The position numbers were made by a program, and so were the translations under genes. The notes beneath the pieces were generated by a model, which was not told the DNA's origin, searched no databases, and worked only from the letters and a program-made list of their open reading frames with translations. A stretch of 59,888 nucleotides of DNA, counting the filler, from Rhizaria sp. SCN 62-66 (Eukaryota): NCBI GenBank assembly GCA_001724265.1. It is 2 parts of 2 records of this genome, joined end to end, with 100 filler letters (N's around TTAATTAATTAA, not from the genome) between each part and the next. Parts side by side here need not be neighbours in the genome. Positions count along the whole stretch, not along the records: positions 1 to 29,899 come from MEDY01000373.1; positions 30,000 to 59,888 come from MEDY01000375.1. The stretch is one strand, 5' to 3'. Shown one piece after another: positions 1 through 59,888 of this stretch (the stretch's first letter is position 1; each line of letters starts with the position of its first letter).

Positions 1-1
1 T

Positions 2-628
2 TGCATGGTGATCCGTCTTGATGACAAACGGCTCCCTCATAACGCAGCACACTTCCGCACTGCAGCTCAAAGTTGGGCATTGGGTTCCCGATTGCACCAC
101 TGCTTCGTCCCTTCAGGTCAGTCCCCGGGCACTTGTCTACCGTTTGCCACACTGCATTGTGACTACGGACCCTCATGTGCTAAGGCGCCAATCAAACTTC
201 CTGAGACCGACATTGTTTACGGTGAGTACACGGCGCCCGCTGCCAACGCAAACGTGACATATCCAGTCGGCACAGTGCTGATGTACCCTCGCGAAGTTGT
301 GCCTCGTGAGAGGTTTCTTTCAATTTGCGGGGCATAGGACTCCCCATGGTTCATTGTGTTCAAGCCTTGCGCTGCCACTTTGCTGCGCGGCGCGGTGCCG
401 GTCGGGCGTGTGATGTCGTTTGTGGAGGGGGAAACTGCATCAAAAAGCGATAGTAGTGCGCAACCATTTGATGCAAATGTGTTGCAGTGCTTTGAAACCT
501 ATGCCACTCCGCAGCCAGGTCAAAATTGCAAACATAACGAGTCGTTAATGTATTTTGATGTGTTCATGCCTGTAGACACTGATACGCATGAACTTATGAA
601 CCCTACGCAACTAACAACGCCAGCATAA
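2..628 (+). CDS. 3' part of an unknown protein (5' truncated by window edge); one in-frame TAG at 335-337
   Basis: ORFs 5..337 and 356..628 are in the same frame (offset 351 nt) and joined by GCA-TAG-GAC-TCC-CCA-TGG-TTC-ATT-GTG with no other stop. Ends at TAA 626-628, followed by AT-rich sequence. No family recognised. Confidence 0.6.
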
Positions 629-981
629 CTTTAATCAATCGACTATATACGTTGAAATTCGCACAAAAAGATCACAAGTCACACCCAAAACAGTGTTACA
701 GATACAGCATAATCTTGTGCTAAAGTAGAGATGAAGTTCAGCCACGATCATTCGCAGCGCACGATAATCTTCTGGACACTTAAGGAGTTTAGCATGTATC
801 AGTGATAGAAGAGATTAAGCAAGGATTTATTCATTGAATACCAAATTACAATCAAAAAAAAAATGGGAATATTAACACATCAACTTAACCACCAATCAAT
901 AACAAGCACACAGTCGAACAAAACTAAAAACCAACAACGAAACAAAGTCACAATTAACAGCACTCACGAATTGCGTATTTT

Positions 982-3900
982 TTACATATTCTTGAGTTCA
1001 TTCGCGAACTTGGCCGCGACTGCCCTTTCACCGAGGATCATATCCTTCTTGGTCACCACCGCCACAGGGCGGTGCAGTGTATCGAGCAGCACGACGCGGG
1101 ACATGCCGACCTGGCGGAACATGCGCCACAGCCGGTTGCCAGATGTCTCCGCGGCGACTCCGTACGCGCCGCGGTCGGCGATGTGCAGCACGTTGAGCCA
1201 CTCGCTCGCTTCGGCAGGGTCCACCAGTCTACTCACGACCGCCCCCGCGCCCGCGCTGGCACTGGCGGCAGCGGCAGACGCGGATGCGCCGACGCCGCCG
1301 GAGACGGACAGAGACCCGGGACGAGCAAGCAGAGGGCTGCGGTCTGCGTCGCCGTGCCCGTTATTCGCGGCGGCGGCGGCGGCAGCGGCGGCGGCGGCGG
1401 CGGCGGCGGTGGCCTTGGAGTTGTCTTTGCGCGAGCGTTGCTGCTGCGCGGCCTGGTCCTCGAGCCACTCCACGGCCGCGGACACGGCCTTCTTGGAACT
1501 CGTGAGGCACGGGTGCTCCAGCTCCCCGCCCCCGCCACGCTGCTCGCGGTCCGCGTCGGCCGTGTCGTCGACCACGGTCACGGACACGGCCCCGCGCGAG
1601 GCCGCGGCCGAGACGGCGGGGGCCTCAACCGCATCTGCCTCAGCTAGGGCCTCGGCGGCGGCGGCGGCGGCCGCGGCGGCGCCGGGACCGTAGAGCTCGG
1701 GGATGGTAACCTCGAGCAGCCCCTCGACAACGTCGCGCGGAACTGGCGGCAGCGCTGTCATCGCGGAAAGGGTGTTGGCGGCCACGGCGAGGCGATCGCT
1801 GTATGGCAGCTTGGACACCGACGTGAACGGCGGCACCTCCGCAGCCGCAGCAGCGCCAGAGCCGGTGCTCTCACTCGAAAGCGACGACGACGATGAGGAC
1901 GTGGAGGCAGCAGCGGCGGCGGTGGCGGTGGCAGCGTCCGACGTGCGGCGGAGATGCTCGCGCACGTCCTTGGTCTGCTGCGCCAGATACAGCAGCGCCA
2001 TGGCCACGAGAGCGCGCGCGCGGGACGTCGGGTGGCTGCGGAGCGCCTCGGTCACGGTGCGGAAGCGCGCCAGCGGCGACAGCGAGGGGTCGGCCTCGGC
2101 CGCGACCGCAGCAGCTGAGTGGAGGTCAAAGCCCCGCACCATCGTCAGGTGCGGCGCTCCAGTCGAGCCCGCAGTGACGCCGCCGCTGCCACCTGGGGCG
2201 GCGGCAGAGGAGGGCGGTGGGAGCTCGTTGTTGCTGGGGGCATCGCGCGGGGACATCATGTCCGCCGCACTCTCACGTTCGCGGACCAGCCCCGCGCCCA
2301 AACCACTGACACCGCGCGTCGACGCACTCGCACTGTTGTTGTTGCTCGAGGCAAAGGCGATGCGGAGGTCGCGGACCGAGGGCTGGAGGTGCGTGGCTGC
2401 GCGGGAAGCGTCGCGCGCGGCGGCGCGGCGGGCGGCCATGATGCGGTGCAGGCTTGCCGACCGCTCCAGTAGGGCCTCGAGGTCAGCACGGGAGACGGTG
2501 CCGAGGAATGAGCCGGCGCCGAGCTCGGAGACGGGGGTCGAGGCGGCCAGCGCGGCCAGCGAGCCGTAGCACAGCGGACCCTGCTGCTGCTGTTGCTGCT
2601 CCACCTGCTGCTGAGACAGCTTCAGAGGTTGCTGCGGCTGCTGCGATTGTGAGACCGGAGTCGTGATATCGGGCAGCGGCAGTGCGAAAGCCGAGGCGGC
2701 CGCTGCGGAGGCCGACACCGTCGACACAGACGCGGCGGCAGCGGCGGCGGCTGCAGCGGCGGCGGCGGCGGCGGCAGCGGCATTGGCGTTGGCGACCGCG
2801 GCGGCGGCGGCGCGCGCGGAGGCCGTCGGCGCGGGCGCTGCTGCGCGCGGCACGACCAGCGCCGCGGCGCCGGCCTTGGCGAAGGCGCGCAGCGAGTCTG
2901 TCCGCAGCACGGGCAACACGGTGACGACGGGGAACGCCGAGTGCGTGGTGAGGGTGAGCAGCGCGCGGATGCGGGCGGTCGTGTCGACCTCGCCGACGCA
3001 GCACATGTAGTTGATCGACAGCGGTTCGCGCCAGCCGGGCAGCGGTGGGTCGCGCAGAGGCACGGGGACGCGGAGGATCGCGCCGTTGACCACGGTGAAG
3101 GCGCCCGCGCGGCCGGCGCGGAGGCGAGCGAGCCAGTACGCTGAGCGCGCCGCCGGGGAGGCGTCGGCGGGCGGCGGCGCGACGAGCGTGTTGTACGCGC
3201 TGATCGGCCCAGTGGCGACGGGCTGGCCGGGGTAACGCGGGGCGGGCGGCGGGACAGAGAAGGGGACGGGCGCTGCGACGGCCGTGGACGCCTCGACAAC
3301 CTCAGCGGCAGTGACCTTGGAGAGCGCGGGGTGAGGGCGCTCGCCGAGGGTGAGATACGAGGTGCGGAGCTTCATTTCCTCGGCTTCGAGGCCGCCGGAG
3401 AGGGCATCGGCGATGAACTTGCTGCAGATGATCGTGATCATGATCGGGGTGAGAAACTGCACGTCGGAGGTGAACTCGACCATCATGACGGCGAGTGGCA
3501 GCGTCAATCGGTTGATCGCGGCCAGTGTGCCGACAGAGCCCAGCACTGCGTAGACGCCCAGATTGACGCTCTCGCCGACTTCTTCGAGCACGAGGCCGAA
3601 GAAGCGGCCGAAGATGGCGCCGATAATGATCGCGGGCATGAAGAAGCCGCCCGGCGCGGCCGACTGGTACGAGATATTGGTCAGGATGAAGTAGCCGAGC
3701 ATGAACGCCAGGGTAACGCCAAACGAGAACTGGTTCGGCTGGCCCTCAGTGCGGTCCCACAGCAGCCGCACGAGCTGCTCGGGATTGCCGAAGAAGAGGG
3801 TGCCGACCTGCGAGAAGCTGCCCTCCGGGCAGGACAGCCGGTAGCAACGCTTGGGATGGTGGACACACATCGGGAACGAGTCCTCTCTAACGGGGGTACA

Positions 3901-6900
3901 CGAGAACGACAGAGTAAGGATGATGCCGGGCACGACCAGGGCGATGGCGAGGTAGAACATAAAGCGCATGTGGGGCCAGAGGCGGTGGCCGAAGTGGTCA
4001 ATGCGGTACCGTGACAGAACCAGGTTCACCTGAGGAGCAAAAGGGAAAGAAGAGAAAAGATTTGTTCAAGTGAGATATTGGACCCAAAAAAAGCACGACT
4101 CGGGAGATAAACATTTAAAACGAACATGATACAGAGCATTCAAAAAAATATACTCCGAAAGAGTTTGATATTGTCGGTGACAGCGACATACCTGCGTGAA
4201 GAAGACGCCCATGAGCCCGGTGGCGACCCCGAGCCCACAGACGACAAAGAGCTCGCGCGTGTTCATCGCAGGCACCTGCGGCATGTCGACATCGATGAAC
4301 CCGCGGTCGGGCAGCAGCGAGTTGTCGCCCTTGACGAGGTTGCTGACGACGACAGAGACCAGGGACGTAAAGAAGAGGCGCAGAGTGAGCTGCAGAGAAA
4401 GGGACTCGCGGGCCATGCCCTGAAGCATCACGATGCCGGCCAGTGGCGCGTTGAATGCTGCCGTGAACCCCGCCGCGGCGCCGCACGCGATAAACGAGTG
4501 CTCATCGGCCGCGCTCGAGAGAGATTTGGCGAGGATCTGCAGCATTCCCGAGACGGTAAGTTCGGACGCCAACGCGATGGGCGACTCATCGTCGTCGGCG
4601 CCGGTCAGAAGCGGGCCCTGGGGCGTGTAGGGCGCAGGCACGGGTGCGGCGCGCGACGGTGGCACGTACGACGCCGGAAGCGTGCCGATCTCGAGCTCGG
4701 CAATGCCCGATAACGCGCTATTCTTGCTGAGTCGCGTGTTCTCATCCGCGTCGTCGTCGTCATCGTCGTCGTCGTAGTCGTACTCAAGCGTCACCGCAGA
4801 GGCCGCGTTGCTGTTGCTCCGGTTCCCGGCCGCGCCCCCCGCCGCCGCAGCAGCAGCCGCGGCAGCGCTGGTGGCGCTGGTGGTCTTGAGGAGCGCGACG
4901 ATCGAGTCGGTCTGACGCAGCCCCGGGTCGACGTGCGTCATCATGTAGTCGCAGAGACGCATGCGCGACTCGGTGCCGCGGGACATGCGCGCCGCGGCGC
5001 GGGCGGCCGCGGCAGCGGCAGCAGCGTCGGCGGGCGTGTAGGCAACGGACTCGCGGTGCAAGCGCTCTGCCAGCGGGCGCGGCGGCGGGAACGACCGGGT
5101 CACAGTGCCGTCCTGCGGTAGTGAGACGAGAGCACAGAAAATGAGGGGATATTGTGAGATATAAATGAGATATAACAGGAAATCAATGAAATAGTAGTAC
5201 TATAGTATTAAATTAAAAATCGCAAAATTTTTAAATATAATACTACTATTCCGCGACGTACTTGTCCGAAGCCGACGCCGACGTCACTTCCTCCCAGGCC
5301 CATCCCGGTCCCCCCCAGTCCGTCGTTGTGCCCCACAACAGAGCCACCGGGGGTCAGCACACCGACGTCAGACTGTGCCGAGTCGTCCAGATCGAGCTCT
5401 TCGCGGCCGCTATGACGCGAATACCCCGCGGCAGCCGCCGGAACAGGACCGTTGTTGTTGCTGTTGCGACCGCCGCGGTTGGAGTGGCGACGGCGGTCAA
5501 CCACGTCCCAGCCCTCTGAGCCGTCCTGGGCCGGGACGAGCACGAGCGGCGACAGCGAGAAGCGCCGCTCGAAAGCAAACCACAGCGCGGCGGCGCGGCG
5601 CGCGAGCGGCCCCGCGGCGGCGCGCGGCGGGCCTAAGCACGGGTTGCGGCGGCACCTCTGGTGTTTGTTGATCAGACAACAGCAGAGGGCGCGGACGACG
5701 CGCGCCGTGGCCGGAGACGCGACGACGCGGACCAAGAGCGTAGTGACCTGGCGCGCGATGAGGCCGCCCATGTGAATCAGCGGGCCCTGGAGCCCGGACT
5801 TGAGGTTTGCGCCCAGAGCGAAGATGAGGGAGACGGTTTTGGCGGCGAGGACTTTCATGGTGAAGATCGGCAGCGAGGTGTTAAAAGAGCCGTCTAAGTA
5901 GGCGGCTAAGTGGGGAATACCGGAGCCGCGGATGGGATAGTACCCGCCCATGAACGACACGACGACGAGCGCGGCGCCGAGCACCAGCGTGATAAACACA
6001 CCGACGATCATGGCCGCGACTGGCCAGAGCCAGTGTAGCCCCGAAGAGAAGCCCTTCACGCCGCCGTTGCGCTGCATGAAGAAGGTAATAGCGGCGATGA
6101 GCGTGGTGTAGAGCCCGCGGACGCCGAACTCGACTGCGAGGCCGAGACACGACACGGCGACGCCGATGATGAGGCAGATGAAGAAGCGCGCAAACTGCGG
6201 CCACACGGACTCGAGGAACGAGACCTGTGCGTAGGTGTGTGCGCGCGCGATGCGCTCTTCATCGAACGTCGTCTCCATGCTGCCGGCGCCAATGCCGCCG
6301 CTGCCCAGCCCGCCGTTGCCCCCGCTGCCACTACTACTCCCGTTGTTATTATTGTTGATAGCAGCGAGGTTGTCGGTGGAGAACGAGGGTGGAATCGGGG
6401 TCGTGTTGTCCGCGACTAGTCCGCCGAGCGCGGGCGCCGGCGACGGGGAGAACGCAGGGGACGCGGAAGGTGTCGCAGCAGCACTCACGGACCTGCTAGC
6501 GGCACTATTTACACCACCGCCGCCACCGGTTTGGAAACTGCTGCTAGTGTTGTTCACGATTGCGCTGGAGACGGGGGGGCGCAGCGAGGGGTTGTTGCCG
6601 AGGAACTTGGGGCCGAATGCTTCGTCAAAGTCCCTGATGAGCACGTCCACGACATGCTTCGTGCCCGGGAGGTGCGGGTCCACGTCCCGCCGAGCCGGCT
6701 GGCATCCATACACTGCCTCGGCGCCCGACACAGGGCCCGAGGATGAAACTGAGGAGGCGACGCCGAGGCGAGGGAGCAGGTCCGCGGGCGCGGGGACGCG
6801 GGTGGACAGGGCGGCGAGCGTGGGTCCCAGTAGTTCGGTGGTTGCGTGGGATGTGAGGTCGTCGGTGAAGTCAACCGTCTCCATATAGTCGATCTCCTTG

Positions 6901-7268
6901 ACGACGCCCGCGCGGCGCGAGGACGGCGCCGGGCGGCCGCGCGGGGACAGCAGCGGCGACGATAGCTCCGCCAGCGCAATCCCGCCGCCGGTGCTGCTGC
7001 TGCTGCTACTGCTGCTGCTGCTGTGGGCCTGGCCGTTGTTGTTGGGGGAAGTGGAGGATGAGTGGATGATGGGGACGAGGCCGCCGGTGCTGCTGGCGTT
7101 GGAGCCCGCGCGCGGGGCGAGCGACGGGGACGCCGACGGTGGACGGCTCGACGCGGCAGAGCCGGGAGTCGTGGAGCCAGAGCCAGCGGCCGCGGATGCA
7201 GAGGCGTTATTGTGGGAGCCGACGGAGGGCAGGCGACGGGAGCTGGGGAGCTCGCCGTCGTTGTCCAT
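982..7268 (-). CDS. CLC-family chloride channel/transporter with C-terminal CBS pair; exons 7268-5262, 5112-4192, 4029-982
   Basis: CLC motifs GSGIP, GLQGP (GxEGP position), GAAAGFTAAFNAPLAG, PGGFFMP (GxFxP) and RLTLPLAVMMVEFT. CBS-like segments HSAFPVV..FLGTVSRADL and MFRQVGMSRVVLL..VVTKKD. Phase-0 introns GTACGT..CAG (5261-5113) and GTATGT..CAG (4191-4030) join the three ORFs. Stop TAA. Confidence 0.9.
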
Positions 7269-8234
7269 GGTGGTGGGGCGCGGGGGGTTAGACAAAACAA
7301 GCGGGTAGAGCCGTGGTGCGCTCTGTGATAAAGGCGTAGGACGTGTGAGATAAGACACAAGAGAGAGACATGCGTGGTGGGTTGAGTCCAAGGAGACGCG
7401 TGTAAGCAAGTTTGAACCAAGGATGCGGATCCGTGCGAATAATGGGATTTGCATCAACTAAATAAACGACTGTTGAGTCCGTAAAAGCATAAGAAATACA
7501 ATGTAGCCGTGCAGACCTCGACATAATACACGCAGTGAAGAAATACGAGTCGATGAAGAAATAATCGATTGTGCGAGATTGCCCTAAGACCAATGTGACC
7601 GGCGACGAGGCAGAGGCCTCACCAAGGTCATTTTTTGGCAACTTGAGGGGTGATCGCAGAAACCGCGGTATATACGCTTTTTTGTGAATATAAACCTCTT
7701 TTTTTGAATGATTGTGGTCGCTTTTTGAAATTTGAATTTCTGTGTTTAAAATTTGATTCTGCAACTACATCGTCTTGGAGCGAATTTCTGAAAACGCAAC
7801 TTCAGAGTCAAAGTAGGGGGGCTAAATATAATAGGATATAATTGTGAAATTAGTAAATATACAAAAATAAACCCGTCAATATACTATCTTAAGTGTCACA
7901 ACATTAAGAAAAGCAAAAATTATTAAGTTAACGTTTGATTATAATAAGTTATATCCCGTCATAGTTAAGTAGCCGATTTCGCACGAGTGACCTACCAAGC
8001 GTTTGGTGGTCTTCTAATCAGGGGATTTCTCAGAATGACGTAAATCGCCGCCGTAGAGAAGGTAGACGCAGCCGCCGTCCTCACACGCAGATTTAATGAG
8101 ATGAAGTCAATTCGGGAAAAAATGTAGAAGAGCATAATCTGAACACATAAACGACAACGAATAAAACTTGTATTTTTGAAGATATTTCTTGTGTTTCTTT
8201 TCAAGTTGATGATCTTCGGCTCCACAGATTTTCT

Positions 8235-11200
8235 TCAAGTGAGCCGACCTTGCTTGGCCTCGCCATCACTCCCCGGGGCTACAGTCTCTACGCCCATTAC
8301 ATCCGCATTTTCAGGGCTGCGCTGCGTCAACTGTGGCGGACTATGCAGCGTCTGCCGGTGCAGTTGCTTCGCTTTGAGCTGTCTCCGTGCGCGCGCCTCT
8401 GCCTCCGCGCCACCCTGTCCCCACCACTCGCCACTGCCACACTGCGCATCAACGCCATCACAGTCGCCAATGGTTCCGTTGTCCGGCACCTGCGCGGGGG
8501 CCATGCCCGGCTGTCCACATGCAGCGGACAACAGAGCGGGGCGCTGGTGAGCAGGTTTGTGGGGCTTCACAACACACGTACCACTCTGCTATTGCAGTTG
8601 ATGCTCGTGTTTCCCAACCTGCTGCACTTGTTGCTGCTGCGCAGCCGACCAGGGCCCGCGTGCAAGCGACAGCCGCGGCGCGTTGCGATTGCTGCTGGCG
8701 GCAAACCCGGCGGCCGTACTGCCGTTCAGGAACGCGGCGCCGAGCGAGCGCGCAGTGTTACCGTCCCTGCGTGCGCAGGCGTTGGCGTTGGCGTTGGCGT
8801 TGGCGTTAAAGGCAAACACACCGTTGTCATTCTCGTCACACCCACGGCCGTGTTCGTGCTCCAAGTCACTGATACTCTCAGAGTGGTCGATACCGCAGTA
8901 TGCACCCAATGCAAACGCACAGTTTGCTTTGGCAGTGTTCACGTTTACGACTGTATCAACGACAGTCGTGCCAAATGAGCTAGACAGACCTGCGACAGCT
9001 GCTATTGTAGCCTCTGAGTTATCCACAGTTCGGTGCACATTGGTCTCATTTACCTGCTCGTGGAGCGACTGCTGCAGTAGCTGTGGTGGTGGCAGTGACT
9101 GAAGCATTGACTGCGGCACAAGATGCGGGAATGGCATGTGCTGTTGTTGAGTTGGTGTGAAGCCAGTGAGTCGGCTCACCGAGTCTAAGGGCATGTCGCA
9201 AGCCAAATGCCCCGCCGCACACTGGTCTAAGGGAGCCAGGCTTTGACTGTGGAGCTTTCTCTCGGCGTCGATGTGTACCTGCTCACAGTCACCCGCTCCC
9301 GGAAGCAACTCGACATCAGCAGCAACTTTGATAGCGGTGTCGGTCTGACTGCGCTTCATCGCACCAATTGCTGTTGCATCGCCAGAGCTCGTGTTGCAGT
9401 CAAGATTAACGTGAATGGCGCCGGTCTCCGCGGTCGCGGCAGCGTCGCCGCGGCCAAAAATTGGGCTGACATCAGCAAGCACGGGTGTGATGACTGCAAG
9501 AGGTGCTAGCGCGGCAATACCTGCTTGTGGTGACTGCGCAGCGCTGCTGTGTAAGAACCCGATGCCTTTGGCGTGCGCTTGTAAGTACTCCGCGTGTAAG
9601 TACTCGGCAAAACCGCCCTGCAGCGCGTGGTAGCCGCCGCTGCGCCGGTCGAATCCGCTGTGCACGCTGCCCGCCGCCGCCGCGGCCGCTGCGTTGGGGA
9701 TGTCGATACCGCGCTCCACAGCCACGGCCACTGACGTCGCGGTCGCATTCGCTAGCGCAGTTGAGGTTGCAGCTGTAGCCGCAGCGCCGCGTATGCGAGA
9801 AAGGCCTCGGCAGGCAGCGGCGCCGGCGCCTGAGCTGTTATCGGTATAGTAGTAGCTGTATCCTGCGTGCTGCTGGTCGTTCGGACCGTGTGAGTCGTGG
9901 TCGTGAACACTGTTGCCCTGCAGGCCGTGCTGGCCGTGGGCCTGCAGACCGTAGCCGCCGCTGAAGTCGCCGGAATTGCCGCGCCGAGCGCGCGTGCGCC
10001 GCGGTGTCTGCTGCTGGTGCTACTGTTGCGGTTGGAGCCGCTGCCGGTGCTGTCGCAGAGGGGCAACGCTTGCGTGGTGGTGATACTGATGCTTGGCGAC
10101 CCCGGTGGCGCCTAGTCTGTTGCGCGCAGCCTCACTGTCGTCCCCACTGGCTCTGGGCTGGTTCTCGCACTCGCTGTCTGTGCCGCTGTCGTTGGTAAGT
10201 GCGCTGCGGCTGAGGCAGAGACTGCCTTCGCCCTCGCCGCTGCTGCCAAACACGCAGTCGTTGCTGCCGGCGCCAGCACCAGAGCCCGTGCCAGTGCCGA
10301 TGCCCGCGCTGCTGCCGCCGGGGCAGAGGCCGAACCCCAGTCGCAGCGGCATGGTCTGCGGCGGCGTCTGACGCGGGTACTGGCGTTGCTGCCGCGGCTG
10401 CAGTTCGAGTCCTTGCTCTGGACTGAGCGTGACCGCGGCGACCGGGATCGAGTGTGTCAACGGCGTCGCGGGGAGCAAACCGCCGGCGTCGTGATTACCT
10501 CCGCCGCCGCCGCTGCTGCTGCTGCTGTTGCTGTGTGGCACGGTCACATGCGGCGTGCCGTGGGTGATTGCGAGGCGCAGTTCGTGCATCTGCATTTCAC
10601 GGTTCTTGTCGTGGTTATGTGCAAGTGCGGTGCTGTTGTTGATGAACACAATAGGGAAGGCTGCTGCAGCGGCTGCATCCGTTGCCGCGTCTGAATCAGT
10701 CGCCACCGAGCTTGACATAGTCCCAGACGCCTTCGCTGCAGTGAACGCAGCGACGGTTGCGGCGTCGTAAAACGCCGGCGCGTACCGATACAGCCCACTG
10801 CCGCCGCCGTCAGCGCCCCCGTCCACAGAGCGCAGGCCGCTGCTGTCGCCGCTGCCGCCGCGGGCTTCCCGCCGCAGCGCAGGCGCCGGCGTCGAGGCGG
10901 CCAGAGACGCGGCCAACGACCCCGCGCCGCTGCCGCCGCCGAAGTCGTCGCGGTGGCCGCCGGCGCCGCCGCCGCGCGTGCTGTTGGTGACGCTGCGCAG
11001 CGCGGGCGACGGCAGCACGGGCGCGGCGGCCAGCGCGGCGAGCGGCCGCGGCGCGCCGAAGGGTTGGGTTGCCGTCGCGGGTGTTTCGCCGAACGCTGTG
11101 TGGGGAAAGGCAGACGCCGCCGCCGTCGCGGTGTCGGTGTCGGAGAACGCGACTGCCGCCGCGGTGAGCCGAGGCGCGCCCGTGGGATTGTTCCCCGTCT

Positions 11201-14200
11201 GCAGCGCGCCGCCGTGGAGACCAGGGACGGCCCCGTGAAGACCGTGGGCGGCGGCCCACTGACCGTGGACGTGAGCGTGACCGTGGGCGGCGGCAGTGGC
11301 GGCGTTGAGTGGCGTAACGAGCGTTGCCGTGCGCGACATCGGCGGCCGCTGCTGCGACGCCGACAGCTGCAGCACGAGCGGCGACTGCATCAGTCGCGCA
11401 CTCTCAGCCATTGCTGCCGTTGCCGCCGCCGCTGCGGCGTCTGCAACCGCGTTCGACATGCCCGCCGCAGCTGCAATCTGAGCCCCTGTTGCTGCGGTGA
11501 CAGCAGCAGTCGGCGTACCTTGCGTCAACTGCATCGACTGCAGCGGCGGCATTGGCGTCCTCATGACCGGCAGCGACACCAGTGCGCCGCCGCAGGCCGC
11601 GCAGAGCCTGCCCGTGGCCGACAGCGCACGCTTCTCCTCCTCCGCGCGCGCGGCCCAGCCCCAGCCCTTCTGCGCCTCGTGCTCTCCGCCATACTCGTCG
11701 CACCCGTCCTCCTCCTCGCCCGCCCCCGCCGCAGCTGCAGCCGCACCCCCGTGCACAGCGGCCGGTGCTGCTGCAGCTGCGGTGGTGCGGGCGAGCGCGG
11801 CGTTGGCGGCGGCGTTGGCGGCGGCGGCGGCGCGCTCGCGGGCTAGTTGGCGCGAGAACCGCACAGCGGCGAGCGCGAGCGAGCGCTGCGTCGGCAGCGG
11901 CAGCAGGCGCAGCAGCGTGGCGAGCGCGGGGGCGGTGAGCGCGGTGTGCTGCTGCGCCTGCGGGACCGCTGCCAATTCGCTGCAGTTGTCGGTGTCTTCG
12001 CTGTCAGTGTCCGCGGTCGCGCTCGCGACCGCGTTGTTGCCGGCGCATGTGCAGAGCTTGGTGTGCGAGATTGGCACCGCGAGCAAGAGCGACAGTGACG
12101 GCGGCAGCTGGCCGGGCAGCGACTGCGCGGCCGCGAGCGCCGCCGGCGGCGTCAGCGCGGTGCGGCGCAAATGCTCGCGCACACAGGCACGCTGCCACGC
12201 ACGGCGGCGGCGCTGCGCGGCCGCTACCACGTCGCGCGCCACCGAGGCCACCGTGAACATCACTGCGCTGGGCTTCGACGCTTGAAGCGCGTTTACGGTA
12301 GTTGCGGGAACGATAGAACCTGCGGTGTTGCCATCAGATGCGCTTTTAGCTTCGCTGCTGCTTTCGGCGATCAAACAACTGACGGCACTCGTTTTGACAG
12401 CTGTCGTGCGACCGACACTCGCGCTAGACTTGGCATCGTTGGCGTACGTCCCCAAAGCTTCTTCGAGTGTAAGTGGCCGGCCCCAGTCGCACCAGCCTCC
12501 GCAACATCCAGCCCAGTGCGGCTGAGGCTGCGAGTGTGATTGGGACTGCAACTGTAGCTCTGAGCTGTCGTTTCTGTCACTGTTGACATTGTTGCTGTGG
12601 ACGTTGCTGTTGCTCGACGCCTCACAGCCGCAGTGCCCGAGCCACAGCCACGGGCACTCAAGCTTATCCAGCGACGACGCTATAGCTCCGCTGCCACCGC
12701 CGCCGCTGCAGCAGCCGCCGCCACCGCAGCACGTCATTTCCACAGCGCCGTAGCCCGTCGCACCCGCGGGCGTAGAGGCCGCCGAGGACCGCGCCCAGAA
12801 ACGCAGTCCGCGCCCGCGCTTGCTGCTCTGCGCACCCGACGCCGTGGACGACAGCGGGGGCAGCCCGCCGACCGCGCCGTGGCCGTTGCCGCTGCAGTTG
12901 ATGCTGAGGCTGGCGAGACTGCCGAGCGAGCAAGAGAGTGGGAGTGCGCTTGGCGTCGCCAACGCGCTCGGCGTAGGCAGCGCGCGCGGCGTTGACACGG
13001 CGTCGGCAGCAAAACCACCGCACCCGCGTGCGCTCAGCAGCGGCGACGGCCGTGCGCTCGGAGTCTTCGCTTTGCTGTTGGCAGTAGCGGCGTTGGCGTT
13101 GATGCTGTCATTGAAGTGGCGCCGCTGCCACAGCTCCGCCCCGGCCTCAGCGGCGGCGGTGAGGCGCGCCACGGCTCCCGCCACCGCGGTCACGGCAGCG
13201 GCCGCCGTCACTGCGGGGCCCTCGGGAGCGAACCGCTGCGTCGCCGCCGCGGCCGCGACCGCGGGCGACTGCGACCGCGACTGCAACTGCGTCTGCAGCT
13301 GGGATCGTGAAGACTGCGGGAATGCAGCGGTGACGCTGAGTGTCGCCGGCGAGGGCAGCACGGGGACGAACACGCACGGCAGCGCTGCCGAGGCGGACAC
13401 GGGAGCAAGTAACGCTTTCGTCGCAGCCGCTGCGGCGGCACACGCGATCTGCCCAGTCATGCTCTCGCCCTCAGCAACAATCGCATCCGCACCCGGGAGA
13501 GCGTTTGCGTGTCCGTGCGAGTTTGAGTTCGCGTGTACAAGAGCATTGCCGGTGGCAACGGCGGACGTGCTATGAGAGAACACAAGGGCCGCCGCTTGTG
13601 CCGCGGCAGCCACACAGCACACGGGCGCAAACACGACGTCTGTTGTCGCCACCGCCGCTCTCAACGATCCCCCGCTCGCGCTGCTGCCGCCGCTGACGCC
13701 GCTGTAGACGCCGCTGCCGCTGCCGCTGTAGTTGCCGTGACCGTACGCACCGCGCGTACTGGGACTCGCGAGTCCGGGCTGGAACGCGTGCCCGTACCCG
13801 TGCCCCGCGCTGCCGGCGACGCCTCTGTTGTTGAAGTTTCCGCCGAAGTGAGCGAGGCTACTATTGGCGAGAATGTTGTTGACGTTGTCCTGTCCAGCGA
13901 TAAGAGGCACAGCGTTAGCTGGACTTGGCAAGCCTGCAGCGTCGATCCCGCCGTTCATGGCAGCTGCTAGCCACCATTCCTCGTCCAACGCGTCCCCACT
14001 GCGCACCGCGCCTGCCACCGCGTCATTTGCACCGACCCCTGCGCCGAGGGCGGCGTGAGCGTTCGTGACGGGGCGCGGGGACGGCAGCATCAGCGGCCCT
14101 GGCCTCAGGCTCTCGCCGCTGCCGCTGCGCACGCGACCCGCGGTCACAGCGCCCGCACCGCCGTTGCCGCTGCTGCTACCGTGACTGTTGCCGCCCACGG

Positions 14201-16069
14201 CGTTGCTGCTAGCGCCACTGCTGGCGGCGGCAGAGTTGGGCTTCGGAGTGTGTATCGGTGCAATGGCGCCGCGCGCAAGCAGGGCCAGAGCCCAGAGAAA
14301 CGCTTGTTTGCGCGCCGTGGCCGCCCGCGCCGCCGCCGCCGCCGCCGCGCTGGCTGCCGCCGCCGGGGTCGCAATCGGCACTACGGGCCCCGCGAAAACG
14401 TCGCCGTCCTCCCCTCCACCGTCACGGCCACGGTTGCGACTGCGCGGGGTCTTCAGACTGCCGAGGCCGAGCCCGTTGTTGTTGTAGCTGTAACTCTGCG
14501 GAGTCGCCGCCGCGCTGCTCGTGCAAGACAACGGCGCGGTGACACCGGCGCCGGCGGCGTTGGGCGTAAAGGGGACCGCGGGCGTGACCGTGGGCGTGAC
14601 CGTGGGCGTGAGCGTGAGAGCCCCCGCGGCGGCGGGCGAGGCGAGGAAAGCCCCCAGCGTGCAGAGGCAGACGCACGGCAATGCCACGGCGGGCACCTGC
14701 GCGGTAAAGGCGGCCACAGCGGCCGAGACGGCAGTTGCGCGGGCGGAGAGCGCGGCGCAGTCGGGGCAGGCCGCGGCGGACGCGTCGACGCCACTCGGTG
14801 AGTCTGCCGCGATGGCCTGTGCTGCACTTGCCGACATCACTGCACTGGCAGACGCTGCTGATGCGTCGTCATTGCTGCTTGGGTTGCTGCAGCCGCTGTC
14901 GGAATACAGGCCGAGGCTAAAGTCCGCGTTTGCGTTGGATCTCTTGTTGTTGCCATAAGTGTTGTTGTTGGTGGTGTTGTTTTGCGGGCGGATGTTGAGA
15001 GGATACGTGGAGAGCAGCCAGTCGCCGCTGCCAGCGTCGGCCAAAATCGAGTCGTGTCTTGCCACAGCGCCTGTTAGCGCGCCAGCCTGAGCCCCGTTGC
15101 CAGTCAAATCAGCAGTCACATCGCTATTAGAGGCAGTGTTGTGTGCCTGCAGTGGGCGAGACTCCGGGACAGTGCTGAGAGCGCTGTGTGTATTGAGAGC
15201 GCGGGGCCGCCGCGGGCGCTGCGGGCAATGCTGCGGGCACCGCGCGAGCTGCTGCTGCTGTAGCTGTAGGATTGCACTCGCTGCAGCGCAGACACCGCCG
15301 CCAGCAAGGCCGCCAGAGTGGCTATTGTTCCCGTTGACTGCAGCGGCACCTGTTGTGTACGTGACGCAGTGGGCTTGCGCGGTGTCGGCCGCAAATGCCG
15401 CCGAGAGGCACTTGAAGACAGTGTCCGCGAGGTACGCCTGCTCCGTGTGTACTGGCGCGGTGAGTACGCGTGACAGGGCCGCGAGTTCTGACGGCGGAAG
15501 CTGGCGGAGGAAGGCGGAGAGCACGGGAGCGAAGGCCGCGGAGTAGGTGGGCACGCCGCGCGCGTAGAGACCGCGCAGGTGGGAAATGAGAGGTGTAAAC
15601 TGTGTGCGTGGGAAAAGTTAAGAAAGTCAAGATGTTTAATTAATTGAGTATCCCGAAGACAAGTCTGAGCTGAACAAGAATAGTTGTTGTTCTAGTGGGG
15701 GCAGATACGTACGGAAGAGCGGAAGCTCTTGCTTGCGAGGATAGGCAAGTAACAAGTGGCGGCGTCAACCCACTCTGCGAGAGCTAAAGGGGCAATGTAC
15801 TCCTCACATTTGCTTTGTGGCGGGCTTGTGCGCAACGCCTGCGGATGTTCAAGAGGCCGATTGAAAGAGTCGTATTCGTGAGTCGGTGGAGGTGGGCAAT
15901 ATGAGGCAGGTGTGCAATTACATCTTGGTTTGTAACAGCGCAATCACTGTTTAACTCTTCAAATAAGTTCTATCAGCAGTTGACGATGGGACGTGCGGTA
16001 AAATGAGACGAAGAGACGGACCTGCAGCAGAGTTCGATTGTCAACAACGCGCGACGTGCTGGCGCCCAT
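8235..16069 (-). CDS. Large (~2500 aa) low-complexity unknown protein with predicted N-myristoylation start (MGASTS); exons 16069-16022, 15969-15922, 15838-15713, 15599-8235; in-frame TAGs at 10020-10022 and 8589-8591
   Basis: ORFs 10020..15554, 8589..9731 and 8235..8570 share one frame and are separated only by TAG. Upstream phase-0 GT..AG introns (GTCCGT, GTAATT, GTACGT donors) link to ATG GGC GCC AGC ACG TCG at 16069. Stop TGA at 8235-8237. The small 5' exons are inferred. Confidence 0.65.
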
Positions 16070-17220
16070 TGCACTTTAGTACCACAGCACGCGCGATGTT
16101 GCTGAACAAATGAATAGCTGTTCAATTAAAATGCGCTTCAAAAAAGTAAGATCACCCTTCTATAGCGCTGTTGAGTTGCTATATCGAGCAAGAATGCAAT
16201 TTCCTGATTTTTTCAACTTGAACATGACCGTTTGTGGTTCGCCAGCGCTGGGTCCGTCACCCGACCAGTCAATGCGGTCACTGGCGCTCAAGAGACGATT
16301 TCAAGTTGATCAAGTCACGAAAGAAATCGTGGTGTCTTTAAATCACAATAGGTATGTTTGTTAGCTTGTGAGCTAACTCGTTTGCATTAATATTACTCTC
16401 GAAATCGATTTTTCGCGAGGTTTGTGACGTATGCACAGACCGCTATCTCACTGACTGGGATCGACAACACCAATGTAAACGCTTCAGTTTGAATGGGCCT
16501 CACGCGGTGCCCCAAATGCGGCTGCATATGGCATCTCGAACTTGATTACGCTGATGATGGGACCGATATATATAGTGCACATGTACCCACATGCGACACG
16601 AGTCTAGTATTGTCACACGACATGGTGCCGGTCAGAAATACACTGGGACTACACGTAATATATGAAATTTAAATTTAGCAGTAATATTCACAATAGATGT
16701 GCGCATTTGTAATTATAAGCTATGTCTATAGTATTGCAGCTGTTTATTCAATAGTGGCCAGTCAAATGTCACCATGTCGGTTCGCAAAAAATCGAGGGAG
16801 AGCTGTTGTGCAGAAACCGACCTGTCAGTTTTGCCCGAGTTCATGATCAAAACATCCGTTAGTAGACTTCTATTTTGAATAGTGTACTTGCAGATAGTAT
16901 ATCTCGCTAATGCTACTTTGGTGTGCTCAATACCGCGCTTATGTCTTCCTACCTGTCCTCTTCTTTTCCCTGGTCCTGCATCGACACAACTCCAAGCTTT
17001 GAACACTCCCAAAGTGCCCTGCAACTGTATTACCACAAGCTTGTCCAGCTATCACAGCTAATCGCAGTTTACTGTCCACGTTTTACTAGAAACGCAGGTC
17101 TAGACGTGCTTTACATCTCACTGCACGTCGCCAGATCACTCTGAAGCAACACACTCCCTTGCACAATCCGCATCGTTGCTTTAAGCACACAGAGAGCTAT
17201 CTGCACCCTCACAGCCATCC

Positions 17221-20200
17221 ATGCAGTCTCCACCGACGCTCTCTGAGCGTGAGGAGCGCCAGCGGCGCCAGGCGGCGTACCGACAGGAGCTGGAACAGCA
17301 GCTCGCGACGAAGCAGGCTGCCGGCGGGGTCGACCTGGACCAGTACAACCACAAGGGGCGCATCGCGCTCAAGAACGCGCTGCAGTCCGCTAACAACAAC
17401 AATAGCGCTGCCAACAGCAATGTGACGGCGTATGGCGCGGGATCGTCGCCGTCTGCGCCCTCGTTTGTCACCAACAGCGCCCCCAGTGGCAACAGCAGCA
17501 ACAACAATGGTGGTGTTTTTTACGGCAACAACAACGGCGGCGGGGGCGTGTATCCGCAACTGTCACCCCCCAGCGCGGACTACCAGGGCTACGGCTACGG
17601 TGCCGGTGCCCCGACATCCTCCGCCTCCGGGTACGGGGCTGACCCGAGCTCTGGCTACAGCAGTAACAACAACAACGCTGTCGGCGGTGCGAGCGGTGTG
17701 AGCGACTACTCAGACCCCATGGCCCTCTATGCCAACGCTTACGCCAGCCCGTACACGTCCAACCCGTACGCCCAGCTCCAAGCACCACCCACGCAGCCTC
17801 TCCAGCCGCCGCAGCCGCCGCCGCCGTCTGTGACTGTAGGTCCGCCCGTTTCGCTTGCACTGGCACCGCTGTCAATGCCTGCTTTGCCTCCACTGGCGCC
17901 GCCGCCGGCTCCGCTGCTGCCGCCGCCGACCGCGAGCTACCTCTCCTCGGCCACACCGAACTACGGCGGCGGCGTCGGCTCTCTGTCGTCGCAGCCGTAC
18001 TCTGGCGCTGGCGTTGGCGCTGCGCCAGTGTATTCCTACCCCGGTCTGACGCCGAGTCCCTACGACAGTAACTTCGCCAACAACAACAACAACAACGGCG
18101 GCAATATCGGCGGATACAACCCGGCTCCCGTTGCTGGCTCAGCAGCGCCCTACAGCTACGGGCCCGCTAGCGCCTCTAACAGCAACAACAACAACGCGGC
18201 TGCCTTCGCGAGCCTCGGCGGCGGCAGCTCTAGCTCTAGCTCGAGCTCTAGCGCGAACTCTGGCGCTGGCGCCGGTGCAGGCATGATGAGCATCGGCGGC
18301 GGCGAGCAGAGCGCCGCTGCTGCGAAACGCGAGGCCGCTCGGCGCTACCGCGAGGAGCTCGAAAAGCAAGCCGCCGAGGCCAAAGAGCGCCGCGACGACG
18401 CCAAGGCGTTGCGCAAAGGCAACGATCCCCCGTCTCTGCTCCGTATGCAGCAGCAACAGCAACAGCAGCAGCAAGGACAGGGCCAGTACAATGGCGGCTA
18501 CAGTGACAACAGCTATAGCAACAACAACAATAACAACGTTAGCGGTGGCAACAACAACAACGGTGCGTACGGCGCTGCGAGCGCGTACAATAGCGGTGGC
18601 AACGGTGCGTACAGTGCGCCGCCCGTTGCGCCCAGCGGTGACCCTGCGGCTGACGCGCGGCGGCAGGCCAAGGCAGACTTACGCGCGCAGATGGAGGCCG
18701 CGGCCAGCGCTAAGGCAGCGGCCAAGAAGCGGCAGCAGGAGGAAAGCGCGCTTGAGGAGCTGAAGCTGGAGCGCGAGCGCAAAGTCATGGCTGCCCGGTT
18801 TGATGCCGAGAAAGAAGAGGAGATTCGCCGTGCGAAGGAGAAGGAGGAGCGCAAGGCGGGCAAGATCCCCCAGTCCAACAGCGCTGGCGCTGGCGCTGGC
18901 GCTGCCAATGCTTCCAGCAGCAATTACCCCCCGTTTAACGACGGCAACACCCGCGGCAACAAAAACGGCGGTGGAAATGGCGGTAATTCCAGTGTTGGCG
19001 GTGGCGATGACGCGGACTTGGTCGCAGAGGACCCGCCCCCGGGGCTGGGCGCGGCCGCGAAGCAGCGTTGGATGCGGCTGCAGGCCGCCAAAGTGGCGCG
19101 CGCCCGCGAGGCCCGCGGGCTCTCCAGCAACAACGCCGGTAGCGACAATAGCTTCAGCGGGAACAACAACAGCAACATGAGTTAGCAAGGCCAGGGGTTC
19201 GGCGGTCCCGCCGGCGCCTACGGGCCCCCGGGCTCCGCGGGCCCCGACTACGCCCCCGGCGTCAACAACAACGGCGGCAGCGGCGGCGCGCCGTACCCAG
19301 ACCAAGGCGGCTACAACGGCGGCAACTATGGCGGCGGCGGTTATGGCGCGAATGGGTACCCGGTGAGCAACCCCAACCTGGGCTACGAGGCGGGCTACGG
19401 CGGCGGCGGCGGCGGCTACGGGCTGGGCGGCGGCTACGGTCCCCGCAACGGCGGCGCCATGAACCCCAACGCTGGCTACGACGGCGGGTTCGATAGCGGG
19501 GTTGCGTGGGAGGTCCAGCACCTGCGGCTTGACTTAAAGCAGCAGCACGACGACGCCCGGCGTCGCATGGGCGGTGATGGACAGGGCGCGCTGGGGCGGC
19601 CGGGACAAGGCCCTAGCCCGGGGCAATACGCACCGGTGTCGTATGACCAGCAGCAGCATGGCAATGGAGAAGACTATAACAACAACAACAACGGGTACCA
19701 GCAACAGCAACAGCTTGGTTACAACAACAACGGCGATTATTACAATCATAATGTTGGATACCAGCGCCCGATGTCCAGCCGCCGCGCCGCCGCCGCCGCG
19801 GCCGCCTACCCAAGCTACGGCCCCAGCGGTTTCCCCTCCGCGACGGGCGCTGTGGCCGCCATTGACGGCATTTTGCGCGGCATCTCCCGGCCGACGTCGG
19901 TGCAGGGTGCGCGCGACGCTCCGGTGCCCGGGCCTGTGCCAGCGCCAGTGTTCTCTGACAACGGGTACGGGGGCAACAACAACTACTACAACGGGGGCGG
20001 CGGCTACGGCGGTGGCAGTCATGTCAACAACAGCTACCGCGCAGGCACGCCCACGTACGGCCGCCGCTCGCGCCCCGGGTCTGCGGTGCCGCCTCTACTC
20101 TACAACGGCAATGGCGGTAACGGCGCTGGCTCCAGGCCCGGGTCCGCGAACGGCCGCAACGGCGGCATGTTCGCAGCTGCCTTCGCGCCCAATGGCGGCA

Positions 20201-20850
20201 ACGGCGGCAACAGCCGCAGCGGCGGCGAGGGCGGCGCTGAGAACATGCTTGCAGGGACGCTGCAGTCTGATTCACAGTCCGTCGCGGCCAACGCCACGTT
20301 CACGGCGTTGTTCGACGGCGTCACGCCCCGCGTGCCGCCCGCAGTGGCCGCGGCTCGCGCGGAGGCCGAGACGGAGAAGGAGATGGCTGCCATGGGCCTC
20401 GGGAAACACGGCGCTGCAAACGCGAGAGGCGTGGGCGACAGCGGTGGTAGCCACAACGCGATGCTTGATGCGAGTCTGAACCTCGACCTCAACGTGTCGT
20501 CGGCCGCGCTCCTCCATAGTAGCAATGCCGGGAATGTGACCGGTACAAAGCGCGTGCCGAGCGCCGGCCGCCGCGCTGCGCTTGCTGCGACTGCGCACGC
20601 CTCTGGCTCAACCCCGACCAAGGTTGCCGTCGGCGCCGGTAACAACTTCAGCAGTAATAGCCGCGGACCTGTGCGCGTGATTGCTCCCGGTCATTTTGCC
20701 GATGCGGATGACCATGACCACGTGTACACCGGAGCTCATAATGAAGGGGTGGGGGACCTGGCGGGGTTGTCTGCGGAAGACCACGCGATGCTGGGCTCGG
20801 ACCCCTCTGGCGCGGTGATTGCGCGGTTTATGGGCGGTAGTAAGGCGTAA
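17221..20850 (+). CDS. Gly/Asn/Tyr/Pro-rich coiled-coil protein, possibly CSPP1/CCDC66-like centrosomal/ciliary protein; in-frame TAG at 19183-19185
   Basis: ORFs 17221..19185 and 19363..20850 are in the same frame (offset 2142) and joined through AGT-TAG-CAA-GGC-CAG-GGG with unchanged composition. Repeated charged helices YRQELEQQ and YREELEKQ resemble CSPP1/CCDC66 motifs (tentative). Stop TAA. Confidence 0.65.
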
Positions 20851-21157
20851 ACATAGCATAAGAGCTAGACGTTTGCGTCTGGTAACTTTCTTCGTCGGTC
20901 TGTTGTGACATTATTGTTTTAACAATTCTGTGATGATTTTTGAGTTTGTTTGAGTATAACGATGAGAATGATTTGTTTTGTATTCGATGTGTATGATGCA
21001 TTGATGTGTAGTTTATTGTGAAAAATAAAATAGACAAGTGAACTTTTAACTTGCACGTTATCTTGGCATCGAACATGTATCACTGTGATGGATGATTCAA
21101 TCACTGTATCTATGTCTGTTATCTCAGTACATCTTTTAAGCTAGATATGCATCACAT

Positions 21158-24100
21158 TTAGTTTGAATGCTTGTAATCATCTGGATATGCTGCCATGTCA
21201 ATGCACGCCGTTACGGCAGCTACGGCCTCAACCAACGCAAGCACAGCAGCAGGCTTCCACGGCGGGTTAGAGATTGAAGTATGTCGACGGTTAGTGTCGG
21301 CAGTCAAGTCGTCAATGGCGCTGAGAACGCAGTTTGCAAGCACAAACTCTTGTGTGCCGGACGTGAACCATGTCAGGACAGTGGCGGTGGGGCTAATCTT
21401 AGAACACTACGCAACGCTTTCGAACACTCGCTCGATGATATTGCTGAGAGCTTTGACTGTCACGGGAGCTTGCTGACAATCGATTTGAAGGTCGAAATTT
21501 CGGCAGTTTGTAGATTTTGTGTCAGCACGAAGGTCACACGTTGCAGCAACCACCTTACGGCGCGCGCCGCGCATCGCTTCGGCCCATTTTCCCATCGGTG
21601 CCTTAACAGTCTCAAGCAAGCCATGCGCGGCCGACTGCTCGCGTTCAGAGCTGTCCGCGAACGAGAGCAGCCCCTCTGTCGCGCGCGTTGCATGCAAAGA
21701 CAACAACAGCGCGCCACAGCGTGCGTGAGTGATTGCAGTCGGACTGCTTGCGCGACAACAAAGGCTTTTGTCTGTCTGCAAGTCAGTACACGTGGGTGCA
21801 TGCGCATGAGCACGTGCTCTATCAGCAAGCAGATAGCTTGTGATGTCAACGCCATGCCGGGCAGCAACGCGCTCTGGTACATATGCACTGCGCATGCACG
21901 CATACGCGCACAGCTGCGCACCACACTCCCCGCTCTTATCATGTGCACATCGGCGGGGCGCGACTGCAGCATGACGTTCATCTGTCACATCACTCGTGGG
22001 ATTCTCGCTCTCCGTATCAGCCATGGTAGCAGCGTCGGTAAAGCCTCGAGGCACGACAAACACGTCAAGAGCAGCGTGGCGCCAGCGCGGGGAACCCAAA
22101 TGGCGTGCGATCGGCGAGACCCCCTTAGACCGCGGTGTAAGTGCCCACGGGACGACTGCGTGCGCCCACAGTGCGGAGCCCGCTGCGGTGGCGGCTGAGG
22201 CGGCATGGTATGCGCGCTGCAGAGGGGCCAGCGCACCCATCAGCATGCCACTGTGCAGGCGCTCTAGATCATCAACTGAACTGCCTAGAATAGGAAGAGA
22301 AGACTCGCAGAGCAGATCGTAGTCGTTGCACCGCTCCGCCGAGTGAGCAAGCGTTGTAGTTAAGCTGCACAGCAATCCTGTATGCATCTTCAAATTAGGA
22401 CTTCGAGTAAGCGCAGTTGCCAGAGAGCCAAACAAAGTCACCTTATGAAACCCGTTAAGCTCACTTTGAGGAAATTTGCTATTGGGCTTGGTGCTACTGT
22501 TAGTCGAATCAAGCACTAGCTCGCGAGCAATTGCGACTGCGTAAGCTGGGGTGACAGGATTCGCAAACTCAACTCCTTTCAATGTACGAACACCAGCGCT
22601 GTTAAGCTCATGCAGCTCGGGCAGCGGGTCAAGAAACAAGGTTTTGCGATCAGTGGATAACAAAATCGACGTATACTCAGGCACCTTGCACCGATGACTT
22701 GCTAGCGTATCGCTGGATTGTTTGCTCATTGCAAGCGGCATAGCACGCTTCCCCTGCTTGTCCAAGAATACAAACAGTGGTGATACGTCACCATTCTCAT
22801 ATCGCGGCAACAGCGCATTCGACAAGGAAGCGGAAGCGTGGTACTCTGACCCGGGAGTAGCTCGCTGCTACAAGGCTTTGCTGTCCTTTGATAGCGTGCG
22901 TTTTAGCGCATCGGGGACGCTCAAAGTGAGGCTGTGCCACAACGCACTTAATAACGCTGTATACGGGGCAGCGTGCGCGCTTTGAGAAGCGCCAGAGTGG
23001 CGCACAGTCGGGCGCATATGCAGTGGAACACTGAGCATCGCAAAGAAAGCATTGATGCCACCGAGAGTCGCGGAGTTGCTCAGCGTGAACGCGCAAACTG
23101 CGGTTGACTGCAGATAGTTGTCGTGTGCAGTGTGTGAGATCAGGGTTACAAGCAGTGGTAGGAGCGCGATCGCAGCCTTGCCGACCGAGAACTGACTGTC
23201 TTCACACGGAGAGTCCTGCTGCTGCCGCTGTTGCTCCGGATGATGTGGCAGCGGGGCCTTGTCGGGGCTTGCATCCGCGCCTGCAGCCAGCGCCAGTTCA
23301 AGCACTGCAGACAGGTGCACACGACGCAACGGCAACAAAAGCGCTCGCAGCAAGTCTGCAGCCACGCGTACGCTGAAGAGGTGCCTGGACGCCTCTAAGG
23401 GGGTCGTTTCGAGAAGGTTAATCGACCTTATCGTGCGCATAACTGCTGCATCGGCAGCGACAGCGGCGGAGGCGCGCTTGTCCACGATAGCAATGCGCTC
23501 CGCCACGTCAGAAATCTCGTTGTCACTGTCACATTCACACTCTGCTGCTGCATCAGAACCTTCCGTAGTGGTGACTGTGAGTACAATTCGTTGCAGCGCA
23601 GCGATGACCAACTGCGGCAGCGGCTCAAACTGGGGCGGCAACAACACATTCGTCCAGTCTGTGTCACCAGGCTGCGGGAGTAATCCTTCAACCCCGCGAA
23701 CTGTCCGCTGGCGATACTCTGCGGCAGCATATGAAACAACACCAGTAACTGTAACTGTTAGCACTGCAGCTGTAACCGTACGCGCGTCCGCCGCGGCCCA
23801 TGCATCGTCCTGCGGGTGAGGCGGTGGCTGGAGAGGAGAGGTGGTGTCCGCCATGAAATCTGCAAGCGCCAGCGTCTCATAACTGCTCACGCGCGTTATT
23901 GAATTACAGCTGGCTGTCTCATCGTCGGCAGTTAATGGATGGCCATTACTTACAGAGTTAAGAGTACGATGCAGTGATCGTAGACTACGCAGCCTGTTGC
24001 CGAGCACGGCAAGTGCCATCTCAGGCACGAACATCACCACTTGCGAGCTGATTAGCCCGTCTACGGGAAGCATTGTGACTGCACCGGCGGCTAGAACAAC

Positions 24101-24760
24101 GCGGAACAACGAAGGTGCGGCTGCAAGTGCAAGCGGGAGTACCAGAGGTAAAGCCCACGCATGTTCGTAGTCAGTCTCCTCAGTAAAACTCTGGGTCAGC
24201 CTGTTGTCAGTTGACGTGAGTGCCGCCGCCGCCGCAGAGAGCTTTGAGAGGACGCTCGGTGCCACATCGGGGCCGGCAAGCTGCGCGAGAATATCGTCGA
24301 CGGACACCTTGATGTAGCTCGCAATGTCTTCGTCATCGTCATCCTCGTCATCCTCAGGCTACGCGGCCGCAGGCACAGCACAGTCAGTGCCGTCATTGCA
24401 CAGCTTATTGATACTACTCACGACGGCCGACTCAAGCTCACCACACGCAATCGATAGAGATAGTGCCGGTGTGAGAAGCGCGTCTAACGCCAGAAACGCG
24501 CGCACACTCGCATTTTCAGTGGCTTGTGCGGGTGACTTCGACGATTTGAGGACAGTCGCTGTGGTCTCTGCGAGGAACATAAGCCGCTCTAGGAACCCGC
24601 TCTCGCGCAAGAAAGCTGGGTCCAGCATGCCACCATCCGCACCCACCGGCACGCCGAGTGCGCAGACGCGCGGGAACGCGCTCGTGAAGCGGGTCTGGGC
24701 GCAGAAGGGCGCAAAGGGGCGGCGCGGAAACGGGAAACCGTCCTTGGAGTGGGCCGACAT
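21158..24760 (-). CDS. Unknown ~1200 aa protein, largely helical-looking; in-frame TAGs at 24359-24361, 22868-22870 and 21407-21409; true start uncertain
   Basis: ORFs 24359..24781, 22868..24307, 21407..22825 and 21158..21343 are all in one frame and separated only by single TAG codons. Stop TAA at 21158-21160. First ATG in frame at 24760; an upstream exon is possible. Confidence 0.65.
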
Positions 24761-25584
24761 GGGGCCGCCGCTAGAGGTCAAGACTGAGATGTAGGAAAGT
24801 GCGAGCTTGGTAAATTGTGTCCCCAGTTAACTGTGTGTGTTGTGTGTCGCTATAGTTTATCTTTAGACTCTGCTGTGGTGATGAATGAAGAGATTATGGC
24901 AAGGAGAGGTATGATGAGTAACGTTTGTGGTGGGATTGAGATTGTGATACATAGAGGGCATTATGGAGGTTATCTGCAAGTATCAACGTCATTATAGGAC
25001 ATTCAAGTAACTATTACTACTGAGAGCCAAGTAATCAGTCACGCTGCCTTTGTCGCAATGGTGCTGGAGCTTCGTATGGATAGAGGATGGGCGGCGCGGA
25101 CACCAGTGCTTTTGACTCTAGAAAGAGGTCATTAACGACCACAATATACAAGTTATAGACATTATTATTAGAAAATCAGACAGGGCACACACCTTAATAT
25201 TACAATAAAGCAAAATATGCTTTGTTGTCGATCAATATACTAAGGTATATTGAAATCAAATGATCGCCCAGTGACTGGTTGCGACTCGCGAGGCTCGAGG
25301 GCGAGATGACGGCTCGTGTTGATCTAAACTGTACACGCGTTTTCCAAACCAGTTTCACCTATGTTTGAAATGAAAACAAGGCCCAGACATACAACGCGTA
25401 ACTAATAACACTATGCCTTTCTTGCATTTCTTGCTGCACACAGAAAACTCTTACAGAACAACACCTTTAGGCGCGCTGCGACCTAATCTCGCAACGTTGC
25501 AAGCGTCCTCGCTATCCCTTCCGTTCCCTTCATCCTTAGCCCCATTGTCGTTCGAGCCTACCTCTCAACTTATTTCAATTATCA

Positions 25585-27991
25585 ATGTTCTGCGCCGTTG
25601 ATGCTGAGTGTACGTTCCTGTCCTTGTGCCGCTCCCAATGCACATTTTAGCTCCGTAATCGGTCGCTTGCACTAGTTGCGTTGTATCCTCTCACGCTCGC
25701 CATGTTAATCTTTTCTCTGTCAATTGTTTACCTGCCCTGCTTGTTGTTTGGCACCCGCCACAGCCTTGTCCGGGAGTGACTCACCCCCCGGCTCGATCTC
25801 GCGCTCTGACATCCTCCCCCCCGCGCTCACCATGCCGCGCGCTCCCCTCGTCGGCACCTTCACTTCCCCGCCCGCCAACAACCCGGGCACATTTCCGCGC
25901 GGCCCCACGACCATCCGCCTCGCCGACAACACCTACTACACGCTGCCCGCCGAGCACCCGCAGTCTGTGGCGTCCACGGCCCCTGTCGGCGGCATCCTGG
26001 CGCCCATGCCTGTGAATGAGCAAGAGCGTATCGCCGCGCTGCACAGCTACGGCATCCTCGACACACAGCCCACCCCGGCTTTCGACAACCTCACGCAGCT
26101 TGCCGCCAAGGTTTGCGGCACTCCCATGGCGCTCGTGTCGCTGATCGACCGCAACCGGCAGTGGTTCAAGTCGGTCCAGGGCCTGCCCGGCGCGTCCGAG
26201 ACGCCGCGCACGACTTCGTTTTGCTCCCACGCCCTCGTCGAGGCAGACCGCATGCTCGTCATCAACGACACGCATCTCGACCCGCGGTTCTGCAACAACC
26301 CATTTGTGCGCGGGTACCCGTTTGTGCGCTTCTACGCCGGCGCCCCTATCGTCTCACCGGAAGGTCTCGTGCTAGGCACTCTCTGCGTGCTAGACCGTGA
26401 GCCCAAGGTGCTGACCGAAGTGCAGCTCTCGACGATGCGTATCCTCACGAAGCAGGTTTTTGCCGAGCTCCAGTCGTCAGGCGCGATGCAATCGCTCGTC
26501 AACTGGGTCGCCGCGCTGCGCGAGACGGAAAAGCAGCTGCAACTGGCCAAGAACGAGGCAGAACGCGCTTCCAGGTCCAAATCAGAGTTCGTGTCCAATA
26601 TGTCCCACGAGCTGCGCACGCCGATGAACGGCGTGCTGTGCAACGTGGACTTGCTGCTCGACACCCCACTGACGGCGGAGCAGCTCGAGTACGTCAAGGA
26701 CATCGAGATCTCTGGCCGCCACCTGCTCACGGTCATCAACGACGTGCTCGACTTCAGCAAGATCGAGTCTGGCAAGCTCGAGCTAGAGCACCGCCCCATC
26801 TCGGTCCGCGCCGCCGCCGAGGACGCGCTCATTCTGTCGTTCCAACCGGGTCGCCATGATAATCTGGAGGTGTTGACGATCGTCGACGACGACGTGCCCA
26901 CGCAGGTGCTTGGCGACGTCATGCGGATCCGCCAGGTTCTCACCAACTTGCTCTCCAACTCGTTCAAATTCACTGCGCTGGGCCGCGTCGTCGTCCGCGT
27001 CTCGGTCTGCCGCGAGTCGTCCTGCTTCGTTGCCTGCGGCATCGACCCGTCGTCGGTCTCGCCCGACGGATTCGCCGTGGAGCCATCGCTGTCCGCCACC
27101 GCGCCCGCCGCTGCCGCCGCCGCCGTCGCTGTCGCGCGCAACCAGGCCGCTGCGTCCGCCGCCGCCACTGCCAACGCAACCGCCGCCGCTGCCGCTGCTT
27201 CAGCTGCTGCTGCCGCCGCCGGCGGTGCGACTCCCTCTGGCGCGGTGTGTGCGGCGTGCGACGCCGTCTGCGGCGGCGCCTGCGCCGGCTCCCCGGGTCC
27301 CATTGCGGACCCAGACTCGGTCACCCTCACGCTGACGACTGCTGGAGCAAGCGCGCGCGGCCCGCGGCGGTATTCAGCGGGCTCCACAGCCAGCGGAAGC
27401 ACTCCGCTGCCCTCTGCTTCCGCCGCCGCCACCGCTGTTGCTGCCGCTGCTGCTGCTGCTGCTGCTGCGCCCGGCGCGGTGTCCACGTCTCCTGCCTTCG
27501 TGCCCGCGGGGCCGGAGTGCTGCGTGGGCTACGGCTACTGCGCCTACGCCACGGCCGTCATCACCGCAGCGCACGCCAGTCTGGACGCGGGTTTAGTGCT
27601 CACCGTCCCGCCGCCGCCCTTCGCCACGGCGCTCAGTCCCGCCACCGCGCTCGCAGCGTACAACAACAGCTCCACGAGCAGCAGCAACAACAGCAGTGGC
27701 AGTGCCACGAACGGCGCAGGCTACATCGCCGGCACCGCGTATGATGCCGGCGCAGACGGTCACCACCCTGGCGGTCATGGCCACGGCCACGGCCACGGCC
27801 TCGGCCACAACGGCGACGACGGGCAGCGCGTGGTCACGGTCACCGGTGCCGGCGGCGGCGGGTTCGCGGGCGGCGTGGCGGCCTCGCACGCGGGCTCTGC
27901 GGCGGGGTCGACCCACGCGGGCGGGCCGCCCACGGGTGCGGCCTCGGCGGCGGGGTCGGTCCACTCCAGCTCCGGATCCAGCGGCATCACC

Positions 27992-28022
<31 letters not shown>

Positions 28023-29899
28023 CCGGGTCTGCCTCCTCCGCAGCGCCCGCCGTCACCGCCGCCGCACTGCCGCCGGTCGGCGCGCTGCAGCTGCCGCCGT
28101 TCGCCCCGCTGCGCCTGACGCCGCTGTCCGAGTGCACCTTCTGCGGCGAAGCCCTGCAGGTGTGCCGCTGCCCCTCGGGCCACTGGCGCACAGACGCCGC
28201 CGCCATGGCCGCCGCGTCTGCGCACTCGCTGCGCGCGCCCTGCCCCGCGCACGGTGCCTGGCTCGCGCTGCCGCCGCCCGCGCCCCACCAGCCCTCCGCG
28301 GCGGCGTGCCCGTCCTCGGTGCTAGCGTCGGCCGCCGCCGCGAGTGCCGCGGCCGCCGCGGCTTCGTCCAGCTCCATCAGCCCGCCTGCTAGCAGCAGCA
28401 CCAGCAACAGCAACAACTTCACCGACGCTAACGCCGGCGGCGGCCGGATCCGCAGCTCCGCCTCTGACGACGGCAACAGCAACAACTGCAGCAGCAGCAG
28501 TGCGCGCATGAACCCCCCTGGCGCGACGCAGCTCTCACCAACCTTCAGCACGGCGCGTAGCCACCATGGCGGAGGCGGGGGCAGCGGCGGGGGCCACCAG
28601 CGTCACCGCAGCGGGCCCCCCGGGATCGAGTGCGCGATCTCCGAGTGCAAGGACGCCGCGAGCAGCTCTCATCTCACAGGCGGCAGCAGCCTCGGCGGCG
28701 GCTGCAGCGGCGGCGGCAGCGTGGGCAAAGGCGGCAGTAAGGGCGACGCGTATACGCAGCAGGTGGCCGCGCTCGTTGCGTCACTGCAGGCGCTGCCGAA
28801 GCGCTTGCGGCCCGGGCACCGCGAGGTCCAGTACATCTACCCGCGGCCCGTGCTCACGACCGCGGTCACCGCCGGCGGGGGCGCCGCGCCCGGGGGCAGC
28901 CACGGTCACGGTCACGGCCACGGCCACGGCGCCGGTAGCAGCGGAGGCGGTGCGTCTGCCGCGGCTGCTGCGGGCGGCGGGGTGCCGCGGACCGTGTCGC
29001 CTGCGCTGTCCACCACGTCCACCATCGCGCCCTCGACGCACAGCACCAACAACAGCGGCGGCGGCGCCAGCAACAGCAGCAAGGGCGGCAACGCCAGCGA
29101 GGCGTCCGCGGCCAGCGCGCGCAACGGGCGCTTTGTCTACCTAGGCCCGCCCGCGGACCCGGGGCTGGGCCCCACGGCGCGCGCCTACGCCGGGCCTGCC
29201 GGCTCGCACTCGCACGGCGCCGCCGGCGACGGCTGCACGCTCCACGGCAACGCGCTCGTCCAGGTATGGAAAACCTCATTCATGAATGCTCAGACGTGCA
29301 ACTCGCTCTAGAATTCAAATAATATGATATTTCTATGTTTTCGTGAAATATTTCATTCAATTTGTTCTCATTTTCTTTCTGTTTATAACTTTTTCTTTTC
29401 ATTCAGGTTGCCGCCCGCACCGCACTTGCGGCCGAGGCTGCTGCGAAGGCTGAGGCCGCATCCGCCGTCGTCGCTGCCGCCGCCGCCGCCGATAAGGCCG
29501 CTGCTGCCGCTGCCGCTGAGGCCGCCGCCGCCGAGGCCGAGGCCGCGGCCGCTACTGCCGCCGCTTTGCTGATCTCATCCCCCGAGATGACTGTGACGTC
29601 GCTGGATGCTGACGGCAGCGGCGGTACTGGCGGCAGCGGCCACACCGGCAGCGACGCCTCTTTCGCCGTCTCGCCCTCCGTCGCGCTGACTTCTCTGGCA
29701 CCCACGAGCTCGGGGAACACCAGCAGCACCGCCGCCTACGGCCTCGGCAGCGGCGGCGGCGTGACGTCTGGCGGCGCGAGCGGCGTCGCGTACAGCACGC
29801 TATCGCGGCGCGCGGCGCGTAAGCACGCCAAACGGCTCCGCGCCGCGCGCGCGGCCGTGCGCGCCGCCGCTGCCGCCTCGGCCGCGGCTGCCGCGGCCG
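25585..29899 (+). CDS. GAF-domain sensor histidine kinase (GAF + HisKA + start of HATPase_c), truncated by the assembly gap; exons 25585-25609, 25764-29263, 29407->29899
   Basis: [72 protein letters not shown]-box [41 protein letters not shown]-box [17 protein letters not shown]. Introns GTACGT..CAG (25610-25763) and GTATGG..CAG (29264-29406) keep frame. Confidence 0.9.
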
Positions 29900-29999
29900 N
29901 NNNNNNNNNNNNNNNNNNNNNNNNNNNNNNNNNNNNNNNNNNNTTAATTAATTAANNNNNNNNNNNNNNNNNNNNNNNNNNNNNNNNNNNNNNNNNNNN
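29900..29999. other. Artificial contig-joining spacer: 44 N + TTAATTAATTAA + 44 N
   Basis: Exactly 100 bp and symmetric, with a palindromic core carrying TAA in all six frames; a typical scaffold/pseudomolecule linker. Confidence 0.95.
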
Positions 30000-30263
30000 T
30001 CGCAGCCGACGCGCGTGGACCGCATCTTCTTCCGCTCGACGGTGATGAAGCCGCGCGAGATCGTCCTCGTGGGCTGCCCGGGGCCCGACTACCTGTGCAT
30101 GGAGCCGCCGAAGAAGGGCGACGAGGAGGACCGCATGATCCCCTTCCGCCCGCGCTCCGCCAACGCCGTCATGGGCAACGTCATCCACCCTTCGAGCCAC
30201 TACGGGCTGCTCGCCACCTTTTCCACTTTTGTGCCATATTGCCAGAACAGCAACAACAAGTAA
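30000..30263 (+). CDS. C-terminal fragment of an endonuclease/exonuclease/phosphatase (EEP, TDP2-like) protein
   Basis: RVDRIFFR and HPSSHYGLLATF match the EEP C-terminal R-x-D-R-I and P-S-D-H-x-G-L motifs. 5' part lost in the gap. Stop TAA. Confidence 0.6.
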   Translation, partial: SQPTRVDRIFFRSTVMKPREIVLVGCPGPDYLCMEPPKKGDEEDRMIPFRPRSANAVMGNVIHPSSHYGLLATFSTFVPYCQNSNNK

Positions 30264-30319
30264 GCGCGCGCGCCGTCGTATATGCGTGTTTGTGTGATGT
30301 TGATGTCATGTCAAATGTA

Positions 30320-30351
30320 AGGCTGGGTGGGTGACAGGCTGGGTGGGTGAC
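30320..30351 (+). repeat. 16-bp tandem duplication (aggctgggtgggtgac x2) in a 3' UTR
   Basis: Direct inspection; the duplication yields four GGG runs. Confidence 0.8.
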
Positions 30352-31756
30352 TGTTTGCTAGTGCTTGTGGCTGTGCTAATGCTCGCGCTTGCTCTGGGAA
30401 ATCTAATGAGTTCTCGTGCGAGAGGGAATCGACTGAGTGAGTGGTTGTTTGTGTGGTTGAAGCTCTGTCTTTTATGTGTATGTTTTTGTCGTCGTTGTTT
30501 TGTTGCTTAGAGGACAACGACAAGCAGACAACTAGCAGATGTTGCGTTGTGTTGTTGATATCCCACGTTGCGCCGCTGTTTGGTCTGTGAATGAATGATT
30601 TGATAATGAATGTGCGCGTTTTACGTCGTACTCATGGTTTTAACAAACAAATATTCAAATAACAAAATAAACAATCTTACTTTTACACTATGCACAAAGG
30701 CGAAGTACGTTGCGCGCCCCTGACCCAATTATACTATGGAGTGACACAATTCTTCATGACCAGATGGCGAGAGACAGCTGAAGTCTTGATGTATGTATAT
30801 TGTAGAAATGAACTATTTTGTATTACAAGCGCGCTCAAAATAGACATTATGACTTCCAAACTTGTGACCAGTGCTGTCACAGGTGTATAGCAGGGATACG
30901 AACGCAGTAATAGTGACCGAGACCGCATGATACGGACGCTTTTGCTACAGTGAGCGAGTGAGCGAGCGCCATCGACTGGCACGGAGTTACCATTCTATTT
31001 GGCCACGCCATGTTGAAGCTCAGTCAACCCATTAAGACACAGTGCCTGTCAAGAGAGGAGGCAGGAGACGGAACAAAACAGAGTGAGAGGAGTGTGAAAG
31101 TTGGGTCATACGAAACAGATAGCTCGGGGGTGTAGATGGGCTACAGAGCGTGTTTGTTGGTGTTGTTTTTGCGAGTCAGATTTAGGAAAGCTTAGTCGTC
31201 AAGTCCTCGCCGGAGCGCTGGAAGTTACTTCACAGGGCGACTGAAGCCACACACCTGCGCTATCACTCCGAGCAAACCGGTTACAAGCCTATTTCAGAAA
31301 GCCATGCATTGTTGTCATCATTCGTATATGTCACACAAGCAACAGTCAACCACGGAGAGCGGCAGCGGCGAAGCAGAGAAGAGAGAGCTGAGAGCATCAG
31401 CAAGTTGACGAGCGTACCTAAATGGATAGATTGCACGCATCCAAAAGAGGGCTTTTGAGCGTGCAATAAAGTGTGAATGACCCCAACCCAGGCTAGATTC
31501 AGAAAATCATAGCACAATGCCTATTGTCATAGGTGGGAAGCCAAACGAGGGTGCTTTCTTGATGTCAGTTGCGCAGGTCCTGAACCCACAACCAGCGGCT
31601 TAACTTCCCCTGTCTCACAGTCCAACCTTTACAAAAGAGTGCTTTGCTGACTACAGAGTCAAAATCAAAAACTAACCTTGATTTATATTATCAAGCATCT
31701 ACTATCATATTCTGGCACTGTATCACATACCGACTGACGATCATTTCACGCCGAAA

Positions 31757-32425
31757 ATGAGTGCCACAGCAGCCTCATCCGCCTCTACCAGAGGTTTTGA
31801 CGCGCCTTCTTCATCTGCGTCCACCGAGGCATCCACTCAGTCTCTCTCGGCTCTGCGCGCCGCGATGTCGAGCGAATTTGCCACCGCGGTGCAGCTGATA
31901 TCCTCCCGGCCTCCTCATACGGCGCTGTACTCGTCGCACGACGCTTCGGCGCTCGCCGCCAACGCCACCTTCATGCAGGACGTCTCTGCTGCGCTCGCCG
32001 CACGCGTAGACGACTTCGTGTCCACCGCGGAGGCGCTCCAAGCGCGTCTCGCCGCAATCCCGCTCTCCCCTGCGCCGCACCGCGCTGCTGCGGGACACGC
32101 GGTGGCCGAGAGCGACATTGCGAAGATCGCGCGGCTTGAGCGCGAGGTCGCCGCCTGCGACCGCGAGCTCGCCGCCAAGACGGCGCTGGCTGCCGCCGTG
32201 GGCGCGCAGCTCCGACAGGCGCACGCAGCACTGGGCGCAGCCGTGGCGGCCAACGCGGAGGTGCACCATGGTCTGTTCTACGCCGTCGAGGACGTCGAGG
32301 ACGAGGCTAGCGCCGACGCCGAAGATGCTGCTGCGGCTGCAGCTGCGGCTGAGGGCCAAGGGGAAGGCGATGCCGCGCAGCAGGGTGGGCAAGAGATGGC
32401 GGACGAGCAGGACTAGGAGAATTGA
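31757..32425 (+). CDS. Helical/coiled-coil protein, probable Mediator subunit MED21-like; TAG at 32414-32416 followed by GAG AAT TGA
   Basis: Single exon. The pattern EFATAVQLISSRPP / VDDFVSTAEALQARLAAIP / IAKIARLEREVAACDRELAAK parallels the three MED21 helices. Acidic tail. Family assigned by eye only. Confidence 0.5.
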
Positions 32426-32800
32426 GCGCACGACACCTTGTGTGCGCAGTGCGAGGCCCACGAGGCAGCACAACTCTTATGACGCTGACGAGGGCCGTAA
32501 GCTCGTCGTCGACGATACCTACATTTAGGGAACAGTTACTTAGCAGAGCACTTTGGAGACATAGATGTTTGCCTGGATGCTTGAGTGGAGCACAATGGCG
32601 TTACTTTGTTACATAAATACACACTACACTTGTTAACATCCTATTCCCATGACACTTTAAGTCCCTGCACTTGAATTATTTACGCCACCACAAACGTTTT
32701 TCTGACTGCTTCCAGACTATGCCCGCGTGAGAGCAGATGTAAAAAAACATTAAAAGGAGTGCTCAGCGTCCGTTATTTGGATTAAGCTGTTGGATTCAAG

Positions 32801-35085
32801 ATGGAAAACAGCGAATGTTATTCGGACGTAAATCGTCTTATGTCAGCAGAAGTGCGTGACGCGCTTGCCACGCATTTGCCCGTGAGCGAAATGTCCAAGC
32901 GCCCTGGTCCCGGTCCGTAATCTTCTCTCCCTTCGTTGGTTTTCATGCTCTCAATCAGCTCTGTTTGCGCAACCAACTTACGCAATTCTTAAACACATTT
33001 GTTTGTATCTATAGGTGGTAAGAAGGTTACCTATGTCGAATCACACCACGTGTTTTCGCTCGCCAACAAGATCTTTGGCTTCTCCAACTGGTCCTCCTCC
33101 ATCGTCGACCTTAGTGTCAACTACGTACGTGTAATCGCAGTGATTCATCATAAAACTGTGCTATGATTTTAAAGTAACTATAGTGCGCATTATATTTGTA
33201 TTTTACGCTTTAACCCTTATGTTTCAAGGCGCGGTATCGTCGTGCGTCTCTCGCTCCAGTTGTTCTGTCTGCTTCACTCTCATCATCTTCTGTCTGTGCC
33301 TTGACTGTGCCTTGTTTTTTGTGGACTTTGTTCGCGCCTTCCCAGTTTGACCTCGACCCCAAGGGCCAGTACCAGGTCGGCCTGACGGCGATCGTGCGCG
33401 TGTCTCTCGCCTCCGGGTGCTTCCACGAGGACGTCGGCTTCGGCTCCGGCATCGGCTCAGTCAAGCCCGACGTGCTGGAGAAGGCCTACAAAGAGGCCGT
33501 CACCGATGCTACCAAGCGCGCGCTCCGTCTATTTGGCAACGCGCTGGGCAATTCGATCTACAACAAGGGCTACGTCGACACTGGCGGCAAGGACCCCTTC
33601 GCGCTCACTGCCTCCAATGCTGCCACTGCAGCAACTGCAGCAACTGCGGCTGCGGCTGCGGCTGTGACTCCTGGGACGGTCTCCGCGCAGGCCTTGACAC
33701 TCGCCGCGGCCGCTATCGCCCCCCTCGCGGCCGCCAGCGCGGCTGCAGCGGCCGCGGCTGCCGGCCCGGGCCCCGTCGTCACCGGCCTTAACATCAATAA
33801 CAACATTAATAAGGGCCCCACCCTGACGCCCGCGAGCGCTGTGGCCGCCGCCGCAACCGCCGCCGCAACCGCTGCCGCCGCCGCTGCAGCCGACGCTGGG
33901 GTCGTTGGCGCGGGCATTGGCACTGAGATCATGAGCAAGCTGGCGGACCTGTCGGCGCAGGTCGCGACGCTCACGGCGCTTGTTGTGGCGGGGCAGCAGC
34001 AGCAGCAACAGCTGCAGCAGCAGATTCAGCAGCAGATTCAGCAGCCGCGACAACAGCAGGCGCAACAACAGCAGCTGGGCGGAAGCAGCGCCGGCGTCAG
34101 TGGTGTCTCGCACGCTGTCCCGATCACTAGCCCTCGCGCCAGTGAGAGCGCTAGTGCGAGCGCGAGCGCAATGACGGACGCTGACGTCGACACAGCGGAT
34201 GCCGATGCCGTTGCGAGTGCAAGTGCGAGTGGCAGCGCCGCTGCTGTTGCTGCATCGTCTCCTGCGTCTGCTGCGACTACCCTAATTGGGACTGCCCCCG
34301 CGTCTGCCTCGGCTGCGGCCGCTGCACCTGTCACTCCCGCTCCCACGCCCGCACCCGCTCCCGCGCCTGCGTCTGCGTATGCGCAGCGTAACAAGCGTCC
34401 CTACGAGCCGCCTGCCCACGACCAGGGCCAGGGCCAGGGCCAGCAGCAGCAGCAGCAGCCACAGCCTCAGCCTCAGCCCCAGCCCCAGCCTCAGCAGCAG
34501 CAGCAGCAGCTGGAGCAGCAGCAGGAGCAGGAGGCCGCGCTGCCTCCCGCGACCTTGTCGCCCGCTGCGTCCGGTCAGAGTAGTCTAAGTAATAGCGCCC
34601 CCTTAGACGGCGTCAGTCGCGCTGGCGGTCACACGGCGAACCCAGAAGCTGCTGCCGCCGCTCCTGCGGCGGCGCCCGCTACTGCTCCGACTGCTGGTGC
34701 TGGTGCTGGTGCTGCTGCTGTCGTGGCCACAGCTGCTCCGGCCGCGACGCCCGCCCCCTCTGCTGCGGTCAGCCGCTACGCCCGCGGCACCAACCGCAAC
34801 AGCGCAAGCAACAACAGCAACAGCAACAGCAACAACAGCAGCAGCAACAGCAGCGGCGGCGGCGTCAACGATGTCGTCACGAAGCTCGAGGCTACGGCGG
34901 CGAACACGATTGCCGTTGCCGCTGCGCCCGCGCCCGCGCCCGCGCCTGCTGCGACATTGATCTCTGGTAGTGGTAATAATAATAATAACAACTACAACAA
35001 CAATGGCACAACCGGCGGCAGTGGCAGCGCCAACGGCGGCGGCGGCGGTGGCGGCGGCTCGCTTTACAGCAAGGGCCCGCGGTGA
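32801..35085 (+). CDS. RAD52: DNA repair/recombination protein RAD52; exons 32801-32912, 33015-33124, 33346-35085
   Basis: Spliced N-domain: KRPGPGGKKVTYVESHHVFSLANKIFGFSNWSSSI..VGLTAIVRVSLASGCFHEDVGFG..EKAYKEAVTDATKRALRLFGNALGNSIYNK. Introns GTCCGT..TAG (phase 1) and GTACGT..CAG (phase 0). Long Ala/Gln-rich tail. Stop TGA. Confidence 0.93.
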
Positions 35086-35535
35086 GCGACTGTGAGCGAC
35101 TGTGATTCTGACTGTGGCCGTGAACAGCGTAAGAGAGACAGACTGAGTCGCGCAAGAGTGATAGCGAGCTGCAGTTTGCTTCATGAACATTCATAGCAGT
35201 GCCGTTCCGAGGTGTCAACGACAACAGTGTTGTCATCATCACAACCAAAGAGAATCGTTTTATATTAGCATTTAACCGTAACAATAGTACCACTCAGGAA
35301 TAATCCAGCGTCAATAGTCCGTAACACAATATGGATATGTCAAAGAAAAAGGACACAATTATTATCAAACATACACACTCATGAGTTAAGTCATGACAAG
35401 TTTGTTTTATACACAGCATTTTTGTGTATCGCTTGAAGTTTTGCGTTTTGCACGTCTATATTACAACTAATTCAACATCTTTCAACTACTATACTATCAG
35501 ATCACACACACTCAGACTCGCCAGTTGCCTACAAC

Positions 35536-36557
35536 TTACTCGAGCTTGGGGTCCTTATTGAAGCCCTCACGGGTACGCGCAAGCTCGATGGCAAGGAACT
35601 GGATGCGCGGCACGATGCACGTGTTCTCCTGGTCGCAGGGCTTGGAGACGTCAACGCGCATGAGCGTGGCGAAGTTGAAGTCCTTGACGATCTCGTCAGT
35701 GTAGGCCTCCATGAACTTGCGCCAGGCCTCCTTGCCCTCGGTGGTCTTGGAGGCGTCCAGGTCGAACACGTCCACCTTGACGTCGGGGAACTGCGCGCGG
35801 AACTGTGTGTAGATCTCGTCGTCGCACCTGCAGGGACAGGCAGCACAAAAACACACACACAGGAAAGACATGGAGTTCGTGAGTAACAGTTGAGTGTCGT
35901 TGCGGCGAAGTGAAGTCGAAGAGATAGATTGAGATGAGAAGAGAACATCATAAAATGAAAAAATTATCACAAATAGTGGTCATTTGAGTCCACACAGCAC
36001 TGTTCGCAGTTCGATTCAGCTTTGTTTGAAGGCGTGAAAGCTTGACGTACTTGGTGAGGCGCAGCGGGGTGGGCTTGTCCTTGAAGGCATGGAGGAGCTT
36101 CATGTACGTCTCAGCGTGCGAAAAGGCCTTGCTGGCCCACAGCGCCTCAACGACTGCGCAGTGGGTATGCAGTTAGAGGTCGACAGCGCGGGTGAGGGGA
36201 GCGAGGCAGCGTATACAGAGCAGTTATAGCCGACACGAAACAAGAAGCAAGGGCGGGTGCGCGCGGGGCAAGGAGTGGCGGGAGCGACGGAGAAAAGTAT
36301 AAAGACAATAAGTAAGAGGTGTGGATACATGCAACACAGGGCACCACTTGCTCAGTAAGAAGTCCACGTTTGAACGAGGGAACACCTGCAGAGGCATGGA
36401 AAATGACAATGCACTGCGACGCGAGAGGCGTGTGCGGACTATGTTGCGGAATAAGGCGAGGCGATGACAGACGTCCGTCAAACAAGAAAATAAACGTACC
36501 AGCGTCATTGCGCGTGTCCTCAGCAGCGCGCTTCATTTGAGTGGCAACGTTAGACAT
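35536..36557 (-). CDS. PBDC1: PBDC1 / polysaccharide biosynthesis domain protein (yeast Ypl225w-like); exons 36557-36500, 36153-36051, 35827-35536
   Basis: Spliced product: ..RNDAVVEALWASKAFSHAETYMKLL..LRLTKCDDEIYTQFRAQFP..KEAWRKFM..VKDFNFATLMRVD..QENTCIVPRIQFLAIELARTREGFN. Both introns GTACGT..CAG. Stop TAA. Confidence 0.92.
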
Positions 36558-36899
36558 GGTCTATGTGTCTTTCTATCGTTATTTCGAAAGCCTCCCGAAG
36601 TCTCTTTGAAACATGACTCGGCCAACGCTGCGACGACCGTGAGCTCAACGGTCTCAAAGATACATTCATTTTTCTTCGCTCTATCTCCTTATACACATCG
36701 TCAAGTTGCAGGTAAAGCACGTATCCATGTAACAATACGAGCTTACAGTATGTTATTCTTTTTACACCTTATTAAACCTTAATATTGCTTATGATCTCCC
36801 TTACGATAGCGCAGACACCTTACTCGCGCCCCGACTCGATTAGCTCTCCCGCAGTGTCCGCTCCGTCTCTATCTTGGCTTCACCTGCTTCTGTGCGCAC

Positions 36900-38448
36900 A
36901 TGCAGACATTTTTAAACGCACTGGGCTCCGCGATTGAGGACCAGGACGGTGACAGCGCGGCCCATTTGCTGCGCTTCGACCCGCCTTTTACCTCGGGCCC
37001 AGTTGCAGGCCTTGCTTCAGCGATCGCAGATGTACGTCGCACTCTACCTCGCTTCACAACAACATATTGTCCAATTAATTTCAAAGTGTATTATTAAAAT
37101 CTATATTTCACATATGTTAAAACTTCTTATATCCCTTGCAGAAGTCGTTTCCGTCCGTTATCTCGGCCGCTCTGTCGGGCCTCCCGCTGGCTCCTTTCGC
37201 GCTTCACTACCTTCGCTCCACGGCGCACACCGCCGCCGCCGCCGCCGCCTCGGGCTCCCCCAACGACTACGCCGCGGCCTTTGCGTCCGCGCAGCAGGCG
37301 CTGACCCCGCTGGCCGAGCTGGCGCGGTCCTCAACGACTGCCACGTCCACGCGCTCCGTCTGGTTCCTGCCTCTGCTCGACGTGGCGCTCACCCGCCTCC
37401 GCATCACGGCCGTCGCCGCCGACCGCCACCGCGCCCCCAACCCCGACGGCGACAGCGGTAGCAGCGGCGGCGCGGGCGTGCACGAGGGTGCCGGCGCGCT
37501 GGCGGTGGACGCGATGCGCAAGTGGCTCCTCATGGCAAACCTGGACCGGAGCGAGCTGCAGGACGGTCTCAAGCGCGCCACACTGCCTATCTCGGCACAC
37601 ATGCTGCGGCTGTACTTTAATCTGGGGCTCTCGCAGCGCGCCACGGAGCTGCTGAGCATGGGTGGAGTGCTTAGTATGAGCATGGCGGGCGTCGCGCGCG
37701 CGCGCGCCGTGTCGTTCCAATACTTCATCGGGCTCACGCTCGTGTATAACGGCGACTACGATGAGGCCCGCGAGCGGCTCGACTGGGCGCTGCGCCACTG
37801 CCACCGCGCGCACGCCGCCAACCAGCGCCGCATTCTCGCGCTGCTTGTTCCACTGCGGCTCGCCGCGCTGCTGCCGGTCAGCAGCGCCGCGCTCCGGCAG
37901 AAGGGCATGGAGCGCTACGCCGAGCTGGCCGAGGCCGTCGCCGCAGGCAACGTCGGTGCCTTCAACGAGTGGTACGTTGGCTGATGTGAGACGACACGAC
38001 GCTCTTTTGTTGAGTAATATTGATATGACTAGAATTTACAGCAAGGCCTCTTTCAAATTGATCCCCAAACACCCATTCTTTTGCTCACAACATGTTCGTA
38101 TGATGTTAATTTTTTTTGTTTTTTTCTTCAAACCCCAGCTTGCGCAAGCACCGCGTGTATTTTATCCGCCAAAGCGTGTTCATGATCGTCGATGGCCTGC
38201 GCCCTCTCGTGTACCGCCACTTGCTCCGCCGCGTCTACTTCAAGTACTTGAAGCCCGCGGAGCGCAAGATTATCCGCGAGGACCTGCTGCTCGCGGCGCT
38301 GCGCACGGTCGGCGCGCCGACGGACGTGGACCTGCTCGAGTGCGTGTTAGTGCAGCTCATCAACGCCAAGCGGCTCAAGGGCTACATCAGCCGCTCGGCC
38401 GCAGGCGTGCTCACGCTCGTGCTGGGGCCCGCGCCGTTCCCCGAGTGA
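36900..38448 (+). CDS. PCID2: PCI-domain protein PCID2/Thp1/Csn12-like; exons 36900-37031, 37142-37971, 38139-38448
   Basis: HMLRLYFNLG, SFQYFIGLTLVYNGDYDEARERLDWALRHCH..NQRRILALLVPLRL, and winged-helix end VDLLECVLVQLINAKRLKGYIS. GTACGT..CAG introns keep frame. Stop TGA. Confidence 0.8.
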
Positions 38449-39124
38449 GCGGCGAGCGACTCTTCGCAGACAAGTGTGAGTGCGACTGTGTGATCGCCAA
38501 TGGGCCGAAAGAGCCGACAACGAGCCGAGTTAGCTTGTGTTAATTTCGCATCGTGACTTGATAGACTTGATGTGGATTGATTTCCACGATATATTTCACT
38601 GTTATACATAGAATAATTATTTTTTCCGCTATATTACCTGGCGCTCCTTAAATGACAACATGTTTCGAAACTGATGCGCTGCATCAAGAGATTTTTCGGC
38701 TGTTGTGCTTCGTGTTTTCAGATCAGCACCTGTCAGAATAGACACTGCGTCGACTTTGAAGTCATGACACGACACAGTTTGTACTATGAATAAAGCTTAT
38801 TGTTACGATTTTAACTTCAAAATGACCTTGACCAGTGGAACTGCGAACAGTATCATTGAAAGCTCCCGGTCCTTTAGGTGCCCATCTAAAGCGGTGGTAC
38901 GTAGGTGAAACAAATCATGTGTTGCGATCAAATGAAAGGATATGATCGAAATAACTCATATTAGAAAAATAGAAAAATGTATTTCATATGTTATCTGAAT
39001 TTCTCGTCTATCTAAGCTATTCAAGTCTATATATCATTTGGTATACCACAAAGTACCTCCATAGTCAAAAATTGAGTTTAACATCAGTGGGCACAAACAT
39101 CATTAGCTCGCACGTATCCACCAC

Positions 39125-42100
39125 TTACGCGTCTTCAACGCCATTGACGGGCCTGCCGCCGTACGCCTCCGCAACTGCCGCAAGCACCCATGCGCGGACC
39201 TCGCGCTTGGACACCCAGTGGTGCCAGAGCCTGCGCCGCGCCGCCGTGCGCTGTCCGTCATCGAGCCGCCACCCACCCGCGGCGCCGCCACCGAGCTCGA
39301 GCCCCAGCCCCAGCCCCAGAGCGCCCAACGCTGCGCCCTCCACACCCGCATGTTCTCCGGCTGCGCCCGCGGCGCCCGCAGCGGCGCCCGCGGCGCGGAG
39401 CGTGCCGGTGCGGAGCAGCGCGCGGCGCTGGCGCGCGATGTCGACGTAGCCGGCGCGCGTGGCCGCGAGCTGCGCCGTGAGCGGGATGCCAGTGTAGGTG
39501 CCCCAGCGCTGGACAAGCAGGCGCTGCGCCTCGGTCTCGGCGGCGGCGGCAGCAATGGCAGCGGCCGCTGCGGCTGCGTCGTGCTGCTGGAGCTGTTGCT
39601 GCTGCTGGCTGTTGTGCTTGCCGTTGTGCGCACCAGCAGGGAGAGCAACAATGGGAGCGACTGCAGCGCCCATAGCAGTGATCGTAACAGGCATCAGCGA
39701 AGCAGATGAGGACGATGCCGACACAGACGCAGAGCCAGCAGCGGATGCCGAGGCAGACGCAGAGGCCGAGCTTGACGCCGAGCTCGAAAGGACTGACTGT
39801 GCGGTGCCGAAATCGAACATGTCACCGCGCGCTGCACCAGAGCCCGCCGCAGCCGCTGTGACCGAGGCCAGCGCCAGGCTCTCGCTGCTGCTGCTCGCAC
39901 TTAGGGCGCTGGCGCGGACACTGTTCGCCGCACTCGCACTAGAGTCGCCCATGACAGTCGTGTCGAGCGCGCGCAGTCCCGCGACACCGCTGATGCTGTT
40001 GCTGTTACTGTTGAAAAACGCGACGTCGTCGATGCCGCTCTCAGCGTCAGCCTTCGCCCGCGCGCGCGCCTCGGCCACATATGCCGCCTCAGCCTCGGCC
40101 GCAGCCCGCGCCGCAGAGTCAGCCTCACGCTCGCGCTCCTCCGCCGCAGCAACCGCCGCTGCCGCGGCCTCAAGCGTTTCCGCGGCGCGTCCCGAGGCCT
40201 TGAAGGGCGGCGGCAACAGCGCGGTGGTCTGCAGCGCGGCGCGGAGGCGCATGACCGACGCCGTAGCGGGGTCGGAGGCGTCCCACACGAGAGACGTCAC
40301 GCCCCAGTTTTGGCTCGGCAGCGCGACGGGGCGCACGCCGGCAGACTCGCTGCCGGGCGCGCCGCCCGTCGACATCAGAGTCGGCAGCCGCTCCAGCGCA
40401 GGCCGCGTCGCAGCCGCAGCGTTGGCACCGCCCGGGGGCGCGATGATGCCCGACAGTCTGCGCCCCTTGCCGCTACTCGCGCTGCCTGGCGCAGCAGTCA
40501 CGTGCAGATGGCCCGCGGTGGGCGCGTAGTAGAGCGAAGGCTGGTGCCCGTGGTGGTGCTGCTGACGCTGCAGCATGACGTAGTAAAACGCCGCCTGAGC
40601 CTGCGCCACGGCGCCGAGGTAGCACGCGTCGGGCTCGGAGAAGAGCATCGGCCGCCCTGGCGCAAGCACAATCACGCCCCCGCCCGCGGCAGCAGCGGCG
40701 CCACCGCCGCGCCCGCCGCCACTTGCGCTGTTGCGCCGTCCACCCGGCGCGACCGTTGCCACTCCGGCTTTGCCGGTGCCGCCGCTGGCAATGGCAAGGC
40801 TGCCGTTCGTGCTCGAGAGCTCCAGCCGCAGCGCGTCGATCTCGCGGCGGAAGTCGGGGTCCGCGACCACAGCGTCCCAGATGCGCGCCAGCAGCCCCGC
40901 GCGCGCGCGCACAACGGCGCGGCGGCGGCGCCACCAGCGCTGGATGAGCACGACCTTGCGGCGGAACGACTGGACAATCAGCGGCAGGAACGGGCGCGAA
41001 GACAGCTCCGTGAGCACGGTGCGGACGACGTCGGCGGCCGTGTCGCGGACACGGCGCGCGCGCGCGTGGGCCCAGCGGGCGCTGAAGCTCAGCATGCGCA
41101 GGCGGAACGCGCGCGCGCGGTCGCAGTCGCGCTCGCGGTCCGCCGCGGCGGCGCCGTCGCCGCTGTTGCGGTCACGCTCACGGTCGCGGCGGCGCGGGCT
41201 GCCGTTGGTGTTATTGCAGCTGCTGCCGCTGAGATTGCCGCTGGCACTGAGGTTTGTGCTCGGGTTCGCGTTGGCAATGGTGGCGACAGCGGCAGCAGCG
41301 GCAGCGACGCGATATTGTTGTGGCAATGGAGGCGGTGCGTAGTAAGACGGCAGATGCAGGTAGCCATATGCGTCGCAGTCATCGTCAGCCTTCCACCCGC
41401 CGTGCTGGTGATGTGTGGTCTCATCTTCATCGTCGTTGTCGGCGTCACTGTCGTTGTAGGTGCGGAATAAACTATGCGGCTTGTTCGTGTTAACCCGATC
41501 GTTATTATTCGAGCCAGTGGTATTATTGCTGGTGCGACGAAAAGGCACGGCTTTGTTGGTGTCAAGTTCAACGACATTGCCACTCCTAGAATGCGAGTTC
41601 TTACTCTTGTTCGTATCAGTCGGCGCACTCCTGTCACCAATGCCAGCGCCGCTAGAGCGTTTGCCACTGCGACGGCGCCGGCGCCTCTCGTTGCGCTCGC
41701 AGCCTGCGGCGTCTGTGGCGACATCGACCGCCACGCCGCCCCAGTACCCCACCAACGGCGGCGCAATTGGGGTCACGACAGCCATCGTCACAGCGCCAGC
41801 AGCAGCGGCCGCGGCACCGCGGCTCCCGCGGGCACGCGCTCCAACGCCATTAAGATTGCTGTTGTTAGTGTTCGCGTTCGCGTTGTAGTTGTAGACAATA
41901 TTCGGGTTAGTCAAGGGCACTGCGGCGCCGGTGGTCGAGTCCGCGCGCTCGGGGTCCGAGTCGGAGGCGCAGATCTCGTCGTCGCGCCTCTGCCGCTGAC
42001 GGCGCCGCTGCTGCTCCGCCTGGTGCTGCGCCTCAACGTCCACCTCGCTGCTCCCGTCCTTGCCGTGGACGTTGTCCGTGCTGGCAACGGTGAGGTTGCG

Positions 42101-45100
42101 CTTGGGGCTCAGAGGGTCGTCGCTGTCGTCCTCGCTGCTGCTACTGTGTCCATTCGCGTTGTCATAGTGATTTGCTGTGCGGCGCGCGCGCCGACCCCGA
42201 GCCCTGACGCGCTCCAAGTAGGCGACCGGCTCCTTCGTGCGCATCACCTCGCGCGGGATCGCCGCGATCGCGGTGATGATCGTGAGCCACAGCTGCTCGC
42301 GCTGCCGCGTGCGCGCTACCACCTCGGCCTCAGCGGCCTCGGACTGCGCGCGCCGCTCCGCCGCAGCCTTAGCACGCGCTACGCGCGCTTGCTCGGCGAG
42401 AGTCGCGGTATCGGCGTCGCGAGCGCGCTTGGCGTCCGCGGCGGCGGCCAGACTGTCGAGCACGGCGGCCTCGCGCTCCGCGTGCGTCCGGGGACGGCTG
42501 CTGTGGGCGCGCACAGAGCGACTCTGCGGCGACTGCGACTGAGACTGCGAGTCCGGCTGTGAGTCCTGAATACCCAGGATTTGCGTGCATGAGGTAGATC
42601 CTGACTGCGGATGCTGATCGTCAGCAGCAGCGGCTGGCGACTGCGGCTGTGAGTCGCCGCCACTGTGACCGAAGGCGATGTTGTGGGCGTTGTTGTTGCA
42701 ACGTGCTTGTGCCCGTTCGTAGCGTTCGCGCGCATTCCACGCACGCTCCCACTGGTCGCCCTTGTGGTGATGCTGCGGGTGCTGAGCCATGATGGCATTG
42801 TCGTCCCCATCAATGTCGTCATCACCACGGCTATATGCAGCAGCATGTCCACTCTCAGGCGCATTCTGCCCTTCATTGTCGGAGGCGTGGTCAACGCCAC
42901 TTGCTTTCCTCTTGTTTGCGAGCGCCGCGGCCTCTTTCTCGGCCTGCATAATCAGCCGCATGCGCTCGCGCGGACCGTCTGCGGCCACATACGCGACACC
43001 CAGCTCCCTCCGTGCGCGCGCAAAGCCGACGCCGCCCATGCCCGCGCCGCCCGCAGCGCCGCCCGCGGTGGCGCGCATCACGAGACTCGCGCTGGCCGCG
43101 GACCGCGGGCGCACAGAGAGCTCGCGTCGCAGCCCGGCCGCGGCGTTGTGACCAGTGAACTCCGCCATGCCAGCAGCGCTCGCAGCCGCGCCATTCCCGG
43201 GGCCGGAAAAGATCGGCCGCGAGTGCGGGTGTTGCTCGTTGGCGCCAGTGATCCATGAAGTTAGGCCGCCAGTCGACGCCTTGCCGGTCATGATGTCCAC
43301 GGGCGCGGCAAACGACGACTGCGGCGCCAGCAATGCGCGCGCGTCGGGCTTGCGAAGCGCGAGGCGCGTGTTCGTGTGCGCCTCTGCCGCGGGCGCCACA
43401 GACACGCCCGGTCCCGGCTGCGCGGCTGCAAACCGGCCCGCCTGCGTAAAGGCGACGCCCTTGCTTTCGTTGCCGAAGACGCGCGCGGCCGTGCGCGCGC
43501 CGTCGCCGACGTAGTCGCGGTTCGGCAGCCCCGCGTAGTCGCTCGACGCCGGGTGCGAGGCCCCGCGTCGGCTGACAGTGACGCGGCCCACGACCGTGCC
43601 CGTGGCCGGGTCCAGCGCGGGCAGCCCCGTGGCCTCATCGACGACCACGCGGCCGCGCGAGTCCCGCAGCGGCGCGCACGTCGCCGGGTCTACCACGGGG
43701 AAGCTCAGCGCGTCGCGGCCGTGGCGCGCCGCGTACGCGTGCTCGTAGGGCCCGTACGGCAGCTGCGACGGCCGCTGCCCGCCGTCCGCCAGAGAGGGCG
43801 TCGAAACGTGCTTGCTACCCGACAGTACAGACGCTTGCGCAGGGGCTGCAGGAGGCAGAAAAGACCGATGCGCGGTGCTCGCAGCGGCCGCGGCGGCGAT
43901 GCCAGCGTTAAGGCCGTAGCTAAACGCAACAGCACCGCCGCCTGCAATTGCGGAGGCGCGCGACAGGCGGCCCGCGGCTGTGGCGGGGCGCAAACGCGTC
44001 GCGCGGCCTGCGCCGGGGCCGTCGCGGTGCGCGCGCGGGAAGGAGCCTGCTGTGACGGGGTTCGTCGCGCTATTGGTGCTGTTGCTGTCCGTGATGTGCA
44101 CAGTGCTGCTGTGCGTGGAAACGGTGAAACAGGGCGAGAGCTGCGCAGATGTTAATGTGGTGGAGCTGGAAAGACCAGAGTGCAGGTAGCTTGTTGTGCC
44201 AGCAACATTTGAGTTGTTCGCCTGATCATCCTTTTTGACAATATCGGGGTCGTGCTCCAAAGCACCGATCGTGGTCATATTCGCGCTGTCACGGGCTGCA
44301 TCAACAGAGCCATTACCACCACGAGAATGCTTCTCCTTGCTTGGACTCGCGATACCGCTGGGATCAGTTTCAGCAGCGGCGAATGCCTGCTTAGGGATCA
44401 CCTTGCGGAACACGCGGTCCGCCTGTGCCAATACGCGCGCTGCGCGCTGCGACATCGCGCCCGAGCTGTTGGCGTCAGTAATGTTCTGATCACCCACAGC
44501 AGTGCCATTGCCAGCAGCGCTTACGACAGTTGTTGTGTTCTGAGCGTCGCTCTTTGTAACTGCGTTGTTTGTGTTGACATTCGAGTACGTTTGAGGGTCG
44601 AGCCGTTCCGCGCGCGCAAACGTGCCCGATGGGCCGAACACCCGCGTTTCGCCCAGAATCGTCACCGTAGTACCCCGGCGCGCGCGGCGGGAGACCGCAG
44701 TCTGCGCGAGGTTCTGCGCGAGCGCCGCCCGTGCGCCTGTGCTTGAGCTGGGACGCGCGGTGACGGAGCGCTTGACACCCGTCGCAGCGGGAGCAGCAGC
44801 GGGAGCATTAGCAGCAGACTTTGGAGTCGTGTTTGCGTTTGTGTTGTTGCTTGAGTTACTGATGCTGTTATGGCCACGGCGCTGCGTAGAGACGGTTGGC
44901 ATCGGTAAATCGAGAACGATGTTCTCGTCATCGTCGTCTTCGTCGTTCTCCTGAGTCACGCTGAGTCCCTTTTGCTGACCCTTCTGCTCTCTCTCGCGCG
45001 CGAGCTCTGCCTCTGGCTTGAGTCCGAGACTGGCCGTAAACTGACTGCCGCGGTGCCCAAGCCCCAGCGCGGCCCGCGTGTCCGCGAACAGCGCCGCCAT

Positions 45101-48100
45101 CTCGGTGATGCCGGCCGCAGCGCACTGCTGCAGGCGGTCCGTTCCGCGCACCCAGTTCGCGTCCTGAGAGGCGCTGGCAGGGGACGAGGCTCGGGCCTTG
45201 TCCTTGCTGCTCCCGTCCTGAGCAATCTTAGGAGAGACATGCTTTGCGCGAGGGGTTAAAGCAACAGGAACTGTGCGAGCGCTCATTTGACCACTCGTGC
45301 TGGTTGCGTTTGCGCTAGCACTAGAGTCAGCGCTGCTTTTGTTGCTGTCTTGGTTGCTGTTACTGTCGCTGTGTGTGTAGTCATTGCTGTAGCCACTAAG
45401 AATGTTGACACAAGCCTGCTTGTACTCGTTACTCGCATTAACATTTACACTCGTTGTCGCAGCTTCGCTAGAGCTCGACCGACTATCATAGCTGCCACGC
45501 TTTCTGGTGTCACTACTCAAGTGACTGTCGCGGCTTGCACTGTGTGAGTCGCTCTGGCTGTTGCCGGTGTGACCGCTGCTGCAGTCAACGCGCGGCTTCT
45601 CCGCATCGTCGCAGCGCGGCAGCGCAGTGAACGCGCCCCCCGACGGCGCCGCGTAGCGCCCCTCGCTGTACACCGGCACCGCGGCCATCGAGGCCAGCAG
45701 CTCCGAGTGCGACAGAAGCCCGCGCGCGTCGCGGAAGTGCGCGGTCAGCCGCCACGGCACCGCGCTCGCGCCAGAGCTCGCGCTGGAACTCGCTGCGGGA
45801 GCGCCGGCTGCGACAGCAGTACTGAAAGTAGTGTTTGTAGTGTTTGTGCTAGTCACTTGTCTCAAACCAGAGCCAGCGTCTTTGGTGTTTTTATCCGTCA
45901 CCATCGCGTCGTAGGCTGAATACAGCCCGTCTCCGCATCCGGCACCAAACAGCGGGCGCGGCTTGGCTTTGACTGCAGAAGCACGAGCACTAACATTGCT
46001 GTCGTTCGCACTGTTGTTCTTCTCAAACTCAACGCGTTTGTTGTTCTTGCCGTCACTCGCATTCGTGGCCGCTGCAGTAGCTGCGGCGGGCAGCGGCGGC
46101 GGGTGAATGAGCGCGTGCTCTTCGTCTTCAGTAAGCGGCTTAACTTCGCGGCGCGCCCACGCAGCGGCGCCGGCGGCAGTGAACGGGCCCACAGGAGCGG
46201 GCGGCAAGTTGCGATTATCGCTGTCGGTAGTGTTGTTCACGGGTGGAGGAGACGGCGGTGGCAGGGGAATGTTGGTCGGCGTAGCTCGCTTGATCTGCGT
46301 ATTGTGTGACGGCAGCGTGAGGGCCAGCGCCGTTTCGGGAACACTGGCGTATGCCCGAGGCGCCGCCCACTGCTGCTCTTCTGGCTCACGCTGTTGAGGT
46401 TCTTGCGCTTCACCGACAGCAGCCACGTGAGCATTGTTAACAACCGGAGCAATGAGAGCAAAGTCATCGTTGCTGTCGCCAGTGTTGCCGCCAGAGGGCG
46501 CGAAGGCGGCGTCTACGGCGGCGGCCATGACCGTGGCCGAGGTGGTCAGCGGCCGGCCGAGGACGTCGCTCTCGCGGCCTGCCAGCAGCGCCAGCTGGTC
46601 GACCTGCGACGAAGTTAGCGCGGCCGCGGCGTCGGCATGCAGGAAGCCCCGGAAGCCGGCAGCCGCGGCGCTGACGTCATCTCTAGAGTCAACCACTCCA
46701 GACGAAGGGGCGATCGCACTTGAATCAGGACTAAAAGCAACGGTTGCACCACCGCCAGAGGTTGATGCCGCTCTCTGCGCGTTGTAAATGGCGTTAAAGG
46801 AGGCGCCGGGGGTCTGCGGGGGCACGAACAAACTCGGCCTGTTCGTTGGCCGCCCCTGCGCAAAGTCAGGCCGCCGGTGGTGCTTGTCGCTGTTGGAGCC
46901 CGTTTCACTGTCGACGGCCGCAGCAGTCGCGGACGCAGGAGGGGCGAGCCAGCCGCCCCTGCGCGCAAGCGTCTCTGCCTCAGCTTTGGTCTTGGCCTCC
47001 GCTGCCGCCGCGGCCGCAGCAGCCTCAGCTGCCGCGCGCGCCGCCGCCGCCGCAGCTTTTTCCGCAGAAATTTCAGCTGCAATAACCGCTTCCTCCGCGG
47101 CCGCGCGCGCCGCCGCCTCAGCCTCCGCCGCGGCCGCCGCGGCCTCGAGGGCCTCGCGCGACGTGGGGCCGCGGTTGACGGGGTATTTGTCGACGTACAC
47201 GCCGCGCCGCGACGCACGCGCGGTGCGGCCGCGGCCGGAAGCGATTCCGTGAGCAGGAACAGAGGCAGAGGCAGAAGCTGGGGCTAGACGACTGCGCGCT
47301 GTTGCCGTCTGATTAGAGCTCGCAGCGACAGGACTGCTTGCACGAGGCGTGTTGGCCGTCGTCTTGGCCTTGGAGTTGACGTTGCTGAGACCGGATTTGG
47401 GTGCGGGCGTGGCAGGCGCTGCAGCAACAGCTGCGGCCTCTGGGTTGTAATACACGTCCTCCTCATCGTCGCTGTCGCTGTAAGCCACGGCCGCAGTCTC
47501 ACGCCTGCCGCTCATGTTCGCGCCCGGATTGTTGACGCTATCATTGCCATTCGTGATGTCACGATGAGAGTCGGCTTTGTTGTTCCGGCGCACGTAGCGA
47601 GGGTCGGTGAGCCCGCCACCGGCCCCGTCGCCCTCGTAGTCGCACACGGTGTCGCAGTCGCTATCCTCGTCATCGCCCACGCCCGCGCCCGCGCCCGCAG
47701 CTGCCGCAGCGACGACGGCGGTCGTGGTCGCGGGGTCGCTGCCGCAGCCCGCGCCGACGGCCAGAGCCACCGCGTTGGCCGCCCGCGCTCTGGCGCTGGC
47801 TGCGGCCTCAGCCCTGGCGCGGGACAGGGCCCGTGCCGCGGCGGCCCGGTCGGCGAGCGCCTGCTGCTGCGCCGCGACGAGCGCGGCCACCTCGGCCTCG
47901 CGCGAGGCCGCGAAGCCCGTCTGCGCCTCGCGCGTGTCGCCCAGCGCGCGCGCGCGCAGCGGCGGCCCCACATCGCCGCCGCGCGGGGGCGTGCTCCCCG
48001 CTTCGGTGATATGGCGGCGGCCCACGAGGCCCGGGTTCGCGGTGCCCGGTGGCAGCGAGAGTAAGCGTTCGGCTGTGGCGGCAGCGGCTGCTGAAGCAGC

Positions 48101-49609
48101 GGCAGCCGCAGCAACAGGGTCCGCTGCGCGGGCAATGGAGGCAGCAGCGATTGCTTTAGCTGCGTTCGGATCCATTGCAACAGCCACGTTTGCGGCGGGA
48201 CTCTGGTTCGGAGCGTCATCAGCTCTGCGAGTGTTGGTATCGTCGTCAAGTTTGCTGTCGTGCGTCTCGTTGTTGTTGTTGGTTTTATCACTTTTTTGAG
48301 TACGCTTTGCTGCTGCTGTTGCTGCAGCAGCTGTCGCTTTTGCTCCAGCAAGAGGTGAGTTCTTCGGTGATGATCTAGTGAGTACAGCGAGCAAGTCAGG
48401 CCGCGTCGACAGCAAGTCAAGCGGCGGGAAGTTAGGCCGCGGCGAAGACACACTATCAAGCCCTTGCCCTCCTGCTGCGGGCGTTACTGGCGAGAAGACC
48501 GTGGCTGTTGCGGCCGCAGCAGCCTTGGCGGCGGTCAGCGCGGCCTCCACTCCTGCTGCCCGGTCTAAGTGACCCTGCGGCGAGATGTAAGTGTCGGAAG
48601 TAAGGGGCCGCGTGGGCCGGTACACGTGACCAAACAGCTCGCCCTGCGCTGCAGCGAGCGCAGTCGCCTCGGTCGCAACAGTCGCGGAGGCAGCCGCAGC
48701 AGTTGCGGCCGCGGTATTTGTCGTCGCAGCAGCAGTCTTATTACTGTCGTTACTGCTGCTGCCGCTGCTGCCGCTGCTGCTGCTGCTGTTGTTGCTCACT
48801 GGAATGTTATGGTTGTTGATGCTGTTAATGTCGCAAACACCGGGGATGTTGTCAGCGTAAGCGGCCGTGGCGAAGGCTGTCGTGGGCAGCATGAACGGCC
48901 CCAGTAGTGCGCGGGGGTCTTTGAGCGCGCCCGCGCCCGGCACTAGCGCCTCCGCGCGCGCGCGCTCCTCCTCCGTCGCGTCCACGGCCGCCGCGCTGCC
49001 CGCCTCGCCATCGCCGAGGTCGCTGCCGCCGCTCGCGCTGCGGCCAAGCGGCGAGTGGAGCCGGCTGACGCCCGCCTCGAGCGAGTCGACGCGTGCGAGC
49101 ACCGTGTCGACGTCGACGAACACGATCGCGTGCTCAGAGCGGCGCCGCGCGTCGGCGACGATCGACGCGCGCCGTTCCGCGCGGGCGGCAACGCCGTACG
49201 CGGACCCACCGCCCGCGGTCGGCGACGCAGCTCCGAGACTCGACGAGCCGGAGCCGGAGCCGGAGCCGGAGGCTGAGCCCGGCGTGGTCGGGGGCGGCAG
49301 CAGCGCGGCGGCGGCGAGCTCCAGCGTGCTGAGGGGCCGCGGGGGGAAAGCGGCGCCGTGCGCGGGCACGCGAAAGGAAATGCTGGCGCGCCGCTGCGTC
49401 GGGGCAGCTGCACCGGCCGCGGTCGGGGTCGCGCCAGCGGCAGCATGAGAAGACGAGGACGATGAGGTGGGAGAGAGGGTGGGCGCTGGGGAGGCTGCGG
49501 CAGCGGCGCGCGGGGATAGGTGGGGCGGCCCAAAAACGGGGGCGCCGGCGATATGCACCTCGCCGCGCAAGGTGAGAGACCCGCGTCGCATGGACTGCTG
49601 GGTCGCCAT
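39125..49609 (-). CDS. Giant (3494 aa) single-ORF low-complexity protein with one IQ-like calmodulin-binding motif
   Basis: 10.5-kb uninterrupted ORF from ATG to TAA with the same Ala/Ser/Asn codon style as neighbouring genes. VVLIQRWWRRRRAVVRAR (~40900-40955) fits the IQ consensus IQxxWR. Confidence 0.8.
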   Translation of the reverse strand: MATQQSMRRGSLTLRGEVHIAGAPVFGPPHLSPRAAAAASPAPTLSPTSSSSSSHAAAGATPTAAGAAAPTQRRASISFRVPAHGAAFPPRPLSTLELAAAALLPPPTTPGSASGSGSGSGSSSLGAASPTAGGGSAYGVAARAERRASIVADARRRSEHAIVFVDVDTVLARVDSLEAGVSRLHSPLGRSASGGSDLGDGEAGSAAAVDATEEERARAEALVPGAGALKDPRALLGPFMLPTTAFATAAYADNIPGVCDINSINNHNIPVSNNSSSSSGSSGSSSNDSNKTAAATTNTAAATAAAASATVATEATALAAAQGELFGHVYRPTRPLTSDTYISPQGHLDRAAGVEAALTAAKAAAAATATVFSPVTPAAGGQGLDSVSSPRPNFPPLDLLSTRPDLLAVLTRSSPKNSPLAGAKATAAAATAAAKRTQKSDKTNNNNETHDSKLDDDTNTRRADDAPNQSPAANVAVAMDPNAAKAIAAASIARAADPVAAAAAASAAAAATAERLLSLPPGTANPGLVGRRHITEAGSTPPRGGDVGPPLRARALGDTREAQTGFAASREAEVAALVAAQQQALADRAAAARALSRARAEAAASARARAANAVALAVGAGCGSDPATTTAVVAAAAAGAGAGVGDDEDSDCDTVCDYEGDGAGGGLTDPRYVRRNNKADSHRDITNGNDSVNNPGANMSGRRETAAVAYSDSDDEEDVYYNPEAAAVAAAPATPAPKSGLSNVNSKAKTTANTPRASSPVAASSNQTATARSRLAPASASASVPAHGIASGRGRTARASRRGVYVDKYPVNRGPTSREALEAAAAAAEAEAAARAAAEEAVIAAEISAEKAAAAAARAAAEAAAAAAAAEAKTKAEAETLARRGGWLAPPASATAAAVDSETGSNSDKHHRRPDFAQGRPTNRPSLFVPPQTPGASFNAIYNAQRAASTSGGGATVAFSPDSSAIAPSSGVVDSRDDVSAAAAGFRGFLHADAAAALTSSQVDQLALLAGRESDVLGRPLTTSATVMAAAVDAAFAPSGGNTGDSNDDFALIAPVVNNAHVAAVGEAQEPQQREPEEQQWAAPRAYASVPETALALTLPSHNTQIKRATPTNIPLPPPSPPPVNNTTDSDNRNLPPAPVGPFTAAGAAAWARREVKPLTEDEEHALIHPPPLPAAATAAATNASDGKNNKRVEFEKNNSANDSNVSARASAVKAKPRPLFGAGCGDGLYSAYDAMVTDKNTKDAGSGLRQVTSTNTTNTTFSTAVAAGAPAASSSASSGASAVPWRLTAHFRDARGLLSHSELLASMAAVPVYSEGRYAAPSGGAFTALPRCDDAEKPRVDCSSGHTGNSQSDSHSASRDSHLSSDTRKRGSYDSRSSSSEAATTSVNVNASNEYKQACVNILSGYSNDYTHSDSNSNQDSNKSSADSSASANATSTSGQMSARTVPVALTPRAKHVSPKIAQDGSSKDKARASSPASASQDANWVRGTDRLQQCAAAGITEMAALFADTRAALGLGHRGSQFTASLGLKPEAELAREREQKGQQKGLSVTQENDEDDDDENIVLDLPMPTVSTQRRGHNSISNSSNNTNANTTPKSAANAPAAAPAATGVKRSVTARPSSSTGARAALAQNLAQTAVSRRARRGTTVTILGETRVFGPSGTFARAERLDPQTYSNVNTNNAVTKSDAQNTTTVVSAAGNGTAVGDQNITDANSSGAMSQRAARVLAQADRVFRKVIPKQAFAAAETDPSGIASPSKEKHSRGGNGSVDAARDSANMTTIGALEHDPDIVKKDDQANNSNVAGTTSYLHSGLSSSTTLTSAQLSPCFTVSTHSSTVHITDSNSTNSATNPVTAGSFPRAHRDGPGAGRATRLRPATAAGRLSRASAIAGGGAVAFSYGLNAGIAAAAAASTAHRSFLPPAAPAQASVLSGSKHVSTPSLADGGQRPSQLPYGPYEHAYAARHGRDALSFPVVDPATCAPLRDSRGRVVVDEATGLPALDPATGTVVGRVTVSRRGASHPASSDYAGLPNRDYVGDGARTAARVFGNESKGVAFTQAGRFAAAQPGPGVSVAPAAEAHTNTRLALRKPDARALLAPQSSFAAPVDIMTGKASTGGLTSWITGANEQHPHSRPIFSGPGNGAAASAAGMAEFTGHNAAAGLRRELSVRPRSAASASLVMRATAGGAAGGAGMGGVGFARARRELGVAYVAADGPRERMRLIMQAEKEAAALANKRKASGVDHASDNEGQNAPESGHAAAYSRGDDDIDGDDNAIMAQHPQHHHKGDQWERAWNARERYERAQARCNNNAHNIAFGHSGGDSQPQSPAAAADDQHPQSGSTSCTQILGIQDSQPDSQSQSQSPQSRSVRAHSSRPRTHAEREAAVLDSLAAAADAKRARDADTATLAEQARVARAKAAAERRAQSEAAEAEVVARTRQREQLWLTIITAIAAIPREVMRTKEPVAYLERVRARGRRARRTANHYDNANGHSSSSEDDSDDPLSPKRNLTVASTDNVHGKDGSSEVDVEAQHQAEQQRRRQRQRRDDEICASDSDPERADSTTGAAVPLTNPNIVYNYNANANTNNSNLNGVGARARGSRGAAAAAAGAVTMAVVTPIAPPLVGYWGGVAVDVATDAAGCERNERRRRRRSGKRSSGAGIGDRSAPTDTNKSKNSHSRSGNVVELDTNKAVPFRRTSNNTTGSNNNDRVNTNKPHSLFRTYNDSDADNDDEDETTHHQHGGWKADDDCDAYGYLHLPSYYAPPPLPQQYRVAAAAAAVATIANANPSTNLSASGNLSGSSCNNTNGSPRRRDRERDRNSGDGAAAADRERDCDRARAFRLRMLSFSARWAHARARRVRDTAADVVRTVLTELSSRPFLPLIVQSFRRKVVLIQRWWRRRRAVVRARAGLLARIWDAVVADPDFRREIDALRLELSSTNGSLAIASGGTGKAGVATVAPGGRRNSASGGGRGGGAAAAAGGGVIVLAPGRPMLFSEPDACYLGAVAQAQAAFYYVMLQRQQHHHGHQPSLYYAPTAGHLHVTAAPGSASSGKGRRLSGIIAPPGGANAAAATRPALERLPTLMSTGGAPGSESAGVRPVALPSQNWGVTSLVWDASDPATASVMRLRAALQTTALLPPPFKASGRAAETLEAAAAAVAAAEEREREADSAARAAAEAEAAYVAEARARAKADAESGIDDVAFFNSNSNSISGVAGLRALDTTVMGDSSASAANSVRASALSASSSSESLALASVTAAAAGSGAARGDMFDFGTAQSVLSSSASSSASASASASAAGSASVSASSSSASLMPVTITAMGAAVAPIVALPAGAHNGKHNSQQQQQLQQHDAAAAAAAIAAAAAETEAQRLLVQRWGTYTGIPLTAQLAATRAGYVDIARQRRALLRTGTLRAAGAAAGAAGAAGEHAGVEGAALGALGLGLGLELGGGAAGGWRLDDGQRTAARRRLWHHWVSKREVRAWVLAAVAEAYGGRPVNGVEDA

Positions 49610-50009
49610 GACAGGGCGCGGAGCTGGTTGGCGCTAAGGGGAGGTTGGCTGCACAAGGGGTCCAAGAAGGGGAGTAACTTGCGTGCCAGGAAGGGAATAA
49701 AAGGGGATGTCGGAAATATAAAAGAAGGATGTAAGACCTTCAAACATATATACTTTGCATTACAAAAATCAGAAGCAGAGACGGCCATTTTGCAGAGACA
49801 TGGACTTGCATATTTGTCATGTTTGAACAGAGCTGAACGACCCGTTCGACAACCGACCGACGACAGCCAACGATATGACCGTTAGAGAACGGCGTTGATT
49901 CGAAAACACTTCACAGTGGCGTGGTTAGTCCGTTACTCTAAATGTAGTCACTATAACCAAGAAACCCTGCTTATGTTACATGTTTTCTATTTATTATTTT
50001 CTTCAACAG

Positions 50010-51767
50010 ATGGAGCGTCGTAAGCGTCTGTATGCTGAAACCACCACCACGCTCGAGTCCCTCGACGCAGACGGTACGCTATCTTCCCTCTTTTCGCACA
50101 ACTTTCCATTTCTTTTTCACACAAATTCACAGTCACATACTTATACTAAACATGTTTTCTTACTAATTAATTCTGTCTAATCCCCGTTACAGTTGAGTCT
50201 GCATGCGCAGCGATCCAGCTCGCAGCGGACGAGGCCTGTGATGAGCTCGACTCCGACCTCCGCACTTTGCTCGCTGGTATCAACCCTACCCTGCGCGCCG
50301 TTCCGCTTGCGCGCCTGATCACGGCCTTTGGCGGCAACTTTGGCGACGCGCTGCGCGAGAAGGCGTGGTTGGCTGCCTCGGAGTTCACCGGTTGGTCCGA
50401 GGCCGCGGGCCCCCGCCTCGCCCCCTCGACCCCCACGCACAACAACAACAACAGCAGCAGCAGCAGCAGCGCCAGCGCCGCCGCGAGCGTCGAGGACATC
50501 GTGCGCATGACACCCGCGTCTAAGCGCCGCCTGCGCCCGGCCGCGGCCGCCGCCACCGCCGCTGCAGCAGCCGCCGCGGCCGCCGCGGCCGCCGCGTCCG
50601 CTGCCGTCACGGCCGCTGCCGGCACGGCCGCCGCGGCTGCCGCGACCTCGCGCCGCCCCGCCGCCGCTGCCCCGGTCCGCGCGCAGCGTTTTGCAGTCTC
50701 CGCCTCTGCCTTTGCGGCCGAGATTGAAGCCGCAGCTGCCGAGCCCAGCACCGACAAAAACAGCAGCAACAACTCTACTATGCGCGTGACCCGTAGCCGC
50801 GCCAGCACGACGCCCAGCGACGCCGTCGTGGCCGCGGACGAGGACGCCGTGGTAGCCGCCGACAGCGACGGCCGCGACTCGGCCAAGGCCGGCGCCGCCG
50901 CTGCGGACGCGGGCAACCGCCGCTCGACGCGCACCTCGACCTCCAGCGCAACCGTACGTTTCGCGAGATTCAACACCGATAACAGACTTCTCCAAGTTTT
51001 AATGTGAGTTATTTTATGTCTTCCAATGGTGAAACTTTTGATGACGAAGTTGTATTGATCAAAGCTCACGTTTAATTGCTGCTCGAAATCCCTATCTTGA
51101 TTCCTTTTCATTGCAGTCGTCGACGAGCTCTGGCTCCGCGACCGCGGCTTTCCAGCAGGCCTTCGCCGCCGCACCCGCGCCAACCGTGAACATCCCGCCC
51201 TCAAGCACGTTCTTCAAGTCCTCCGCGCGCACTCCTGCCGCCGCTGCCGCTGCGGCTGCCGCCGCTGCCGCCGCTGCAGCGGCGACCCAGCCTGCTGTCA
51301 AGCGCACGCGCGCCGCCGCCGCCGCTGCCGCTGCCTCCAGCTCCAGCGCCTCTGCGGGTGCGTCGACGCGCAGCAGCCGCCTGAGCACGCTCGCCGCGGC
51401 CACCGCCGCGCCCGCGGCCTCGGCGACGCGCCGCAAGGCCTCTGTGCTGCTCTCGTCGTCGGCCTCCTCGGCGGCGCTGGCGCTGGGCAGTTCCGGCGCA
51501 GGCAGCGGCGGCGCCAGCGCGGGCGCGCGCGCTGGGGCCGGGTCCCGCAAGGCCTCGGTTGCGCTGGGCGTTACGGCTGCGGCGGCGTCGGCGTTTGGGC
51601 TGCTGGCGGCCGGCGAGGGGAGCGAGAACAGCGCACCCGCAGCTTCCTCCGCCCACGGTCACTTGGCCGGGGTCGGCGCAGCGGTGGAGAGGGCATTTAA
51701 GACGGCCGACGCGGGGGCCAAGACCGCCGCGGGCAGCAAGCGCACCGCCAGTGCGCTGCGCCGCTGA
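50010..51767 (+). CDS. Borealin/Nbl1 N-terminal-domain-like protein (candidate chromosomal passenger complex subunit); exons 50010-50073, 50193-50953, 51117-51767
   Basis: Spliced N-terminus LESLDADVESACAAIQLAADEACDELDSDLRTLLAGINPTLRAVPLARLITAFGGNFGDAL follows the Borealin-N pattern (D-x-E/D-V-E..helix..P-x-L-R..GG), then a basic Ala/Ser/Thr/Arg tail. Introns GTACGC..CAG and GTACGT..CAG keep frame. Stop TGA. Confidence 0.55.
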
Positions 51768-52394
51768 GCTACTGTGCGATGAAGCAAGAACCACTGCGAG
51801 AGAGTGAGCGAGTATGAGTATGGGAGGGAGGTTTGAGATAAAATGGCCAGGGTCCAGGCTGGCGTCCGTGCGCGCGTGACAACAGTTACGAGTTGCGCCA
51901 GAATGGCGCGCGATTGGCACTGCTGGGGCGGACCTGCTTCTTGGAGGAGCGGGACGCTGTGGCAGTGCGACAACATGTGCGCGCGGGCGCAGGCGTGCAG
52001 TGCGCGACATGATATGGACGTGAGTAACGTCACATTCGTTGACGCAGACATAGCACAATATAGAAAATTAAGTGAATAAAACATATGATTATTACATTTC
52101 AAGTTGCTTTATGACTTTTATTTTGCAGTTATGTCTCAAAAGCGTAACTTACGCGCGTTATGCAATAGTTTGTCGATATTGAAGTCTGAATCTTACTCGG
52201 CTTACAACAACGGCCACAGGATCGTCAAGTGGAATCTATCTTGTACGATGTCTACTGCGAGAGTTTGATCGTTGATATTGCGGCCACACTCTCATCAAAG
52301 ATATATACAACTAATATCTATTTTACTATATTCTTGTCTTCTCAAATTTTAAAATTAGTTCGCTTCGGCCGCTAAAGTAACCTCGAGTCAGCAA

Positions 52395-53000
52395 ATGGTA
52401 CGTCCCCTGCCGCCCCTTCTCCGCCCCTCTCTTGCCGCAGCCACACTGCAGATTCTAACATGCTTTGCGATGTTATGTATTGCCACTTTATAGGACTTTG
52501 CCGGCCAGCGCCTTGCAGAGCGCATCTATACGTTCTTGATCATCGGCTTCACCACTCTTGGCTTCGTGCTCGGCTACATCAAGGACGATTTCGGCATCAC
52601 CACCACTTTCTGGAAGATTGGCGCATTCCTTGCTCTTATCGTACGTTATACTATTGCTCAAACTTGATATCACTAGAAATAGTATCATTTTGATCTTATC
52701 TCTCCTCTTGACCATGTCATGTATATACCCATATCTTTGGTGGTAGACCATAATCTTCTTTGTCTTTTGCTGACGCACCTTTCTATTTATTACTCTCAAC
52801 CTCTCTCCCACCTTGCTTTTTCTTACTTACTGATGAATCTTGCACAGATCTGCATTCCTAGCTGGCCCTGGTTTAACCGCAACCCGCTCCCGTGGCAGAA
52901 GCCCGCCTCTGCTGCTGCCACCGCCACTACTAACGACAAGAAGGACAAGAACTCCACCAGCAGTAGCATCGAAATGAAGCCTCTCACCAAGAGTGATTGA
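52395..53000 (+). CDS. SPCS1: Signal peptidase complex subunit 1 (SPC12); exons 52395-52397, 52494-52640, 52848-53000
   Basis: Spliced product MDFAGQRLAERIYTFLIIGFTTLGFVLGYIKDDF..ICIPSWPWFNRNPLPWQ has the diagnostic MDF-x-GQ-x-LAE and P-x-WP-x-F-x-R-N-P-L-x-W motifs. First exon is the ATG alone. Stop TGA. Confidence 0.92.
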
Positions 53001-53341
53001 GTTGTCTTGTAGTTTGATGGCGTCATACACGGCTTTGGGTTTGCTCTGTGTTTGTTGGGTTGAAAGCGTGTCACCAAACGCTGGTGCTGTGACGCGCTGT
53101 CTTATGTTGTGCAATGTGGTTTTCCGTTCGTGCTTTGAAGGAAGTTTGTTTCATAATACTTGTTTATCTAGAAGAATACACTCATATCTTTTATAATACG
53201 CATTGTTCGATACTATATAATCATTCTTGTCAGCCTTCGGCCTCACGGCGACGCGGAATGTGTTCTCTGTTCAGTAAGGAGCAGCAAAGAAGCCAATCTG
53301 AGACCGTATCCACAGTCCACACGCACACAATCGAATTCCAC

Positions 53342-54799
53342 TCACTTCTATCCTTGCTGTACCTGTTGCTGCTGCTGCTGCTGCTGTTTCTCCCGCTTGT
53401 GCTGTTTGCGGAGCTCGCGCTCCTGCTCGCGCTGCTGCTCCTGCAGCCGCGCTCGAGCGGCCGACTCCTCCCGCTGCCGCAGCTGCTCTGCTGATAACCC
53501 GCCCTTGCCCGCGCCGGCGTGGGCGCCGGCGAGGGCGCTAGTGCTGTTGCGACCGCGGCTGGAACCCATCTCGCCCAAGCGCACGTCGCCGCTGGTGTCG
53601 TCACTGCCGCCGCCGCTGCCGACGCTGTCGACGCCGACGCCGCTGCTGCTGCCCCCGTGGCGCAAGAGCCCCTGCTGCTGCTGCAGATAGAGCTGCTGCT
53701 GCTGCGCCTGCGCCTGGTAGGCGCGGTAGTCCTCGCGCGTGGCGAGCACAACCTCGCAGTTGGCCACGCGCCAGCGGGCGAGCGCGCGGGGAAGCGCGGC
53801 GGCGGCCAGCGCGGCGACGGCGAGCGCGGGGGGCGCGAGCAGCGCGGCGTCGGCGGCGGGCGAGCCGAAAGCGAAGAGGCGCCGCACCGTCACAGTCACG
53901 CGGTCCTTGTCCTTCTCGTCGTCGTCGCTGCCGGCGGCGGTGTCGGAGATGGAGCTGAAGTCCTGCCCCGCGCCGGCGATAAGCATGACTGCCCAGACGA
54001 GGCCGCAAACGGCGAACACGAGCAGCGCTAGCACGTCCGCGGCCGCGGCCACGGCAGCGGGCGCCAGCCCGCGGCGCCACGACAGCGCGAAGACGTACTT
54101 GAGGCGGATCTGGTACGGCGAGTGGCAGACCTCGCATAGAGACCGCGCGTCGGCCGCCGCGGGGCGCAGCGACGCGGGCAGCCGCGAGAGCACGTTGGAC
54201 AGCGGGCTGCCGCCGCTGCCGTTCGCGCTGCTGCCGTTGCTGATGTTGTTGTTCGAAGACGGCGGGGGCAAGGGAGGATAGCGCGGCACGCCGTCAGCCG
54301 TGTAGGGAGCGAATGCGGCGGCGGCGTCGCGCGTGCTCACGTAGCGGCTCCCCGCCTCGCTACTATGGGACCCCAGCTGCGGGGGCGCGTAGTCGCGGTC
54401 GGCGTCGAGCGAGGGACGCGTCTGAATCCACCGCTGGAGGCAGTCTGTGTGTACGAGCGCGAGTCCGCCCGAGCAGAGGCAGGGCGCGATCAGAGTCTCA
54501 GGCTCCTCGGGGCTGCCGCAGATGCGGCAACGCTCCGTGTCCTCGTCCTCGTCCTCGTCCTCGCCCTCGGCCGCGCTCGCATCGCGGGCAAGTCCTGCTG
54601 CCGTTGCCGCTGTCGCGGCCGGAGGGGCGAACTGAACGGGAGTATGGGTCTGTGTGGCGTCGCTGGCGTTAGTGGCGTTGTTGCTGTTGCTGTTGCTGTC
54701 TTGGTCGTCGTCGTTGTCGTTGTCGTGGAGACGGGCGTGGGCCGAGTGGGGCAGGCCGGACGGGTAAGCGTCCAGTCCGGCGCTAGAAGGGTCTTCCAT
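53342..54799 (-). CDS. Membrane-associated RING-CH (MARCH-type) E3 ubiquitin ligase with two TM helices; TAG at 53348-53350 followed by AAG TGA
   Basis: CRIC..LIAPCLCSGGLALVHTDCLQRWI..CEVCHSPY is a C4HC3 RINGv. Two downstream hydrophobic segments and a Gln-rich tail. First ATG at 54799. Confidence 0.85.
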
Positions 54800-55530
54800 G
54801 GGGAAGATGGCAACAGCCGGGGCTGAGGTGGAGGATAAAGAGATGCGGACGTGGCGTCGGGTTGGGTCTCCTTCGTCTGATTGATTCAAGTGGAGTGGGC
54901 GAAAAGGTTCCTTGAGATATACGAGGTGAGTTTTATGTAATCGATCGTGTAATATAAATGATATGGATAAACGAGCACGTTACATTCTGATATATATTCG
55001 GCAGTCGCGTAGACGGATGTTTGGTGATGATATAGTCTTTGCTCGTTTGGTGCAAACCACACTAAGCTCGAACTGCTTGGATACCAAAACTATGAATTCC
55101 GAGCTGTAGCTAACAGAAGGAGCAGTAAAGTGAGCGCGGTCATGTACTCTTGTTAAGGCAACGTTTTGTTACTGGCCCGCGTGTTTCATATCCACAGCTG
55201 GCTTGCAGTGACGCTGCCACGCATGGTCTGCAACGGAGCGATGAAGTCATCGATGCAGTGCAGCGACGTACTCACCCGCACCTCTTCAGGACTACATTCT
55301 GCCTGGTCGTTTTGCTTTTGTCTCACTTCAACTCTATTCACCATGACGCCATGCTTGTTTCTACTCAGACCCGTTTCTACACATTCATTCCATCCCTCAG
55401 CACTACAACCACAGCTGTTTATTCGTTAAAACAAGTTGCCATCTCGCGCTGCAGTCTCGACCTCTCGCGCTCCCCTTGCTGCTGCAACCCCTGCTGTGCA
55501 CACTGATTCCGCCTTGGTTGATCTCGCTTG

Positions 55531-58500
55531 ATGTCTGCACCGGCGCGCAACACAGGCCACGGCCCTGACCCCGGTCCGGCCTCCGCCTCCGCCTCCGCCT
55601 TAGCCCCCAACATTGTTGCGACCGAGACGGCTGATGCGGCGGCCCCTATGCACTCCTCCGCGTTTGCCTCGCACCCCGGCTCCCCCGCGCCCGCGCACGG
55701 CCCCGCGCACGGCCCGCCGCTTCACGCGCTGCACCTGGACACCGCGAGCGTGGCGCTCCCAGCCGACGCCGTCATCGCCGCCGCCGCCGCCGCCGCGGAC
55801 TCCGCGTATCTGGGCGAGAAGCGCCACAGCAACAAGCAGCGGCACAACGCCGACGCGCTCCACGGCGCCACCGCGACCAGCACGGCCAGCGCCGCTGCTG
55901 CCGGCGTGACAGCGTCGACTGCTACGGGCCACGACCGCGCCCACACCGGCGCCGGCGCGTCCCCGGCTTACTCTAACGCCAGCACGGCCGCCAGCCCGGC
56001 GCACGCGCACGGGCACGCGCACGGGCACACACGCACGCACGGGCACTCGCGCCATAACCCGAACACTGCCACCTCCGGAGGAGGCAGCGGCGGCGGCAGC
56101 GGCGGCGGCATCCTGGCGCGCCTCGGCTTCTCCGGCAACACCTATACGAGCGCGTCATGGGACTACCCGACCGGAATTATTGTGCCCAAGGCCATGGCGA
56201 GGCAGGCGCGTCTGCGGCCGCAGCTGCTTGCGCGCCAGGACGCGTCCGCGGCGGCGGCGGCCGTGGCGGCGGCGGCGGCGGGGCGCGCGGCGGCCGAGGC
56301 GGCCGCGGAGGCCGGCGCCGACGCCGCGCAGGCGGCCGAGGCGGGCGCCGAGGCCCAGGCTGAGGTCGAGCTTGACGCTGCGCGGCACCAGCAGCTGCAG
56401 GCACAAAACCGCCGCCGCAGCCGCGGCCCGCGTAGGTCCAGCATCGTCGCCGGCTCCGGCGCTGGGTCTGTCGGGTTCAGCGGCGCCTCGTTCGCGCTGT
56501 CCGGCGCCGGCAGCGTGGCCGAGGCCGGCGCCAGCAACACCGCGACTGGCGCCGGCGCCGACATCGCGGCGTCGGGCGGCCTGGACGTCGGCTCCTCGGC
56601 CGCGACGGACGCGACTGAGGCCACGCGACGCTGGCGTAAGAGCAAGAAGTTCGCGGCGCCGACTGCAGCACCGACGGGGCCAGGGGAATAGGCTGCGGGC
56701 ACGGCAGGTGCTGGCGGCGCAGTTTCGAGCGCGAGTGTATCGGCTGCTGTCGCCGCTGCTGCGGCGACGAAGAAAGATTTGGCCGCTCTCGGCCCCTCTT
56801 TGAGCTTTGTCTTTGACTTTAAGGATACTGATGCGAACAAGGACAAGATGGCGCGCAACGCAAAGCGCGCCCACGCTCACAAGGGCCACGCTGGCGGCCA
56901 TGTTGGCGACATTGCTAAAGACGAGGACGAGGATGAAGATGAGGATTACGACGACGAGGACGAGGACGACTACGACGATGACGACGCCGACATTTCGTAC
57001 GACGATGACGCAAATCCGCACCGCAAAAAAAAAGCTCACGGCGCGGGCGCGGCGGGTGCGGTCCCGGGTCAACCGCAACACTTACCCGACATGAGCTACT
57101 TAGACGACGAGGCGACGTACTTTGACGGCCAGGCCGGTATGATCCGGGGCGCGATCACGCGTTGCATGATTCACCCCGTCTTCCACCTCTTCTACCTGAC
57201 CGCGTTTGTGGTGCAGCTGGCGCTGGCCGGGTGGAGCATCCACCACGCGGCAACGACGCCGTCGCATCACGTGCCCGAGTGGTACGTCGTGCTCGACTCG
57301 ATCATCGTCATGACCTTCGCTCTTGAGGTCGCGCTCACAATGCTCATCCTCGGCTGCCGGTACTTTCACCACTTCATGCACTTGGTCGACTTGTTCTTCG
57401 TCACACTCGTGCTCGTGCTGTGGCTGCTCGAGCTCGCTGCGCACGAGGCGCTCGCGGAGCTGGTGACGCTGACGCTCGTGTTCCGCTTCCTGGGAAGGAC
57501 GATCCACCTGGTGTTCGAGTACTGCCGCTGGCGCAAGAGGGACGAGATGGTGCACATCACGGAGGACCTGGTCATCAACATGACGGTGTACACGGAGCAG
57601 CACGAGGCCGCGCACGGCGGCGGCGGCGGCGGCGCGCTGGGTCACATCGCACTGACAGGCACTGACGGGCGGGAACACTTCAAGCTTGTCGTCGGAGGTA
57701 CGGACCCGAGCGCTGCTGGCGAACCCGTGAGCTTGAGTGCCAGCGCCAGCGCTTCTAAGCATTACCACCATCACCACCATCACCACCATCATCACCATCA
57801 CGATCATCAACACCGCAGCAGCGCGGCTGATGGCGACGGCCACTGCGACGAAACGCAGTCGCCCGAGTCAGGAGGGGTCAGCACCCCGAACCAAAGCCCC
57901 GCTTCGAGCGACAACGCTGCTGTCGCAAGCTCAGTGCCGCTTGTGGCCGGCCCTGTCGCTGCGATCGCTTCTGCGGGCGGCGCGAACGCGACTGGAAACC
58001 AATCACTCGCGAGCAGCGGCACTGCTGGCGACGCCAATACTCACGCAGCTTACGAGCCCGGCGATGCTGCTGGCTCCACGAGCCCTGCTGGCCAGGGGGC
58101 GCCCGCCGCCACGCTGCTGCGCGGCTCCTTCGTGTGCGACAGGGACGGCTTCGGCCTCGGCATCCCCAAAGCCACTGAGTCGACGGTGGCCGCAGCTGCT
58201 GCGGCGACCGAAGGCGCGAGCGCGAACAGCAGTGGCGACAAGAACGCGTCTGCTGCGGGCGCCGCTGACGCCGTAAGCAGCAGCAGCGGCGACGACGATT
58301 ACGACGACGAGGGCGGCGACGATCTTGATGGACTCGGCGTGGGCGCGTATAAGTTTGCGATGACGCAGTCCAGGATGCCGTCGCGCATGCACCCGCACGC
58401 GCACACGCACTCGCACACGCACGCACACACGCACCGCGCGCGCGGCTCGCCGAGTCGCGGCGACCGCGGCGATGTGAGTCGCGGTGACGCCACAGCGACT

Positions 58501-59331
58501 CCTGCTGCTCATGCGACAGGCGTGGTTGTGAACAGCAGCACTGACTTGGAGCCGCTGCCGCTAGCCACAGTCGTCTCCGTCTCGCGCTCTGACTCGACGC
58601 CAGCTTTAGCTGTGTCGGCAGCGCCGGTCTTCGCGTCATCGGCACCCATGCTCACGACCGGTGTCACAGGCACATCGACTGCGACCCAACAGCAGCAGCC
58701 CCCCGTTGCGGCGCCAGTGGTCGTGCGCGTGCAGACCAGCGCTCCGTGGGGCGCCGACGAGCGCTACACTACCAACGTCACCACTACGAGCGCGAGCACG
58801 CGCGCCAGCAACGCAGGGACAAACTCCGGCGCCGACAGCGCGTCCGCCGCCGACGCCAGCGCGTCCTCGCGTAAGGGCAAGGGCCCGAAGATCTCCGCAG
58901 AGGAGCAGCGCGCGCTGCGGCGCCGCGCGGAGCTGACCGCGCTGATGGCTAAGGGCGAGCGCGACGCCGCGGCCTCGGAACGCGCCATTAAGAGCGCGAT
59001 GCGCGGGGAGCGGCTGGTCGAGCGCGCGCTGGGGCTCAAGGTCGGCCTGGGCGACGGCGATGACGACGAGGACGCACAGGTCATGGCCGCAGCCTCGCGC
59101 AGCGCTAGCTACTCGCGCAGTGGGTGCTCCCGCAGTCGCAGTGGCAGTTGCAGTCGCGGCCGCGGCCGCGATGGCAGCTGTGGCAGCGCTAGCGCGAGTG
59201 CGTGCAGCAGTGCGAGTGGCAGCGCGTGTGCGAGCGAGGACGATCGCGCGAGCGCCAAGGACGGCGGCGTGCAGGGCCTAAGCAAGGACAGGAGCAGGGA
59301 CAAGAATGCTCGCAGCCCGCCTCGCTTCTGA
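55531..59331 (+). CDS. Stand-alone voltage-sensor-domain (S1-S4) membrane protein with long disordered termini; in-frame TAG at 56689-56691
   Basis: ORFs 55528..56691 and 56779..59331 are in one frame (offset 1251) and joined through GAA-TAG-GCT. Four TM segments at ~57163-57522 with S2 F-x-x-E (TFALEV), S3 Asp (HLVDLFFV) and basic S4 (VFRFLGRTIHL). Stop TGA. Confidence 0.72.
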
Positions 59332-59888
59332 GGGTTGAGTTTACGCACACGTTGAGGCTTACGCTGCGCATAACTATTTTGTTGACGACCATGTCAGCAC
59401 TTGATTTAATGTAATGCTCCTCCATGATTTCTTTTTTATTTTAATTGTTGAATTGTGTCATGTAAACAACATTGTTTGTGTATTCACTACAACTTCATAC
59501 GGTTTGTTTCATCCGCTGTCTATTTAAATGTCCTATGTAATTACGTATTTAGTTTCTTGTTTTTTGTTTTGTTTGAATTTGTTCTCTTCTGGCTCGAACT
59601 TCTTGTTCCTAATGGCGCAGTCGCGCACATGTACTACCCAGACATTCTACTAATGCCACGTGAAAATAACTCACGAAATATTTATGCTGAAGCTCATTAA
59701 CGAATACACGAGCATCGATGTTTATCAATTTTATGCCTCCTCATTTCCGTGTGCAACTTAAGTTGATGCGAGTCGAGAACCAGCTTTGAATAGTAACCAT
59801 CGGTCCGTCGTAGGATGGCGCGGACCGGCCTCTGGGCCGTGGGGAGGGAGCCCAGAGGGATTTCGTTCAAGTCAAGTTGGCAACAAAA

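Follow-up and report, generated by a model that had tools for sequence, protein, structure and literature searches.

In the portions of the literature drawn on here, nuclear genetic codes that uncouple UAG from UAA amount to a handful of lineages, mostly ciliates (PMC11687900, PMC5304391). According to the same accounts, UAG alone was reassigned to glutamine in the fornicate Iotanema spirale, in the ciliate Protocruzia tuzeti and in the phyllopharyngean ciliates Hartmannula sinica and Trochilia petrani, where the codon is expected to be decoded by a tRNA with a CUA anticodon that does not read UAA (PMC11687900, PMC5304391). Other residues are also described: leucine in the rhizarian exLh and in three TARA ciliate MAGs, serine in Scotinosphaera, and glutamate, together with UAA as lysine, in an uncultured ciliate (PMC11687900). 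Codes that read both UAR codons as glutamine are listed for Amoeboaphelidium protococcarum, ulvophytes, Hexamita, Streblomastix and many ciliates (PMC5304391, PMC11687900), and ambiguous codes, in which a codon can be stop or sense, for Condylostoma, Parduczia, karyorelict ciliates and the UAA of Blastocrithidia (PMC4967479, 10.1101/2022.04.12.488043, PMC12153298, as excerpted).

We analyzed a 59.9-kb stretch of DNA (the window), made up of two contigs with a run of N between them at 29900-29999, from an uncultured, GC-rich microbial eukaryote of wastewater origin that also occurs in public wastewater, bioreactor and fuel-cell metagenomes. We conclude, with a probability of about 0.78, that this host and a close relative decode UAG as an amino acid, most likely glutamine, and end their genes with UAA and UGA. 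The host thus resembles the UAG-only glutamine codes (the table 15 pattern) in its in-frame UAG, in keeping UAA as a stop and in glutamine being the likeliest residue; it differs from those lineages in its high GC content, its long low-complexity genes and the AT-richness of its introns, and in that its glutamine, tRNA and eRF1 are predictions. UAG occurs in 78-91% of genes in the UAG-only glutamine ciliates covered by PMC11687900, compared to 5 of about 12 in the host. The codes of exLh, the TARA ciliates, Scotinosphaera and the uncultured ciliate likewise separate UAG from UAA, but leucine, serine and glutamate are disfavored by codon context in the host, although its alignments are compatible with them. 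The host may be kin to a known UAG-only lineage. As a further member of this rare class, it would extend the catalogue of nuclear codes. AT pressure is usually invoked for stop reassignment, and a GC-rich, intron-bearing case would bear on whether UAG capture requires it.

In-frame TAG codons in the window

Eight in-frame TAGs split five frames otherwise free of TAA and TGA (Table 1), and all eight were found where the sequence-only reading had placed them, as were the glutamine neighbors it quoted (CAA-TAG-CAG, CAG-TAG-CAC-CAG-CAG-CAG, TAG-CAA-GGC-CAG and TAG-CAG). Four of these five genes are low-complexity or orphan. The frames remain open and coding-like for 82-879 codons past each TAG, with 1865 and 476 open codons flanking TAG 10020 and a weak ion-transport domain at residues 552-665 of gene 55522-59328, downstream of TAG 56689. 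A codon model trained solely on 7,842 codons from TAG-free genes scores the TAG frame above the other five frames in 12 of the 13 flanking segments; only the 117-codon tail (8238-8588) that follows TAG 8589 departs from this. Judged from the window alone, the stretches past 8589 and past 21407 and the surroundings of 335 carry a weak coding signal. GC content is 0.31-0.43 within 150 nt beyond 8 of 12 TAA/TGA gene ends (0.47-0.57 at the other four), and no such drop follows the TAGs.

Table 1. Gene frames, in-frame TAGs and control stops discussed in the text
Feature	Position	Strand	Details
Gene frame, TAG read through	2-625	+	cut by window start; TAA at 626; carries TAG 335
In-frame TAG	335..337	+	codon 112, 3′ part of truncated gene 2-625
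Intron-borne in-frame TGA (control)	4066..4068	-	between two chloride-channel ORFs; AT-rich GT..AG intron, GC 0.34
Gene frame, TAG read through	8238-15617	-	2460 codons, low-complexity; TAGs 8589, 10020
In-frame TAG	8589..8591	-	codon 2343 of 2460; context LQ[TAG]QS; X4 contig spans site unaltered
In-frame TAG	10020..10022	-	codon 1866; context QPQQ[TAG]HQQQ; X3, X4, X8 contigs span site unaltered
Gene frame, TAG read through	17185-20847	+	1221 codons, G/N/Y-rich; TAA at 20848; TAG 19183
In-frame TAG	19183..19185	+	codon 667 of 1221; X3 contig spans site unaltered
Gene frame, TAG read through	21161-24826	-	1222 codons, orphan; TAA at 21158; three TAGs
In-frame TAG	21407..21409	-	codon 1140 of 1222; X3 and X4 contigs unaltered; P0002 ends there
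In-frame TAG	22868..22870	-	codon 653; context AL[TAG]QR; X3 and X4 contigs unaltered; P0001 ends there
In-frame TAG	24359..24361	-	codon 156; X4 contig unaltered; P0003 ends there
Intron-borne in-frame TAG	29309..29311	+	after histidine-kinase ORF; AT-rich intron about 29262-29410, GC 0.34
Near-terminal TAG	32414..32416	+	gene 31682-32422; two codons ahead of TGA 32423-32425; GAC-TAG-GAG-AAT-TGA
Near-terminal TAG	53348..53350	-	RING-variant gene 53345-54979; one codon ahead of TGA 53342-53344; GGA-TAG-AAG-TGA
Gene frame, TAG read through	55522-59328	+	1269 codons; TGA at 59329; TAG 56689
In-frame TAG	56689..56691	+	codon 390 of 1269

The six TAGs from 8589 to 24359 were compared with contigs of other sequencing runs (X3, X4 and X8, from three other studies) and carry the same letters throughout, with no alternative letter at any site; they are therefore not consensus errors, a possibility that the sequence-only reading had raised. 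Where Pfam or ORF joins back an intron, it measures 100-170 nt and is AT-rich, with a GC content of 0.34-0.41; local GC around the eight TAGs is 0.47-0.74, and none of them lies inside an AT-rich intron of this verified type, in agreement with the earlier claim that no GT..AG intron removes them. Could unconventional, tiny introns or RNA editing nevertheless dispose of the TAGs before translation? GT..AG stretches do exist near some sites (30 nt at 8589, 32 nt at 335), and no RNA contig bridging any TAG was found, polyA-RNA contigs of run X5 lying 3′ of TAG 19183 at 19192-19455 and 20093-20417. We consider this very improbable, since every supported intron is of the long, AT-rich kind, removal of the 32-nt candidate would put the conserved block behind TAG 335 out of frame, and the members of that protein family align without gaps over the TAG columns. 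A further in-frame TAG, at 29309, was rejected as evidence for recoding because it sits in an AT-rich intron.

TAG compared to the other stop codons

The coding sequence of the window genes (12,689 codons) contains 8 in-frame TAGs, 0 TGAs and 0 TAAs, that is, 0.63 TAGs per 1000 codons; the TAG share expected from random nonsense mutation is 0.59-0.64 (P=0.027). Isolated stops flanked in both directions by 80 or more open codons number 75 (36 TGA, 28 TAG and 11 TAA), and the junctions among them that are neither in AT-rich DNA nor overshadowed by a longer ORF in a different frame are TAG only, 5 under strict and 8 under loose settings (P=0.007 and P=0.0004, respectively, against the 28/75 TAG share). 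The earlier statement that comparable internal TAA or TGA codons do not occur holds in coding context and has two exceptions outside it: TGA 4066 on the minus strand, which is intronic, and TAA 52827 on the minus strand, in AT-rich, probably noncoding DNA.

TAG 335 places the pattern in a protein family. It lies inside a conserved multicopy domain, weakly cyclophilin-like, with 14 homologues at 45-81% identity, 3 residues ahead of the family's most conserved block (PWFIVFKPC..LLRGAVPVGRV) and with invariant residues on both sides; the AF2 model of the domain (pLDDT 62.8) has strands on either side of the TAG, and the PDB entries it matches best are cyclophilins, at weak scores (E 0.003, TM 0.33-0.43). 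The sequence-only reading had seen no TAG in a well-conserved column, which holds for the column of TAG 335 itself (C in five members, Y in three, A in three, and N, H and F), although the family around it is conserved. Among 16 paralogous loci of the close relative (7,925 codons, ~46 kb in total) we counted 15 in-frame TAGs, 1 TGA and 0 TAA, an excess over the expected TAG share of 0.485 (P=0.00017) to be read with the common ancestry of the paralogues, which makes their stop counts nonindependent. The domain is intact downstream of the TAG in seven copies, and pairwise dN/dS is 0.40-0.67 in all 16 computed pairs, whether or not the copies bear TAGs.

Under the standard code, the TAG-bearing genes might be dead or dying copies with nonsense mutations. 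Decay does occur in the family, with frameshifts in L010 and P0008 and an in-frame TGA in L012; the TAGs sit in variable columns and resemble random one-step mutations; and low-complexity or orphan genes make up 4/5 of the window set. Yet the stops found are 23 TAG, 1 TGA and 0 TAA, against the share of roughly one half to 0.64 that TAG would have under random mutation, and the 6,380 codons of the five TAG-bearing window genes, one of them with three TAGs, hold no frameshift or other stop. Together with the long coding-like frames beyond each TAG, the identical sequence across runs of several studies and dN/dS below 1, this makes gene death unlikely.

A second standard-code explanation, hardly more probable, is that ordinary tRNA-Gln reads through UAG efficiently in favorable contexts, leaving the downstream parts of the proteins at low level. 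A glutamine codon adjoins half of the TAGs, with one exact Q-TAG-Q, and C, the leakiest +4 base, follows 5/8 internal TAGs (P=0.024). The programmed readthrough motif is of the type UAG-CAR-YYA. None of the eight TAGs is followed by CAR-YYA (the hexamers are CAGAGT, CACCAG, CAAGGC, TGTTCT, CAGCGA, CCTGAG, GCTGCG and GACTCC). In yeast, as excerpted from PMC13192750, a QXQ context and +4 C boost readthrough and glutamine is inserted, and several host sites likewise have glutamine-rich flanks and +4 C; the yeast effect, however, amounts to a few percent (1.6-8%) and concerns all three stops, UGA most strongly (PMC13192750). The host, in contrast, shows TAG only, also outside Q contexts (at four sites in the window and at most of those in the family), and with conserved sequence downstream; most molecules would lack the conserved domain after TAG 335. 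That UAG is a sense codon, with UAA and UGA as stops, is well supported by the independent contigs, the paralogue family and the TAG-only statistics.

Gene ends and near-terminal TAG

The window contains 12 credible gene ends, 6 TAA and 6 TGA, and all 15 family ends are TGA (12) or TAA (3); no unambiguous TAG end occurs among these 12 window and 15 family ends. The sequence-only reading had counted thirteen TAA/TGA ends, a close match, and two TAG-then-TGA ends, both of which we recovered (Table 1). TAA thus closes 9/27 genes (6/12 in the window, 3/15 in the family) and has no in-frame occurrence in coding context, unlike in UAR=Gln codes, which resemble the code proposed for the host in a stop-to-glutamine change in a nonciliate eukaryote but recode UAA too. 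On a standard-code reading, the two TAG-then-TGA genes would make 2/12 window ends TAG, an ordinary share. TAG 32414 can be read as an apparent end, as a relic stop or as a sense codon close to the terminus, and TAG 53348 could be followed by a candidate 79-nt intron (GTGAGT at 53345-53340, YAG at 53267). Paralogues L001 and L015 also carry a TAG 5 and 3 codons ahead of the terminal TGA. In all, 4/25 in-frame TAGs lie 2-5 codons before a terminal TGA, compared to a uniform expectation of 0.16 (P=2e-5); given this excess, UAG may be a leftover stop or may retain part of its terminator function.

This opens the possibility, which we hold tentatively, that UAG has a dual meaning, read through inside genes and acting at some ends as a leaky terminator backed by a nearby UGA. 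Such an ambiguous or intermediate stage refines rather than contradicts a UAG sense code. Besides the four near-terminal cases, it agrees with the low TAG usage in the window and with the +4 bases, C at 5/8 internal TAGs and G and A at the near-terminal window pair. Against it, the conserved C-terminal FRPV tail lies 3′ of the TAG in L001, so that translation seems to go on there; relic stops left after a finished reassignment predict the same pattern; TAG 53348 may precede an intron; and the cases are only four, with nonindependent paralogues among them. The ambiguous codes, as far as the excerpted sources describe them, are alike in that one codon may be sense inside genes and stop at their ends, as suggested by the host's TAG enrichment near ends; they differ in involving UAA, UAG and UGA jointly, or UAA alone, in AT-rich lineages, compared to UAG only in the host, where the dual meaning is a candidate.

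Taking UAG as a sense codon, we propose that this low-frequency codon (about 0.6-1.9 per 1000 codons) would be translated by a CUA-anticodon tRNA and recognized poorly by eRF1; tRNA genes number 0 in the 59.9-kb window and 0 in the 16 paralogous loci, and the window holds no eRF1 gene. The rarity of TAG and its overrepresentation just upstream of terminal TGA make it probable that the reassignment is young or incomplete, and low usage combined with TAG-then-TGA ends might show an early stage of reassignment. More speculatively, and with slightly less confidence than in the dual meaning as such, the host may be caught in a young, still ambiguous reassignment, with UAG read (as glutamine) inside genes at low frequency and old UAG stops serving as leaky terminators with tandem UGA, in a free-living, GC-rich nonciliate without AT pressure and unrelated to the known UAG-only lineages. 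Of the UAG-only sense code claimed before, nontermination inside genes and the use of UAA/UGA to end them stand; glutamine, the total loss of UAG stop function and an independent origin are less secure.

The residue inserted at UAG

Glutamine is the most likely residue, the neighbor context alone pointing to it. A glutamine codon adjoins 4/8 TAGs, compared to 7.1% of positions in those genes (binomial P=0.0014), and a neighbor-context score over the window TAGs gives Q +9.5 bits, followed by L at +1.8; only 0.22% of 5,000 draws of random positions attain that Q score, and Q ranks top in 1.2% of random position sets versus 65% of true-Q sets. Part of this signal is explained by CAG-to-TAG mutation in Q-rich tracts. 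None of the TAGs is covered by the columns of a Pfam alignment. Tabulating the residues opposite TAG, the check proposed with the earlier glutamine assignment, was feasible in 11 columns, all variable: Q has the plurality in 2, which are the only columns with any plurality near 40%, and the scores are divided among S, Q, E and A. The nearest-paralogue codons (TAT/TAC, TCG, CAG/CAA, GAG and AAG) have the spread of random one-step mutations. By BLOSUM, S scores highest (3.8) when the whole family is used, followed by A and Q at 0.7 each; with the nearest member alone, Q (9) leads E (7) and H, and Q leads again with the nearest three. As a control, true Q sites were recovered in 415/500 draws.

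A sense UAG that encodes another residue, such as Tyr, Glu, Ser or Leu, is less probable, though the strongest of the alternatives weighed here. It draws on the all-member ranking of S, on the closeness of E to Q for the nearest member, on Tyr codons in the nearest paralogues at three TAG columns, and on UAG being Leu, Ser or Glu elsewhere among the codes reported in PMC11687900. It is opposed by the window context, in which Q leads the runner-up by about 7.7 bits, a lead that seldom arises by chance, by the Q plurality in the sole two columns near 40%, and by the nearest-member and nearest-three scores.

Standard-code gene calls in databases cut gene 21161-24826 exactly at its three TAGs (P0001-P0003); public protein collections thus already hold truncated host proteins, and MAG annotation of the host lineage is wrong wherever such calling cuts at TAG.

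In-frame TAGs in the window

Every position and strand that the sequence-only reading gave for its eight in-frame TAGs matches the sequence, and reading through TAG turns the five genes concerned into single ORFs of 208, 2460, 1221, 1222, and 1269 codons that are free of TAA and TGA. Consensus error was checked in a 17-kb stretch holding six of the sites (335 and 56689 lie outside it), and all six TAGs are unchanged in bridging contigs of other sequencing runs, which come from three studies, none of them the study of the possible source. As a control for the signature of introns, we used the voltage-gated chloride-channel gene, where two AT-rich GT..AG introns separate three Pfam-contiguous pieces (profile positions 4-75, 81-185, and 192-345); the Rad52 gene and the GAF/HisKA kinase gene carry an intron of the same kind. 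Genes in this DNA are GC-rich compared to the AT-rich introns and spacers, which have a GC of 0.26 to 0.47 (supported introns, 0.34 to 0.41). The intron-borne in-frame stops TGA 4066 and TAG 29309 have a local GC of 0.34, whereas that of the eight TAGs is 0.47 to 0.74 and none lies inside any of 67 low-GC segments, in agreement with the view that no intron removes them.

The continuity of the frame across the TAGs is likewise borne out: in a codon model trained on TAG-free genes only (7,842 codons), none of the other five frames outscores the TAG frame in 12 of 13 flanking segments; in the remaining one, the short tail 8238-8588, the TAG frame still leads on its own strand. Each protein keeps its low-complexity composition across its TAG, and the GC drop seen past gene ends (0.31 to 0.43 within 150 nt past 8 of 12 terminal TAA/TGA codons, 0.47 to 0.57 past the other four) is absent past the TAGs. 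Contigs of the polyA RNA run X5 lie inside three of the genes; none of them spans a TAG, the joints listed being repeat noise, and from the zero cover in some intergenic bins we drew no inference. Codon-usage margins over 80 codons, computed at each isolated stop, carried too much noise for sites to be classified; the four best sites are all claimed TAGs. Public gene calls split the orphan gene 21161-24826 into three pieces, each ending exactly at one of its TAGs.

Counting isolated stops flanked on each side by 80 or more open codons gives 75 (36 TGA, 28 TAG, and 11 TAA), and junctions without a longer overshadowing ORF in another frame comprise six TAG, one TGA, and one TAA; three of these (TGA 4066, TAA 52827, and TAG 15692) lie in AT-rich DNA. 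The window genes contain 8 TAG, 0 TGA, and 0 TAA in frame in 12,689 codons, and with the lone TGA and TAA junctions confined to AT-rich DNA, the claim that there is no comparable internal TAA or TGA stands. Random nonsense would give a TAG share of 59 to 64% with the codon make-up of these genes (P = 0.027).

The window, 59,888 bases from two contigs with N filling positions 29900-29999 between them and a GC near 0.6 overall, is eukaryotic nuclear DNA. The protein atlas places the chloride-channel part in "Eukaryota" only, and an Rfam search of the window gave no matches. The long alanine-rich ORF on the second contig has zero internal stops of any kind, and the TCT insertion in the low-complexity gene is an in-frame length polymorphism.

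Features of the window and of the relative's loci (X3, X4, and X8 are sequencing runs with bridging contigs; L numbers are loci of the relative)
Feature	Position	Strand	Details
In-frame TAG	335	+	codon 112 of truncated gene 2-625 (+)
In-frame TAG	8589	-	bridged in X4
In-frame TAG	10020	-	bridged in X3, X4, X8
In-frame TAG	19183	+	bridged in X3
In-frame TAG	21407	-	bridged in X3, X4
In-frame TAG	22868	-	bridged in X3, X4
In-frame TAG	24359	-	bridged in X4
In-frame TAG	56689	+	
Near-terminal TAG	32414		GAC-TAG-GAG-AAT-TGA
Near-terminal TAG	53348		GGA-TAG-AAG-TGA
Voltage-gated chloride-channel gene	985-7457	-	long low-complexity tail after channel part
Chloride-channel introns	about 4022-4194, about 5117-5277		AT-rich, GT..AG
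GAF + HisKA histidine-kinase gene	25709-29572	+	AT-rich intron about 29262-29410; reaches first contig's end
TCT insertion (3 bases)	18240	+	in low-complexity gene 17185-20847; one contig in each of four runs
ORF of 3,502 codons	39128-49633	-	alanine-rich, low complexity; no Pfam match
Frame shift, L010	2562-3057		inside conserved domain
In-frame TGA, L012	2221		
AT-rich ORF, L002	2753-3277	+	175 codons, one in-frame TAG, no Pfam match; adjoins family gene
Acyl carrier protein, L007	2459-2974	+	apparent N-terminal presequence, judged by eye
Histidine/aromatic ammonia-lyase fragment, L003	1833-2603	-	
Protein with SPA and Afi1 domains, L013	1487-3517	+	

A weakly cyclophilin-like family and its paralogues in a relative

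Comparison with relatives is possible for the TAG of the truncated gene at the start of the window, which has 14 homologues of 45 to 81% identity. Its TAG is flanked on both sides by invariant residues, and the most conserved block of the family, PWFIVFKPC..LLRGAVPVGRV, begins 3 residues past it. An AF2 model of the family domain (pLDDT 62.8, pTM 0.66) places strands on either side of the TAG and finds its best PDB matches, all weak, in cyclophilins (E 0.003-0.1, TM 0.33-0.43). The predicted fold would thus span TAG 335, a use to which we restricted this model of moderate confidence, and termination at this TAG, after codon 111, would leave half of the domain unmade.

A metagenome contig scan yielded 16 paralogous loci (L001 to L016), all on contigs from one metagenome, with 42 to 85% identity to the window copy and a dS of 0.22 to 0.39 for the four closest; scans of genome contigs with the family alignment and a 40-base exact stretch gave no match. 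The family ORFs of these loci (7,925 codons) contain 15 in-frame TAG, 1 TGA (L012), and 0 TAA. Against an expected TAG share of 0.485, 15 out of 16 corresponds to P = 0.00017, and the restricted count of 11 column-aligned TAGs plus the TGA to P = 0.0023, in stop counts that are not independent because paralogues share history. Two of the 15 TAGs, near the 5' end in L001 and L010, may be 3' splice sites. In seven paralogues a TAG lies upstream of an intact domain, and the 15 gene ends in the family comprise 12 TGA and 3 TAA. Genes of two related organisms accept TAG in frame at places where they do not accept TAA or TGA.

Some copies in the family are plainly decaying. Computed dN/dS was 0.40 to 0.67 in 16 of 16 pairs, in TAG-bearing copies or not. 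Besides the lesions of L010 and L012, the family protein P0008 of the database has a frame shift like that of L010 at its N-terminus. The family is multi-copy and fast-evolving, with a weakly cyclophilin-like C-terminal domain that escapes Pfam; in the relative this domain is combined with an N-terminal B-box zinc finger and coiled coil (L001 and L010), with a long helical region (L007, L009, L011, and L014), or, as an in-frame fusion, with a ubiquitin domain (L004). Among the neighboring genes, the AT-rich ORF of L002 differs in composition from the GC-rich genes nearby, the ammonia-lyase of L003 falls into bacterial and chordate clusters of the protein atlas, and the conserved parts of the L003, L007, and L013 proteins hold no in-frame TAG.

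TAG near gene ends and the proposed decoding of UAG

The sequence-only reading had counted 13 gene ends at TAA or TGA and two at TAG followed by TGA; we find 12 credible ends, 6 TAA and 6 TGA, and both TAG-TGA cases are as described. Under the standard code, two of the 12 ends in the window would be TAG. The relative shows TAG 5 codons before TGA in L001 and 3 codons before it in L015, so that 4 of 25 in-frame TAGs lie at most 5 codons from the end, compared to 0.16 expected (P = 2e-5). Such near-terminal TAGs may be what is left of former TAG stops, retained where another stop lies close behind. They may also mean that UAG still terminates in part, although in L001 a conserved FRPV tail after the TAG favors continued translation there. 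At 53348, a GTGAGT and a downstream YAG could delimit a candidate 79-nt intron.

Five of the eight internal TAGs are followed by C at +4 (P = 0.024), and C after a stop is described as a leaky context in PMC13192750 (section 6). The same section puts yeast readthrough at 1.6 to 8% and strongest for UGA, whereas here only TAG occurs, and outside Q contexts too, which makes it unlikely that near-cognate, context-driven readthrough alone explains the TAGs. UAG, here probably a sense codon, would be decoded by a tRNA with a CUA anticodon, probably derived from tRNA-Gln, alongside an eRF1 with weakened UAG recognition, as proposed for other UAG-only codes (PMC5304391 and PMC11687900). ARAGORN found no tRNA gene in the window or in the 16 loci, and this sequence, about 60 kb from the organism itself and about 46 kb from the relative, is the whole evidence base.

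The amino acid and the known UAG-only codes

As the earlier reading had it, no TAG falls in a well-conserved column: all 11 alignable TAG columns are variable, Q being the most frequent residue at two of them (L004 codon 160 and L015 codon 251), and Pfam searches of the TAG-bearing ORFs of window and loci placed no TAG in an aligned column. The orphan three-TAG gene gives no column evidence, because a word-based search, run at near and at reduced lengths, and a complete HMMER scan against 1.84 billion representatives both recovered only its own pieces; a metagenome scan with its piece P0001 returned 600 pattern matches and no relatives. The nearest paralogue codons, all one step from TAG, are of every kind (TAT/TAC, TCG, CAG/CAA, GAG, and AAG). 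BLOSUM scores led with S over all members (3.8, with A and Q at 0.7 each), with Q for the nearest member (Q 9, E 7, H 4, and Y 3), and with Q for the nearest three (3.3, A 1.0); as a control, true Q sites in variable columns put Q first in 415 of 500 draws.

The neighbors of the TAGs speak more clearly for glutamine. The adjacency of Gln codons noted earlier is found at 4 of 8 window TAGs, compared to 7.1% of all positions across these genes (P = 0.0014), and a neighbor-context score is +9.5 bits for Q and +1.8 for L, the runner-up. Random position sets scored this high for Q in 0.22% of 5,000 draws and ranked Q first in 1.2%, compared to 647 of 1,000 for true-Q position sets. Part of this context is expected from CAG-to-TAG mutation in Q-rich tracts, whatever TAG means, and we therefore rate glutamine, given that TAG is sense, at roughly two in three; it is the neighbor context that favors it, while the 11 variable columns do not decide.

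UAG alone is listed in PMC11687900 as Gln in Iotanema spirale, Protocruzia tuzeti, Hartmannula sinica, and Trochilia petrani, as Leu in the rhizarian exLh and three TARA ciliate MAGs, and as Ser in Scotinosphaera, with UAR as Gln in Amoeboaphelidium. A full-text literature search of a limited collection turned up no paper describing a code of this kind in a GC-rich eukaryote from wastewater. Our case would fit the known UAG-only kind as a new member, unusual in that TAG is used sparingly, the genome is GC-rich, and some genes have a TAG shortly before their terminal TGA. The same DNA is present in metagenome runs from bioreactors, wastewater, activated sludge, and fuel cells (7 studies).
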